Assembly: GCA_029862065.1 (NCBI GenBank)
Contig: JAOTYB010000003.1
Location: 1 to 39,986, forward strand
Direction: 5' to 3'
Source: Acidimicrobiia bacterium
GTDB taxonomy: Bacteria; Actinomycetota; Acidimicrobiia; Spongiisociales; SHLN01
DNA: 39,986 nucleotides
Shown: piece by piece, positions 1-39,986 of the stretch
Numbering within the stretch: position 1 is the first letter of the stretch
How the letters are laid out: the number at the start of each line of letters is the position of its first letter
Notes under the pieces: generated by a model
Told to the model about the DNA's origin: nothing
Seen by the model: the letters and a program-made list of their open reading frames with translations, nothing else
Database searches by the model: none
Position numbers and translations under genes: made by a program

Positions 1-307
1 CGTACTGGCAATTCCCGGGGTTCGAGAGGCGGTGGCAGCTGCCGATCGGGTCGTGGCGATTAGCCCCCTCTTTGCCGGCAAGGCTCTCAAGGGCCCGGCC
101 GACCGGGTAATGGCCACCCTGGGCCTGGCACCCGGCAATCAGGGGGTGGCCGATGCCTACGCCGGTCTCCTTACCGACCTCGTCGTGGATGCAGAGGATG
201 CGGACGAGAAGGTTGCCGCCGACGCCACTATTCATGCTCTCGATACCCGCATCGCTAATCCGGAGCGGGCCGCCCGGTTCGCTCGCGCCATCGTTGAGCT
301 GCCGTGA
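1..307 (+). CDS. cofD: 2-phospho-L-lactate transferase CofD, C-terminal part (5' end outside the window)
   Basis: Frame is open from base 2 (VLAIPGVREAV...). Contains VVAISPLFAGKALKGPADRVM and GVADAYAGLLTDLVVD, typical of the CofD C-terminus; overlaps the cofE start (GTGA). Confidence 0.9.
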   Translation, partial: VLAIPGVREAVAAADRVVAISPLFAGKALKGPADRVMATLGLAPGNQGVADAYAGLLTDLVVDAEDADEKVAADATIHALDTRIANPERAARFARAIVELP

Positions 308-996
308 TCGAACTTCACCCCCTTCCCGGCATCCCCGAGATCGAAAGCGGGGCCGACCTGGCCGCCGAGATCATGGCCGGGTGCGAGCGGGCCGCCCTCC
401 ACCTCACCGACGGTGACATCGTCGTGGTCACGCACAAGATCGTCTCAAAGGCCGAAGGGCGAACCGTCCGGGTATTGACCGACGCCGACTATCGGGCGGT
501 CATCGCCGAGGAGGCGGTCGACATCATCCGACGCCGCGGAGACCTTGTGATAACCCGTACGCGCCATGGCTTTGTGTGCGCAAATGCTGCGGTTGACCGG
601 TCAAACACACCCGAGGGAGTAGCCGTCCTGCTGCCGGTCGACCCGGATGGTTCGGCGCACAACCTCCGGCTAGCTCTGGAACGGGCTACGGGAGCCAAGC
701 TGGGCGTGCTGATAACCGACACGTTCGGCCGGGCATGGCGTCGGGGCCAAACCGACGTCGCCATCGGGATGTCGGGAGTGATCGCGGTCCTCGACCTTCG
801 GGGTACCACCGACACGGAAGGTCGCGAGCTCATGGCAACCGAGGTGGCCGTCGCCGATGAGCTGGCGGGAGCAGCCGACCTGGTAATGGGCAAGGCGACC
901 GCTGTCCCCGTCGCCATAGTGCGAGGAGCCAACCTCCTGGGCGAAGGCCGGGGAGACGATCTGGTCCGTGACCCCCAGGAAGATCTGTTTCTCTGA
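304..996 (+). CDS. cofE: coenzyme F420-0:L-glutamate ligase
   Basis: Motifs GIPEI..GADLA, DIVVVTHKIVSKAEGR, GFVCANAAVDRSN, ITDTFGRAWRRGQTDVAIG, ADELAGAADLVMGK and terminal DLF. Confidence 0.95.
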   Translation: MIELHPLPGIPEIESGADLAAEIMAGCERAALHLTDGDIVVVTHKIVSKAEGRTVRVLTDADYRAVIAEEAVDIIRRRGDLVITRTRHGFVCANAAVDRSNTPEGVAVLLPVDPDGSAHNLRLALERATGAKLGVLITDTFGRAWRRGQTDVAIGMSGVIAVLDLRGTTDTEGRELMATEVAVADELAGAADLVMGKATAVPVAIVRGANLLGEGRGDDLVRDPQEDLFL

Positions 997-1074
997 GTTG
1001 ACAGTTAACAGTCAACAGGCAACAGGCAACCCGCGCTTGACGCTTTCTGACTATGAACTGCCAACTGTGAACTC
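995..1074. terminator. imperfect hairpin built from 7-bp repeats between convergent cofE and epimerase genes; possible bidirectional terminator
   Basis: Left arm GTTGACA GTTAACA GTCAACA GGCAACA GGCAACC (997-1031); right arm TGAACTG CCAACTG TGAACTC (1054-1074) is approximately its reverse complement. Confidence 0.5.
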
Positions 1075-2008
1075 ATTCCCTAAACGAGTCCACCGTCTTG
1101 GCGATGCCGGTCTCCAGGTCGGTCCAGGGCTCCCAGCCGAGGTGCTTTTTGGCGGCGGCGGCGTTAATGACTGAACGGTTGAGGTCTCCATCCTTGGCTG
1201 GGCCGTGTTCGGGTGAACCGTCGTATCCGGCGGCCCGGGCGATATGACCGTACAGCTCGTTGACCGTGGTGGGGATGCCGGTGCCGATGTTGAGGCGAAT
1301 AGGCCCGCCGATCTCCCCGGCCCGGGCAAAGGCATCAACAATGTCTTCAACGAACACGTAATCACGAGCTTGCTCACCGTCACCGTTAATCACCGGGCGC
1401 CTGCCATCCAGCATGAGCCGGGAGAAAATCGCCACCACTCCCGCCTCGCCATGGGGGTCCTGACGCGGTCCGTACACATTGCCGAGGGCGAGGATGACGT
1501 AGTCGATCCCTGAGTGCTGTTCGAAGTATCGAAAATAATCCTCGACGATCTTCTTTGATATGCCGTACGGCGAATCGGGAAGAGCCGGATAGTCCTCGGC
1601 GGCCGGCTTGCGCGGCACTTCCCCGAACATCGCTCCCCCCGAGGAGGCAAACACGATTCTCTGCGTGCCCGCTTCGGTCGCCGCCAGCTGGACGTTGAGC
1701 GTGCCCAGCACGTTCACCTCAGCATCGAACATCGGGTCTTCGACCGATGGACGCACCCCTGACTGAGCGGCCAGGTGATGGATGACGTCAGGCTCAAATC
1801 GGCGCACTGCCTGGCGGAACTCGTCGGTCCGGATGTCGAGCTGGTGGAAGTGGACCGAGCCAAGGCGGCGGGCGTCCGCCAATCGGTCGAGGTGACCCGT
1901 GGAGAGGTCGTCGACGGCCAGCACTTCCCAATCATCATCGACGAGGCGATCAACCAAGTGGGATCCGATGAAACCGGCTCCTCCCGTCACCAATGCTTTG
2001 CCGCTCAT
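1073..2008 (-). CDS. NAD-dependent epimerase/dehydratase (UDP-glucose 4-epimerase-like extended SDR)
   Basis: TGGAGFIGSH Rossmann motif, HLAAQ, SSGGA, YGISK (YxxxK) and NVYGPRQDPHGEAGVVAIF. Confidence 0.9.
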   Translation of the reverse strand: MSGKALVTGGAGFIGSHLVDRLVDDDWEVLAVDDLSTGHLDRLADARRLGSVHFHQLDIRTDEFRQAVRRFEPDVIHHLAAQSGVRPSVEDPMFDAEVNVLGTLNVQLAATEAGTQRIVFASSGGAMFGEVPRKPAAEDYPALPDSPYGISKKIVEDYFRYFEQHSGIDYVILALGNVYGPRQDPHGEAGVVAIFSRLMLDGRRPVINGDGEQARDYVFVEDIVDAFARAGEIGGPIRLNIGTGIPTTVNELYGHIARAAGYDGSPEHGPAKDGDLNRSVINAAAAKKHLGWEPWTDLETGIAKTVDSFRE

Positions 2009-2051
2009 GGGGTCCCTTCTTCGTGCCTCGCCCGGCAGATCCTATCGGCGG

Positions 2052-3059
2052 TCATTCGGGTGGCGCGAAGGTGATCGATCCGGCAGGAAGCACCGATCCA
2101 GGGGCCACACGGGCACCATTGTCGAGCTCGCAGCCAGAGGAAACGACGGCTCCCTCGCCGACGAGAGTTGCGCCGCCAACGATCGCTCCCGATTCGATGC
2201 GGGCCCCCGGGCCGATAACCGCTCGGCGGACGGTGGCGCCGGCCTCAACGGTGGCACCGGCGAGCACGACCGCCTCGGAGACCTCAGCCCCATCCCCGAT
2301 CGTGGCGGTCGGGTCGACCCACACCCACGGCTCTGTCTTCTGAGGAAACTGAACGAGTCGCGACCGGCCGGCGGCAACCGCGTCATGGGTGTCCAGGTAC
2401 AACTCGTTGGTCCCGATATCGAGCCACACGCCCTCGATCACGACGCCGCCCAAGTGCCCGGCTTCGACCAGCTCCGGGAACACCGCCCGCTCGAAGGAGA
2501 GCCGGCCCTGCGGATAGCCCTCCAAGACCTCCCGCTTCATGAGGTACATGCCGGCATTCACCGTATCGGTGGGAGCCGTCCCGGCCGGCGGCTTTTCGAT
2601 GAACCGCTCAACCACGCCCTCGGGCGATGTCACAACGACGCCGTAGGCACTTGTGTCCTCCACTCGCACCAGTGCCAGGACCGCCGGCAGGTCGGGCGCA
2701 TTCGCGACGAACTCTGTGAGCTGGCCCTCCAGAACCACATCACCGTTCAATACGAGAAATCGCTCGTCGAGTCGATCGAGGGCGGCCGCTACCGGCCCGG
2801 CGGTGTCGAGCCGTGTCCGTTCGACCGACACCACCACGTGGGGCGTTGCGACCGACTCGGCGTATTCGCGCCACTCGCTCTCGTGATCGGTTCCGACAGC
2901 CAGAATCACCTCTTCCACCCCTACCTCGGCGAGGAGGCGGAACTGGAGCTCAATGAACGGCACACCAGCCACGGGAAGCAAGCCCTTGGGCATCGATTCT
3001 GTGAGGGGCCATACCCGCGTGCCTCGGCCGCCGACGAGTAGCACGGCCTGGCGAATCAT
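2052..3059 (-). CDS. NDP-sugar pyrophosphorylase (mannose-1-phosphate guanylyltransferase-like) with C-terminal hexapeptide repeats
   Basis: LLVGGRGTRVWPLT..PK, LDTAG, LNGD, FIEKP, NAGMY, WLDIGT, followed by a left-handed beta-helix repeat region. Confidence 0.88.
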   Translation of the reverse strand: MIRQAVLLVGGRGTRVWPLTESMPKGLLPVAGVPFIELQFRLLAEVGVEEVILAVGTDHESEWREYAESVATPHVVVSVERTRLDTAGPVAAALDRLDERFLVLNGDVVLEGQLTEFVANAPDLPAVLALVRVEDTSAYGVVVTSPEGVVERFIEKPPAGTAPTDTVNAGMYLMKREVLEGYPQGRLSFERAVFPELVEAGHLGGVVIEGVWLDIGTNELYLDTHDAVAAGRSRLVQFPQKTEPWVWVDPTATIGDGAEVSEAVVLAGATVEAGATVRRAVIGPGARIESGAIVGGATLVGEGAVVSSGCELDNGARVAPGSVLPAGSITFAPPE

Positions 3060-3769
3060 TTGAGAATCGCCGACTTGGCCGACAGGCGGACCCGCAACAG
3101 CATCAGGAGCGCCGGGAAGCCGTCACGCCACGAGATCTTCTTCCCCTCGTGGACCTCGCGGCCGGCGTAGGTAATGGGAACCTCCCAGATGCGCACCCCC
3201 AAGCGCAAAGCCTTGGCCGTCACCTCCGGTTCGAAGTCGAATCGGTTGGCCGACAGATTCAAAGATCGCAGGAGGTCGCCGTCGAACATCTTGTAACAGG
3301 TCTCCATATCCGACAGGGTGGTGTTGAACAAGACATTGGTCATGAGGCTGAGGAAGCGGTTGCCCACCCAGTGCCAGAAGAACATGTTGCGACGCTCGCC
3401 GGTGAACCGCGATCCGTACACCACCCGAGCCTGGCCCTCCTGGAGCGGACGGAGCATTCGAGCGAGATCGCGCGGATCGTATTCAAGATCAGCGTCCTGC
3501 ACGACGATGAGGTCTCCCCGAGCTTCCTCGATGCCCCGGCGCACCGCCGCTCCCTTGCCCCGATTGTCCGGATAGGACACCATCCGCACCGTCGAGTCGG
3601 CCAGTCGTTTGATGATGTCGGCGGTGCCGTCTTGAGAGCCGTCGTCGATGATGATGATCTCGCGCTCGATGCCGAGCGGGGCCTCCCGCAATCGCCGAAT
3701 CGCCTCACCCACCGTGTTCCGTTCGTTGAACACGGGAACAATGATGGAAAGCAGCTGGTAGTCAGCCAT
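3056..3769 (-). CDS. GT2 glycosyltransferase, DPM1/polyprenol-phosphate sugar synthase-like
   Basis: IVPVFNE, DDGSQDGT, NRGKGAA, QDADLEYDP, VYGSRF, DMETCYK, EGKKISWRDG. Confidence 0.9.
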   Translation of the reverse strand: MADYQLLSIIVPVFNERNTVGEAIRRLREAPLGIEREIIIIDDGSQDGTADIIKRLADSTVRMVSYPDNRGKGAAVRRGIEEARGDLIVVQDADLEYDPRDLARMLRPLQEGQARVVYGSRFTGERRNMFFWHWVGNRFLSLMTNVLFNTTLSDMETCYKMFDGDLLRSLNLSANRFDFEPEVTAKALRLGVRIWEVPITYAGREVHEGKKISWRDGFPALLMLLRVRLSAKSAILK

Positions 3770-4685
3770 CGATCAAGGAACGGAAATAGTCGACGGTGGG
3801 GGGCAGTCCTTCCGCCAAACCGACGGTCGGCTCCCACCCCAGGTGATGACGGGCTCGGCCGATGTCCGGCTGACGGCGGGCGGGGTCGGATTCAGGGAGC
3901 GGGAGATAGTCAATTCCCGTCTCGGCTATGGACTGCGCGATTGTGGTGGCGAGCTCCTTCATCGAGAGCTCTTCGGGGTTGCCGATGTTGACCGGGTCGG
4001 TGACGTCGCTGTTGGAGAGCCGCCACATCCCCTCAATGAGGTCGTCGACGTAGCAAAAGGATCGCGTCTGGGTTCCGTCGCCGTAGATCGTGAGCCGCTC
4101 ACCGGCCAGCGCCTGGTTGATGAAGTTGGAGACCACCCGACCGTCGTCTGGCGCCATTCCCGGCCCGTAGGTGTTGAAGATGCGAATGATCCGAGACTCC
4201 GGAACCAGGCCTTGCCGCTGATACGCATAAGTCAAGGCTTCGGCGTACCGCTTGGCCTCGTCATAGCAAGCACGAGTCGAGGTGACTTGGACCGAGCCGG
4301 TGTAGTCCTCGCGCTGGGGATGCTGGGTCGGATCGCCGTACACCTCGCTGGTCGAAGCGAGCAGGAATCGGGCACCTTGAGCAGCCGCCAGGTCGAGCAT
4401 GGCCCGGGTGCCTTCCCCACCGGTGCGGAGCGTTCCGATCGGGTCCAACAAGTAACGAGGCGGCGACGCCGGCGAGGCCAGGTGGTAGATCCGATCGAAA
4501 GAACCCGGAAGCTCCGGAGGGTCCACGACGGAGCCCTCAACAAACGTCGCGCCGTCGGCCGGGCCGAGTGGGCTGGGGCTCGACAGGTTGTCGAGCACGA
4601 CGACTTCCCAACCCTCGTCGAGGAGCCGAAGAGACAAATTCCGCCCGAGGAATCCCGCCCCACCCGTTACGAGGGCTCGACTCAT
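3762..4685 (-). CDS. UDP-glucuronic acid decarboxylase (UDP-xylose synthase) family
   Basis: Start reassigned to ATG 4685 (MSRALVTGGAGFLG), which overlaps the ugd stop. HLASPASP, ASTSEVYGDP, RACYDEAKR and RIFNTYGP..DDGRVVSNF are UXS hallmarks. Confidence 0.9.
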   Translation of the reverse strand: MSRALVTGGAGFLGRNLSLRLLDEGWEVVVLDNLSSPSPLGPADGATFVEGSVVDPPELPGSFDRIYHLASPASPPRYLLDPIGTLRTGGEGTRAMLDLAAAQGARFLLASTSEVYGDPTQHPQREDYTGSVQVTSTRACYDEAKRYAEALTYAYQRQGLVPESRIIRIFNTYGPGMAPDDGRVVSNFINQALAGERLTIYGDGTQTRSFCYVDDLIEGMWRLSNSDVTDPVNIGNPEELSMKELATTIAQSIAETGIDYLPLPESDPARRQPDIGRARHHLGWEPTVGLAEGLPPTVDYFRSLIDG

Positions 4686-5944
4686 CGACCGATGCCTTCG
4701 TACCGCATCCCGAGGTGGCGGACGGCATCGGGGTCGAGCATGTTGCGGGCATCGATGACGATCGCAGTCTTCATTGCCTCCCGTACTGCTCTCAAGTCGA
4801 CGGATTGAAACTCTGGCCACTCCGTCGCTATGAGCAAAACATCGGCGTCCTTGACCGCCTGAATAGCGTCGTCAACCCGGATGACCCCGTTGACGTGGGC
4901 TGCCTCAGGGTCATAGGCCTGGACGGTGGCCCCGGCCGCCATCAGCGCATCGGCCAGGAAGACCGCAGGCGACTCGCGGATGTCGTCGGTGCCGGCCTTG
5001 AAAGCCAGACCCCACATCCCGACCGTGGCTCCGTCGAGGTCGACGGCCGCTCGTACTTTGTCGACCACCCGGTGGCGCTGGAGCTCATTGACTTCAATGA
5101 CGCCTCGCAGCAGTGAGAAGTCGTACCCGGCATCGTCGGCGATCGAGACCAGGGCACGAGTGTCCTTGGGGAAGCACGACCCGCCGTAGCCGGGACCGGG
5201 GTTGAGGAAGTGAAAGCCCACACGCCGGTCATAGCCCATGCCCAACAGCACATCCTTGACGTCGGCGCCGACTGACTCGCAGAGGTTGGCTATGGCATTG
5301 GCGAAGGTGATACGGGTGGCCAAGTAGGCGTTTGAGGCGTACTTGATCATCTCCGAGGAGGGCGGATCGGTGACCACCACCGGTGCTTGCAGGGCTTGGT
5401 ACAGCTCGAGCATCACCTCGGCTGCTTCCTGGCTGCGAGTCCCGATGACGATTCGGTCCGGGTGGAGGAAGTCGCCAACCGCGCTCCCCTCGCGCAGGAA
5501 CTCCGGATTGGAAATGACGGTTGCCCCCCGCCGGAACGTGTCGACGTGGTCCTGGAACCGGGCAACCGAGCCAACCGGCACGGTCGACTTCAGCACCAAA
5601 ACCGCGTTTTGCTGCAACACCGGGCCGATGTCGTCGAGCGCACCTTCGATGTAAGTGGTGTCGGCCGAACCGTCTTCGGCCGGCGGGGTGGGAAGGGCGA
5701 TGAACACTACGCGGGCACCCGCCACCGCCTCCTTGTTGTCGGCGTGAAAGGACATCAGCTTGTTGGCGATGCCCTCAGACAGGAGCTGTTCGAGGCCGGC
5801 CTCAAAAAAAGGGACCTGGCCGGCCTCCAGTGTCTTGAGCTTCTCGGAATCTCGCTCCCCGAGACGGACTGTGTGGCCGAGGTAGGCGAGACCGGCACCG
5901 GTGACCAGCCCAACGTATCCGGCGCCGATGACGGCAACTTGCAT
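4682..5944 (-). CDS. ugd: UDP-glucose 6-dehydrogenase
   Basis: GAGYVG, KSTVPVG, NPEFLREG, catalytic GYGGSCFPKD, GLAFKAGTDDIRESP, DARN. Confidence 0.95.
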   Translation of the reverse strand: MQVAVIGAGYVGLVTGAGLAYLGHTVRLGERDSEKLKTLEAGQVPFFEAGLEQLLSEGIANKLMSFHADNKEAVAGARVVFIALPTPPAEDGSADTTYIEGALDDIGPVLQQNAVLVLKSTVPVGSVARFQDHVDTFRRGATVISNPEFLREGSAVGDFLHPDRIVIGTRSQEAAEVMLELYQALQAPVVVTDPPSSEMIKYASNAYLATRITFANAIANLCESVGADVKDVLLGMGYDRRVGFHFLNPGPGYGGSCFPKDTRALVSIADDAGYDFSLLRGVIEVNELQRHRVVDKVRAAVDLDGATVGMWGLAFKAGTDDIRESPAVFLADALMAAGATVQAYDPEAAHVNGVIRVDDAIQAVKDADVLLIATEWPEFQSVDLRAVREAMKTAIVIDARNMLDPDAVRHLGMRYEGIGR

Positions 5945-5975
5945 GTGTAATAAGCCTCAGATAGGTGTACGAATT

Positions 5976-6023
5976 AAGTCGGCGTGCGCGGGCCTCGACT
6001 TGACCGCCTTCCACCATAAGGTA
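5976..6023 (-). promoter_or_regulatory. sigma-28-like promoter (TCAA-N16-GCCGACTT) plus an upstream TACCTT -10-like hexamer for the ugd operon
   Basis: Minus strand: TACCTT (6023-6018), TCAA (6003-6000), 16 nt, GCCGACTT (5983-5976). Resembles the sigma-28 consensus TAAA-N15/16-GCCGATAA. Confidence 0.55.
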
Positions 6024-6063
6024 GCGGGTGATGGCCACCGGCGCAGTAGGTCGAGCGACTCGC

Positions 6064-7362
6064 TCACTCCCCGAAGTCGGCGTCGGCACCGAGGAACACA
6101 ATGATGTCGACGCCGCCGGTGGTTGGATTGCCATCCTGCACCAAGCCGATCCCGATTTGGGCAACGAATGCATCGGCTGCGGCGATCTCGCCGGGGCGGG
6201 TTATCACCACGGTCTCGTCATACATCCGGTCGGCATTCCCGACCACAGCCACGACATGGCCAAGCGACTCGACAAGGTTCTTGAATTCCAGAGCGGCCCC
6301 GTTGCGGCCGTTTCCATTCCGTACCTCTATCCGCAAAGAGAACGCCGCATCTCCCGTCAGCGAGTTTCCCGCCCGGAAATCTTCCAACAACGCCGGCGCT
6401 TTTTCCGGATCGGGCCGAACATACGAGACCCCTTCGATGTTCTGAAAGTACACGGGGAGTGTGACCGCTTCGAGAGCGGCTGTGTCGAAGGACCGCATGT
6501 CCCAGGCCAGGTCGCGAAGCGTGTCGTAGTCGAGGCCGGCGTCGGTCTTCAGCTGCTCGCCGATTGCACCCACCAGCTCCCCCATGTCGAGGAGATTGGT
6601 CGGCCGCTTGGCTTCGTTGAGGATGGTGAACACCAGTTCTTGCTGGCGCTTGGTCCGGTCGAGATCGTCGCCGGGCACCCCCTGCCACTGGCCATCGACT
6701 AGCTCCTCGAGCGACCGGGCCCTGGCAAAGGAAAGAGCGGTTGGTCCGTCCATGTGGACAACACCGGCCGGCACGTTGAGGCCAGATTTGAGATCCCGGG
6801 TGGGGAGGGCAAAGAAGAAATCGATGCCATTCAGCTGGTCCACTATCGAAGAGAACCCCACGAAGTCAATCTCGACGTAGTGGTTGATCGAGACGCCGGC
6901 CACCGCCGAGGCCGCCTCGATCAACTGGTTCGGATCGCGGGCGTAGGTGGCGTTGAGCTTCTCACGGGATCCGTCGTCACGGATGACTAGTAAGTCGCGA
7001 GGGAGACTCACGAGCTGTGCGGTTTGCTTGGCCGGATCCAACCGGAACAGCATGATGACATCTGCCCGCTCACCTTCGAATTCGCCGAAGAACTCCAGGG
7101 ATCCGGTCAGGTTCTCGCAGGTGTCGCTCCCCACCAGCAAGAGGTACAAAGCCTTATCTGCTTCATCAACGGGCGCCACGAGCGCGGGCAGTTGCTCCTG
7201 AGGAATCTGTTCGATCGATCGATCGATCGCATCTTTGATGCCGTTGAGGTAGAAGAGCACGGCAAACACGACGACGTTGGCGAACAGAAGCAAGCCGATG
7301 AGGACCCGTTTCGTCACGACGCCAATTGGAAAGGGCACGGACGGTGCGGCAGAGCGCTGCAT
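6064..7362 (-). CDS. LCP (LytR/CpsA/Psr) glycopolymer-peptidoglycan ligase with C-terminal LytR_C domain
   Basis: N-terminal TM helix; LLVGSD, RADVIML, SLPRD, KLNATY, FARAR, DLDRTKRQQ; C-terminal EVRNGNGRNGAA...GNAD...DIIVFLGAD. Confidence 0.92.
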   Translation of the reverse strand: MQRSAAPSVPFPIGVVTKRVLIGLLLFANVVVFAVLFYLNGIKDAIDRSIEQIPQEQLPALVAPVDEADKALYLLLVGSDTCENLTGSLEFFGEFEGERADVIMLFRLDPAKQTAQLVSLPRDLLVIRDDGSREKLNATYARDPNQLIEAASAVAGVSINHYVEIDFVGFSSIVDQLNGIDFFFALPTRDLKSGLNVPAGVVHMDGPTALSFARARSLEELVDGQWQGVPGDDLDRTKRQQELVFTILNEAKRPTNLLDMGELVGAIGEQLKTDAGLDYDTLRDLAWDMRSFDTAALEAVTLPVYFQNIEGVSYVRPDPEKAPALLEDFRAGNSLTGDAAFSLRIEVRNGNGRNGAALEFKNLVESLGHVVAVVGNADRMYDETVVITRPGEIAAADAFVAQIGIGLVQDGNPTTGGVDIIVFLGADADFGE

Positions 7363-7404
7363 TTGGGCGAGGTTACTACCGACCCGGATTCAGTTACGGC
7401 AGGT

Positions 7405-8076
7405 TCAGCTTGCCAACACCTGCGTGAAGTGAGCGACCGTTCGATCGGCGACGTCCTCGGCGACCTCCCACTGGTAGTCGGAGGCCGCCTCGTCGATCAG
7501 CCCATGGCCCACTCCCCCGTAGAGAACCCATTCTCCGGAGCTGAGTTGTGCCTGGGTTCGGTTCCGGTCGGCCCCGTCGACGATGGCGTCTTCTTTGCCA
7601 AAAAAGCCAAGGAGCGGGATGGGCGGAGCCGACGGACCTTCGCTCACGACCGGAGAGATCAGGACAACTCCTCCCACCATGTCTGAGGTGGCGACAAAGC
7701 CGAGGGCCGCAGGAGCCGCCCGGTCCATAGCGAGCAGACCAACCGCCCCGGATTGCACCCACGGTGTATCCGTACTGGCGATCCAGTGGGAGGCGTCGGC
7801 TAGGACCGAGGCCACCGCCTGATCCGCCGGCCAGTCGCTCGTCCGGCCGCGATACAGGTCGGGACAGGCCACCGCCAACCCGTATCTGGCCAACCGGCGA
7901 GCAAAGGCCTTGACCGAAGCCGTCACTCCATCGTGGCCGTGGACGAGCAGGATGGTCGGGAACGAACCGGTGTGATCGGGCCGAGCGAGGTAGCCGCGAT
8001 TGTGTCGAAGGCCAGAGAAGATATCGGCGGCGCCATAGAGGATCTGGTGAGTGCCCTCGCCCTTCAACAGTGCCAT
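7405..8076 (-). CDS. dienelactone hydrolase-like alpha/beta hydrolase with an atypical nucleophile elbow
   Basis: GYLARP, ARRLARYGLAVACPDLY, GFFGKED and YGGVGHG match the DLH fold; the GxCxGG motif is replaced by AMDRAA. Confidence 0.75.
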   Translation of the reverse strand: MALLKGEGTHQILYGAADIFSGLRHNRGYLARPDHTGSFPTILLVHGHDGVTASVKAFARRLARYGLAVACPDLYRGRTSDWPADQAVASVLADASHWIASTDTPWVQSGAVGLLAMDRAAPAALGFVATSDMVGGVVLISPVVSEGPSAPPIPLLGFFGKEDAIVDGADRNRTQAQLSSGEWVLYGGVGHGLIDEAASDYQWEVAEDVADRTVAHFTQVLAS

Positions 8077-8093
8077 CGACGCCTTCCGCCTAA

Positions 8094-8783
8094 TCAGTCG
8101 GTGAGCGTAGTCGGGCGTACGGTGTGTACTTGGCCAGATCGCAGGACCTGGCGGCCGGTAGCCCCCTCCACCACCAAGCCCCCGGTGGCGTCGATCCCGA
8201 TGGCAGTGGCCGGGCCGCCTCCCTCCCAGGCAATCACCGATCCGATGGTGGCACTCACTTCTTCATACTCGGCGGGAAGGAAACCCTCGGGCCCGGCCGC
8301 CAGCTCCGCGAAGAGATCCTCGCACCATTGAGTTGCGATCCTCCGACCTGCCTCCGGCCCCGGATCGTCTCGGAAGAGGCCGGCCATCCCTTGCGGCGCA
8401 TCCGGCCAGTGCAGGTTGACTCCCATGCCCATCACCACCAGCTCTCCGGTCCTCTCGGCCAGCAAGCCCGCCACTTTCTCACCCGACTCGGTCAACACAT
8501 CGTTCGGCCACTTCAAGGCCACCGCCGGCCCCAGAACACGTTTGGCCGACAATCCGGCCACGAGTGTGATGAGCGGAACCTGGTCGACGGGCCACCATGT
8601 CTCGAAGGCCACGGATGTCGCCAGCGCCCGCGGAGCGCTAACCCATCCGGTCCCGCCCCGGCCCCGGCCGGCCTCCTGGGCTGTCGCAGTCACGAGGCAC
8701 GGACGTCCGTCAAACCGGGATCTCGCTTCGTCTTGAGTGGATGCCACACGTTCGAGGTGGTGGACAGCGTATTCTGTAGCCAA
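8094..8783 (-). CDS. birA: biotin--[acetyl-CoA-carboxylase] ligase (no N-terminal HTH)
   Basis: VASTQDEA, QEAGRGRGGTGW, LKWPNDV, KVAGLLAE, GMGVN. Start chosen at TTG 8783 behind a GGGAGG RBS; alternative ATG at 8816. Confidence 0.9.
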   Translation of the reverse strand: MATEYAVHHLERVASTQDEARSRFDGRPCLVTATAQEAGRGRGGTGWVSAPRALATSVAFETWWPVDQVPLITLVAGLSAKRVLGPAVALKWPNDVLTESGEKVAGLLAERTGELVVMGMGVNLHWPDAPQGMAGLFRDDPGPEAGRRIATQWCEDLFAELAAGPEGFLPAEYEEVSATIGSVIAWEGGGPATAIGIDATGGLVVEGATGRQVLRSGQVHTVRPTTLTD

Positions 8784-8816
8784 ATCAGACCTCCCAGGGT
8801 CTAAGGACGACAGCAT

Positions 8817-10364
8817 ATGAGCACCGACGACCGCATCAGCCGACTAGAAGCCCTCCGCGCGGAGAATTCAGCCGCCCACGAACGGGCTGTCGATCGTCAA
8901 CATGAGCGCGGCAAGCACACCGCTCGCGAACGCGTCGAAATGCTCGTCGACAAGGGCTCATTCCAAGAGATCGACACGCTCGTCCGACATTCGGCCGTCG
9001 GCTTCGGCATCGAAGAGCACCGGCCGCTTGGCGACGCGGTTATCACCGGGTGGGGCACGATCGATGGACGGAAGGTGTTCCTGTTTGCCGAGGACTTCAC
9101 CGTGTTCGGAGGCAGCCTGGGTGAGGTGGTCGCCGACAAGATCACCAAAGTCATGGACCTGGCGCTGGAAGTCGGGGCTCCGCTGGTCGGCCTCAAGGAT
9201 TCGGGCGGGGCCCGTATCCAGGAGGGGGTTGGCTCGCTTGACGGTTACGGCAGGATCTTTGAGCGCAACGTGCGGGCGTCGGGTGTCATCCCCCAGATCT
9301 CAGTGATCATGGGACCCTGCGCAGGAGGAGCCGTCTACTCACCGGCCCTCACCGACTTCATCTATCAAGTGAACGAAACCAGCCACCTTTTCATCACCGG
9401 ACCCGATGTAATCAAAACGGTTACCGGTGAGGACGTCACGTTCGAAGAGCTCGGCGGGGCCCATTCGCATTCGTCGGTGTCGGGTGTCACCCACTTCGTT
9501 GCCGCCGACGATCGGTCGGCCATGGAGGAGATCCGCTACATCCTGAGCTTCCTGCCGGCCAACAACCTCGAGGCCGCCCCCTACTTCACCCCGAACGACA
9601 AGCCGGACCGCATGGATGAGGAGCTGACGAGCATCATTCCTGATTCGTCGAACCAGCCCTACAACATGCACCATCTGATCGAGCTGGTGGTTGACGATGC
9701 CGAGTTCTACGAGGTCCACGAGCACTACGCCCAGAACATCGTGGTCGGCCTCGCCCGCCTCGACGGTCATTCGGTTGGCATCGTCGGTAATCAGCCCGCC
9801 TCGCTGGCCGGCACACTCGACATCAATGCCTCGGTCAAGGCCGCCAGATTTGTTCGGTTCTGCGATGCCTTCAACATCCCGATCATCACCTTTGTTGACG
9901 TGCCCGGGTTCCTGCCAGGGGTCGACCAGGAGCACGGCGGCATCATCCGCCACGGCGCCAAGCTGCTCTACGCCTATGCCGAGGCCACGGTCCCCAAGAT
10001 CACCGTGATAACCCGCAAGGCGTACGGCGGCGCCTACGTCGTCATGAACTCACGGAGCCTCCGAGCCGACCTCGTATACGCCTGGCCTTCGGCTGAGATC
10101 GCCGTCATGGGAGCAGCCGGCGCAGTCAACATCATTCACCGCCGCGAGCTGGCAACGACCGAAGAACCCGAAACCGAGCGAGCCCGGCTGATCGATGAGT
10201 ACGAGACAACGTTCAACAATCCCTACCTGGCTGCCGAAGCGGGCCTGGTTGACGAAGTCATTCTCCCCCGGGAGACCCGGCCGCGGCTGATCCGGGCGCT
10301 TGACATGCTCAGGACCAAACGCGAACAGCCTCCGCCCAAGAAGCACGGAAACATCCCTCTTTGA
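8817..10364 (+). CDS. pccB: acyl-CoA (propionyl-CoA) carboxylase carboxyltransferase beta subunit
   Basis: [60 protein letters not shown] and terminal KKHGNIPL. Confidence 0.93.
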
Positions 10365-12100
10365 TGGAGTCGCTCCTTGTTGCCAACCGGGGCGAAATAG
10401 CAGTCCGGATCATTCGCACGGCCCGCGAGATGGGCATCCGCACGATCGCCGTGTATTCCGAGATCGATCGCGGCGCACTTCACACCTCGCTGGCCGACGA
10501 GTCGTGGAACATCGGCGGCTCGACGGCCGCCGAGTCGTACCTCAACACCGAACGGGTTCTCGAGGTTGCCCGGGAGGCCAAGGCTGCGGCCGTTCACCCC
10601 GGCTATGGATTCCTGTCCGAGAACGCCGACTTCGCCCGGGCAATCGGCGACGCCGGGCTGGCATGGGTGGGTCCCCCGCCTGAGGCCATCGAAACCATGG
10701 GAGACAAAATCGCATCTCGCATGGCCGCCACGGCCGCCGGGGTGGCGGGCGTACCGGGAACCTCTGAGCCGCTCACCGATCCGGCCGAGGCGATCGCCTT
10801 TGCCGCCGAACACGGCTACCCGCTGGCGCTCAAGGCCTCACACGGAGGTGGGGGCAAAGGCATGCGGATCGTTCAGGCCGATGACGAGGTTGCTCCCGCG
10901 CTGGAAGCCGCCGCCCGAGAGGCTCAGGCCTATTTTGGGCGGCCCGAGGTGTATATCGAGCGCTACCTGGAGCGTCCCCGCCACATCGAAGCCCAGGTCA
11001 TCTTCGACACCCACGGCAACGGATTCTTTCTCGGAGAGCGAGATTGCAGCAGCCAACGCCGCAATCAGAAGCTGATCGAAGAGTCTCCAGCCGCCGGGGT
11101 GAGTGAAGATCTGCGCGGGGCGATCGGCGAGGCCGCCCTGGCCGTCGGCGAAGCCTGCGCCTATGTCGGAGCGGGCACCGTCGAATTCCTCCTTGAGCCT
11201 GATGGACAGTTCTACTTCCTCGAGATGAACACCCGCCTGCAGGTGGAGCACCCGGTGACCGAGATGGTGACCGGACTCGACCTGGTTCGCCTCCAGCTGG
11301 AAGTGGCAATGGGCGACGAGCTCGACTTGTGGGATGTGCCGAGCTCAGGGCACGCCATCGAAATGCGGGTGAACGCAGAGGACCCGGGACGGGACTTCCA
11401 GCCGTCCCCGGGCCGCATCACCGAGTATCGGGAGCCGGGAGGCTTCGGCGTGAGAGTCGACAGCGGGGTCGAGGCCGGCTCGACAGTTAGCCCCTACTAC
11501 GACAACTTGGCGGCCAAGCTGGTGGTGTGGGCGCCTAGCCGCCATCTGGCGATCGAAAAGGCGCTGCGGGCAGTGGCCGACTTCAAGATCGGTGGCATTC
11601 CGACCACACTCGCCGCCCACCCGTTGCTCCTCAGGCACGAGCTATTCCAGAGCGGCCGGCACTACACCAAGTTCGTCGAAGACCTCCTCGACTTCACCGG
11701 GGTTGGCAGCGACGAAGGGCCGGCGCTCCCCGAAGACGAGGCAACCACAATGCGCCAGGCCACGGTCGAAGTCGGCGGCCGTCGCTACGACGTCAAGATG
11801 TGGTTCCCCGAGGGGGAATTGTCCGGAACCGGGCCGCGCCGGCGTCCCCCGCGCCTGGAGCGCGGTGCCGTGCCCGGCGACGACGGCGGCATGATCACCG
11901 CCCCCATGCAGGGAACCATCGTCAAGGTGTCCGTCAAGGCCGGAGGTCAGGTCAGAGCGGGCGACACACTGTGCATTCTCGAAGCCATGAAGATGGAGAA
12001 CGAGATCAAGGCGCCGGCCGACGGTGACGTGGTCGACCTCCGGGTCCAGGCCGGCGACAGCGTGGCAGCCGGAGACGTCCTACTCGTCGTGCGCGGTTGA
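10364..12100 (+). CDS. acetyl/propionyl-CoA carboxylase alpha subunit (biotin carboxylase + biotin carrier)
   Basis: ANRGEIA, HPGYGFLSEN, GGGGKGM, RDCSSQRRNQK, EMNTRLQVEHPVTE and biotinylation motif EAMKM; translationally coupled to pccB (TGATG). Confidence 0.95.
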   Translation: MESLLVANRGEIAVRIIRTAREMGIRTIAVYSEIDRGALHTSLADESWNIGGSTAAESYLNTERVLEVAREAKAAAVHPGYGFLSENADFARAIGDAGLAWVGPPPEAIETMGDKIASRMAATAAGVAGVPGTSEPLTDPAEAIAFAAEHGYPLALKASHGGGGKGMRIVQADDEVAPALEAAAREAQAYFGRPEVYIERYLERPRHIEAQVIFDTHGNGFFLGERDCSSQRRNQKLIEESPAAGVSEDLRGAIGEAALAVGEACAYVGAGTVEFLLEPDGQFYFLEMNTRLQVEHPVTEMVTGLDLVRLQLEVAMGDELDLWDVPSSGHAIEMRVNAEDPGRDFQPSPGRITEYREPGGFGVRVDSGVEAGSTVSPYYDNLAAKLVVWAPSRHLAIEKALRAVADFKIGGIPTTLAAHPLLLRHELFQSGRHYTKFVEDLLDFTGVGSDEGPALPEDEATTMRQATVEVGGRRYDVKMWFPEGELSGTGPRRRPPRLERGAVPGDDGGMITAPMQGTIVKVSVKAGGQVRAGDTLCILEAMKMENEIKAPADGDVVDLRVQAGDSVAAGDVLLVVRG

Positions 12101-12104
12101 GCCG

Positions 12105-13664
12105 CTAGGGCCGGTACTCGCCAAAGACCTCGCGCAACACATCCGACACCTCACCCACTGTTGCCCCGGCCGCCAGCGCCGCCTTCATTGGGAACAAGAC
12201 GTTGTCTGACCCGGCGGCCGCGATGCCGATGGCTTCCAAGGCTCCGTCGACATCTTCTCGACCCTCTTTGAACAGCTTGAGACTGGCGATCTGATCAGCC
12301 TCGAGATCAGGGTCGAGCTCCAATGGCGGAACTCCGGTGGCTCCGTCTTCGACGTAGGCATTCAATCCCACGATGACCTGCTCGGCCGAGTCAACCGCCC
12401 GGGCAGTCCGGTACGCCGACTCTTCGATCGCTGCTTGGACCATTCCGGTCTCTATCGCCGCCACCGCCCCGCCGGCGGCGGCCACCCGGTCGACGATCGC
12501 CAGCGCCTTGGCCTCGAGCTGGTCGGTGAGGTGTTCGATGACGTAGGACCCGGCCAGCGGGTCGACGGTGTCGGTCACTCCGCTTTCGTGGGCAATGACC
12601 TGCTGGGTCCGCAACGCCAGCATGGCCGCTTCTTCAGTCGGCAACCCGAGCGCCTCATCAAATGAGTTGGTGTGCAGCGACTGCGTGCCGCCCAACACGG
12701 CGCTGAGCGCTTCGAGCGTGGTCCGGACCACATTGGTGAGCGGTTGCTGGGCGGTGAGCGAACTGCCGGCCGTCTGCGTGTGGAACCGCATTCGCCATGA
12801 GGCCGGTTGGCGTGCTCCGACTCGATCGCGCATGAGTCGCGCCCACAGCCGCCTGGCCGCCCGGTATTTGGCGACCTCTTCGAGGAAGTTGCTGTGGGCA
12901 TTCCAGAAGAACGAGAGGCGGGGAGCGAAGTCGTCGACCGCCAACCCGGCGGCCTGGGCGGCCTCGACGTAGGCCAGCCCATTGGCGATTGTGAACCCGA
13001 TCTCCTCGGCGGCCGTCGAGCCGGCTTCGCGGATGTGATAACCGGAGATGGAGATGGTGTTCCAGTCCGGGAGCTCGGCCGCGCAATAGGCGAAGAGGTC
13101 CGTCACGAGTCGCATCGATGGGGCAGGCGGATAGATGTAGGTACCCCGGGCCACGTATTCCTTGAGAATGTCGTTCTGCACGGTGCCACCGAGCCCGGCC
13201 GGTGTCACACCCTGCTCCTCAGCCACCAGTTGATAAAGGAGCAACAGGATGGCGGCCGTGGCATTGATGGTCATCGAGGTGGTGACCTCGCCGAGGGGGA
13301 TGTCGGCGAACAGCACCCGCATGTCGGCCAGGGTGTCGATGGCGACACCGACCTTGCCGACTTCTCCCTCCGCTCGAGGGTCATCGCTGTCGAGGCCCAT
13401 CTGGGTGGGAAGGTCGAACGCCACCGAGAGACCGGTTTGCCCGCCCGCCAGGAGTGCCCGGAACCGCTGGTTGGTGGCCGTGGCGCTGCCGAAGCCGGCG
13501 TACTGACGCATGGTCCACGGCCGGCCGGTGTACATGGTGGGATACGGCCCGCGGGTGAACGGGTACTCGCCGGGGGCGCCCAGATCCGGCTCGGACGTTG
13601 GAGGCCCATGGACCACGTCGAGCGGAATGTCACGGCTTGGGATGGGATTCGCGGGGTTATGCAT
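12105..13664 (-). CDS. methylmalonyl-CoA mutase, substrate-binding (TIM-barrel) subunit without B12-binding domain
   Basis: [21 protein letters not shown] (specificity Tyr), [16 protein letters not shown] (specificity Arg), [19 protein letters not shown]. No DxHxxG motif. Confidence 0.92.
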
Positions 13665-13738
13665 GAGTCGGGTTTATGCTGGCCGAGGGCAAATGGTACC
13701 TGGAACCGATCCGGTGCCCGGCGCCCTCCAACATCCAC

Positions 13739-16297
13739 ATGAGTTTTCCCAACCCGGACCCAACGATTCACCAGGTCGAGTGGCGCGAGCGCCGCACGCG
13801 GCTTGTGCCTGCCCTGTCCATCCTGCTGGTGGCCGGGGTACTCATGGGCGCCTGGGTTGGCCTGTTCACCTTCTTGTCGACGAACCCCTCCGCCAAGGCG
13901 TTCGATTGGGTCGACGACACGCTGATCCCGGAGACCAACGCCGCCGGTATCCCCGAGTTCCCCAATCTGAGCAGACTCTCGACCCTGTTCTCCGCCGATG
14001 GTGTGCAGCTGGCCGAGCTCTCACTTCGGGGCAGCCTCCCGGTGCCGGTCGAAGAGATACCGGAGCAGGTGAAGGGGGCGATCCTGGCGGCCGAGGACGG
14101 CGACTTCTACAACCACCGGGGCGCCGACTTCGAGTCAACCCTGCGGGCAGCCGTCGCCACCGTGCGCGGCACATCGATTCAGGGTGGTTCGACCATCACC
14201 CAGCAGGTGGTGCGCAACCTCGGCATCGTCGGCAAGGAGAAGACAGTTCAGCGCAAGATCGCCGAGATCGCCTGGGCGGCGGAGATGGAGCGCAAGTACT
14301 CCAAAGACGCCATCCTCGAGTTCTATCTCAACTCGGTGTTCTTCGGGTGGAACGCCTATGGCATCCGGGCAGCCGGCCTTGAGTACTTCGGCAAGGAATT
14401 GGCTGAGTTGTCGGTGGGTGAGGCGGCCGCCCTGGCCACCGTCATCCGCAACCCGTCGCTCTACGACCCGCGCGACACCACGCCAAACGAGAGCGGTGTC
14501 ATCGGACAGGAGTTGGTCGAGCAACGCCGAATAAACGTCCTCGACGAGATGGTAGAAGCCGAATTGATCACCCCGGGCGAGGCCGAGGCCGCAGCCCAGA
14601 TACCCCTGGCCGCATCGGTCATACCTCACCAGAACTTCCCCGAGCCTGCCGAGCTGGTCCGGATTTCTGCCGTTGGATCGCTGCTCAATGACCCGAAGTT
14701 CGATCCCGTCCTCGGCACGACCCCGGAGGACCGCCTGGTCGCCATCTTCGGGTGCCCGGCCGACGACATCGAGTGCGAGTTGGAGCCTCGGCTCAAAGGC
14801 GGCCTGGTCATCACGACCACCGTCGATTTCCACTTCCAGACCCGCGCCAACGAGATTCTGCGCAGCTGGCTGCCCGTGTCCCCCACCGGTGACGCGGCCC
14901 CCACCGGGGCGATCACCACGGTCGAGAACGGCACGGGAGCCATCAAGGTGATGGCCGGAGGCCTCGACTTCGGCGACGATATCGAAGCCGGTCAGCGTGA
15001 CTACAACCTGGCAACTGAGGGCCAGCGTCAGCCCGGCTCCTCGGCCAAGCCCTTCGCCCTCATTGCCTACCTCGAGCAGGGCGGCAGCCTCAACTCCTAC
15101 TGGAACATCTCATCTCCTCTGGTCATCGAGTGCGACGTTCCGTGCGGTGATGATGGGGGGTTCGAGTGGACCGTCCGTGGTGGCCGCTCCGCGGGCGGCC
15201 TGCGCAGCCTGGAAGCGTCCACCTACTTCTCCACCAATCCGACCTTCGCCCAGGTGGCGGTGGAGGTGGGGCCCGAGGCGATGGCCGAGGTGGCCAACCG
15301 GCTCGGGGTCTCCGCCCAGCTCCCCCTCGTGTACTCCTTGTCCCTGGGAGCCGGCGAGGTGAGCCCGCTCGACATGGCGGCCGCCTACTCCACCATTGCC
15401 AACTACGGCACCCAGCACGACCCGTACCTCATCCAACGGATTGAGGACGAGGACGGGAACGTTTTGTTCGAGGCGGTACCCGAGGGAGAGCAGGTACTCG
15501 ACGAGACCCTGGCGGCGGTGGTCGTCAACACGATGAAGAAGGTGGTGTCCGTGCCGGGCGCTACCGGCAACAAAGCCAACATCGGGCGGCCGCAGGCCGG
15601 CAAGACCGGCACGAATCAGTCGTTCCGGGATGCCTGGTTCGTCGGGTATGTCCCGCAGTACTCGACGGCGGTGTGGGTGGGATACGCCGATGCTCAGATA
15701 CCGATGACCAACATCACGATCAACGGCGAGTTCTTCAGCCGGGTGTTTGGTTCGAGCGTGCCGGTGCCCATCTGGAAGGAGTACATGACGGAGTTCCTCG
15801 CCGATGTGCCGGTGGAGGACTTCCCGCCCATCCCGGCCGGCTCCGGCAAGTTCTACACCCTGCCTTCGACCGAGGTGCCCGACGTCCTGGCCGACCCGCT
15901 CATCACCCAGGAAGCAGCCGGTCAACTCGTGTATTTCGCCCACCTGCGCCCGGTGTTTGAGGAGGTGCCGTCTCTGGAGCCGATGGGCACCATCCTCAGC
16001 CAGACCCCAGAACCGGGAGCCAAATTGAGCCACAACGGAGAGGTCTTCATGGAGGTGTCAACCGGCGTTCCACCCACCTTCCCGCTGCCCGACCTCCGGA
16101 ACCTGACCCGGACCGAGGCCAACCTGGTGATGGCCAATCTGGCGGCCGAGACCGAGATCCTGGTGGCGCTTGTCCCCGAATTCGTGGTCTCAGATGAAGA
16201 GGCATGGGGCAAGGTCGTCACCACCAACCCGCCGCCGGGGACGGAGGTCGGCGCCGACGACATCGTGACCCTGTTCATTGGGCGTCCGCCCGGTTAA
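13739..16297 (+). CDS. class A penicillin-binding protein (transglycosylase + transpeptidase + two PASTA-like domains)
   Basis: TM anchor; EDGDFYNHRG, GGSTITQQ, RKIAE; SxxK (SSAK), SxN (STN), KTG; two C-terminal VPDV/LPDL...QTP/TNP PASTA-like repeats. Start uncertain (13676 or 13739). Confidence 0.93.
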   Translation: MSFPNPDPTIHQVEWRERRTRLVPALSILLVAGVLMGAWVGLFTFLSTNPSAKAFDWVDDTLIPETNAAGIPEFPNLSRLSTLFSADGVQLAELSLRGSLPVPVEEIPEQVKGAILAAEDGDFYNHRGADFESTLRAAVATVRGTSIQGGSTITQQVVRNLGIVGKEKTVQRKIAEIAWAAEMERKYSKDAILEFYLNSVFFGWNAYGIRAAGLEYFGKELAELSVGEAAALATVIRNPSLYDPRDTTPNESGVIGQELVEQRRINVLDEMVEAELITPGEAEAAAQIPLAASVIPHQNFPEPAELVRISAVGSLLNDPKFDPVLGTTPEDRLVAIFGCPADDIECELEPRLKGGLVITTTVDFHFQTRANEILRSWLPVSPTGDAAPTGAITTVENGTGAIKVMAGGLDFGDDIEAGQRDYNLATEGQRQPGSSAKPFALIAYLEQGGSLNSYWNISSPLVIECDVPCGDDGGFEWTVRGGRSAGGLRSLEASTYFSTNPTFAQVAVEVGPEAMAEVANRLGVSAQLPLVYSLSLGAGEVSPLDMAAAYSTIANYGTQHDPYLIQRIEDEDGNVLFEAVPEGEQVLDETLAAVVVNTMKKVVSVPGATGNKANIGRPQAGKTGTNQSFRDAWFVGYVPQYSTAVWVGYADAQIPMTNITINGEFFSRVFGSSVPVPIWKEYMTEFLADVPVEDFPPIPAGSGKFYTLPSTEVPDVLADPLITQEAAGQLVYFAHLRPVFEEVPSLEPMGTILSQTPEPGAKLSHNGEVFMEVSTGVPPTFPLPDLRNLTRTEANLVMANLAAETEILVALVPEFVVSDEEAWGKVVTTNPPPGTEVGADDIVTLFIGRPPG

Positions 16298-16314
16298 CCG
16301 CTCCGCCGGGATGG

Positions 16315-16728
16315 CTAGGACCGGCGACTGATCGCCGTGAGCTCTCGCTTGAGCCGCGGAGTGAGCCGGCCCATCAACTCCGCCGGGATCGGCGGCACGG
16401 TTGACCGCACGAAGATTCGCGAGCCCTTCTCAACCACCAGACCCACTCGGGCCAGGGCGGCCAGATTGATGGGACATTTGATGGCCTTTCGCCGCTTGGC
16501 CGCCTGCATGACCCTGAGCAGATCGGCAACTGCCCCCGCGCCGATCGCCGCCGTCCAGTAGCGACGCACGTAGTGATGGTTGACCGGATAGCCGCCCGGT
16601 GCGCTCCATATCAAGGGTCGGATGGTGGTTCGCCGGTGAACGGTCGGCCGGGTGAGGGGGCTGCGGTCCGCAGTGCCGGGCACCGGAATGGGAGGACGAG
16701 CATTTCGACGTGGCACTGCGGACCGCAT
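16315..16728 (-). CDS. small basic hypothetical protein
   Basis: 137-aa ORF filling the gap between PBP and moeB; Arg/Lys-rich; preceded by a promoter-like TTGACG-N18-TATTGA 7 nt before the ATG. Confidence 0.7.
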   Translation of the reverse strand: MRSAVPRRNARPPIPVPGTADRSPLTRPTVHRRTTIRPLIWSAPGGYPVNHHYVRRYWTAAIGAGAVADLLRVMQAAKRRKAIKCPINLAALARVGLVVEKGSRIFVRSTVPPIPAELMGRLTPRLKRELTAISRRS

Positions 16729-16735
16729 GGCCTCA

Positions 16736-16768
16736 TCAATACCATTTAGAACGATATTACGTCAATAT
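16736..16768 (-). promoter_or_regulatory. sigma-A-type promoter with an operator-like palindrome over the -35 box
   Basis: Minus strand TTGACG (16765-16760), 18 nt, TATTGA (16741-16736); palindrome ATATT-ACGTC-AATAT at 16754-16768 in an AT-rich patch. Confidence 0.5.
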
Positions 16769-16806
16769 TCGTGGTTTAAAACGCGAAAAGAATCATAGGC
16801 AGTACG

Positions 16807-16835
16807 CGGTCGGCTGTCGGCTGTCGGCTGTCGGC
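16807..16835. repeat. 7-bp tandem repeat (CGGCTGT)n
   Basis: cggt cggctgt cggctgt cggctgt cggc directly upstream of the moeB -10 box. Confidence 0.85.
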
Positions 16836-16844
16836 GAACTGAAA

Positions 16845-16856
16845 TAGACTCTGCCG
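16845..16856 (+). promoter_or_regulatory. -10 hexamer for a probable leaderless moeB transcript
   Basis: TAGACT, 6 nt, then ATG 16857; no Shine-Dalgarno. Confidence 0.55.
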
Positions 16857-18008
16857 ATGCCAACCTTCAAGGAACTCGTGGCGGCGGCCCGGGCCAGGAT
16901 CACCGAAGTCACGCCCGAGGAGGCTGAACAAGCCCTGGGGCGAGCGCTCTTCATCGATGTGCGGGAGAGCAACGAATACGAAACCGGCGCCCTCGCCGGC
17001 GCGGTCCACATTGCCCGGGGGGTGCTCGAGAGCAGCATCGGTTTGAGAGCCCCCGACACATCCGCCGAGATCATCCTCTATTGCGCCGTCGGCGAGCGCT
17101 CGGCACTGGCCGCCGAGACGCTTGAGGGCCTCGGCTACACCAACGTCGCGTCGCTGGCGGGAGGCGTTGAACGCTGGAAGCGGGAAGGGCGACGGTGGGA
17201 CACGCCCCTCACGTTGCGAGGAGACCAGCGCAGCCGCTACAGCCGCCACCTGCTCCTGCCCGAGGTGGGCGAGGCCGGACAGGCTGCCTTGCTCGACGCC
17301 CGGGTGCTCCTGGTGGGAGCCGGAGGGTTGGGATCGCCTGCCGCCCTCTACCTGGCAGCGGCCGGTATCGGGACCCTTGGCATCGTCGATCACGATGTGG
17401 TCGACGTTTCCAACCTGCAGCGCCAGATTCTGCACGGAACCGACCGCATCGGCAGCCCCAAAGTGGAATCGGCCCGGGAAACGCTTCGCAACATCAACCC
17501 CGACGTCGACGTGGTGCCCTTCAAGGAGCGGCTCTCGGCCGACAATGCGGTCGACCTGGTCGCCGCCCATGATGTGGTGGTGGATGGTGCCGACAACTTC
17601 CCCACACGCTACCTACTCAACGACGCTTCCTTGCACGCCCGCCGTCCCGTCGTGCATGGCTCGGTCTTCCGCTTTGAGGGTCAGGCGACCGTCTTCCAGC
17701 CATACGCCGGACCGTGTTACCGCTGCCTCTCACCGAGCCCTCCCCCGGCCGACCTCGCTCCATCGTGCGCCGAGGCCGGAGTGCTCGGTGTGGTGCCGGG
17801 CATCATTGGTTCGATACAGGCACTGGAGGCCATCAAATTGATCCTCGGCATCGGTGACCCACTCATCGGAACGCTCCTCGCCTTCGATGCCCTCGAGGGC
17901 GAATTCCGCCGCCTGACCTTCCGCCGTGACCCCGGGTGCCCGGCCTGCTCGGATGAGGGCTCCCCACCTCGCATCATCGAATACGACGAGTACTGCATCC
18001 CCGGGTAG
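16857..18008 (+). CDS. moeB: molybdopterin-synthase adenylyltransferase MoeB/ThiF family with N-terminal rhodanese domain
   Basis: Rhodanese (IDVRE, YCAVGERS, SLAGG) followed by RYSRHLLLPEVG, GAGGLGSP, SNLQRQ, DGADNF, CYRC, CAEAGVLG, CPAC. Confidence 0.92.
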   Translation: MPTFKELVAAARARITEVTPEEAEQALGRALFIDVRESNEYETGALAGAVHIARGVLESSIGLRAPDTSAEIILYCAVGERSALAAETLEGLGYTNVASLAGGVERWKREGRRWDTPLTLRGDQRSRYSRHLLLPEVGEAGQAALLDARVLLVGAGGLGSPAALYLAAAGIGTLGIVDHDVVDVSNLQRQILHGTDRIGSPKVESARETLRNINPDVDVVPFKERLSADNAVDLVAAHDVVVDGADNFPTRYLLNDASLHARRPVVHGSVFRFEGQATVFQPYAGPCYRCLSPSPPPADLAPSCAEAGVLGVVPGIIGSIQALEAIKLILGIGDPLIGTLLAFDALEGEFRRLTFRRDPGCPACSDEGSPPRIIEYDEYCIPG

Positions 18009-18051
18009 CTCGGCGATCGATGTATTTCTCTCGCTCGCGTAGCGTGCACCC

Positions 18052-18687
18052 ATGAGACGACTAGCCATGGCAGTGGTTGTTGCCCTGATAGCTGCTTCTT
18101 GCGGTGGCGGCGAGGACAGCACGGCCACCGAAACAAGGGCTGACACGGCACCGGGCCCGGTTGTTACAACCGCTCAAACGACGACTACCGCTCAGACTAC
18201 GTTCACCACCGAGGCCTACGGACTGGACGATGCCGAAGAGGATCCGCCGACGAGCACCACTTCCGAAGGTGGCTCGGTGACGACTTCTACGGGGGGCACG
18301 ACGACGTCAGTCGCTCCCACGACCTCTTCGACGTCCACATCATCGGCGACCACCACCACGACACCGGCGAGCACCACGACTACGACAACCACCGCCCCAC
18401 CGACTACCACGACCACAACGACCCTGTCGGGTGGCTCGACCACTTCAGTGACGATTGCGAACTTCGCCTTTTCTCCACAGAACGTGTCTATCTCGGTCGG
18501 TGACACGGTGCGGTGGAGCAACACGGACGGTGCACCACATCGGGTCGGCCCCTCCGGGGGCGGCGCATGGACTGGGGACCTTGACAACGGCGGATCGGAC
18601 GTCGAGACGTTCAACTCTGCCGGCACCTTCAACTACATCTGTCAGATCCACCCTTCGATGACGGGCAGCGTGATAGTCACGCCATAG
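18052..18687 (+). CDS. lipoprotein with long Thr/Ser-rich linker and C-terminal plastocyanin/amicyanin-like cupredoxin domain
   Basis: Lipobox (LIAASC); poly-Thr stalk; NFAFSP, GDTVRWSN, PH, YICQIHPSM (His/Cys/His/Met type-1 copper ligands). TAGCGT lies 6 nt before the ATG. Confidence 0.88.
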   Translation: MRRLAMAVVVALIAASCGGGEDSTATETRADTAPGPVVTTAQTTTTAQTTFTTEAYGLDDAEEDPPTSTTSEGGSVTTSTGGTTTSVAPTTSSTSTSSATTTTTPASTTTTTTTAPPTTTTTTTLSGGSTTSVTIANFAFSPQNVSISVGDTVRWSNTDGAPHRVGPSGGGAWTGDLDNGGSDVETFNSAGTFNYICQIHPSMTGSVIVTP

Positions 18688-18742
18688 GTCCCGCGTTGTC
18701 GGAGGATTGGCCTAGCTGCCGCGCCGCTGTCCGACCACAGAG

Positions 18743-19036
18743 TTGCCGTTTGCTGAGTGGTCCGAGTGGTGGATATACGAGGAGCCAACTCCAATGCTTC
18801 GCCCGGGGGTGTTCGTCAACTATGGAGGTTTCACTCTTGAACTTCCCACAGCCGACGCCACTTCGTTCCAGGCTGATGAGCAAACCCGGTTCTGGGGGCA
18901 ACTTGACCAGTACCAACGTGTCTCGGTGCTTGCCGAGGGTGACCTCACCATCGTCGTGACCCGCGACGTTCACGCATGGCGTCAAGTCAGCGACTGGGTC
19001 GAATCCGCACTAGATCACCCTGATCTCGCGCCATAA
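18743..19036 (+). CDS. hypothetical protein or 5'-truncated gene fragment
   Basis: 97-aa ORF with protein-like composition, weak TTG start, no RBS and an in-frame stop at 18713; lies at the edge of the accessory segment. Confidence 0.4.
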   Translation: MPFAEWSEWWIYEEPTPMLRPGVFVNYGGFTLELPTADATSFQADEQTRFWGQLDQYQRVSVLAEGDLTIVVTRDVHAWRQVSDWVESALDHPDLAP

Positions 19037-19107
19037 CGCTCAGTTCGAAGAGTGCACTGGAACGGCACATATTGAGTGGTTTCAGCGCCGTTTTCCCCTG
19101 AGGGAAG

Positions 19108-19746
19108 TCAGAACTCCGCCTTGAGCGCATTGAGGAATCCGACCAGGTCGTTAACTGTGTCCACCATGGTGTCAGGTGAGCGTTCCATGTTGAGTGTCCA
19201 ATATTGGATACCTGAGGTTCCTACCTCGGCTCTGGGATAAGCCTCGAACGCATCCTTGACAGTTGGCGAGGCGTGAAGGCGCATCCGCAGGGCGTTCTTT
19301 TCGCTCTCAGAAAGCAGGTCGGCCTCGTTGTGATCGAAAGTGCCGACCCGATACACGGTGTTGTCGTTGACAAGCGCGATCTGGACCTCGATGCCGTTAA
19401 CGCGGCCTTCGAGGCCGAACGGCTTAGCCTTGGATGTCAGTCCAAGTCTTTGACCTGCTTTCTCCCACTCCTCGTGCCTTGCCTTCTTGCTCAGTACCAG
19501 TTCTAGCTGTCGTCGGATTCCCAGCCGTTGCACAGACCTCTCACGGTCCTCTGCGTAGATCCGCCAGCTTTTGAAGGCGGCCACATAGGCCAAGATCGCG
19601 ATTAGAAAACTCTGGGCGGAGCGCAAACCTGCCAACCCAACAACCACGAAAACGCTACCAATGACGAGCAGGATCAGCACGCGGGGCCGCGTTACTGAAC
19701 GCCACCAGTCATTTGCACCGCCTAACCTCTCCACTTTGTTCGCCAT
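19108..19746 (-). CDS. hypothetical membrane protein (two N-terminal TM helices plus soluble domain)
   Basis: ATG 19746 preceded by GGAAGGAGGG RBS; hydrophobic segments VLILLVIGSVFVVVGLAGL and FLIAILAYVAAF; visibly more A/T-ending codons than its neighbours. Confidence 0.75.
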   Translation of the reverse strand: MANKVERLGGANDWWRSVTRPRVLILLVIGSVFVVVGLAGLRSAQSFLIAILAYVAAFKSWRIYAEDRERSVQRLGIRRQLELVLSKKARHEEWEKAGQRLGLTSKAKPFGLEGRVNGIEVQIALVNDNTVYRVGTFDHNEADLLSESEKNALRMRLHASPTVKDAFEAYPRAEVGTSGIQYWTLNMERSPDTMVDTVNDLVGFLNALKAEF

Positions 19747-19863
19747 ATAAGACCCTCCTTCCCGGAACCGCGCTACACCAACGGCCAAGGGCCCGCCCAC
19801 GTCCTAGGACGCAGCCGAGGGCTGCTTTCCACGAAAAGTAAGCGGAACGCCGGAGGCCGGATA

Positions 19864-19909
19864 AGGGCCAGAAGCCACAATCTGTGAGGGTCAGAAGCCA
19901 CAAAAAGTG
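19864..19909. repeat. two tandem 23-bp imperfect repeats (operator/iteron-like)
   Basis: AGGGCCAGAAGCCACAATCTGTG (19864-19886) and AGGGTCAGAAGCCACAAAAAGTG (19887-19909), 19/23 identical. Confidence 0.8.
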
Positions 19910-20052
19910 AGATAGTGAACGACTCACAACCCACACAGATCGGCACATATTGAGTGGGAACCAGCTCTCCCACACCGCCAAGCGTCCGGGATCCAACCGT
20001 CACCTCTCGACCGAAATCTGCCAACTGGTGAGCAGTGTTTCGCCAACCCTCT

Positions 20053-20103
20053 TACAATCGGCGTGGGCATCAAGGAAGCGGAGTACATGCCGAAATTGTT
20101 CCT
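20053..20103 (+). promoter_or_regulatory. sigma-28-like promoter (TCAA-N15-GCCGAAAT) plus an upstream TACAAT -10 hexamer for the SpoIID gene
   Basis: TACAAT 20053-20058; TCAA 20070-20073; GCCGAAAT 20089-20096; 7 nt; ATG 20104. Confidence 0.6.
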
Positions 20104-22227
20104 ATGAGAACTCACCTAGCCGCGCGCGCTGGGCGCTGGCTCGGCATCGGGCTTGCTCTGTCGTTGGTGCTGCTCCCGGCTCCGGCATCGGCCGCCGACC
20201 CGAGCGAGCCAACCGAGCCCACGTTCACCTTCACAGGTGGCGGGTACGGCCACGGCACCGGCATGAGCCAGTACGGCGCCCAGGGTCAGGCACTGGAAGG
20301 ACGCAGTTGGCAAACCATCCTCAGCACCTACTTCACGGGGGTGGACTTCGCCCTGCTTCGCACCAGCCCGGCCCCCGGTCAGATCGGAGATGAGGGCCCG
20401 TTGTGGGTGGGACTCGGACAGGACCTCACCCACCAGGAAATCCGCATCTGGCCGATCGCCGAAAACCCCACCGCGGTAACCGTGACCCGCGGCGCCGAGA
20501 GCATCGCCGTCCTCCCCGGTCCCGACAACATCCTCACGTTCGACTTCACGCCCTCCGGCTGCACCTTCAGCGTGGCGGGCGTCAGCTGGCCGGCCGGCGC
20601 CTGCCACTTCGACATGGAGTGGGACGGCTGGGCCGAATCCCCCACAGTCGCCCTCGACACGACCCTCACCGACTTCGACCCCGAGTGCGATCGGTCCGGC
20701 GAACGCTGCTACTCGCGGGGCAGCATGAAGATCCGCCCCAATGTTGCCGTTGGAGACACCCCGAGCGGGTTCCACCTGGTGGTGAACGTCGACATGGAGG
20801 ACTACCTCTACGGGCTGTTAGAGGTCCCGTACAGCTGGCACCCCCAAGCCCTGGCGGCTCAGGCAGTGGCCGGACGCTCCTACGCCGCCAACAAGCAAGC
20901 ACTGCGAGGCTCCCCCGAGGAGAAGACCATCCGCCAGGAGCTGTGCTGGTGCGAGTTGTACGACTCGACTGTCGATCAGGTGTACGGAGGCTGGGGTCGC
21001 GGCGTGCCGGCCTGGCTGGACGCCGTCGACGCAACCGCCGGAATCGTCCTCTATCACCCGGCCGTGACGGCTCCGTCGTTCCATCCGCGGCCCGGCCAGC
21101 CGGTGGCAGTCCCGACGTTCTATTCCTCCTCCACCTTCGGCCACACCGAAGATTCGGGAGTCGCCTTCGGCGGCTCATTCACCCCCAGCTACCTGGTCGG
21201 CGTCCCCGACCCATGGTCCACCCTCCCTGCAACCGGCAACCCCCTCGGCACCTGGGAGAAGGAAATCACTCGCACCCAGCTAGCCGGCATGGTGGGCCTC
21301 GACACGGTGGATCACGTAGCCGTCGTCTCCTGGTTGCGACAGGGCACCGCCTACCAGAGCGCCTATCAGCTGACCTTTTCCGGGACCAAGAACGGTGAGT
21401 CCGACACCGTTACCCGCTTTGCTCGGCAGCTCAGGACTCCTCTCGGCTTGTGGTCGATGCAGATAACCGGTGTCACAAAATTCGTGCCCGACGGCTGGGT
21501 CGATACCGGCGGAGGCTCAGATGCCCCGGACCAGATCGGCATGCACGACCCGCTCACCGGCCGGTGGCATATTCGCGATGCCGATGGCACCGTCCGCCCC
21601 GCCTTCTACTACGGGGACCCAGGCGACATCCCCCTGACCTGCGATTGGAACTTCGACGGGGTGAGCACCGTCGGCCTCTACCGTCCCACCGCCGGCTTCA
21701 TGCATCTGCGCAACAGCAACGACCTGGGGGTGGCCGATCTCAGCTTCTACTTCGGCATTCCCGAGGACGTGCCAATCTGTGGCGACTGGAACGGAGACGG
21801 CTTCGAAACCATCGGCATCTACCGCCCGTCAACGCGTGTCTTCCACCTGGCCGACACCAACGAAACCAAGTTCGCCGACTACGACGTGGTGCTGGCCGCC
21901 CCCGGGTCGGTTCCGCTGGCCGGGGATTGGAACGGGAACGGCTTCGACACGATTGGCCTGTACGACCCGGTCAGCCGGGTCGTGTCCCTGACCAACTCGT
22001 TGAGCAACCCAACCATCGCCATCAGCTACGACTACAACACCATTCCCGAAGACAAGATCATCACCGGTGATTGGGACGGAGACGGTGACGACACCGTCGG
22101 GGTGTTTCGCCCGCCGGACCTGGCGTCCTATCTTCGAGACGACTTCGTGATGACATCCTCCAACCACCAGATAGAAGACTTCGGCGAGGCTCACTGGACG
22201 CCGGTAGCCGGAGTGTGGGCCGGCTAG
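20104..22227 (+). CDS. secreted SpoIID/LytB-domain protein with C-terminal five-repeat FG-GAP-like propeller module
   Basis: Signal peptide ending PASA-A; GGGYGHGTGMSQYGA; MEDYLYGLLEVPYSWHPQALAAQAVAGRSY; DSTVDQVYGG; FYSSSTFGHTE; YLVGVPDPW; C-terminal GDWNGDG repeats. Confidence 0.88.
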   Translation: MRTHLAARAGRWLGIGLALSLVLLPAPASAADPSEPTEPTFTFTGGGYGHGTGMSQYGAQGQALEGRSWQTILSTYFTGVDFALLRTSPAPGQIGDEGPLWVGLGQDLTHQEIRIWPIAENPTAVTVTRGAESIAVLPGPDNILTFDFTPSGCTFSVAGVSWPAGACHFDMEWDGWAESPTVALDTTLTDFDPECDRSGERCYSRGSMKIRPNVAVGDTPSGFHLVVNVDMEDYLYGLLEVPYSWHPQALAAQAVAGRSYAANKQALRGSPEEKTIRQELCWCELYDSTVDQVYGGWGRGVPAWLDAVDATAGIVLYHPAVTAPSFHPRPGQPVAVPTFYSSSTFGHTEDSGVAFGGSFTPSYLVGVPDPWSTLPATGNPLGTWEKEITRTQLAGMVGLDTVDHVAVVSWLRQGTAYQSAYQLTFSGTKNGESDTVTRFARQLRTPLGLWSMQITGVTKFVPDGWVDTGGGSDAPDQIGMHDPLTGRWHIRDADGTVRPAFYYGDPGDIPLTCDWNFDGVSTVGLYRPTAGFMHLRNSNDLGVADLSFYFGIPEDVPICGDWNGDGFETIGIYRPSTRVFHLADTNETKFADYDVVLAAPGSVPLAGDWNGNGFDTIGLYDPVSRVVSLTNSLSNPTIAISYDYNTIPEDKIITGDWDGDGDDTVGVFRPPDLASYLRDDFVMTSSNHQIEDFGEAHWTPVAGVWAG

Positions 22228-22248
22228 GCCCTAACCTCGCAGCTATTG

Positions 22249-23262
22249 ATGGATACCTCACTCGTCCTGGTCACCCACAACTCCGAAGCCCACATCGAAG
22301 CGTCCCTCGAAATCCTGCTCACCGACCCGCACGGCCCTGATGAGATCATCGTCGTCGACAACGCCTCGACCGACGCCACGATCGGCATCGTTGAGCGGAT
22401 GGGTGTCAAGCTCGTCACGCTCGATGAGAACCATGGCTTTCCCTATGGCTGCAACCTCGGGGCATCGCTCACCCGCGGGGAAGTCATTGCCTTCCTCAAC
22501 CCCGACACCGAGCCCAAGCCAGGATGGCTGCCGCCACTGGTAGCCGCCATCCAGCGCCCGGAGGTGGGAGCCGCCATGCCGGTGATGGACCTCACCTATG
22601 CACCCGACCACTGGTTCACCTCCGGCAGCGCCCTCACCTTTCTCGGCTTCGCCTGGTCTACCAACAGCGGCGACCCCATTCCCAATGGCCTGAGCGAGAT
22701 CGAAGTCCCGTTCGCCTCGGGGGCAGCCTGCGTCATGGACCGGGCACTGTTCGACCACCTTGGCGGGTTCCGCGATGAGTACTTCCTCTATCTCGAAGAC
22801 GTCGACCTCGGGTGGCGGATCCGGCTGATGGGCCTCAAGAGTGTTCAGGTTCCGGAGTCACGAGTGTCTCACGACTACGAGTTTGGACGGCATGAGCGCA
22901 AGATGTACTACCTGGAACGCAACCGCCTCCGCATGGTGTGGGCCAACTACCAGCCATCCACCCTGGCGCTCCTCGCCCCGGCTCTGATCCTGGTGGAGCT
23001 GGCGGTGGTGGCTGCCGCTATCCGGCATGGATGGATGCGGCAGAAAGTCCAGAGCTGGTGGGGGTTCTGGAAGCTGCGCTCGCTGTTGCATCAGGAGGCA
23101 TTGCGATCGCGTTCCATCCGGGAGGTCAGCGACGGCGAGATCCTCGCGTCAATGGATGCTTCCTTCGACGGAATCAATCAGTTCGAAATCCACCCGCTCG
23201 TCAGGTCCTTGAACCGCCTGGCCATTGGCTATCTCAAGCTGGTCCAACGCCTGGTTCGCTAG
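22249..23262 (+). CDS. GT2 glycosyltransferase (WbbL/rhamnosyltransferase-like)
   Basis: VTHNS, VDNASTD, GFPYGCNLG, FLNPD, SGAAC, GGFRDEYFLYLEDVDLGWR, YYLERNR. Confidence 0.9.
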   Translation: MDTSLVLVTHNSEAHIEASLEILLTDPHGPDEIIVVDNASTDATIGIVERMGVKLVTLDENHGFPYGCNLGASLTRGEVIAFLNPDTEPKPGWLPPLVAAIQRPEVGAAMPVMDLTYAPDHWFTSGSALTFLGFAWSTNSGDPIPNGLSEIEVPFASGAACVMDRALFDHLGGFRDEYFLYLEDVDLGWRIRLMGLKSVQVPESRVSHDYEFGRHERKMYYLERNRLRMVWANYQPSTLALLAPALILVELAVVAAAIRHGWMRQKVQSWWGFWKLRSLLHQEALRSRSIREVSDGEILASMDASFDGINQFEIHPLVRSLNRLAIGYLKLVQRLVR

Positions 23263-24473
23263 TCCCAGGCTCCTGCCACCGGAGCCGAGCCGTTCGAACC
23301 GAACGCGACGATGACATCCTGTGCGCTCGGTTCATGACCGAGCAGCAGGTGGAACTCATCAGTGGCCGGGCGCAGATACCCGAGGGTGTCTGACCCATCG
23401 GCGTTCCAGTCGCCAACCACGATCTGATCGCCGGCCAGGATCTCGGTCCGTGGGAGTGCCAGGACGTTGCCCAATCGAGTTCCGCCGTCGGCCAGATACA
23501 CCATGCCGGTTGCGGGGCGGAATAGGCCGACGCTGTGATGGCCGTCGCCGAACCAGTCGCCGGCCAGTGGAACGTCGCCGACCTCGCCAAAGCGGATTTC
23601 GGCATCGGCAAACCCGTAGGAGTTGCTGTTGCGGAGATAGAAGGTCCGATCACTCGGTCGGTAGATGCCGATGGTCTCAAGCCCATCCCCATCCCAATCG
23701 CCACAGAGGGGGATGTCCTCGGGGATCCCGTAGAAGATGGCGACATCGGCAACTCCGAAGTCGTTGCTGTTGCGCAGGTAGAGATACCCGCTCGCGGCGC
23801 GGTACAGACCGACCGTGGTGTCACCGTCTCCATCCCAGTCGCAGGTAACCGGGACGTCGGACGGGACGCCGTAGTAGAAGCTCGACGGGGAGCCGTACAG
23901 CGCCCAGGTGCCGCGGGCGGGGTCGTGCAGGCCGACCCGGTCGGCGCCAGGCGGGAACCGGTAATCGTCGCTCTCGGCGGCGCCGGATAGCCCCTCCGGG
24001 CCACGCATGAACACGACGGTGACGAACATCGAGCCGTCCTCGCGGATCACCACTCCGACGCCCGCATAGTTGGAGTTGCCGACCACGTTGGCCCGGTGGA
24101 CGTCTGATTCCCAGAAGGCCCGATCCAGCCCGCCGACGTCGTAACCCACGCCAACATTCTCGCCAAGGGCGTACCAGTTGGTCGTGACGCTTCCCAGGGC
24201 CGGGTTGTGGCAGATTCGGTCACCGTTCGGACAGTGCCCCTGGGACTGAAACAGGCTGTGGTCGCGGGCGTCGTCCACCAGATCCCAGTAGGGGGCGAGC
24301 GGCGCCAGGCTGGCCTCGGCCCGGCGCTGGTTGATCAATCGCAGGAACTCAGATTCGGCCCAGGCCTCATTGGTGCCGGCGGCTCCGGCCGGCAGGCTCA
24401 CGGCAGACAGCACCATCAACACGGCCGTCATGAGGATGATCATCCGCCGAACTAACACCGGGGGGCCTAGCAC
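23259..24473 (-). CDS. secreted CAP (SCP/PR-1) domain protein with C-terminal five-repeat FG-GAP-like propeller module
   Basis: Signal peptide; LINQRR..LAPL, ARDHS, HN, GENVG, SDVHRAN, GVGV; four GDW-type repeats plus a split fifth. Start GTG 24473 or ATG 24443. Confidence 0.88.
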   Translation of the reverse strand: MLGPPVLVRRMIILMTAVLMVLSAVSLPAGAAGTNEAWAESEFLRLINQRRAEASLAPLAPYWDLVDDARDHSLFQSQGHCPNGDRICHNPALGSVTTNWYALGENVGVGYDVGGLDRAFWESDVHRANVVGNSNYAGVGVVIREDGSMFVTVVFMRGPEGLSGAAESDDYRFPPGADRVGLHDPARGTWALYGSPSSFYYGVPSDVPVTCDWDGDGDTTVGLYRAASGYLYLRNSNDFGVADVAIFYGIPEDIPLCGDWDGDGLETIGIYRPSDRTFYLRNSNSYGFADAEIRFGEVGDVPLAGDWFGDGHHSVGLFRPATGMVYLADGGTRLGNVLALPRTEILAGDQIVVGDWNADGSDTLGYLRPATDEFHLLLGHEPSAQDVIVAFGSNGSAPVAGAWD

Positions 24474-24500
24474 TTTCTGTGGTATTCCTGCTCACGGATA

Positions 24501-24530
24501 GCATCGGAATATGCCGGAATTACTGAAGGG
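24501..24530 (-). promoter_or_regulatory. sigma-28-like promoter (TTCA-N15-TCCGATGC) for the CAP gene
   Basis: Minus strand CCCTTCAGtaattccggcatatTCCGATGC; closely resembles the promoter of the GH26-like gene. Confidence 0.55.
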
Positions 24531-24563
24531 GGCCAACGCCCAACGAACCGCTGTGGGGGGTCA

Positions 24564-24607
24564 GGCATCCGGCATCCGGCATCCGGCATCCGGCATCCGG
24601 CATCCGG
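24564..24607. repeat. 7-bp tandem repeat (GGCATCC)x6
   Basis: Six perfect copies at 24564-24605. Confidence 0.95.
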
Positions 24608-24640
24608 GGCGTTCCCAACAAGACCTATTGACGCAAGACC

Positions 24641-24880
24641 GGAAAGCGAGCGGAGCGAGCGCCTTCCCCCGGAAAGCGAGCAAAGCGAGCGCCGGACACC
24701 GGAAAGCGAGCAAAGCGAGCGCCGGACGCCGAAAAGCGAGCAAAGCGAGCGCCGGACGCCGAAAAGCGAGCAAAGCGAGCGCCGGACGCCGAAAAGCGAG
24801 CAAAGCGAGCGCCGGACACCGGAAAGCGAGCAAAGCGAGCGCCGGACACCGGAAAGCGAGCAAAGCGAGCGCCGGACGCC
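24641..24880. repeat. 30-bp tandem repeat x8 (G(G/A)AAAGCGAGCAAAGCGAGCGCCGGAC(A/G)CC)
   Basis: Eight head-to-tail 30-bp units; the first is divergent; no spacers. Confidence 0.95.
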
Positions 24881-24920
24881 GGTAGCCGGTTAGCCGGTAG
24901 CTGGTAGCCGGTAGCTGGCT
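24881..24920. repeat. degenerate 7-bp tandem repeat GGTAGC(C/T)
   Basis: ggtagcc ggttagcc ggtagct ggtagcc ggtagct ggct, running up to the stop codon of the GH26-like gene. Confidence 0.85.
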
Positions 24921-26664
24921 AGCGAACAGCTAACGCATCTACGAACCCTGACTCCACAACGTCGAGGGTGTAATCGGCGGGTCCGACTGTGTTGGTCATT
25001 CGGAAGTAGACCTTGTCGGTTGACGACCGGTAGACGGCAACGGTGTCGAACCCGTCGCCGTTCCAGTCGCCGGCCATGATCCGATCGGAGGGATCGCCGT
25101 AGAAGAACTCGAACTCGGCGATACCGGTGGTGAGGCTGTTGCGGAAGTAGACGAGCCCGGTCGACTCACGGTAGAGGCCGACGGTGGTGAAGCCATTCCC
25201 GTTGAAGTCACCGGTAAACGGACGGTCCCCGGCCAGCCCGAACCAGAAATCGAAGTCGGCGGGTCCGGTCCCCAGCGTGTTCTTGATGTAGACCCGGCCC
25301 GTCCGGTAGATGCCGAGCGTGTCGCAGCCGTCGTTGTTCCAGTCCCCGACAATCGGGATATCCCCGGGGTCGCCGTAATAGAACTCGACGTCGGCCACGC
25401 CCACGGTGTTGCTGTTACGCAGGTACACGAAGCCGTTCGACTCGCGGTACATACCGGGGGTGGCCGTACCGTCGCAGTTCCAGTCCCCCATGAGCGGCGT
25501 GTCCGCCGGGTTGCCGTAGTAGAAGGCGTTGATCGGAGCTCCGGCCTGGACTTCCGCCAGGAGGTTGATTTCGGATCCGGGGTCGACGAACGCCACCGTG
25601 TCGCACTCGAAGCCGTCGGGACAGGGACCGTCGAACTGGGCAAACGGGAGCGGGCCAGCCTGGAACCAGTTGGTCAGCGGGAACTGATAGCTGGTGGTCG
25701 CTCGCCGCATCCCATCCCGGTAGCCCCACCATCCCGGCTTGATCGGTGATGGATCGTCGTTGTCCCAGATCCACCAGTCGTAGGACGGCACGACGGCAGT
25801 CTGATCCTTGTTGAAGTAGATGAAGCCGACCAAGTTGGGATCCTCTTCGACGAAGGTGAACATGTCCAGCATCCACTGGTTCTTGTCGCCTCCGGCAGTG
25901 ACGCTCCCCACCTGGGCAAGCAGGAACGGCTTGCCGGACGCTCCGGGGATGGTGGCCCGAGCCTCATCGACGTAGGGACCGATCGCCCCGGCCGGGGTCA
26001 ACCATCCGTTATAAACATCGGGGCTGCCGAAGTTGTAGGTGCTGAAGGAAATGACATCCACGTAGGCGTCGCCCGGGTAGTAGTCGGCTATCCCGTAGGG
26101 CAGCTCCGACCATCCGTTGGGAGAGAACGCCCAGCGCACCTTGTCGGGATCGGTGACCGTCGACTCGACGATCGACCGGATCTTGATGTAGGCGGTCTTG
26201 AAGTTGGCCGGGTCCATGCCGTACGGAACCCAGTCGCCGTTCATCTCCTGCATGGGAGCGATGATGAGCGAACGACCCCCGCCATCATCCAGCCAATCCT
26301 TGACTTTGAGGGCCCAGGAAGTGATCTGAGCGTCGCGCGACGGGCCGGCGAGGGTGGCCGCCGTCTCGGTGAACTCGAGATTCGAGAACGGGGTGGCCCC
26401 GGCCGCCCACATGGCTTCGAGCTTGTTGACGGTCCAGACCTCGTCGATGTTGTGAAACAGGCCGCCGAAGGTGTGGTACTGCCAGGCGGCGCCTGAGATG
26501 GCATTCAGTTCGGCGGTGTAGTCGAGCGTCAGGGGATACAGGCCGCCATGCACGGTGCCCTCTCCGAAGATCATGTCCGGGGGATCAGCATGGGCGGACT
26601 GGCCCATGCCGGGCAGCGTCGCCAGGAGGGCGAGCGCAATGACGGAAATGGCAATCCTGCGCAT
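24919..26664 (-). CDS. secreted GH26-like (beta-mannanase fold) protein with C-terminal five-repeat FG-GAP-like propeller module
   Basis: Start reassigned to ATG 26664 (signal peptide MRRIAISVIALALLATLPGMGQSAHA); PMQEMNGDWVPY, WAFSPN, YYPGDAYVD, KPFLLAQ, GFIYFN; GDW repeats. Confidence 0.82.
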   Translation of the reverse strand: MRRIAISVIALALLATLPGMGQSAHADPPDMIFGEGTVHGGLYPLTLDYTAELNAISGAAWQYHTFGGLFHNIDEVWTVNKLEAMWAAGATPFSNLEFTETAATLAGPSRDAQITSWALKVKDWLDDGGGRSLIIAPMQEMNGDWVPYGMDPANFKTAYIKIRSIVESTVTDPDKVRWAFSPNGWSELPYGIADYYPGDAYVDVISFSTYNFGSPDVYNGWLTPAGAIGPYVDEARATIPGASGKPFLLAQVGSVTAGGDKNQWMLDMFTFVEEDPNLVGFIYFNKDQTAVVPSYDWWIWDNDDPSPIKPGWWGYRDGMRRATTSYQFPLTNWFQAGPLPFAQFDGPCPDGFECDTVAFVDPGSEINLLAEVQAGAPINAFYYGNPADTPLMGDWNCDGTATPGMYRESNGFVYLRNSNTVGVADVEFYYGDPGDIPIVGDWNNDGCDTLGIYRTGRVYIKNTLGTGPADFDFWFGLAGDRPFTGDFNGNGFTTVGLYRESTGLVYFRNSLTTGIAEFEFFYGDPSDRIMAGDWNGDGFDTVAVYRSSTDKVYFRMTNTVGPADYTLDVVESGFVDALAVR

Positions 26665-26671
26665 GCCCGAA

Positions 26672-26707
26672 ACATCGGCAAGGCGCCGGAAACCTGAAGG
26701 GTATGCT
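26672..26707. promoter_or_regulatory. back-to-back promoters: sigma-28-like on the minus strand (TTCA-N15-GCCGATGT) and TATGCT -10 on the plus strand
   Basis: Minus strand TTCA 26698-26695 and GCCGATGT 26679-26672, 7 nt before ATG 26664; plus strand TATGCT 26702-26707, 6 nt before GTG 26714. Confidence 0.6.
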
Positions 26708-26713
26708 CCCGCG

Positions 26714-27694
26714 GTGCCGCCCTCCGTGTCCATCCTGCTCCCGGTACTCAACGAGGCCGACTTCCTCGACCCATGCCTGGCCAGTCTGACCGCCCAGGAC
26801 TACCAAGGCTCAATCGAGATCGTGGTAGCCGACGGCGGATCAACCGACGGCACCCGGGAACGGCTTGAGGAGCTGCACCGGCTCGGCCGGGTCGTCCTAG
26901 TTGACAATCCCGACCGGCGTCAGTGGGCCGGCCTCAACCGGTCGGCGGAGGTTGCATCCGGAGAAATCCTGGTGCGGGTGGACGGGCACTCGACCTACGA
27001 GCCGGATTACGTGGGTTCCTCGGTAGCGGCTCTTTCCGAGTCGGCGGCGACGGCGGTTGGCGGACGGATGATCCCAGAGAGCGACAATCCGATCGGCAAG
27101 GCGATCAGCTCGGCCATGGCCAGCCCCTGGGCTGTCGGACCCGCCCGCTATCGACATCAGACTCACCGATCCGAGGTAGACACCGTGTACCTCGGAGCAT
27201 TCCGGGCCGATGATTTCACCCGGCTGGGCGGCTATCGGGATCTGCCGGGGGTGGCCGAAGACACCGACCTGTATTACCGATGGCGAAAACAGGGTGCCTC
27301 AATCGTCCTCGACCCCGCCATCCGTTCCCGCTATCGCCCTCGCGACAGCTGGGGCGATCTTGCCCGCCAGTACTACCTCTACGGATGGGGCAAGGCCGAC
27401 ATGGTCTATGCCAATCATGAGCTCCCCAGTTGGCGTCCCTTGGCACCCTTAGCCCTGGTGGTTGGATTGATCGGAGGCGGGGTGCTGGCCGGCTTCCTGA
27501 TGTGGTGGCCGCTGCTGTCTCTGGTGGCGGCCTGGGCTGCCGTTCTCGGATGGGTGGCGTTGGCGGCGGGCGAAGGGCTCATCCATCGCCTCCGCACCGG
27601 ATTGGCCACCGCCACCATGCAGCTGGCCTTTGGCGCAGGGCTGCTGGGAGGCCTCCTGCGAGGGCCGGGACCACGGCGGCACCTCCGCGGGTAG
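26714..27694 (+). CDS. GT2 glycosyltransferase (ExoA-like) with C-terminal TM helices
   Basis: Start reassigned to GTG 26714; SILLPVLNE, ADGGSTDGT, RVDGH, VDTVYLGAF, AEDTDL, RQYYLYGWGK. Confidence 0.88.
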   Translation: MPPSVSILLPVLNEADFLDPCLASLTAQDYQGSIEIVVADGGSTDGTRERLEELHRLGRVVLVDNPDRRQWAGLNRSAEVASGEILVRVDGHSTYEPDYVGSSVAALSESAATAVGGRMIPESDNPIGKAISSAMASPWAVGPARYRHQTHRSEVDTVYLGAFRADDFTRLGGYRDLPGVAEDTDLYYRWRKQGASIVLDPAIRSRYRPRDSWGDLARQYYLYGWGKADMVYANHELPSWRPLAPLALVVGLIGGGVLAGFLMWWPLLSLVAAWAAVLGWVALAAGEGLIHRLRTGLATATMQLAFGAGLLGGLLRGPGPRRHLRG

Positions 27695-27709
27695 TCACCG
27701 GGGAGCCCT

Positions 27710-28855
27710 TCAAGAATGGGGCGTGTGATACCACCCGCGAACCCGCGAGCTCATGATCCGCACCGGCAGCCATGCCAATCCGAAAACCACCAGCAGCGGA
27801 TAGCGCCAGAGGTAGCGGGCGGGGATTCGGTCCCGAATAAGGAAGATGATCGGCGCCCCGACCTGCAAGCCGACGATGATCGCCCACACCCACCACGGCC
27901 ACAGCAGATCGGTGAAGACGGCGGCGACCGCCAGGGCGGCTGAGATGGCCACCATGAAGGTGCGGCCGGGTTGGCTCTGACGGATGACCAGGTCGACCAG
28001 TCCCCACGAGCGGCGCCGGGCGGCTTCGATCAGCAGCGAGCGCCGGTATGTGCGGGCCACCGAGCGCTTGCCCGACATCCACCTGGCCCGCTGCCGCATG
28101 GCGACACCGATAGACGCCGGCTTCTGGTCGTACACCTTCACCGTGTGCAGCCAGGCAATCCGGTGGCCGGACATCACCAGGCGGGCCGCTTGTTCAGAAT
28201 CTTCCGTCAGTGCTCCGTTGTCGGACTCGAGCACCCAGGTAGCGGTTGGAGCAAAGGCGGTGCCGGTGCCGCCGAGGTCGGGGGCCCAGCCGAGGTTGTG
28301 TCTCGCCAGCTGAACCATCCGGTTGCTCGACCAGTAGCTGAGCGCTGAGGCAGTGGTGAGCCAGGAGGCGTCAGGGTTGGAGGTGTCAACGTAGGCCTGG
28401 GCGGCGTCGTAACCATTGTCGAGCGCCGCCGCCACTCCATTGAGGAAGGTCGGATCAACCCGATTGTCGGCATCCAATATCACCAACGACTCGTCCGGTT
28501 CGAGCGGGGCTGCGGCCAGATACCAGGCGAGGGCGGCCCCTTTTCCGTCCGGACCATCGTGGCGTTCGATCACCTGGGCAGGCGGGACGACCACTGCGGT
28601 GTCGTCGGTGCAGCGATCGGCAATCACAACCACCCGAACCTTTTTGGACGGATAGTCCTGGGCAGCCAGGTCGGCGAGAAGCGACCCGATGACGACCGCC
28701 TCGTTGTGAGCCGGGATGACAACCCGCAGCCGGCGTCGTCCCGACCCACGTCGGATGTTGGCCTGATGAGGCAGTCCCCACAATGCAACAACCAAGTTGT
28801 AGGCAGGCAGCGCGGCAACGAGTACCTGGGAAACGAGGAGAAGGATGCGTAACAT
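27710..28855 (-). CDS. membrane GT2 glycosyltransferase (cellulose synthase/IcaA-like, D,D,D,QxxRW)
   Basis: IPAHNE, ADRCTD, GKGAAL, LDADN, LTEDSE, RQRARW; N- and C-terminal TM helices; start ATG 28855. Confidence 0.88.
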   Translation of the reverse strand: MLRILLLVSQVLVAALPAYNLVVALWGLPHQANIRRGSGRRRLRVVIPAHNEAVVIGSLLADLAAQDYPSKKVRVVVIADRCTDDTAVVVPPAQVIERHDGPDGKGAALAWYLAAAPLEPDESLVILDADNRVDPTFLNGVAAALDNGYDAAQAYVDTSNPDASWLTTASALSYWSSNRMVQLARHNLGWAPDLGGTGTAFAPTATWVLESDNGALTEDSEQAARLVMSGHRIAWLHTVKVYDQKPASIGVAMRQRARWMSGKRSVARTYRRSLLIEAARRRSWGLVDLVIRQSQPGRTFMVAISAALAVAAVFTDLLWPWWVWAIIVGLQVGAPIIFLIRDRIPARYLWRYPLLVVFGLAWLPVRIMSSRVRGWYHTPHS

Positions 28856-28884
28856 CGCAGCCCGCAGGCTACCCGGGATGCGCC

Positions 28885-29976
28885 ATGTCCAACTCACACT
28901 CAATCGTCGTCGCCCTCGGCACCCGCCCGGAGATCATCAAGCTGGCGCCGATCATCCGCCTGCTCGGCGAGCGGGCCCGGGTCGTCCATACCGGCCAGCA
29001 CTACGATCCCGGCCTGTCCAAGGTGTTCTTCGATGCGTTTGGCCTCCCCGAGCCCACCTATCGGCTTGAGATCGGCGGCAGCACCCGGGCTACCCAATTG
29101 GGTGAGGCCACTCGCCTGATCGGCGAGCATCTCGCCAGTGAGCCCGCGGCGGCGGTAGTCGTGCAGGGCGACACCAACACCACTGCCGGTGCCGCCTTGG
29201 CCGCCAATGCCACCGAGACGCCGCTGGTGCACATTGAGGCCGGCCTCCGGTCGTTCGACCGGGCCATGCCCGAAGAGCACAACCGGATCGTCACCGACAT
29301 GCTGTCCGATCTGTGCTGCGCTCCGACTCAGGTGAGTGAGAAGAACTTGCTCGACAGCGGTATACCTGCCGACCGCATCGCCGTCACCGGCAACACGGTG
29401 GTGGAGGCCGTCCGTACCCTGCTGCCCGAAGACCGGTCCGCTTACCTCGAAGGTCATGGTGTCACCGCCAACGGTTATCTGCTGGCAACCTTCCACCGGC
29501 CGGAAAACGTTGATGACCCGGAGACGCTCGGGACCATCCTGTCAGAGTTGGCCGCCCTCGAGCTGCCCACCATCCTGCCAATCCACCCCCGAACTCGCGC
29601 CCGCATCGAGTCGTTCGGCCTGGGCGACCAGCTCGACCGCCTCATGGTCGTCGAGCCGATGGGCTTCCAGGAGTTCCTGGCGCTGTCGGCAGAGTGTGCG
29701 GCGCTCGTGAGCGACTCGGGAGGCGTCCAGGAGGAGGTCAGCGTGCTGAAAAGGCCGGTGCTGGTGGTGCGCCGCTCCACCGAACGGCCTGAGGTGCTGG
29801 GCACGTTTGCCGAGCGAGTTCTGCCGGGGCCCGAGATCAGCCGGATCGTTGGGCAGTGGATCGCCGACCTGCCGGCACTGCACGGCCGGCTAGCAGCCAT
29901 TCCCAGCCCCTACGGCGACGGGGATGCGGCCGAACTGTCGGTGACAGCGATCAACCAGCTGGTTGGGACCTCGTAG
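28885..29976 (+). CDS. wecB: UDP-N-acetylglucosamine 2-epimerase (non-hydrolysing)
   Basis: GTRPEIIKLAP, HTGQHYD, VQGDTNT, HIEAGLRSFD..MPEEHNR, TFHRPEN, SDSGGVQEE, TERPE, PYGDG. Confidence 0.93.
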   Translation: MSNSHSIVVALGTRPEIIKLAPIIRLLGERARVVHTGQHYDPGLSKVFFDAFGLPEPTYRLEIGGSTRATQLGEATRLIGEHLASEPAAAVVVQGDTNTTAGAALAANATETPLVHIEAGLRSFDRAMPEEHNRIVTDMLSDLCCAPTQVSEKNLLDSGIPADRIAVTGNTVVEAVRTLLPEDRSAYLEGHGVTANGYLLATFHRPENVDDPETLGTILSELAALELPTILPIHPRTRARIESFGLGDQLDRLMVVEPMGFQEFLALSAECAALVSDSGGVQEEVSVLKRPVLVVRRSTERPEVLGTFAERVLPGPEISRIVGQWIADLPALHGRLAAIPSPYGDGDAAELSVTAINQLVGTS

Positions 29977-30068
29977 CTGCCCGCAGGGGCCGTGGCCGTT
30001 TACCATGAGGGCCACGTAAGGGAGGCGACAATCGTCAGGCGCGCACCATCATCCAGAGACGGCCGTTG

Positions 30069-31637
30069 ATGCGGTTCGCCTATGTCTCCTCCATCGTCCC
30101 CCGCCGTCGGGAGCTGGCATCTGGCCCCATCGACGCCGAGTGGGTCGTCGATGAACGCGGCTCTAACGAGGTGGTCGTCTTCGTCGATTACGAGAGTGAC
30201 GGCACCGACCTACTGCATGAGGCGGGAGTCGAATTCCATGTGGCCCCCAAGCGCACCGTCATCATGGCGGGCGACCAGGCCGAAACCTCCGAAGAGTTAC
30301 AGGCCCGCTTGCTCATGCAGCGGCATGCCGAGGCCCCGTTCGACGCCATCATTTACGACTCGGCGCACGCCACCGACTGGGCCTGGTACCAGCCGCAGCT
30401 AGCGGCCATCCCCCGTGGTGTCGCGCTCGGCGCAGGTCCGGCTCGCGACGTGCGCCTTGTCACGTCGGTCCCGGACCTGTTCGCCCGCCACGGTCGCACG
30501 CTGTGGGCGATGACGGGAACCCTGGCGTCCGCCGACTTCTTGATCAGTGACGTAGGGGCCGATGCCTACGGGATCGACCCGACCCGCCTGCCGCCCCGCT
30601 TTTCGCTCAACCCGCTGCCGACCGCCGTCGCCCCGAGCGGACCGGCCGGGCTGGTGGCCCTGGTGGCATTGAGCGAGAGCCCGACCGGGTTGGCGACGGT
30701 CGTTGAGCGGGGATTGGCCCAAGTGACGACCGACGAGAACACGGTGATGGCAGTCATCCACCCCGATGTGGCAGTCGGGAGCGAAACTACCCGCGACATC
30801 GTGTTCGCCAGCCTGCCGGCCAGCCTGCGCGGGCGGGTTCGGCTGGCGGAGCCGTCGAGCGACGGAGTGGCCGATGGGCTGCTGGCTCAAGCCGACGTCG
30901 TGGTGGCGGCACGGGTCTCAGACCTGGCCGTACGGGCGGTGTCGGACGCGGCCGCCAAGGTCGGCAGCGTGGTGCTGGAGGGAACCGGGTTTGAGGCGCC
31001 CCGCTTCGGTGACGGAGCACTCCGCAAGGCCGAGCATCCACACCCGGTGCTGATAGCCGTGGATGGTCCGCTGGATGCGCTCATTCCGGTAGTCGACGAG
31101 ATCATCGGGGAGGCCGCGGCGGTGGTCCTGCATACCGACAACGGCTCCTGGTCGGCCCGCCGATTGTGGAAGCTGCCGGGCTCGGCCCGCGGAGGTCTGC
31201 TGCTGGTGTGCGATCCGCTGCCCTATCACGGCGAGCCCGACCCGAGCAAGCCGGCCTTCGATCTCATCGGATTCGATGCCGCTTCCTGGCCGTCAATTCG
31301 GCGGATCATCCAGAGCTCCCAGACCCTGCACGACGTGGTGGAGATGGCAGCCAGTATCGCCAACGCCCATCGCGTGAACTTGCTGGCGTTGCCGGTGATG
31401 GGCATTGCCCACGGCCGCCTCAAATCCCAGCCTGAGGCTCCGGCCTGGATCACCGATTCGGGCTCGCTCCCCCAGCCGGTCCTGGGCACCGTCGACTCCG
31501 ACGGATCAGATGCTCCCGAAGTATCCACCGCCGGGGTCAAGGAGTGGGCGGAGTCGCATGGCTTCCGCGATCGAATTCGCCTCGCCCTTCCCTGGAAGTG
31601 GGGCATTCTCAACCGGGCGATGCGCGACCGGTGGTGA
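30069..31637 (+). CDS. hypothetical protein, probably a highly diverged glycosyltransferase-fold protein
   Basis: 522-aa ORF coupled to the next gene (GTGA); only remnant GT-B-like segments (HAEAPFDAIIYD, ADFLIS, LLAQADVVVA). Confidence 0.6.
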   Translation: MRFAYVSSIVPRRRELASGPIDAEWVVDERGSNEVVVFVDYESDGTDLLHEAGVEFHVAPKRTVIMAGDQAETSEELQARLLMQRHAEAPFDAIIYDSAHATDWAWYQPQLAAIPRGVALGAGPARDVRLVTSVPDLFARHGRTLWAMTGTLASADFLISDVGADAYGIDPTRLPPRFSLNPLPTAVAPSGPAGLVALVALSESPTGLATVVERGLAQVTTDENTVMAVIHPDVAVGSETTRDIVFASLPASLRGRVRLAEPSSDGVADGLLAQADVVVAARVSDLAVRAVSDAAAKVGSVVLEGTGFEAPRFGDGALRKAEHPHPVLIAVDGPLDALIPVVDEIIGEAAAVVLHTDNGSWSARRLWKLPGSARGGLLLVCDPLPYHGEPDPSKPAFDLIGFDAASWPSIRRIIQSSQTLHDVVEMAASIANAHRVNLLALPVMGIAHGRLKSQPEAPAWITDSGSLPQPVLGTVDSDGSDAPEVSTAGVKEWAESHGFRDRIRLALPWKWGILNRAMRDRW

Positions 31638-33460
31638 CCGAATGGCCGACGGTCACCGTCATCATCGGTGGTGATGGTTCGACAGCGGAGGCCCGCCACA
31701 CAGCTGCGTCCCTCCGGCACAGTGTCTACCCGGGGGAGCTCCAGATCCTCAGCGGAGCCGAGGACGAGCTCGGCTCGCCGACGGAGATCGCCAACGATCA
31801 CGTAGGGGAAGCCAAAGGTGCATATATCTGGATGGTTCCCCCCGGCACCACCCTCGACCCCCACTGCCTTCACCGGCTGGTGATGCGTGCCGAGGCCGAC
31901 CCGGCGACGGTTGCCGTCGCCCTGCAGTGGCGGGCAAGTGACGGGTCGGTACTCGAGGCCGGCAGCCACCTGCTGGCCTCGGACGAAATCGGCCCGCTGT
32001 TCCACGGCGGTTCGCTGCCTGAGTGGCTGACCGGCGGACCCTATCGAACTCGGGTCAGCTCACAACCGTCGCTGCTCATCCGGGCGCAGGACTTCTTCGT
32101 CGCCGGTGGCTTCAATCTCGAGCTGGACGGGTCCCCCTATCAGGCCGCTTACCTGGCCCTCGCCCTGACGGCCGGTGGAAGCCGCATCGAGGTCGAGACC
32201 CGGGCCATTGCCTTCGCTCCCCCGGCCCAGCCGGTCAGCGAAAGCGAGCTGGTGCGGGGACGGAACGTCCTCCAGCGAGACTTCTCCGACGGCCTCAACC
32301 AGCTCCACTATCAGTCCTCTATCGACGCCGACCTCAGCGTGCTCCTCGGTGACCAACGCGGCACCCGCACGCTGTGGGCTGCCTCCCACTTGCCAGATCC
32401 CAACCGTTCGGGCGCTGATGCTCGCCACCTCGAGATGATCCAGGCGCTCGTGGCCGGTGAGGATGAGGTCGTTGTGTGGGCGACCCACACCGACGGATCG
32501 GACAGCCGGGCACTCGACAACCTGGGAATCCGGTGGGTGGCCCAACCGCACGTCCGCCGATGGGACCTGCGACAGAGCGACAAGAAGTTCCCCTGGCTGC
32601 GCGAGCTGGTTCGCCAGCTTCATTGGGATCACCTGGTGATCGCCGATCCAAACCTGGTGGCCAGGGTGGCCCCGCTTATCCGCGAGCATTCCCCAGACAC
32701 CGCCATCATTGCCGACCTGGGGAGTGTCCGCCACTCGGCCGCCCATGCTCCGGCGTCGGGGACCGCGGCCGGCTTCGACCTCCCCGGCCTCTCGGAGGTC
32801 GATGCCGTCGTGGCCGCCACTGGTCCCGACCAGGCGGCACTCGCCGGCGACCACCCTGCCTCGTTCGGGTTCTCCGCGCTCGGCCACGGTCAACCGGTAC
32901 CGGCCAACCGGGACGGCGGCCTTTTGTTCGTCGGCAATTTGCTGCATCGTCCGAATGCTGAGGCGATTGATTGGTGGACCGACTCCATCGCCGGACGGGT
33001 CGAGGCTCGCATGGGGCGACGAGTTCCGCTGCGGGTGGTTGGCAATGGCTCCGAGCTCTACCGCCACAACTGGAACCATCCCGCCAAGGTCGAGATCGGT
33101 GGATGGTGCCCGGACCTCAGTTTCGAGCTGAGCGACAGCCGGGTCTTTCTCGTGCCGCTCCTCTATGCGACTGGAACAGGCGGGCGCATCGCTACTGCCC
33201 TCGCCCACGGGGTCCCCACCGTGGTGTCTGTTCCCGCCGCCGCCATGCTGCCTGCAGAGCTGCGGGACCTGGTCAAGGTGGGAGAGACGGCCGACGAGTT
33301 GGCGGACCACGTCGCCACCCTCATGAGCGACGACGGGGCGTGGGGAGAGGCCTGTCGACGTTTGGCCGCCTGGGACGCACCCTTGTTCCGGCAACAACAG
33401 CAAGACGCGTTCGCCCGATGGGCAGCCACGCTTGAGACCTCGGTGCCCGCTTCGGCCTAG
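31634..33460 (+). CDS. two-domain glycosyltransferase (degenerate GT2-like N-terminus + GT4-like C-terminus)
   Basis: WPTVTVII, DGSVLEAG, AGGF; C-terminal LLFVGNLLHRPNAEAIDW, RVFLVPLLYATGTGGRIATALAHGVPTV. Confidence 0.75.
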   Translation: MTEWPTVTVIIGGDGSTAEARHTAASLRHSVYPGELQILSGAEDELGSPTEIANDHVGEAKGAYIWMVPPGTTLDPHCLHRLVMRAEADPATVAVALQWRASDGSVLEAGSHLLASDEIGPLFHGGSLPEWLTGGPYRTRVSSQPSLLIRAQDFFVAGGFNLELDGSPYQAAYLALALTAGGSRIEVETRAIAFAPPAQPVSESELVRGRNVLQRDFSDGLNQLHYQSSIDADLSVLLGDQRGTRTLWAASHLPDPNRSGADARHLEMIQALVAGEDEVVVWATHTDGSDSRALDNLGIRWVAQPHVRRWDLRQSDKKFPWLRELVRQLHWDHLVIADPNLVARVAPLIREHSPDTAIIADLGSVRHSAAHAPASGTAAGFDLPGLSEVDAVVAATGPDQAALAGDHPASFGFSALGHGQPVPANRDGGLLFVGNLLHRPNAEAIDWWTDSIAGRVEARMGRRVPLRVVGNGSELYRHNWNHPAKVEIGGWCPDLSFELSDSRVFLVPLLYATGTGGRIATALAHGVPTVVSVPAAAMLPAELRDLVKVGETADELADHVATLMSDDGAWGEACRRLAAWDAPLFRQQQQDAFARWAATLETSVPASA

Positions 33461-34197
33461 GCCGAAGCCTGATAGCCGTCGAACACGTCGCCGGCAGGAC
33501 CGAGCATCTTGATGTGTCCATGGTCTAGCCACAACGCCCGGGTGCTTACCTCCCGCAAGAGAGGGATGGAGTGAGAGACGATGACCACGGCCGCTCCCCC
33601 GGCAATGAGCTGCTTCATCCGGGCCTGTGACTTCTCCCGGAACGCCTTGTCACCCACCGACAACACCTCGTCGACTACCAGCACCTCGGGCTCGATATCG
33701 GTAGCGACGCTGAAAGCCAGACGGGCCAACATGCCGGAAGAGAAGGTGCGAGTCGGTACGTCAACGAACTCCTCAACCCCCGCCCATTCAACGATCTCGT
33801 CCACCCGATCCCGCAGCAGATTGGGATCCCGGCCCAACAGGGCGCCGTAGAGGACGATGTTTTCCCGAGCGGTTAGCTCCGGGTTCATGCCAGACCCGAG
33901 CTCAATCATGGGAGCCACCTGCCCCCGGACGATCACCCGCCCACCGGTGGGCGGCAACACCCGGGCTATGACTTTCATCAGTGTCGACTTGCCCGCTCCG
34001 TTCGGGCCGACCACACCGAAGATCTCCCCCTTGTTGACCGAGAAGCTCACTCCATCGAGGGCCTGAATCGACTCCATAGTCCGCTGCCTGCGCAGCGAAC
34101 GGAAGGTGGCTTCCTTGAGGGTGCCGACCTTTGATCGATCGAGGCGGTACCGAAGCGACACATCCCGCACTTCAATGGGCGGAGGGGCACCCGTCAC
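33457..34197 (-). CDS. wzt: polysaccharide/teichoic-acid ABC exporter ATP-binding subunit (Wzt/TagH-like)
   Basis: Start GTG 34197 overlapping the permease stop; GPNGAGKST, ELTAREN, FSSGMLARLAF, VVDEVLSVGD, VSH. Confidence 0.92.
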   Translation of the reverse strand: MTGAPPPIEVRDVSLRYRLDRSKVGTLKEATFRSLRRQRTMESIQALDGVSFSVNKGEIFGVVGPNGAGKSTLMKVIARVLPPTGGRVIVRGQVAPMIELGSGMNPELTARENIVLYGALLGRDPNLLRDRVDEIVEWAGVEEFVDVPTRTFSSGMLARLAFSVATDIEPEVLVVDEVLSVGDKAFREKSQARMKQLIAGGAAVVIVSHSIPLLREVSTRALWLDHGHIKMLGPAGDVFDGYQASA

Positions 34198-35036
34198 AGT
34201 CGCGACACCACCCGGCGCCAGTTGCGAGAGAACACGTACACCCCGAAGATCAACGCCAGCACTGCCGAGCCGAACATCATCCCGATGGTCCACGCCGGGG
34301 GCGTCGGGCCCCCATACACCCACCACCGGAAGATAACCAGGAACGAATACACCGGATTGGCCTTCACGACATACTCGGCGGCCGTGCCTTCAACGAAGTC
34401 GATGGTCCAGAAGGTAGGAATGAGGTAATTGAATAGCTGCACGACCACCCGGGAGATATCCAGCACATCGCGGAAGTACACGGCGGCCGAGGCGATCACC
34501 AGCCCCGCTCCCGTGATGAGCATCAGCAACAGAACCAGCGGGATCGGAATCAGAATCACCGTCCACGGAATCCCCGGGCCAAGCACGAGAACCATGATGA
34601 AGAGCGGCAACAGGCTGAGGACGAAGTGGGTGGCGGCCGCCACCGCCGTGGCGAGAGAAAAGATCTCGGGCGGTATGTACATCTTGATGAGGATGTTGCG
34701 GCTGTTGACGATGGCCGAACCGGCGGCGATAACCCCCTGTGAGAAGTAGGTGGAGATGAGGATGCCGGCCGTCAGATACACCACATACGGTTCCTCCATA
34801 ACGCCGAATCGTCCGAAGATGTTGGAGAACACCACCCACAGCACGGCGATGGTGAGCATCGGGTTGAGAATGGTCCACCACACTCCCAACACCGATCGCT
34901 TGTAGCGAACGGTGAGGTCACGGGTCACCAGCAGCCGGATGAGCCCCCGGTATCTCCAGAAGTTCTGGAACTCAGATATCAGGGGCCGGCGGGCAAGGTC
35001 GGAGTCGTAATAGACCGTTGATTGGGCTGACGTCAC
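34194..35036 (-). CDS. wzm: polysaccharide ABC exporter permease (Wzm/TagG-like)
   Basis: LVTRDLTVRYKRSVLGVWWTILNP, VYFRD, NP; multiple TM helices; start GTG 35036. Confidence 0.92.
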   Translation of the reverse strand: MTSAQSTVYYDSDLARRPLISEFQNFWRYRGLIRLLVTRDLTVRYKRSVLGVWWTILNPMLTIAVLWVVFSNIFGRFGVMEEPYVVYLTAGILISTYFSQGVIAAGSAIVNSRNILIKMYIPPEIFSLATAVAAATHFVLSLLPLFIMVLVLGPGIPWTVILIPIPLVLLLMLITGAGLVIASAAVYFRDVLDISRVVVQLFNYLIPTFWTIDFVEGTAAEYVVKANPVYSFLVIFRWWVYGGPTPPAWTIGMMFGSAVLALIFGVYVFSRNWRRVVSRL

Positions 35037-35076
35037 GGGACGGAATGGTACCCGGGGCCGGGTTATCGGGCGGGGA

Positions 35077-36540
35077 TTGGCCTTGAGACGCCGGGGGTGG
35101 TCTACGCTGCAATCCGTGTACCACCCGTCCGACTCCCGCCGCGGATTCTGGCTGGCCACTTTGGCCGTCCTCCCCCTATTCGTATGGTGGCTCGGTTGGT
35201 TCCCGGGATTCCTCTCTCTCGACTCGGTCGACCAGCTCACCCAGGTCGAGACCGGTGAGTATGAGAACGACCATCCGGCCGCTCACACGCTCACCTTCTG
35301 GCTGATCACCCGCTTGTGGGACGACCCGGGCGCAATCAGCCTCGTCCAGATCGTTCTGTTGGCCCTGGTGCTGGCTCTCGTCTGCAAACGCACCATCGAG
35401 CTCGGGGTTCCGCTACCGCTGGCAGTCGGGGCAGCCTGGCTGGTCTCCCTCCTACCGGCGGTTGGCCCCACCGCCATCACCCTCTGGAAAGACGTGGCCT
35501 TCACGATCGCATTCGTGTGGGTCCTGGCCGAGCTACTAGCCCTGGCCGCCCAACACACCGACTATTGGGCGAACCGGAGCAATCCGCTCCGCCTGGGAGC
35601 AGCCCTTTCGTTGCTGTGGTTGTTCCGCCACAACGGAATCCTCACCGTCCTGGGAGTCATGGCCGTCCTGGCCTGGGCGTATCGACACGACCTCAAGGGA
35701 GTGGCGATCACCATGGTGTCCCTCCTGGCAATCGTGGCGTTCGTCCAGGGCCCGGTGCTGTGGCTGTTCTCGGTCGATCGCGGCCAACCGGTAGCCGCCG
35801 AGGTGCTGATCCCGGTCGTGGCATCGTCCTTCTTCCACGAGCCCGGCAACTTCAGCCAGGACGAGCGGGAGTTGCTGGCATCCATCGCTCCCCTCGACGT
35901 GTGGCGAGACAGCTACGACTGCGATAGCGCCAACCCCCTGCTCTTCGATCCGCAGATGAATATCGACACGATCCGGGCCGACCCGGCCCCCTTCTTCCGT
36001 CTCGGCCTCCGGACCACATTCCGGGACCTCGATACCAGCCTCGGGTTGCTGTGGTGTCGGTCGTCGTTCCTGTTTCAGCCGGGGCAACCCACGTCGACCT
36101 ACCTCGAACGGCCGCCGTTTCAGATTCACGAGAACGATTTGGGCATCGCCAGAGATCCGGTGTGGTCGGCGGCCTACGATTTCACGTTCGACATATTCGC
36201 CGCCACCGAGTCGAGGTCGTGGTTGTGGCTGACGTGGCGGCCGGCGGTTGTTACCTGGCTGACCATCGCCACCTTCGGCTTGCTGGCCTGGCGGCGCCAA
36301 TGGGGCCTCCTGGTGCCGGGGAGCTTGATCGGCATCCACCTGGTCAATGTGGCGACCTCTTCCCTCAACCACGAGTTCCGCTTCGCCTTCCCGCTGTACG
36401 TGGCCGGTGTGATGTGCCTTCCCTTGCTCTGGTTCGCGGTCTTCCCTGAGCCGCTACCGCGCTCGGTCAACCGGTTCGTATCGCACCGTCGGTCGTTCTC
36501 GAACCCGGATGTCACTGCCATCCGGGGGCGGGAGCGGTAG
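35077..36540 (+). CDS. polytopic membrane protein, GT-C-like (resembles DUF6020-type proteins)
   Basis: FPGFLSLDSVDQL..NDHPAAHT first loop, TLWKDVAF, FRHNG, EFRFAFP; many TM helices. Confidence 0.7.
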   Translation: MALRRRGWSTLQSVYHPSDSRRGFWLATLAVLPLFVWWLGWFPGFLSLDSVDQLTQVETGEYENDHPAAHTLTFWLITRLWDDPGAISLVQIVLLALVLALVCKRTIELGVPLPLAVGAAWLVSLLPAVGPTAITLWKDVAFTIAFVWVLAELLALAAQHTDYWANRSNPLRLGAALSLLWLFRHNGILTVLGVMAVLAWAYRHDLKGVAITMVSLLAIVAFVQGPVLWLFSVDRGQPVAAEVLIPVVASSFFHEPGNFSQDERELLASIAPLDVWRDSYDCDSANPLLFDPQMNIDTIRADPAPFFRLGLRTTFRDLDTSLGLLWCRSSFLFQPGQPTSTYLERPPFQIHENDLGIARDPVWSAAYDFTFDIFAATESRSWLWLTWRPAVVTWLTIATFGLLAWRRQWGLLVPGSLIGIHLVNVATSSLNHEFRFAFPLYVAGVMCLPLLWFAVFPEPLPRSVNRFVSHRRSFSNPDVTAIRGRER

Positions 36541-38103
36541 GTCAAGGGCCGCAAAGAGCCGCCCGACACGCTCGGCCCAGCCATGGGCGGCCCGGGCCCG
36601 GTCGGCGTCCAGGCCGGGCGCGGCCAGCGCAGCTCGCACCGCCTCGGGCAGATCCTCGTCTAGGAACGTTCCCTCGACGCCGACCAGCGGCTCGAGCGGT
36701 GGAGCCGCCACCGGCACGCCCATTGCCAGAGACTCGTAGGCCTTGAGGGGGCTGACGGCGTGGGTTGTCTCGTTCAGCTTGAAGGGAACCAGGCTGACAT
36801 CGGCGGCGGCCAGGTAGTCGGGTAGCTGGAATTGCGGCTTGAGACCGAGGAAGTGAATGTTGTCCGGCACCGGAGGGTGACCATGCTCGTCGCCGATCAC
36901 TTGCACTCGGGCCTCGGGGAAGGCTTCGGCCACTGCTCGGAGGGCGTCCCAATCAAACCAGTCGCCGTACAACGAGCCGTGATAGGAGAGCAGCGGCCCC
37001 GCACCCGGCGGGACATCGGAGGGAACCCCGCCGCCCGAGCCGGCGAACATGTTCTGATTGACTCCGTTGGGGATGTAGGTGACCGACCGGCCGCCGCTTC
37101 GCTGTTCCAGATTCCGGACCAGGGCGCGGGCCGACCCGGTGAGCGTGTCGGCCGAGCCGATGAATTGATCCTCGACTTCCGCCCGATACCACCATCCCCC
37201 CAACGCTTCATCCGACCAGTCGTCGATGAGGTCATACACCACCCGGAACCCGGAACGACTCAGGCGGCGGGTCGCATCCCACATCGGCTGGCTGGGTAGC
37301 TCAACCAGAGCCAGCTTCAGGTCGGTCTCGACCCGATCGAGGTAGGCGGCGACGTCGAAGTCCTGCCTGCGGTATTCCTCGAGCAGCGGATGAACGAAGC
37401 GCAGGCCGAGGTCCACCGAGTGTCCCGAGCCGTATTCGGCGACGTAGGCCACGTGAATACCCCTCCGGCACAGCTCCATCGCCAGCTGCGCCCCGCGAAA
37501 CCCCCCGCCGACATCATGGAGTGGGACGGCGGCGAGAATCACTGCCGCCCCGGCGGCCCGAATGGGGTCGACCCGCGGGGCACTGGCCGGTATGCCCGGT
37601 GTAGGACTGATGGCCAGACGATGGCCGGCCGCAGTGAGCCGGGCCAGCAGGCCGCGCAGGTTGACGTCGTCGGGCGGACTGCCGCCCACCTCAGCCCAGG
37701 CCGCCGGGGTAACGGCAATGGCCAGAGGCTCCACCCGCAAGCCAGATCCGCCATCCCACTCGGCCGGTCCCAGTACCGAAGCACCGACGGAATCGTCGGC
37801 CAGAGGGGCCGCCAATTGGCCTTTCTCTTCAGGGGAAAGCGGGCGGGTGGTGACCGCCCGCACGCCGGTGGCGGTCGGATCGCCCGTCCCGACAAGGCCA
37901 ACAGTTATCTCGGGCGGCGCGCCATACGTCTCGGGCGATACCAGTCGAACGGTCGGAGGGCTCGCCTCCAGCCAGGCCTGTCGGGCAGCCGGGTCGCCGA
38001 CGACCACGTCGACGTTGATCGGGCTTTGAGCCGGAATCATCCGTCGTCTGGCCAGCAGTCGAGTGGGCACCAACGGTTTGATGAGCCGCTTGACCCGTGC
38101 CAT
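36454..38103 (-). CDS. glycosyltransferase (degenerate N-terminal domain + GT4-like domain)
   Basis: VVYDLIDDW, YIPNGVN, YHGSLYGDWFDW, HFLGLKP..LPDYLAAADVSLVPF, AVSPLKAYESLAMGVPV; start ATG 38103 overlapping the upstream stop. Confidence 0.85.
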   Translation of the reverse strand: MARVKRLIKPLVPTRLLARRRMIPAQSPINVDVVVGDPAARQAWLEASPPTVRLVSPETYGAPPEITVGLVGTGDPTATGVRAVTTRPLSPEEKGQLAAPLADDSVGASVLGPAEWDGGSGLRVEPLAIAVTPAAWAEVGGSPPDDVNLRGLLARLTAAGHRLAISPTPGIPASAPRVDPIRAAGAAVILAAVPLHDVGGGFRGAQLAMELCRRGIHVAYVAEYGSGHSVDLGLRFVHPLLEEYRRQDFDVAAYLDRVETDLKLALVELPSQPMWDATRRLSRSGFRVVYDLIDDWSDEALGGWWYRAEVEDQFIGSADTLTGSARALVRNLEQRSGGRSVTYIPNGVNQNMFAGSGGGVPSDVPPGAGPLLSYHGSLYGDWFDWDALRAVAEAFPEARVQVIGDEHGHPPVPDNIHFLGLKPQFQLPDYLAAADVSLVPFKLNETTHAVSPLKAYESLAMGVPVAAPPLEPLVGVEGTFLDEDLPEAVRAALAAPGLDADRARAAHGWAERVGRLFAALDLPLPPPDGSDIRVRERPTVRYEPVDRAR

Positions 38104-39986
38104 TAGGGAAGCCACTGCGGGAACCTCCCCTCGACCTCGGGCCGCACCCGGTAGAGGGGGGTTTCAAAATCGCCCGGATCAATCGCCCAGCGCGGATGGG
38201 GAAACGCCCCGAGATAGTCGGCCTCCGCCACGGCCGGCCCGGCGCCACGAGTTCCGGTCTTGGCCAACCGATGCGGGTCGGCGCCGGGATCAAGGAGCGA
38301 CCATCGTCGCCACAGGACGGGATGACATCCAGCCTCAACCGCGCAGCCATAGGCGTCGACGTCGTCCTCCAGCAGGCTTGCCAATTCCTCGAGCAGTTGG
38401 GGACCGGCATCGGTCACCGGGCGCCAATCAATCAGGAACTTCCCGCGGGACAACCGCACCGCCGACTCCAGCCCGGACCCACCGGCCCGCAGCGGCCATC
38501 CCCGCCGGGAGCACAACCCGGCCCACGGCCCCAGTTCGCTTCCGACGTAGACGATCTCGAGGTCGTCAAGGCTCTGCGATTCCAGCAATTCCTCCGACGA
38601 TGAGTCGTCGACCACGACGGACACCCACGGATACCACTCGGCCTTCATGGCCCGCAGCGCCTCCGGCTGATACAGCGCGGGATGGTCGCGAGCCATCTCG
38701 AGCCGGGCTTGCTCGAAGCGAGCTTCGGTCCGGACCGTGCTGGTGATGCCATGTTGGCGATAGCGGAACAAGGGCCGGGCCACCTCCACCTGTCCCCATC
38801 CGTGCTCGAGGAACCGAACCCACAAGTCCCAGTCCTCGTTGCCCTGGCGCAACGCCTCGTCGTATCCACCGACGGCGCGCATTGCCTCGGTCCGGATGAG
38901 GGCGCATCCCACGATCGAGAGGGAGAGAAGCAGTTGATACGGGTTGTAGGGACGGTCGACCCACACGAGGTTCTGGTGGCCGAAGAGCCTCGTCCCGGTG
39001 TGAGCGAAGCCGGCGTCCGGCCGGCCTTCCAGGGCGCTGACCGTCGCACTGAGAAAGGCGAGCCCGAGCTCGTCATCGGCGTCCAGCGGCACCAGATACG
39101 TGCCACGAGCGATCGCCACCCCGGCATTGCGGGCCGCCGACGGGCCCCGGTTGCGTTGGCGGACGATGCGAGTCCGCGGGTAGTGGAGGGCCCGCAGGAC
39201 CGCCGCCGTCTCCGGGTCGGTGGATCCGTCGTCCACCACGATGATCTCCCATGAGTCATAGGTCTGGCGCAGGACACTGCGAATGGCGTCATGCAGGAAC
39301 TGGCCCTGGTTGAAACACGGGATGATGATCGAGACGGCCGGGTCGGACAGCTCGGGATGGGTGCGCCACGATCGCTCCATCACCTCGCGTTCCCAAGCGC
39401 CGGCGGCCCGGCGCCGGCGCCAGCGGCGGACTGCCGGTGAATCGAGGTCGCGGCTCTCGAGCCAGCCGGCCGCCGACTCCGGGAGGGCATCGAGCAACCG
39501 GTCGCTCATCGGCTTCGGCGTCTCGGGAGCATTTGAGGTGGCGGCCGCTCGCATCCGGGAGAGGGCGGCTGTTGCCAAGCCGGCCTGGGTGCGGGTATGT
39601 CGAGGGGTATGCGGCGTATACGGGCTGAGTGGGTCTGGGTACTCGGGGCCCGGGGCGTCGGCCAGAAAGCTGCGCAACTCTGGGTGCTCGAGGATCTCGG
39701 CCAGGGCCGACCGCAGTCCCTCGACGGTGGTGTCGTAGACCAGGGCCCCGGTCCGGGAGCTGAAGAACGCGGCAAATTCGGGACGTTGGGGAACGATCAC
39801 CGGCAGGCCAAGCCGCCGGCACTCGTGGACCGCACTGCCAAAGGTGTCGAATCGGGAGGGGAAGACGGCCACCCAGCCGCCGGCCATCGCCGTCCCCAGC
39901 TGGGCTCTGTCGATGGGCGGCTCGAAGTGCACCCGGTCGGCGACGGCTTCCGGGATGAGGGAGGAAAGATGCTCCTGCACCGACCC
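38103..39986 (-). CDS. multidomain glycosyltransferase (GT4 C-terminal part + GT2 + degenerate domain), 5' end outside the window
   Basis: VFPSRFDTFGSAVHEC..LGLPVI (GT4); SIIIPCFNQG, VDDGSTD, SAARNAG, LDADD, GGYDE..EDWDLW (GT2). Confidence 0.88.
   Translation of the reverse strand, partial: GSVQEHLSSLIPEAVADRVHFEPPIDRAQLGTAMAGGWVAVFPSRFDTFGSAVHECRRLGLPVIVPQRPEFAAFFSSRTGALVYDTTVEGLRSALAEILEHPELRSFLADAPGPEYPDPLSPYTPHTPRHTRTQAGLATAALSRMRAAATSNAPETPKPMSDRLLDALPESAAGWLESRDLDSPAVRRWRRRRAAGAWEREVMERSWRTHPELSDPAVSIIIPCFNQGQFLHDAIRSVLRQTYDSWEIIVVDDGSTDPETAAVLRALHYPRTRIVRQRNRGPSAARNAGVAIARGTYLVPLDADDELGLAFLSATVSALEGRPDAGFAHTGTRLFGHQNLVWVDRPYNPYQLLLSLSIVGCALIRTEAMRAVGGYDEALRQGNEDWDLWVRFLEHGWGQVEVARPLFRYRQHGITSTVRTEARFEQARLEMARDHPALYQPEALRAMKAEWYPWVSVVVDDSSSEELLESQSLDDLEIVYVGSELGPWAGLCSRRGWPLRAGGSGLESAVRLSRGKFLIDWRPVTDAGPQLLEELASLLEDDVDAYGCAVEAGCHPVLWRRWSLLDPGADPHRLAKTGTRGAGPAVAEADYLGAFPHPRWAIDPGDFETPLYRVRPEVEGRFPQWLP

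Follow-up and report, generated by a model that had tools for sequence, protein, structure and literature searches.

A predicted WhiG-type promoter, conserved among relatives, in front of surface-protein genes and a nucleotide-sugar operon of an Acidimicrobiales bacterium

We suggest that four operons in a 39,986-nt stretch of the MAG of an uncultured Acidimicrobiales bacterium (hereafter, the window) have in common a real, evolutionarily conserved promoter, which by its sequence is of the WhiG type. Three of the operons start with genes for SpoIID-, CAP- and GH26-like proteins with a C-terminal propeller module, and the fourth is the nucleotide-sugar (ugd) operon. With a probability of roughly 0.85 the four sites are read by RNA polymerase with WhiG as its sigma factor, which represents the sigma-28 (FliA/SigD) family in actinobacteria. 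Consensus, narrow spacer and conservation all agree with the original prediction of sigma-28-family promoters, and, across genera, the surface-protein genes have the promoter type in common with the nucleotide-sugar operon. The letters of the four sites are as first described; their re-derived coordinates are given in Table 1.

Table 1. Predicted promoters of the window and the genes that they face.
Feature	Position	Strand	Elements or basis
SpoIID-propeller gene promoter, predicted WhiG-type	20070-20096	+	TCAA-N15-GCCGAAAT; -35 TCAAG 20070-20074, -10 GCCGAAAT 20089-20096
SpoIID transcription unit (SpoIID-propeller gene and GT2 gene), predicted	20104..23262	+	
SpoIID-domain protein, FG-GAP-like beta-propeller at C-terminus	20104-22227	+	Pfam SpoIID
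GT2 glycosyltransferase	22246-23262	+	Pfam Glycos_transf_2
GH26-like propeller gene promoter, predicted WhiG-type	26698-26672	-	TTCA-N15-GCCGATGT; -35 variant TTCAG 26698-26694, -10 GCCGATGT 26679-26672
GH26-like secreted protein with C-terminal propeller module	24919..26664	-	Pfam Glyco_hydro_26, E 2e-7; module alignment
CAP-domain propeller gene promoter, predicted WhiG-type	24527-24501	-	TTCA-N15-TCCGATGC; -35 variant TTCAG 24527-24523, -10 TCCGATGC 24508-24501
CAP/SCP-domain protein with C-terminal propeller module	23259..24473	-	Pfam CAP; module match 23265-23948
Nucleotide-sugar (ugd) operon promoter, predicted WhiG-type	6003-5976	-	TCAA-N16-GCCGACTT; -35 TCAAG 6003-5999, -10 GCCGACTT 5983-5976
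ugd operon, five genes, overlapping or close	1073..5944	-	Pfam and ORF layout

The ATG codons of the SpoIID gene (20104) and the GH26-like gene (26664) both lie 7 nt past the 8-mer of the -10 block. We infer that transcription starts about 7 nt past the 8-mer; the two mRNAs are thus predicted to be leaderless. The CAP gene has candidate starts at 24473, 24458 and 24443, of which 24458 is favoured by N-terminal comparison with relatives, and its predicted 5' UTR is about 20-50 nt, varying with the start codon chosen. The ugd operon begins with the ATG at 5944 and encodes, according to Pfam, UDP-glucose dehydrogenase, an epimerase/dehydratase, a GT2 protein, a nucleotidyltransferase with hexapeptide repeats and an epimerase. 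The N-terminus of the SpoIID protein looks like a signal or membrane peptide, and that of the GH26-like protein, MRRIAISVIALALLA, is signal-peptide-like. As modelled, the C-terminal module common to the SpoIID, CAP and GH26-like proteins is an FG-GAP-like beta-propeller: its alignment has a repeated GDW[DN]GDG loop motif, its AlphaFold model is all-beta (pLDDT 82.7), the Foldseek matches of the model are propellers, with 9oee_A UmbA4 the best (E 5e-9, TM 0.53), and Pfam FG-GAP_3 matches a module paralogue on another contig (C255). The UmbA4 complex of the best match is teichuronic-acid-bound.

The four sites exceed chance. A relaxed pattern picked post hoc, T..AG-N14/15-[GT]CCGA[ATC], has 10 matches in the window on both strands, and the 4 that fall in the 1,852 nt between curated genes are the four sites, each aimed at its own gene. 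Stronger than this window pattern is an untrained count of spacers in the intergenic DNA of the 2.14-Mb MAG (64% G+C), as delimited by a crude custom gene caller. TCAA-Nk-GCCGA occurs there 14 times at k=16 (Poisson P 1e-8) and 7 times at k=15, versus 0-5 times (mean 1.9) at the 16 other spacers with k from 8 to 25. In front of strong -10 blocks, one spacer accounts for 15 occurrences of TCAAG, and 15 other spacers have 0-2 each. The derived genome-wide consensus is tncTCAAGan...cTGCCGATAAnt, or in short (C)TCAAG-N15-(T)GCCGATAA. Locally, the -35 element is TCAAG, as published for actinobacterial WhiG, and not the TAAA of the sigma-28 consensus first cited. The motif, expected in the original prediction to be more frequent than background, indeed is: a matrix seeded with TCAA and trained on the same genome finds 55 matches scoring at least 16 in 184.5 kb of intergenic segments, versus 2.7 +/- 1.4 in 30 dinucleotide shuffles. 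The enrichment is confined to DNA between genes. A same-strand gene start lies within 150 nt of 51 of the 63 matches scoring at least 16, and a start codon lies 6-8 nt past the 8-mer in 13 of the 88 scoring at least 14. Past GCCGA[TA]NN, ORF starts are most frequent at offset 7 (11 versus 0-8 at other offsets).

The promoter is conserved outside this genome. Among the relatives, themselves not independent samples, 39 of the 64 upstream regions of orthologues have a match scoring at least 14, where the background in the same loci (0.027 per 200-nt region) predicts about 1.7. The spacer letters differ among the relatives, and the boxes and distances are kept. For SpoIID 8/16 regions reach this score: the promoter is kept in 5/6 same-genus regions (16.4-18.5; the sixth has 10.2), in genus g3 as TAAAG (21.1) and in family f10, where two genomes have 14.4 and 14.1. 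It is absent in 4/4 SpoIID orthologues of genus g2, where a TATCAT box is found instead, which suggests that regulon membership is labile. For CAP canonical sites occur at the same place in 12/15 regions (14.7-25.0). For ugd the count is 14/19, with GGTCAAGT-N-GCCGATT[TC] and variable spacers in 7/7 same-genus regions (15.4-17.5), and for GH26 it is 5/14, with canonical TCAAG sites in five orthologues of other genera (15.4-18.0). Two further genomes serve as a small natural control (about 750 kb each). The one from another family, with both WhiG and RsiG, has 13 occurrences at spacer 16 versus 1-5 at others, whereas the one in which neither WhiG nor RsiG was found has no such peak (3); the matches scoring at least 16 are 9 versus 3, a small sample (one-sided P 0.04).

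Within the window the SpoIID site is the sole high scorer of the four (18.3, rank 39 among intergenic matches). The ugd site, with a weak -10, reaches 13.4 (rank 101); this is within the background, as are the GH26 site (11.4 in total, with a strong -10 block of 11.8 and a poor -35) and the CAP site (below 8; 6.9 in a separate scan). The support for these three sites comes from the relatives. Beyond these four no truly intergenic site of the window scores at least 14; the matches at 33483, 33693, 36539 and 36813 were discounted, as they lie inside genes missed by the gene caller. The low scores speak for an alternative that we consider rather unlikely, in which only the SpoIID and perhaps the ugd promoter works here, while the TTCAG copies before CAP and GH26 are decayed or weak and rely on another factor, on read-through or on another sigma. 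TTCAG does not recur in register as a -35 variant at other strong -10 blocks in the called intergenic DNA of the genome, thus the GH26 and CAP promoters may be weak or need a helper; canonical TCAAG also stands before CAP in other same-genus genomes. However, the matrix penalises T at position 2 because it was seeded with TCAA, which makes the penalty an artefact, and TCAAG and TAAAG have the same T, A and G as T..AG. The GH26 element, CCCTTCAG, N15, [GT]CCGATGT and 7 nt to the ATG, is moreover kept in 5/5 analysable same-genus orthologues, and its TTCAG box recurs in genus g11. Its retention while the spacers are unrelated argues for selection.

A sigma of the FliA/WhiG family is encoded in the genome, as was foreseen. 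The canonical WhiG is a fragment at the end of contig C104 (105 aa assembled), 95-97% identical to the full-length same-genus WhiG proteins, which reach about 270 bits on TIGR02479 (cut-off 189.6), and its region-4 sequence is nearly the same as in Streptomyces venezuelae WhiG. Of 41 genomes, 38 have a WhiG that passes this cut-off and 36 yielded an RsiG; neither was found in the 2 genomes of family f11. Some of the counts, including the WhiG/RsiG co-occurrence, take in the unpublished genomes G017 and G028. The candidate RsiG of this genome, a 179-aa protein on contig C30, matches S. venezuelae RsiG along its whole length (6pfj_T, E 5e-18, residues 18-175) and also aligns with Rubrobacter RsiG. 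It is the only ORF of the genome with the motif E-x3-S-x2-R-x3-[QH]-x3-D. In the printed alignment the first E(X)3S(X)2R(X)3Q/H(X)3D motif is intact, and the second ends with N, not D. The WhiG-RsiG pair resembles solved structures.

The genome also encodes several further sigma factors, among them a second, full-length FliA/WhiG-family protein on contig C40 (198.9 bits), with two motif matches (19.8 and 18.5) upstream of its gene. S. venezuelae WhiG-RsiG is the best structural relative of both this sigma (6pfv_A, E 3e-42) and the RsiG candidate. The motif could be read by the C40 protein or by an ECF or group-3 sigma with a CGA-type -10, which we find improbable. The C40 type was not found in 7/7 same-genus and 6/6 other same-family genomes, although the promoters are kept there; its only matches in same-family relatives, 34-38% identical, are canonical WhiG, and its neighbour gene is without an orthologue in 5 genus relatives. 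To our knowledge, GCCGATAA is a hallmark of the sigma-28 family only. Thus, the C40 copy is probably foreign, and the cognate sigma is probably not this protein but the product of the truncated C104 gene. That the sites are chance occurrences, or are conserved as a repressor site or 5' UTR element, is highly improbable: GCCGA is common in DNA of 64% G+C and the loose pattern of the original prediction occurs 253 times genome-wide, but the spacer peak, the excess over shuffles, the orientation bias, the leaderless register and the cross-genus conservation with variable spacers stand against it.

The original prediction had considered a genome that lacks flagella, and indeed no flagellar genes were found: FlhA (PF00771) was not found in this genome (G000, 79% complete) nor in 13/13 other same-family genomes, and is present in 2 of the 41 genomes of the order. 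A search for flagellin found it in the control G014 but not in G000, G003, G004 or G010. In Bacillus subtilis SigD, with FlgM as its anti-sigma, couples motility genes with the peptidoglycan hydrolases LytC, LytD and LytF, and motility there is flagellar. In our case, in which no flagellar genes turned up, the type IV pilus takes the place of the flagellum and RsiG that of FlgM. A flagella-free sigma-28 is already known, namely WhiG in Streptomyces and Rubrobacter.

The predicted regulon comprises about 55-90 promoters. It is not dedicated to propeller and sugar genes, as was first proposed; it is led by type IV pilus, chemosensory, c-di-GMP and regulator genes, and also includes wall-glycan and surface-protein genes. 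Of the 19 propeller-module genes whose 5' end is complete, just 4 are preceded by a match scoring at least 14. Among the targets are 2 pilins, PilB-like and PilT-like ATPases, TadE, a CheA-like kinase and a GGDEF-EAL protein, with which the regulon content fits WhiG elsewhere. In the unicellular, non-sporulating Rubrobacter radiotolerans, which has the WhiG-(RsiG)2-(c-di-GMP)2 switch, a sigma-28-type promoter (TAAA / GCCGATAA) lies before genes for type IV pili and GGDEF/EAL proteins, and 12 promoters are confirmed by start-site mapping (Schumacher et al. 2021, PNAS). Our case is similar in having such promoters before the same gene classes together with RsiG. However, unlike the 12 mapped promoters, the 55-90 here are all predicted from sequence, and they add wall-active secreted enzymes and wall-glycan genes, in the class Acidimicrobiia, to the targets described for Rubrobacter. 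The RsiG here aligns full length with the twin-helix Streptomyces type, whereas the Rubrobacter type is small and single-motif. Our consensus equals the WhiG2 consensus across Actinomycetota, T(A/C)AA-N16-GCCGATAA, and the target classes are as in the WhiG1/WhiG2 predictions of the same work: chemotaxis, type IV pili, c-di-GMP enzymes, WhiB-like and sigma genes, and autoregulation (Denis et al. 2026, bioRxiv). The main text of that preprint has 0 mentions each of Acidimicrobiia, cell wall, peptidoglycan and polysaccharide; its supplementary tables may list such targets. In S. venezuelae WhiG governs a small sporulation regulon, whose known targets include whiH and whiI (Denis et al. 2026), unlike the predicted regulon here, which is large and concerns the cell surface.

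We suggest that RsiG loaded with c-di-GMP most likely holds WhiG in check. With a drop of c-di-GMP, WhiG would be freed and would turn on one surface programme. It would comprise type IV pili with their chemosensory system, c-di-GMP turnover enzymes and further regulators, wall-glycan genes, the ugd operon among them, and secreted wall-active enzymes with the FG-GAP-like beta-propeller (SpoIID, CAP and GH26). More tentatively, and with considerable doubt, we propose that this is a "go to the surface" programme of Acidimicrobiales, in which WhiG-RsiG-c-di-GMP would fire type IV pili, a glucuronate-containing wall glycopolymer and wall-remodelling enzymes whose lectin propeller docks to the polymer. 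The polymer genes in such a programme would be the ugd operon, WecG/TagA, Wzy, Wzz and, in the window, the cluster of LCP, TagGH-like ABC transporter and MnaA-like epimerase.

A pilus-and-surface gene programme under sigma-28 (WhiG) is already described in related bacteria, and the Acidimicrobiales case would be a further instance, wider than originally thought. If the "go to the surface" proposal is true, the anchor polymer and the anchored proteins would be made together, many of them from leaderless mRNAs.

At all four positions of the original prediction the sequence reads as it had been written, and comparison with Pfam identifies the genes concerned as SpoIID, CAP, Glyco_hydro_26, and UDP-glucose dehydrogenase with the four genes after it. 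The relaxed pattern T..AG-N14/15-[GT]CCGA[ATC] has 10 matches in the window on both strands. Four of these lie in the 1,852 nt between genes, and they are the four predicted sites, each oriented toward its own gene.

Positions of the promoter sites and of other features discussed in the text (window coordinates unless a contig is named)
Feature	Sequence or type	Position	Remark
SpoIID site	TCAA-N15-GCCGAAAT	20070-20096	then 7 nt, ATG at 20104
GH26-like site	TTCA-N15-GCCGATGT	26698-26672	then 7 nt, ATG at 26664
CAP site	TTCA-N15-TCCGATGC	24527-24501	
ugd operon site	TCAA-N16-GCCGACTT	6003-5976	
Box upstream of SpoIID	TACAAT	20053-20058	about 45 nt upstream of the ATG
CAP promoter segment	CCCTTCAGTAATTCCGG	24501-24530	
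GH26 stop to CAP promoter	445-nt spacer	24474-24918	
Tandem repeat	7 nt x 6.3	24564-24607	
Tandem repeat	30 nt x 8.2	24638-24882	
Tandem repeat	7 nt x 5.3	24878-24915	
Glycosyltransferase and associated genes		26726-38115 and 6064-7362	
Best motif match of G000	score 23.9	C65:2701-2733	77 nt before a sigma-70-type gene
Second FliA/WhiG-family sigma (L001)	full-length gene	G000 C40:502-1410	two motif matches upstream
RsiG gene of relative G015		C34:1737-2252 (-)	adjoins the CAP orthologue
CAP orthologue of relative G015		C34:260-700 (+)	

The window makes up the entire contig C144 of its genome (G000; 255 contigs, 2.14 Mb, 64% G+C, 79% complete), which was divided by a simple and crude codon-usage caller into 2,233 genes and 193 kb of intergenic DNA. 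In the latter, TCAA-Nk-GCCGA with k from 8 to 25 occurs 14 times at k=16 and 7 times at k=15, versus 0–5 times (mean 1.9) at the other spacers. The Poisson P of the k=16 count is 1e-8, and this spacer test needs no training. A position matrix grown from 42 seed sites converged on tncTCAAGan, an 11-nt gap and cTGCCGATAAnt, which corresponds to TCAA-N16-GCCGATAA. With only CCGA seeded, the matrix also recovered the G, T, A and A that flank this core in GCCGATAA, the hallmark of sigma-28. Intergenic segments hold 55 matches scoring at least 16 and 76 scoring at least 14, versus 2.7 ± 1.4 and 9.4 ± 3.5 in 30 dinucleotide shuffles, an excess that is somewhat inflated because the matrix was trained on the same DNA, matrix and background both being derived from this one genome. 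Occurrence of the motif at background frequency, which the original prediction had named as evidence against itself, disagrees with both the spacer peak at 16/15 and the excess over shuffles. A same-strand gene start lies no more than 150 nt away for 51 of the 63 matches of at least 16.

Scored with this matrix, the SpoIID site reaches 18.3 (rank 39 among intergenic matches), the ugd site 13.4 (rank 101, with a good -35 and a weak -10), the GH26 site 11.4 (the -10 contributing 11.8, the -35 being poor), and the CAP site falls below 8. Hence, of the four sites taken singly, only that of SpoIID is clear of background. TTCAG is underrated here, since the matrix was seeded with TCAA and T at the second -35 position is penalised by construction; TTCAG was not seen as a recurrent -35 variant elsewhere in the genome when the -35 pentamers were checked without the TCAA seed.

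A start codon stands 6–8 nt past the 8-mer of the -10 block in 13 of the 88 matches of at least 14, and an independent count of ORF starts after GCCGA[TA]NN peaks with 11 at an offset of 7 nt, versus 0–8 at other offsets. The SpoIID and GH26 sites have this 7-nt offset, and leaderless transcripts are therefore predicted.

Codon periodicity obscures raw whole-genome counts of TCAAG-Nk-[GT]CCGAT (12 at k=15 versus 8 at k=12 and 6 at k=18), so genomes were compared on samples of ~750 kb with gene calling instead. Two other genomes of the order, sampled and analysed in this way with the same tests, served as a natural control. In G022, where both WhiG and RsiG are present, TCAA-N16-NCCGA occurs 13 times, with 1–5 occurrences at other spacers and 9 matches of at least 16. 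In G023, where neither protein was found, it occurs 3 times, with up to 8 occurrences at other spacers and 3 matches of at least 16. The contrast (one-sided P 0.04, small numbers) is supportive.

By its related loci the lineage is that of Acidimicrobiales MAGs, and the FliA/WhiG-family sigma factor that the prediction called for is widespread in this order: TIGR02479 (FliA_WhiG) is above the cut-off in 38 of 41 genomes, at ~270 bits. In G000, contig C104 ends within the WhiG gene; the 105 residues it encodes are 95–97% identical to the same-genus proteins, and the region-4 sequence of the fragment is that of Streptomyces venezuelae WhiG. The c-di-GMP motif of the anti-sigma factor RsiG occurs in one ORF of G000. 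This RsiG (179 aa) aligns over its full length with RsiG of S. venezuelae (E 5e-18) and with that of Rubrobacter; in the second motif the final D is N in the printed alignment. RsiG was found in 36 of the 41 genomes, and neither it nor WhiG was found in the two genomes of family f11. In relative G015 the RsiG gene adjoins the CAP orthologue, and in G018 (contig C11) the two lie ~4 kb apart.

The second, full-length FliA/WhiG-family sigma of G000, on contig C40, is a poor candidate for the cognate factor. Its identity with the WhiG of every same-genus relative is only 37%, and its closest counterparts in the set, at 45–46% identity, are sigmas beside the FlhA/flagellin genes of G014 and G037. 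A sigma of this type was not found in any same-family relative, and five genus relatives have no orthologue of the gene beside it. Contig C40 was probably binned in error. As for flagella, absence from G000 alone would prove little because this genome is only 79% complete. FlhA, however, was found in 0 of 14 genomes of the family, G000 included, and in 2 of 41 genomes of the order, and flagellin was found neither in G000 nor in three relatives at least 94% complete, with the positive control G014 positive. This fits the sigma-28 factor without flagella that had been envisaged.

Each of the four proteins was searched in 20–40 related genomes, and the 200 nt upstream of every orthologue were scanned; some tallies take in the unpublished genomes G017 and G028. 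Upstream of CAP, matches of 14.7–25.0 with TCAAG or TAAAG stand at the equivalent place in 12 of 15 relatives; of the other three, one scores 9.8 and two have no match. The ugd regions reach at least 14 in 14 of 19 relatives. All seven same-genus loci carry GGTCAAGT-N-GCCGATT[TC] (15.4–17.5) with variable spacers, and genus g2 scores 18.3–20.5; the match lies 75–91 nt before the start in two g2 loci and L119, versus 25–29 nt in genus g1. For SpoIID (20 loci, of which three without an N-terminal match and the window itself were left out), 8 of 16 relatives reach at least 14. Among six same-genus loci, five have GGGCATCAAGGAAGCGGAG..ATGCCGA...-7 nt-ATG, one of them with TAAAG; in the sixth, which scores 10.2, the -10 is retained. 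The site in genus g3 is TAAAG...GCCGAAAA (21.1), the scores in two family-f10 genomes are 14.4 and 14.1, and the motif is absent from all four loci of genus g2. For GH26 (16 loci, the window and one cut at the locus end left out), 5 of 14 relatives reach at least 14, all with canonical TCAAG (18.0, 15.7, 15.7, 15.4 and 17.3; one 15.7 is from G017). The five same-genus GH26 loci score 9.2–11.5, and all five have CCCTTCAG, a 15-nt spacer of unrelated sequence and [GT]CCGATGT exactly 7 nt before the ATG.

Pooled over the four promoters, 39 of 64 relatives' regions, which are not independent of each other, contain a match of at least 14, versus about 1.7 expected at 0.027 per region, the match density in 260 kb of relatives' loci. 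These 39 are among a total of 71 matches in those 260 kb. Boxes kept while spacers have diverged, across genera and families, are the signature of a selected bipartite promoter, and conservation of the regulon extends over at least ten families of the order.

Several other features accompany these promoters. A TACAAT box upstream of SpoIID is kept or nearly so in four of six same-genus relatives (TACACT and TAGACT in the remaining two), together with a conserved TTTCGCGAT block upstream; this box may represent an additional promoter of the housekeeping type, arranged in tandem with the WhiG promoter. The segment CCCTTCAGTAATTCCGG of the CAP promoter is common to the GH26 promoter of relative G003 (L073); in other genus members, by contrast, TCAAG stands before CAP. 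This likeness may reflect an exchange of promoters, or gene conversion, between the adjacent genes. The spacer between the GH26 stop and the CAP promoter consists of tandem repeats nearly throughout, and same-genus relatives have short repeats at the equivalent place, but different ones. Elsewhere in the window, several GT2 and GT1 genes, a UDP-GlcNAc 2-epimerase, an ABC-2 permease with its ATPase, DUF6020 and an LCP ligase give it the look of a wall-glycopolymer cluster.

The module shared by the three propeller genes consists of repeated GDW[DN]GDG..T.G.YR units. Comparison of its sequence with the PDB gave nothing usable (best E 0.024), and fold comparison was therefore used. The model has a beta-propeller fold (pLDDT 82.7), and among its fold matches, which include other propellers and lectins, the best is UmbA4 from a complex with bound teichuronic acid (E 5e-9, TM 0.53). 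G000 has 21 module-bearing genes, 19 of them with a complete 5' end, and 4 of these 19 are preceded by a match of at least 14, versus 5.2% of all genes. Thus the expected enrichment before module genes is borne out, but the motif does not define the family. Across the family the module is strongly expanded (24 matches in G000, 11–44 per genome) and fused to many differing catalytic or beta-helix domains.

Comparison of 60 downstream genes with Pfam left 20 without a family and sorted 40 into four groups. Five are pilus genes (two N_methyl pilins, PilB-like and PilT-like ATPases, TadE). Signalling and regulation account for 15, including six histidine kinases, a CheA-like kinase, a receiver domain, LuxR, WhiB, GAF and DUF4388 proteins, a GGDEF-EAL protein and two sigma-70-type genes. 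Envelope and surface functions account for 12, including DUF11 and SdrD-B proteins, three module-bearing proteins (a beta-helix protein, a G8/CEMIP protein and a Peptidase_M15_4 with FG-GAP repeats), Wzz/ParA, Wzy_C, WecG/TagA, GT2, PAP2, a signal peptidase and a GDSL protein. The remaining eight, metabolic or other, mostly have low scores or distant matches and are probable false positives. The best match of the genome precedes one of the sigma-70-type genes, which has regions 1.2 to 4, and a match of 15.0 precedes the other, on contig C39, an arrangement suggestive of a sigma cascade. On contig C147 a leaderless target is closely followed by a second GGDEF gene.

The motif, its spacing, its conservation and the gene content are direct observations; recognition by WhiG, the start sites and control by c-di-GMP are inferred. 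We suggest the following mechanism. As outlined for Streptomyces and Rubrobacter, c-di-GMP-loaded RsiG would sequester WhiG. When c-di-GMP is low, WhiG would join the core polymerase and read TCAAG-N15-GCCGATAA, and transcription would start ~7 nt past the 8-mer. The window would then give four transcripts, namely a leaderless SpoIID-GT2, a leaderless GH26, CAP with a short leader, and the five-gene ugd operon. The GGDEF-EAL target suggests that the regulon may feed back on c-di-GMP.

The sigma-28 promoter class and a sigma-28 working without flagella are already established, and what is described here is an RsiG-linked WhiG regulon. No literature joining Acidimicrobiia, sigma and WhiG was found, and supplementary target tables of WhiG papers may bear on this point; the main text of Denis et al. 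2026 makes no mention of Acidimicrobiia, and its supplementary tables may list such targets. What is new is the lineage, the predicted size of the regulon, and wall-active propeller enzymes together with wall-glycan precursor genes as its targets.

Waters, soils and wastewater harbour abundant Acidimicrobiales, of which very few have been cultured; to our knowledge, almost nothing is known of their gene regulation. The present analysis maps one regulon at the level of sequence, naming its sigma factor and its anti-sigma factor, with c-di-GMP as the likely signal, and lists about a dozen sigma-28 promoters whose transcripts are predicted to be leaderless. The view of WhiG in the literature, a sigma-28 free of flagella, now reaches another class of Actinomycetota, and the list of WhiG targets gains wall-active enzymes and wall-glycan precursor genes.

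Follow-up and report, generated by a model that had tools for sequence, protein, structure and literature searches.

We propose that a five-bladed β-propeller module, shared by three secreted proteins of a cell-wall glycan locus, is a general non-covalent tag that would retain exported proteins on the wall by binding the glycopolymer of this locus, a reading to which we give a probability of roughly two in three. The anchor reading has strong comparative support, and in this uncultured group of Actinobacteria the propeller appears to have replaced SLH as the wall tag. We infer that the module binds the wall, which ligand it recognizes (the locus polymer or peptidoglycan), and that it depends on Ca2+. 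The window, the whole stretch of DNA analyzed here, is 39,986 nucleotides long and belongs to a MAG of the Acidimicrobiia (G000; 79% complete, 255 contigs).

The three carrier genes and their modules lie where the original prediction had placed them, and Pfam or NCBIfam matches outside the modules agree with the proposed families. The first gene encodes a SpoIID/LytB-family peptidoglycan enzyme (positions 20104 to 22227, + strand; PF08486, 3.3e-13; TIGR02669, 1.3e-32), which has orthologues with 71% to 77% identity in Acidimicrobiia MAGs and ends in a module at 21529 to 22224 (+). A CAP/YkwD-like secreted protein (23259 to 24473, − strand; PF00188, 1.2e-5), whose likely start is the ATG at 24443, and a GH26-like glycoside hydrolase (24919 to 26664, − strand; PF02156, 2.2e-7) carry C-terminal modules at 23262 to 23945 (−) and 24922 to 25605 (−), respectively. 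All three proteins have N-termini that a heuristic scores as signal-peptide-like, as had been claimed.

The module of about 225 aa has five repeats, four of 47 aa and one divided between its two ends. The three window modules align over 241 columns with a mean column identity of 64%, the other two being 48% and 42% identical to the first (SpoIID), and the HMM derived from the three gives each of them an E-value between 1e-113 and 1e-125; the C-termini of these three unrelated proteins are indeed homologous. DxDxDG-type loops (D-W-[ND]-x-[DN]-G), of which there are four, are spaced 45 to 49 residues apart and probably bind Ca2+. In a comparison of 11 of the 47-aa units (SpoIID blade 1 was left out because the pattern did not match), ungapped identity to each other was 37% to 38%, vs. 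7.1% (sd 0.5%) for shuffled units. In the SpoIID and CAP proteins, the module opens with D.(I/V)G.HDP and closes with PVAG.W, which together mark the fifth repeat; this closure motif is degenerate in GH26.

An AlphaFold2 model of the module is a closed five-bladed propeller (pLDDT 88.9, pTM 0.83), in which four complete four-stranded blades stand beside a fifth built from N-terminal strands 2 to 7 and 12 to 16 and C-terminal strand 224 to 228 (velcro closure). Both the expected fold and the split fifth repeat, already visible in the closure motifs, were recovered in this way. A wide structural search returned tachylectin-2 as the best match (1tl2_A; Z 13.4, rmsd 3.2 Å, 197 aa, whole chain) and UmbA4 with teichuronic acid as the second (9oee_A; Z 13.0); the latter is also the best Foldseek match (6e-7) and the sole PDB profile match at E ≤ 1 (8.9e-7). 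In the ESM Atlas, the clusters closest to the module are FG-GAP-like and come from Actinomycetota. The modules of the three window proteins had no Pfam or NCBIfam match at E ≤ 1, and weak FG-GAP_3 matches were seen in 13 of 16 modules. Its sequence places the module in the VCBS/FG-GAP supercluster as a divergent member, and no Pfam model scores it above threshold. The suggestion that the anchoring system is new has to be moderated, since the fold family has already been described bioinformatically as VCBS “actinolectins” (PMC8023676) and related Streptomyces propeller lectins are already known to bind wall glycopolymers (PMC13274773).

Searching the window's genome with the HMM, we counted 24 carrier ORFs, with the module placed N-terminally, directly after the signal peptide, in 12 and C-terminally in 12. 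Nearly all of them are exported proteins: by the heuristic, a signal peptide is likely in 20 of the 21 carriers with an intact N-terminus, and the remaining one is a multi-pass membrane protein. The partner domains belong to many unrelated families, as predicted, and comprise SpoIID, CAP, GH26, M23, M15_4, YkuD with PG_binding_1, PASTA, S8, GDSL (two), beta-helix (three), CEMIP/G8, GSDH, CHRD, apiosidase-like (two), and DUF3048. The expansion extends to all 13 family-f1 relatives and to G014, G036, G021, G032, and G017, with 17 to 66 module matches per genome. Many of the carriers are degradative, which would also fit substrate targeting and speaks against an anchor.

The role assigned to the module, that of SLH or CWB2, is directly supported by relatives from the same order without the module, whose homologues of the carrier proteins have SLH, CWB2, or PG_binding_1 in the corresponding position. 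We scanned 18 SpoIID-homologue ORFs from 16 other genomes, and their C-terminal position was occupied by SLH in eight cases and two marginal ones, by triple CWB2 in two (G019 and G039, whose genomes have 23 and 22 CWB2 matches), by PG_binding_1 in one (G022), by RTX in one, by classical FG-GAP in two, by nothing in one, and by the module in one (G032). Homologues of the GH26-like protein from module-type genomes have the module as their C-terminal domain, and those from G018, G020, G040, and G028 end in two to three SLH repeats. The SLH-type genome G037 has SLH on CAP (two), GSDH, M15_4 plus FG-GAP_3, beta-helix, and SpoIID proteins, each time at the terminus (N or C) that bears the module in G000. 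The DUF3048 family showed no anchor swap, as its homologues outside family f1 are without an anchor and the paralogue bearing the module is confined to that family.

Across 41 genomes, 19 module-rich and 22 others, module and SLH almost exclude each other. These genomes are phylogenetically non-independent: the module-rich ones fall into four families and only f2 and f5 (the latter being G017 and G028, both unpublished) are mixed. No SLH match was found in 17 of the 19 module-rich genomes; the exceptions are G008, with one marginal match, and G017, which has both tags (17 module and 10 SLH matches). Among the 22 others, SLH is present in 16 and CWB2 in two, one of which has both.

The locus itself matches its earlier description, with carriers interleaved with three GT2 and three GT1/GT4-type genes by Pfam, wecB, and wzm/wzt, and with an LCP gene nearby. 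Nucleotide-sugar genes on the − strand (1073 to 5944) encode two NAD epimerase/dehydratases, a nucleotidyltransferase, a GT2, and a UDP-sugar 6-dehydrogenase (4682 to 5944). They are followed by an LCP (LytR-CpsA-Psr) ligase (6064 to 7362, −; PF03816, 4.4e-30; LytR_C), the sole PF03816 match in G000 and the expected enzyme for joining a wall glycopolymer to peptidoglycan. The genes for PBP1a with a PASTA domain and for a ThiF-rhodanese protein (13676 to 18008, +) form a conserved flank, which identifies the same locus in propeller-type and SLH-type relatives. One GT2 gene lies between two carriers (22246 to 23262, +; PF00535, 1.5e-26) and has a homologue with 40% identity in the module-type locus of G036; a second is common to module-type and SLH-type loci (26555 to 27694, +). 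A third (27710 to 28903, −) is found only in module-type loci among those compared, with 50% to 79% identity in G036, G014, and G003 and no match in four SLH-type loci. The wecB/mnaA-type UDP-GlcNAc 2-epimerase (28783 to 29976, +; PF02350, 1.1e-84) is the sole PF02350 match in G000, G036, and G014 and one of two in G003. Beyond it lie a GT1/GT4-type glycosyltransferase (31544 to 33460, +), a polymer exporter made of a Wzt-like ABC ATPase (33457 to 34326, −) and a Wzm-like ABC-2 permease (34194 to 35240, −), and a DUF6020 membrane protein (35077 to 36540, +) with a predicted GT-C glycosyltransferase fold (pLDDT 91.5; the best 20 fold matches are all GT-C, with Pmt4 at Z 20.1), a candidate extracytoplasmic polymer-decorating enzyme. 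The window closes with a GT1/GT4-type glycosyltransferase typical of module-type loci (36454 to 38115, −) and a fused GT1 and GT2 glycosyltransferase (38103 to 39980, −), whose N-terminus extends past the window end.

The link between module and glycan locus is kept across two families, and the gene content of the locus shifts with the anchor type. Four genomes (G000, G003, G036, and G014) have at least three carriers no more than about 15 kb from wecB and wzm, and the GH26-like gene is kept in the module-type loci of the last three. The PBP1-ThiF-SpoIID-GT2-wecB-wzt-wzm flank is common to module-type and SLH-type loci; the GT2 at 27710, DUF6020, the GT1 at 36454, and GH26 are all absent from the SLH-type loci compared. 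Genome-wide, all 19 module-rich genomes but only 2 of the 22 others have DUF6020, and the GT1 at 36454 occurs in 18 of 19 vs. 3 of 22; in G022, DUF6020 occurs without the module, beside the SpoIID-PG_binding_1 gene. In eight genomes, csaB lies 6 to 14 kb from the SpoIID-SLH gene. Its family, PS_pyruv_trans, was also found in 4 of 19 module-rich genomes (G002, G003 as a partial match, G017, and G036, where it is near the locus). At the conserved locus, DUF6020 and extra glycosyltransferases thus accompany the propeller and csaB accompanies SLH, though the contrast is not clean.

Under our preferred reading, the module would serve this Acidimicrobiia lineage as a general non-covalent tag for Sec-exported proteins, both wall-remodeling enzymes (SpoIID/LytB, M23, M15, L,D-transpeptidase, and PASTA protein) and many exoenzymes. 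Acting as a lectin, the propeller would most likely bind a secondary glycopolymer attached to peptidoglycan and so keep the carriers on the cell's own wall; the genes of this locus are the most likely source of that polymer. The nucleotide-sugar genes and wecB may supply a ManNAc-type sugar, from which several GT2/GT4 enzymes would build a chain to be exported by Wzm/Wzt, decorated outside the membrane by the putative GT-C enzyme, and joined to peptidoglycan by LCP. If so, propeller and polymer would be the equivalent of SLH and the CsaB-pyruvylated polymer in sister lineages.

That SLH system (Bacillus anthracis, Paenibacillus alvei; PMC5817068) resembles ours in several ways: a non-covalent N- or C-terminal tag is carried by dozens of exported proteins per genome, the same families bear it here (SpoIID, GH26-like, CAP, GSDH, M15, beta-helix), the polymer locus adjoins the carrier genes, and homologues in sister genomes have one tag or the other in matching positions. 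However, SLH is a three-repeat helical module, while the propeller is one unit of unrelated fold and sequence with Ca-type loops; csaB was not found in 15 of 19 module-rich genomes, where DUF6020 co-occurs instead; and binding is proven for SLH, whereas for the propeller we infer it. CWB2 of Clostridioides difficile (Willing et al. 2015, PMC4973711), which takes the propeller's place on the SpoIID homologues of G019 and G039, is likewise a shared module with genes by an anionic-polymer (PSII) locus, but it has another fold, acts as a trimer of repeats, is known in Firmicutes and Micrococcales, and has been shown by experiment to bind its polymer.

Among propellers, UmbA4 of the Streptomyces umbrella toxin (PDB 9oee) is a VCBS-type propeller from actinobacteria in which Ca-type loops are conserved (PMC13274773). 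It is shown there to bind wall teichuronic or teichoic glycopolymer in canonical propeller-lectin pockets, a precedent for polymer binding, and the same paper lists twelve five-bladed lectin families. Unlike the module, UmbA4 is described as having six blades, as part of a toxin particle in which it follows an inactive trypsin domain, and as recognizing competitors' walls; 24 ORFs of one genome bear the module as a general tag, and a Pfam scan of the three window proteins showed neither a trypsin domain nor Umb partners. That this characterized relative targets the walls of other species counts against an own-wall anchor. Tachylectin-2 shares the five blades of about 47 aa, but its identity to the module in the structural alignment is only 4%, Pfam Tachylectin has no match in the modules, and tachylectin-like propellers lack the DxDxDG loop which the module has (PMC8023676). 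The VCBS actinolectins, which link VCBS to tachylectins (Pereira and Lupas 2021, PMC8023676), fit the module by their description: they are restricted to actinobacteria, bear signal peptides, and are uncharacterized. They are reported alone or after a TIM barrel, while the module tags about 17 enzyme families.

The propeller could instead anchor proteins to peptidoglycan itself (GlcNAc/MurNAc), like LysM, SH3b, and PG_binding_1, with its linkage to the glycan locus arising because wall genes cluster. Tachylectin-2 and PVL-type propellers, sugar-binding lectins (PMC8023676) with GlcNAc specificity according to their PDB titles, are among the structural matches, many carriers act on peptidoglycan, and in G022 it is PG_binding_1 that takes the module's place. 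In addition, module homologues with 34% to 41% identity over full coverage occur in MAGs labeled Solirubrobacterales and Pyrinomonadaceae; it is thus not specific to a single kind of wall, and other phyla are unlikely to share the locus polymer. We nevertheless consider this unlikely, because the commonest swap partners, SLH (whose binding is CsaB-dependent) and CWB2, are described as binding wall polysaccharide rather than peptidoglycan (PMC5817068), anchor type tracks the polymer genes (DUF6020, and csaB by SLH-type SpoIID), and the L,D-transpeptidase bears module and PG_binding_1 together, which suggests different ligands.

A targeting lectin or CBM for foreign glycans (algal, detrital, or from other bacteria's walls), like the UmbA lectins that direct umbrella toxins, would explain the glycoside hydrolases, lyase-like beta-helices, esterases, and proteases among the carriers and the 30,827 cluster representatives in public data that match the module (E ≤ 0.001) on very diverse hydrolases. 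The closest solved relative, UmbA4, recognizes another species' teichuronic acid, and paralogous modules, 36% to 46% identical to the first, have room for different specificities. However, conservation among these paralogues is highest in blades 1 and 2, in which 17 and 13, respectively, of the 47 columns reach ≥80%, and this fits a common ligand. A CBM would be expected on one enzyme class rather than about 17 unrelated families, and housekeeping enzymes of the own wall (SpoIID/LytB, L,D-transpeptidase, PASTA protein, M15) bear the module. Together with the self-wall anchors (SLH, CWB2, PG_binding_1) on the same proteins in sister genomes and the near exclusion of SLH, this makes foreign targeting quite improbable. 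Least of all do we expect a protein–protein or structural module with no glycan ligand, be it an integrin-like scaffold, an S-layer or lattice contact, or a Ca2+-dependent folding or stability domain. Propellers of the supercluster do scaffold macromolecular interactions (PMC8023676), integrin alpha and TcB propellers are among the weaker fold matches, and Ca2+-binding RTX repeats replace the module on one SpoIID homologue, but the best fold matches are lectins, the swaps are mostly with glycan-binding anchors, the glycan-locus link holds across families, and no co-occurring partner protein was seen. Sortases were found in all five genomes tested, and other anchoring routes therefore exist.

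Three exported proteins encoded in the window belong, by their Pfam and NCBIfam domains, to the SpoIID/LytB (20104-22227, + strand), CAP/YkwD-like (23259-24473, -) and GH26-like (24919-26664, -) families; the catalytic domains of all three are confirmed. A GT2 gene (22246-23262, +) lies between the SpoIID and CAP genes. The last ~225 residues of all three proteins had no match in Pfam or NCBIfam at E ≤ 1. These tails aligned over 241 columns, with the CAP and GH26-like tails showing 48% and 42% identity to the SpoIID tail. Each tail contains four units of ~47 residues, F-Y-Y-G-x-P-x-D-x-P-x-x-G-D-W-[ND]-G-D-G-x-[DE]-T-x-G-x-Y-R...L-R-N, with Asp-rich loops spaced at 45-49 residues. In each module, strand A of blades 1-4 leads into the motif D-W-[ND]-x-[DN]-G, with a single degenerate copy in CAP (DWFGDG). 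Ungapped identity between units was 37-38%, versus 7.1% for shuffled units; this comparison used 11 units, as the repeat pattern did not catch SpoIID blade 1. The fifth unit is split, with the module head (D.IG.HDP) and tail (PVAG.W) forming its two halves. The shared C-terminal repeat module of the original prediction is thus real and far beyond chance, and an HMM search reproduced its predicted boundaries exactly.

We modeled the SpoIID module with AlphaFold2 from an alignment that comprised 16 paralogous modules of the window's genome (G000), and obtained 19 strands (pLDDT 88.9, pTM 0.83). Four complete four-stranded blades are followed by a fifth in which N-terminal strands (residues 2-7 and 12-16) join a C-terminal strand (224-228) in a velcro closure. 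The anticipated arrangement, four full repeats plus a fifth divided between the domain ends, is therefore visible both in the sequence and in the predicted strands, and the model is the closed five-bladed propeller that had been expected. Among 48,161 representative PDB chains, tachylectin-2 (1tl2_A) ranked first (Z 13.4, rmsd 3.2 Å over 197 residues, model 1-227 onto chain 5-236, 4% identity in the structural alignment). Second was 9oee_A (Z 13.0), the complex of UmbA4 with teichuronic acid from Streptomyces griseus. The same chain was the top Foldseek match (6.1e-7) and the sole PDB sequence matched at E ≤ 1 by the 16-module profile (E 8.9e-7, chain residues 377-644). Propellers filled both lists of fold matches. 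An ordinary seven-bladed integrin-type FG-GAP propeller was rejected, since five blades were modeled and matches to PVL and integrin propellers were weaker and partial. A catalytic GH43/GH32-type five-bladed propeller was considered less likely, given lower scores (Z ≤ 11.5) and no common sequence signal.

Sequence models pointed weakly to the same broad family. FG-GAP_3 (PF13517) gave weak matches in 13 of the 16 modules when these were scanned singly at E ≤ 10 (best 6e-7), and was the only Pfam match to the SpoIID module alone at that threshold (E 3.5, weak). Sub-threshold FG-GAP matches in two carriers, L010 and L018, fall inside the module. At E ≤ 1, the FG-GAP_3 and FG-GAP models did not match the three whole window proteins, and the Pfam Tachylectin model matched neither the proteins at E ≤ 1 nor the 16 modules at E ≤ 10. 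The nearest ESM Atlas clusters were “FG-GAP-like repeat” proteins of Actinomycetota. Integrin FG-GAP domains, PVL lectins, and tachylectins are united in the VCBS supercluster of Pereira & Lupas (PMC8023676). Based on the UmbA4 match, the fold, and the FG-GAP_3 matches, we placed the module in this supercluster. It shares a five-bladed propeller of ~47-residue repeats with the tachylectin-2-like lectins, though it lacks a sequence match to their family model. UmbA lectins have a sequence-related VCBS-type propeller lectin domain as well, but in them it is joined to an inactive trypsin-like domain and the protein forms umbrella toxin particles with UmbB/UmbC; no such fusion was seen on module carriers, with a trypsin domain absent from the three window proteins and the 20 other G000 carriers scanned. 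PMC8023676 also describes the “VCBS actinolectins” as an uncharacterized, secreted branch of the supercluster restricted to actinobacteria, and our module is likened to them by that published description rather than by sequence comparison.

The module HMM found 24 carrier ORFs in G000 (2.14 Mb, 79% complete), 12 with the module at the N-terminus and 12 at the C-terminus. A signal-peptide-like start was present in 20 of the 21 carriers with an intact N-terminus (heuristic), so the predicted enrichment on secreted proteins extends genome-wide. Partner domains are mutually unrelated and span about 17 families of exported proteins: SpoIID, CAP, GH26, M23, M15_4, YkuD with PG_binding_1, PASTA, S8, GDSL (twice), beta-helix (three times), CEMIP/G8, GSDH, CHRD, apiosidase-like (twice), and DUF3048. 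L017 (G000:C6:10510-12657, -), the one carrier whose N-terminus does not resemble a signal peptide, is a multi-pass membrane protein; it matches TgpA_N (transglutaminase-like) weakly and has a partial propeller module at its end.

The module was matched in 30 of 41 genomes of the same order (G000 to G040). All 13 relatives in the window's family (f1) had 17-66 matches each and five genomes from three other families had 17-40, while the rest had 0-4 or weak matches only. In a sample of 301 genomes from the phylum, with at most nine candidates scored per genome, 26 had a match at E ≤ 1e-20 (presence only) and high-scoring full-length modules were confined to the window's order. A representative library of 1.84 billion proteins yielded 30,827 matches at E ≤ 0.001 and 7,448 at E ≤ 1e-30; the named orthologues were from Acidimicrobiia MAGs, and more distant full-length modules were on peptidases in MAGs labeled Solirubrobacterales and Pyrinomonadaceae. 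One full-length module (G024:C90:7892-8584, E 1.5e-88) lies in a 1682-aa ORF of an SLH-type genome with 25 SLH matches.

Searching with the SpoIID part alone, we found it in 39 of the 41 genomes. The region C-terminal to it was then compared in 18 ORFs belonging to 16 genomes of families other than the window's; 15 of these genomes have few module matches or none, and the sixteenth is module-rich G032. SLH above the cut-off followed in eight ORFs (G018, G020, G023 twice, G031, G034, G037, and G040) and marginal SLH in two (G024 and G035). Three CWB2 repeats were present in two (G019 and G039), PG_binding_1 in one and RTX repeats in another (both G022), classical FG-GAP repeats in two (G027 and G016), no recognized domain in one (G033), and the propeller in one (G032). 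Module-type genomes likewise have the propeller after the GH26-like domain, whereas G018, G020, G040, and G028 have two or three SLH repeats there. In the complete SLH-type genome G037, we scanned 18 SLH-bearing ORFs. Their partners were CAP (twice, SLH C-terminal), GSDH (N-terminal), M15_4 with FG-GAP_3 (C-terminal), beta-helix/NosD (N-terminal), PL14 (twice), and DUF4015, with no other domain in 10 ORFs. The CAP, GSDH, M15_4 with FG-GAP_3, beta-helix, and SpoIID architectures mirror propeller carriers of G000. The proposal that the propeller fills the SLH/CWB2 role is supported by exchange in homologous SpoIID, GH26-like, CAP, GSDH, M15_4, and beta-helix proteins. DUF3048 showed no exchange: its module-bearing paralogue occurs only in f1 and its homologues elsewhere lack an anchor, which is neutral evidence. 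A custom HMM built from two sequences found no CWB2 at the DUF3048 and GH26 loci (weak evidence); the custom SLH HMM was built from eight segments placed by Pfam. One M15_4 peptidase combines classical FG-GAP_3 repeats with an anchor, the propeller in L013 (G000:C255:3277-5517) and SLH in L116 (G037:C1:2353498-2356608), so the five-bladed module is not redundant with the classical repeats.

Across genomes, the module and SLH tend to exclude each other. Among the 19 module-rich genomes (at least 17 matches), 17 had no SLH match, G008 had one marginal match, and G017 had 10. In the other 22 genomes, SLH was found in 16 (2-44 matches), CWB2 in two (22-23 matches; G039 has both), and none of the three domains in five. 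Leaving out the unpublished genomes G017 and G028, 17 of 18 module-rich genomes were SLH-free and 15 of 21 others were SLH-bearing. These counts overstate independence, because the genomes are kin and the clear within-family contrasts are those in families f2 (G014 and G036 versus G025) and f5 (G017 versus G028).

The association of the module with glycan loci also held: wecB and a wzm-like permease gene lie within about 15 kb of at least three carrier genes in G000, G003, G036, and G014. PF02350 matched nothing but wecB in three of these genomes, and G003 has one further match. We compared 27 window proteins against seven loci using tblastn. A PBP1-ThiF-SpoIID-GT2-wecB-wzt-wzm backbone was common to propeller-type and SLH-type genomes, which indicates that these are the same locus. 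Confined to the propeller-type loci were three glycosyltransferase genes named by their start positions (GT2_27710, GT1_36454, and most of GT_38103), the DUF6020 gene, and the GH26 gene. GT_38103 (38103-39980, -; cut by the window end) is a fused glycosyltransferase, GT1 N-terminal and GT2 central; G003, G014, and G036 conserve it at their module-type loci (37-64% identity). The window also encodes an LCP ligase, a UDP-sugar dehydrogenase, and further nucleotide-sugar enzymes. The presence of both the UDP-sugar 6-dehydrogenase (4682-5944, -) and wecB (28783-29976, +) suggests that the polymer may contain a sugar of the ManNAcA type, as in teichuronic-like polymers. A 523-aa ORF within the locus (30066-31637, +) has no Pfam match, and its only full-length homologue among the seven loci was in same-genus G003 (59% identity).

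DUF6020 was present in 19 of 19 module-rich versus 2 of 22 other genomes, a correlation among related genomes; GT1_36454 (18 of 19 versus 3 of 22) was a less specific marker. The DUF6020 protein (35077-36540, +), annotated as an unknown-function family with named homologues all in Acidimicrobiia, was modeled with a GT-C fold (AlphaFold2, pLDDT 91.5). Its top 20 structural matches were all GT-C glycosyltransferases (Pmt4, Z 20.1; next fold, Z 5.9), and in its first loop the D49 and Q53 columns are invariant and D52 nearly so. From this model, DUF6020 is probably an enzyme that adds a sugar to the polymer outside the membrane. SLH-type genomes instead carry a CsaB-type (PS_pyruv_trans) gene at the corresponding locus; in 8 of the 10 published genomes with both, 6-14 kb separate it from the SpoIID-SLH gene (G018:C123, G020:C2, G023:C27, G024:C3, G031:C8, G034:C51, G035:C58, and G037:C1). 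CsaB was found in all 12 genomes with at least 10 SLH matches and in G025 (four SLH matches), and without any SLH match in G002, G003 (partial), and G036. A clean csaB-versus-DUF6020 dichotomy was rejected, failing in G002, G003, G017, G036, and G022.

Which exported proteins a Gram-positive cell retains is determined by its non-covalent wall anchors, of which, to our knowledge, only a handful of types are established: LysM, SH3b, choline-binding repeats, GW, SLH, and CWB2. Given about 17 unrelated carrier families, position-for-position exchange with SLH, CWB2, and PG_binding_1, the exclusion of SLH, and the co-change with polymer genes at one locus, the propeller is most simply read as a further anchor. 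As in the SLH/CWB2 class, a single module sits at the N- or C-terminus of many unrelated exported proteins, and the two are exchangeable in homologous proteins; SLH (PF00395) and CWB2 (PF04122) have no Pfam match in the module and its predicted fold differs, so the resemblance is one of inferred role only. From these sequence comparisons, we consider it about two-thirds probable that this lineage uses the propeller to anchor proteins non-covalently to its wall, most likely as a lectin that depends on Ca2+ and recognizes the polymer of its locus; the polymer ligand is the weaker half of the proposal. Related actinobacterial propellers, those of UmbA, bind wall teichuronic and teichoic polymers in the usual inter-blade pockets (PMC13274773). 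Peptidoglycan could be the ligand instead, which we consider unlikely. Many carriers are degradative enzymes, which counts against anchoring, and slightly less probable again is that the propeller targets foreign glycans. A protein-binding or structural role seems very improbable for a domain whose closest matches are lectins.

Several other observations also run against the anchor reading. G017 carries both the module and SLH, pyruvyl-transferase matches occur in 4 of the 19 module-rich genomes (near the locus in G036), and G022 has DUF6020 without the module. The DUF3048 family shows no swap, MAGs from other groups, one labeled an acidobacterium, also contain homologues of the module, and sortases were found in five of five genomes tested.

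As for the novelty originally claimed, the fold family, polymer-binding anchors, and wall-polymer-binding propeller lectins (the umbrella toxins) are already known, while general use of such a propeller as a self-anchor was not found published. In the openly accessible literature searched, no VCBS/FG-GAP propeller was named as a cell-wall anchor, and a term search of a 2018 review of non-covalent anchor domains (PMC5817068) returned no propeller. The module may already belong to the 5BP1-12 families (Table S6, PMC13274773) or to the set in Supplementary Fig. S1 of PMC8023676. What we found in no paper is the putative use of a VCBS-type five-bladed propeller as a general self-anchor replacing SLH, with a co-varying polymer locus containing a GT-C enzyme.

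If correct, this would add a structurally unrelated, lectin-type anchor with up to 66 matches per genome in the abundant, mostly uncultured Acidimicrobiia, and would give the uncharacterized “actinolectin” branch a cellular function. It would also put forward two directly testable candidates, a polymer locus and a determinant enzyme (the DUF6020 GT-C), present a naturally occurring example of joint anchor and polymer exchange at one locus, and provide a new surface-display tag and cell-wall probe for a hard-to-study group. More tentatively, and with odds somewhat short of even, the propeller and a DUF6020-decorated polymer might form a third, previously unrecognized monoderm anchor-polymer pair, the other two being SLH and pyruvylated polymer, and CWB2 and PSII. 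In Acidimicrobiia, this pair would have taken the place of SLH-CsaB at a single, shared chromosomal locus, retagging much of the exoproteome, and self-anchoring would be the original job of “actinolectin” propellers, later turned by Streptomyces umbrella toxins on the walls of other species.

In the nearly closed genome G036, carriers lie in two dense clusters of ~40-50 kb (C6:340000-388300 and C5:344000-381100), one of which surrounds wecB, wzm, and DUF6020; a PS_pyruv_trans match is at 363796-364629. In G000, only ~2 kb separate the carrier with the CEMIP/G8 beta-helix from a further ABC-2 permease gene (G000:C211:1444-4665 and 6452-7099), possibly a second glycan-export locus with an adjoining carrier.
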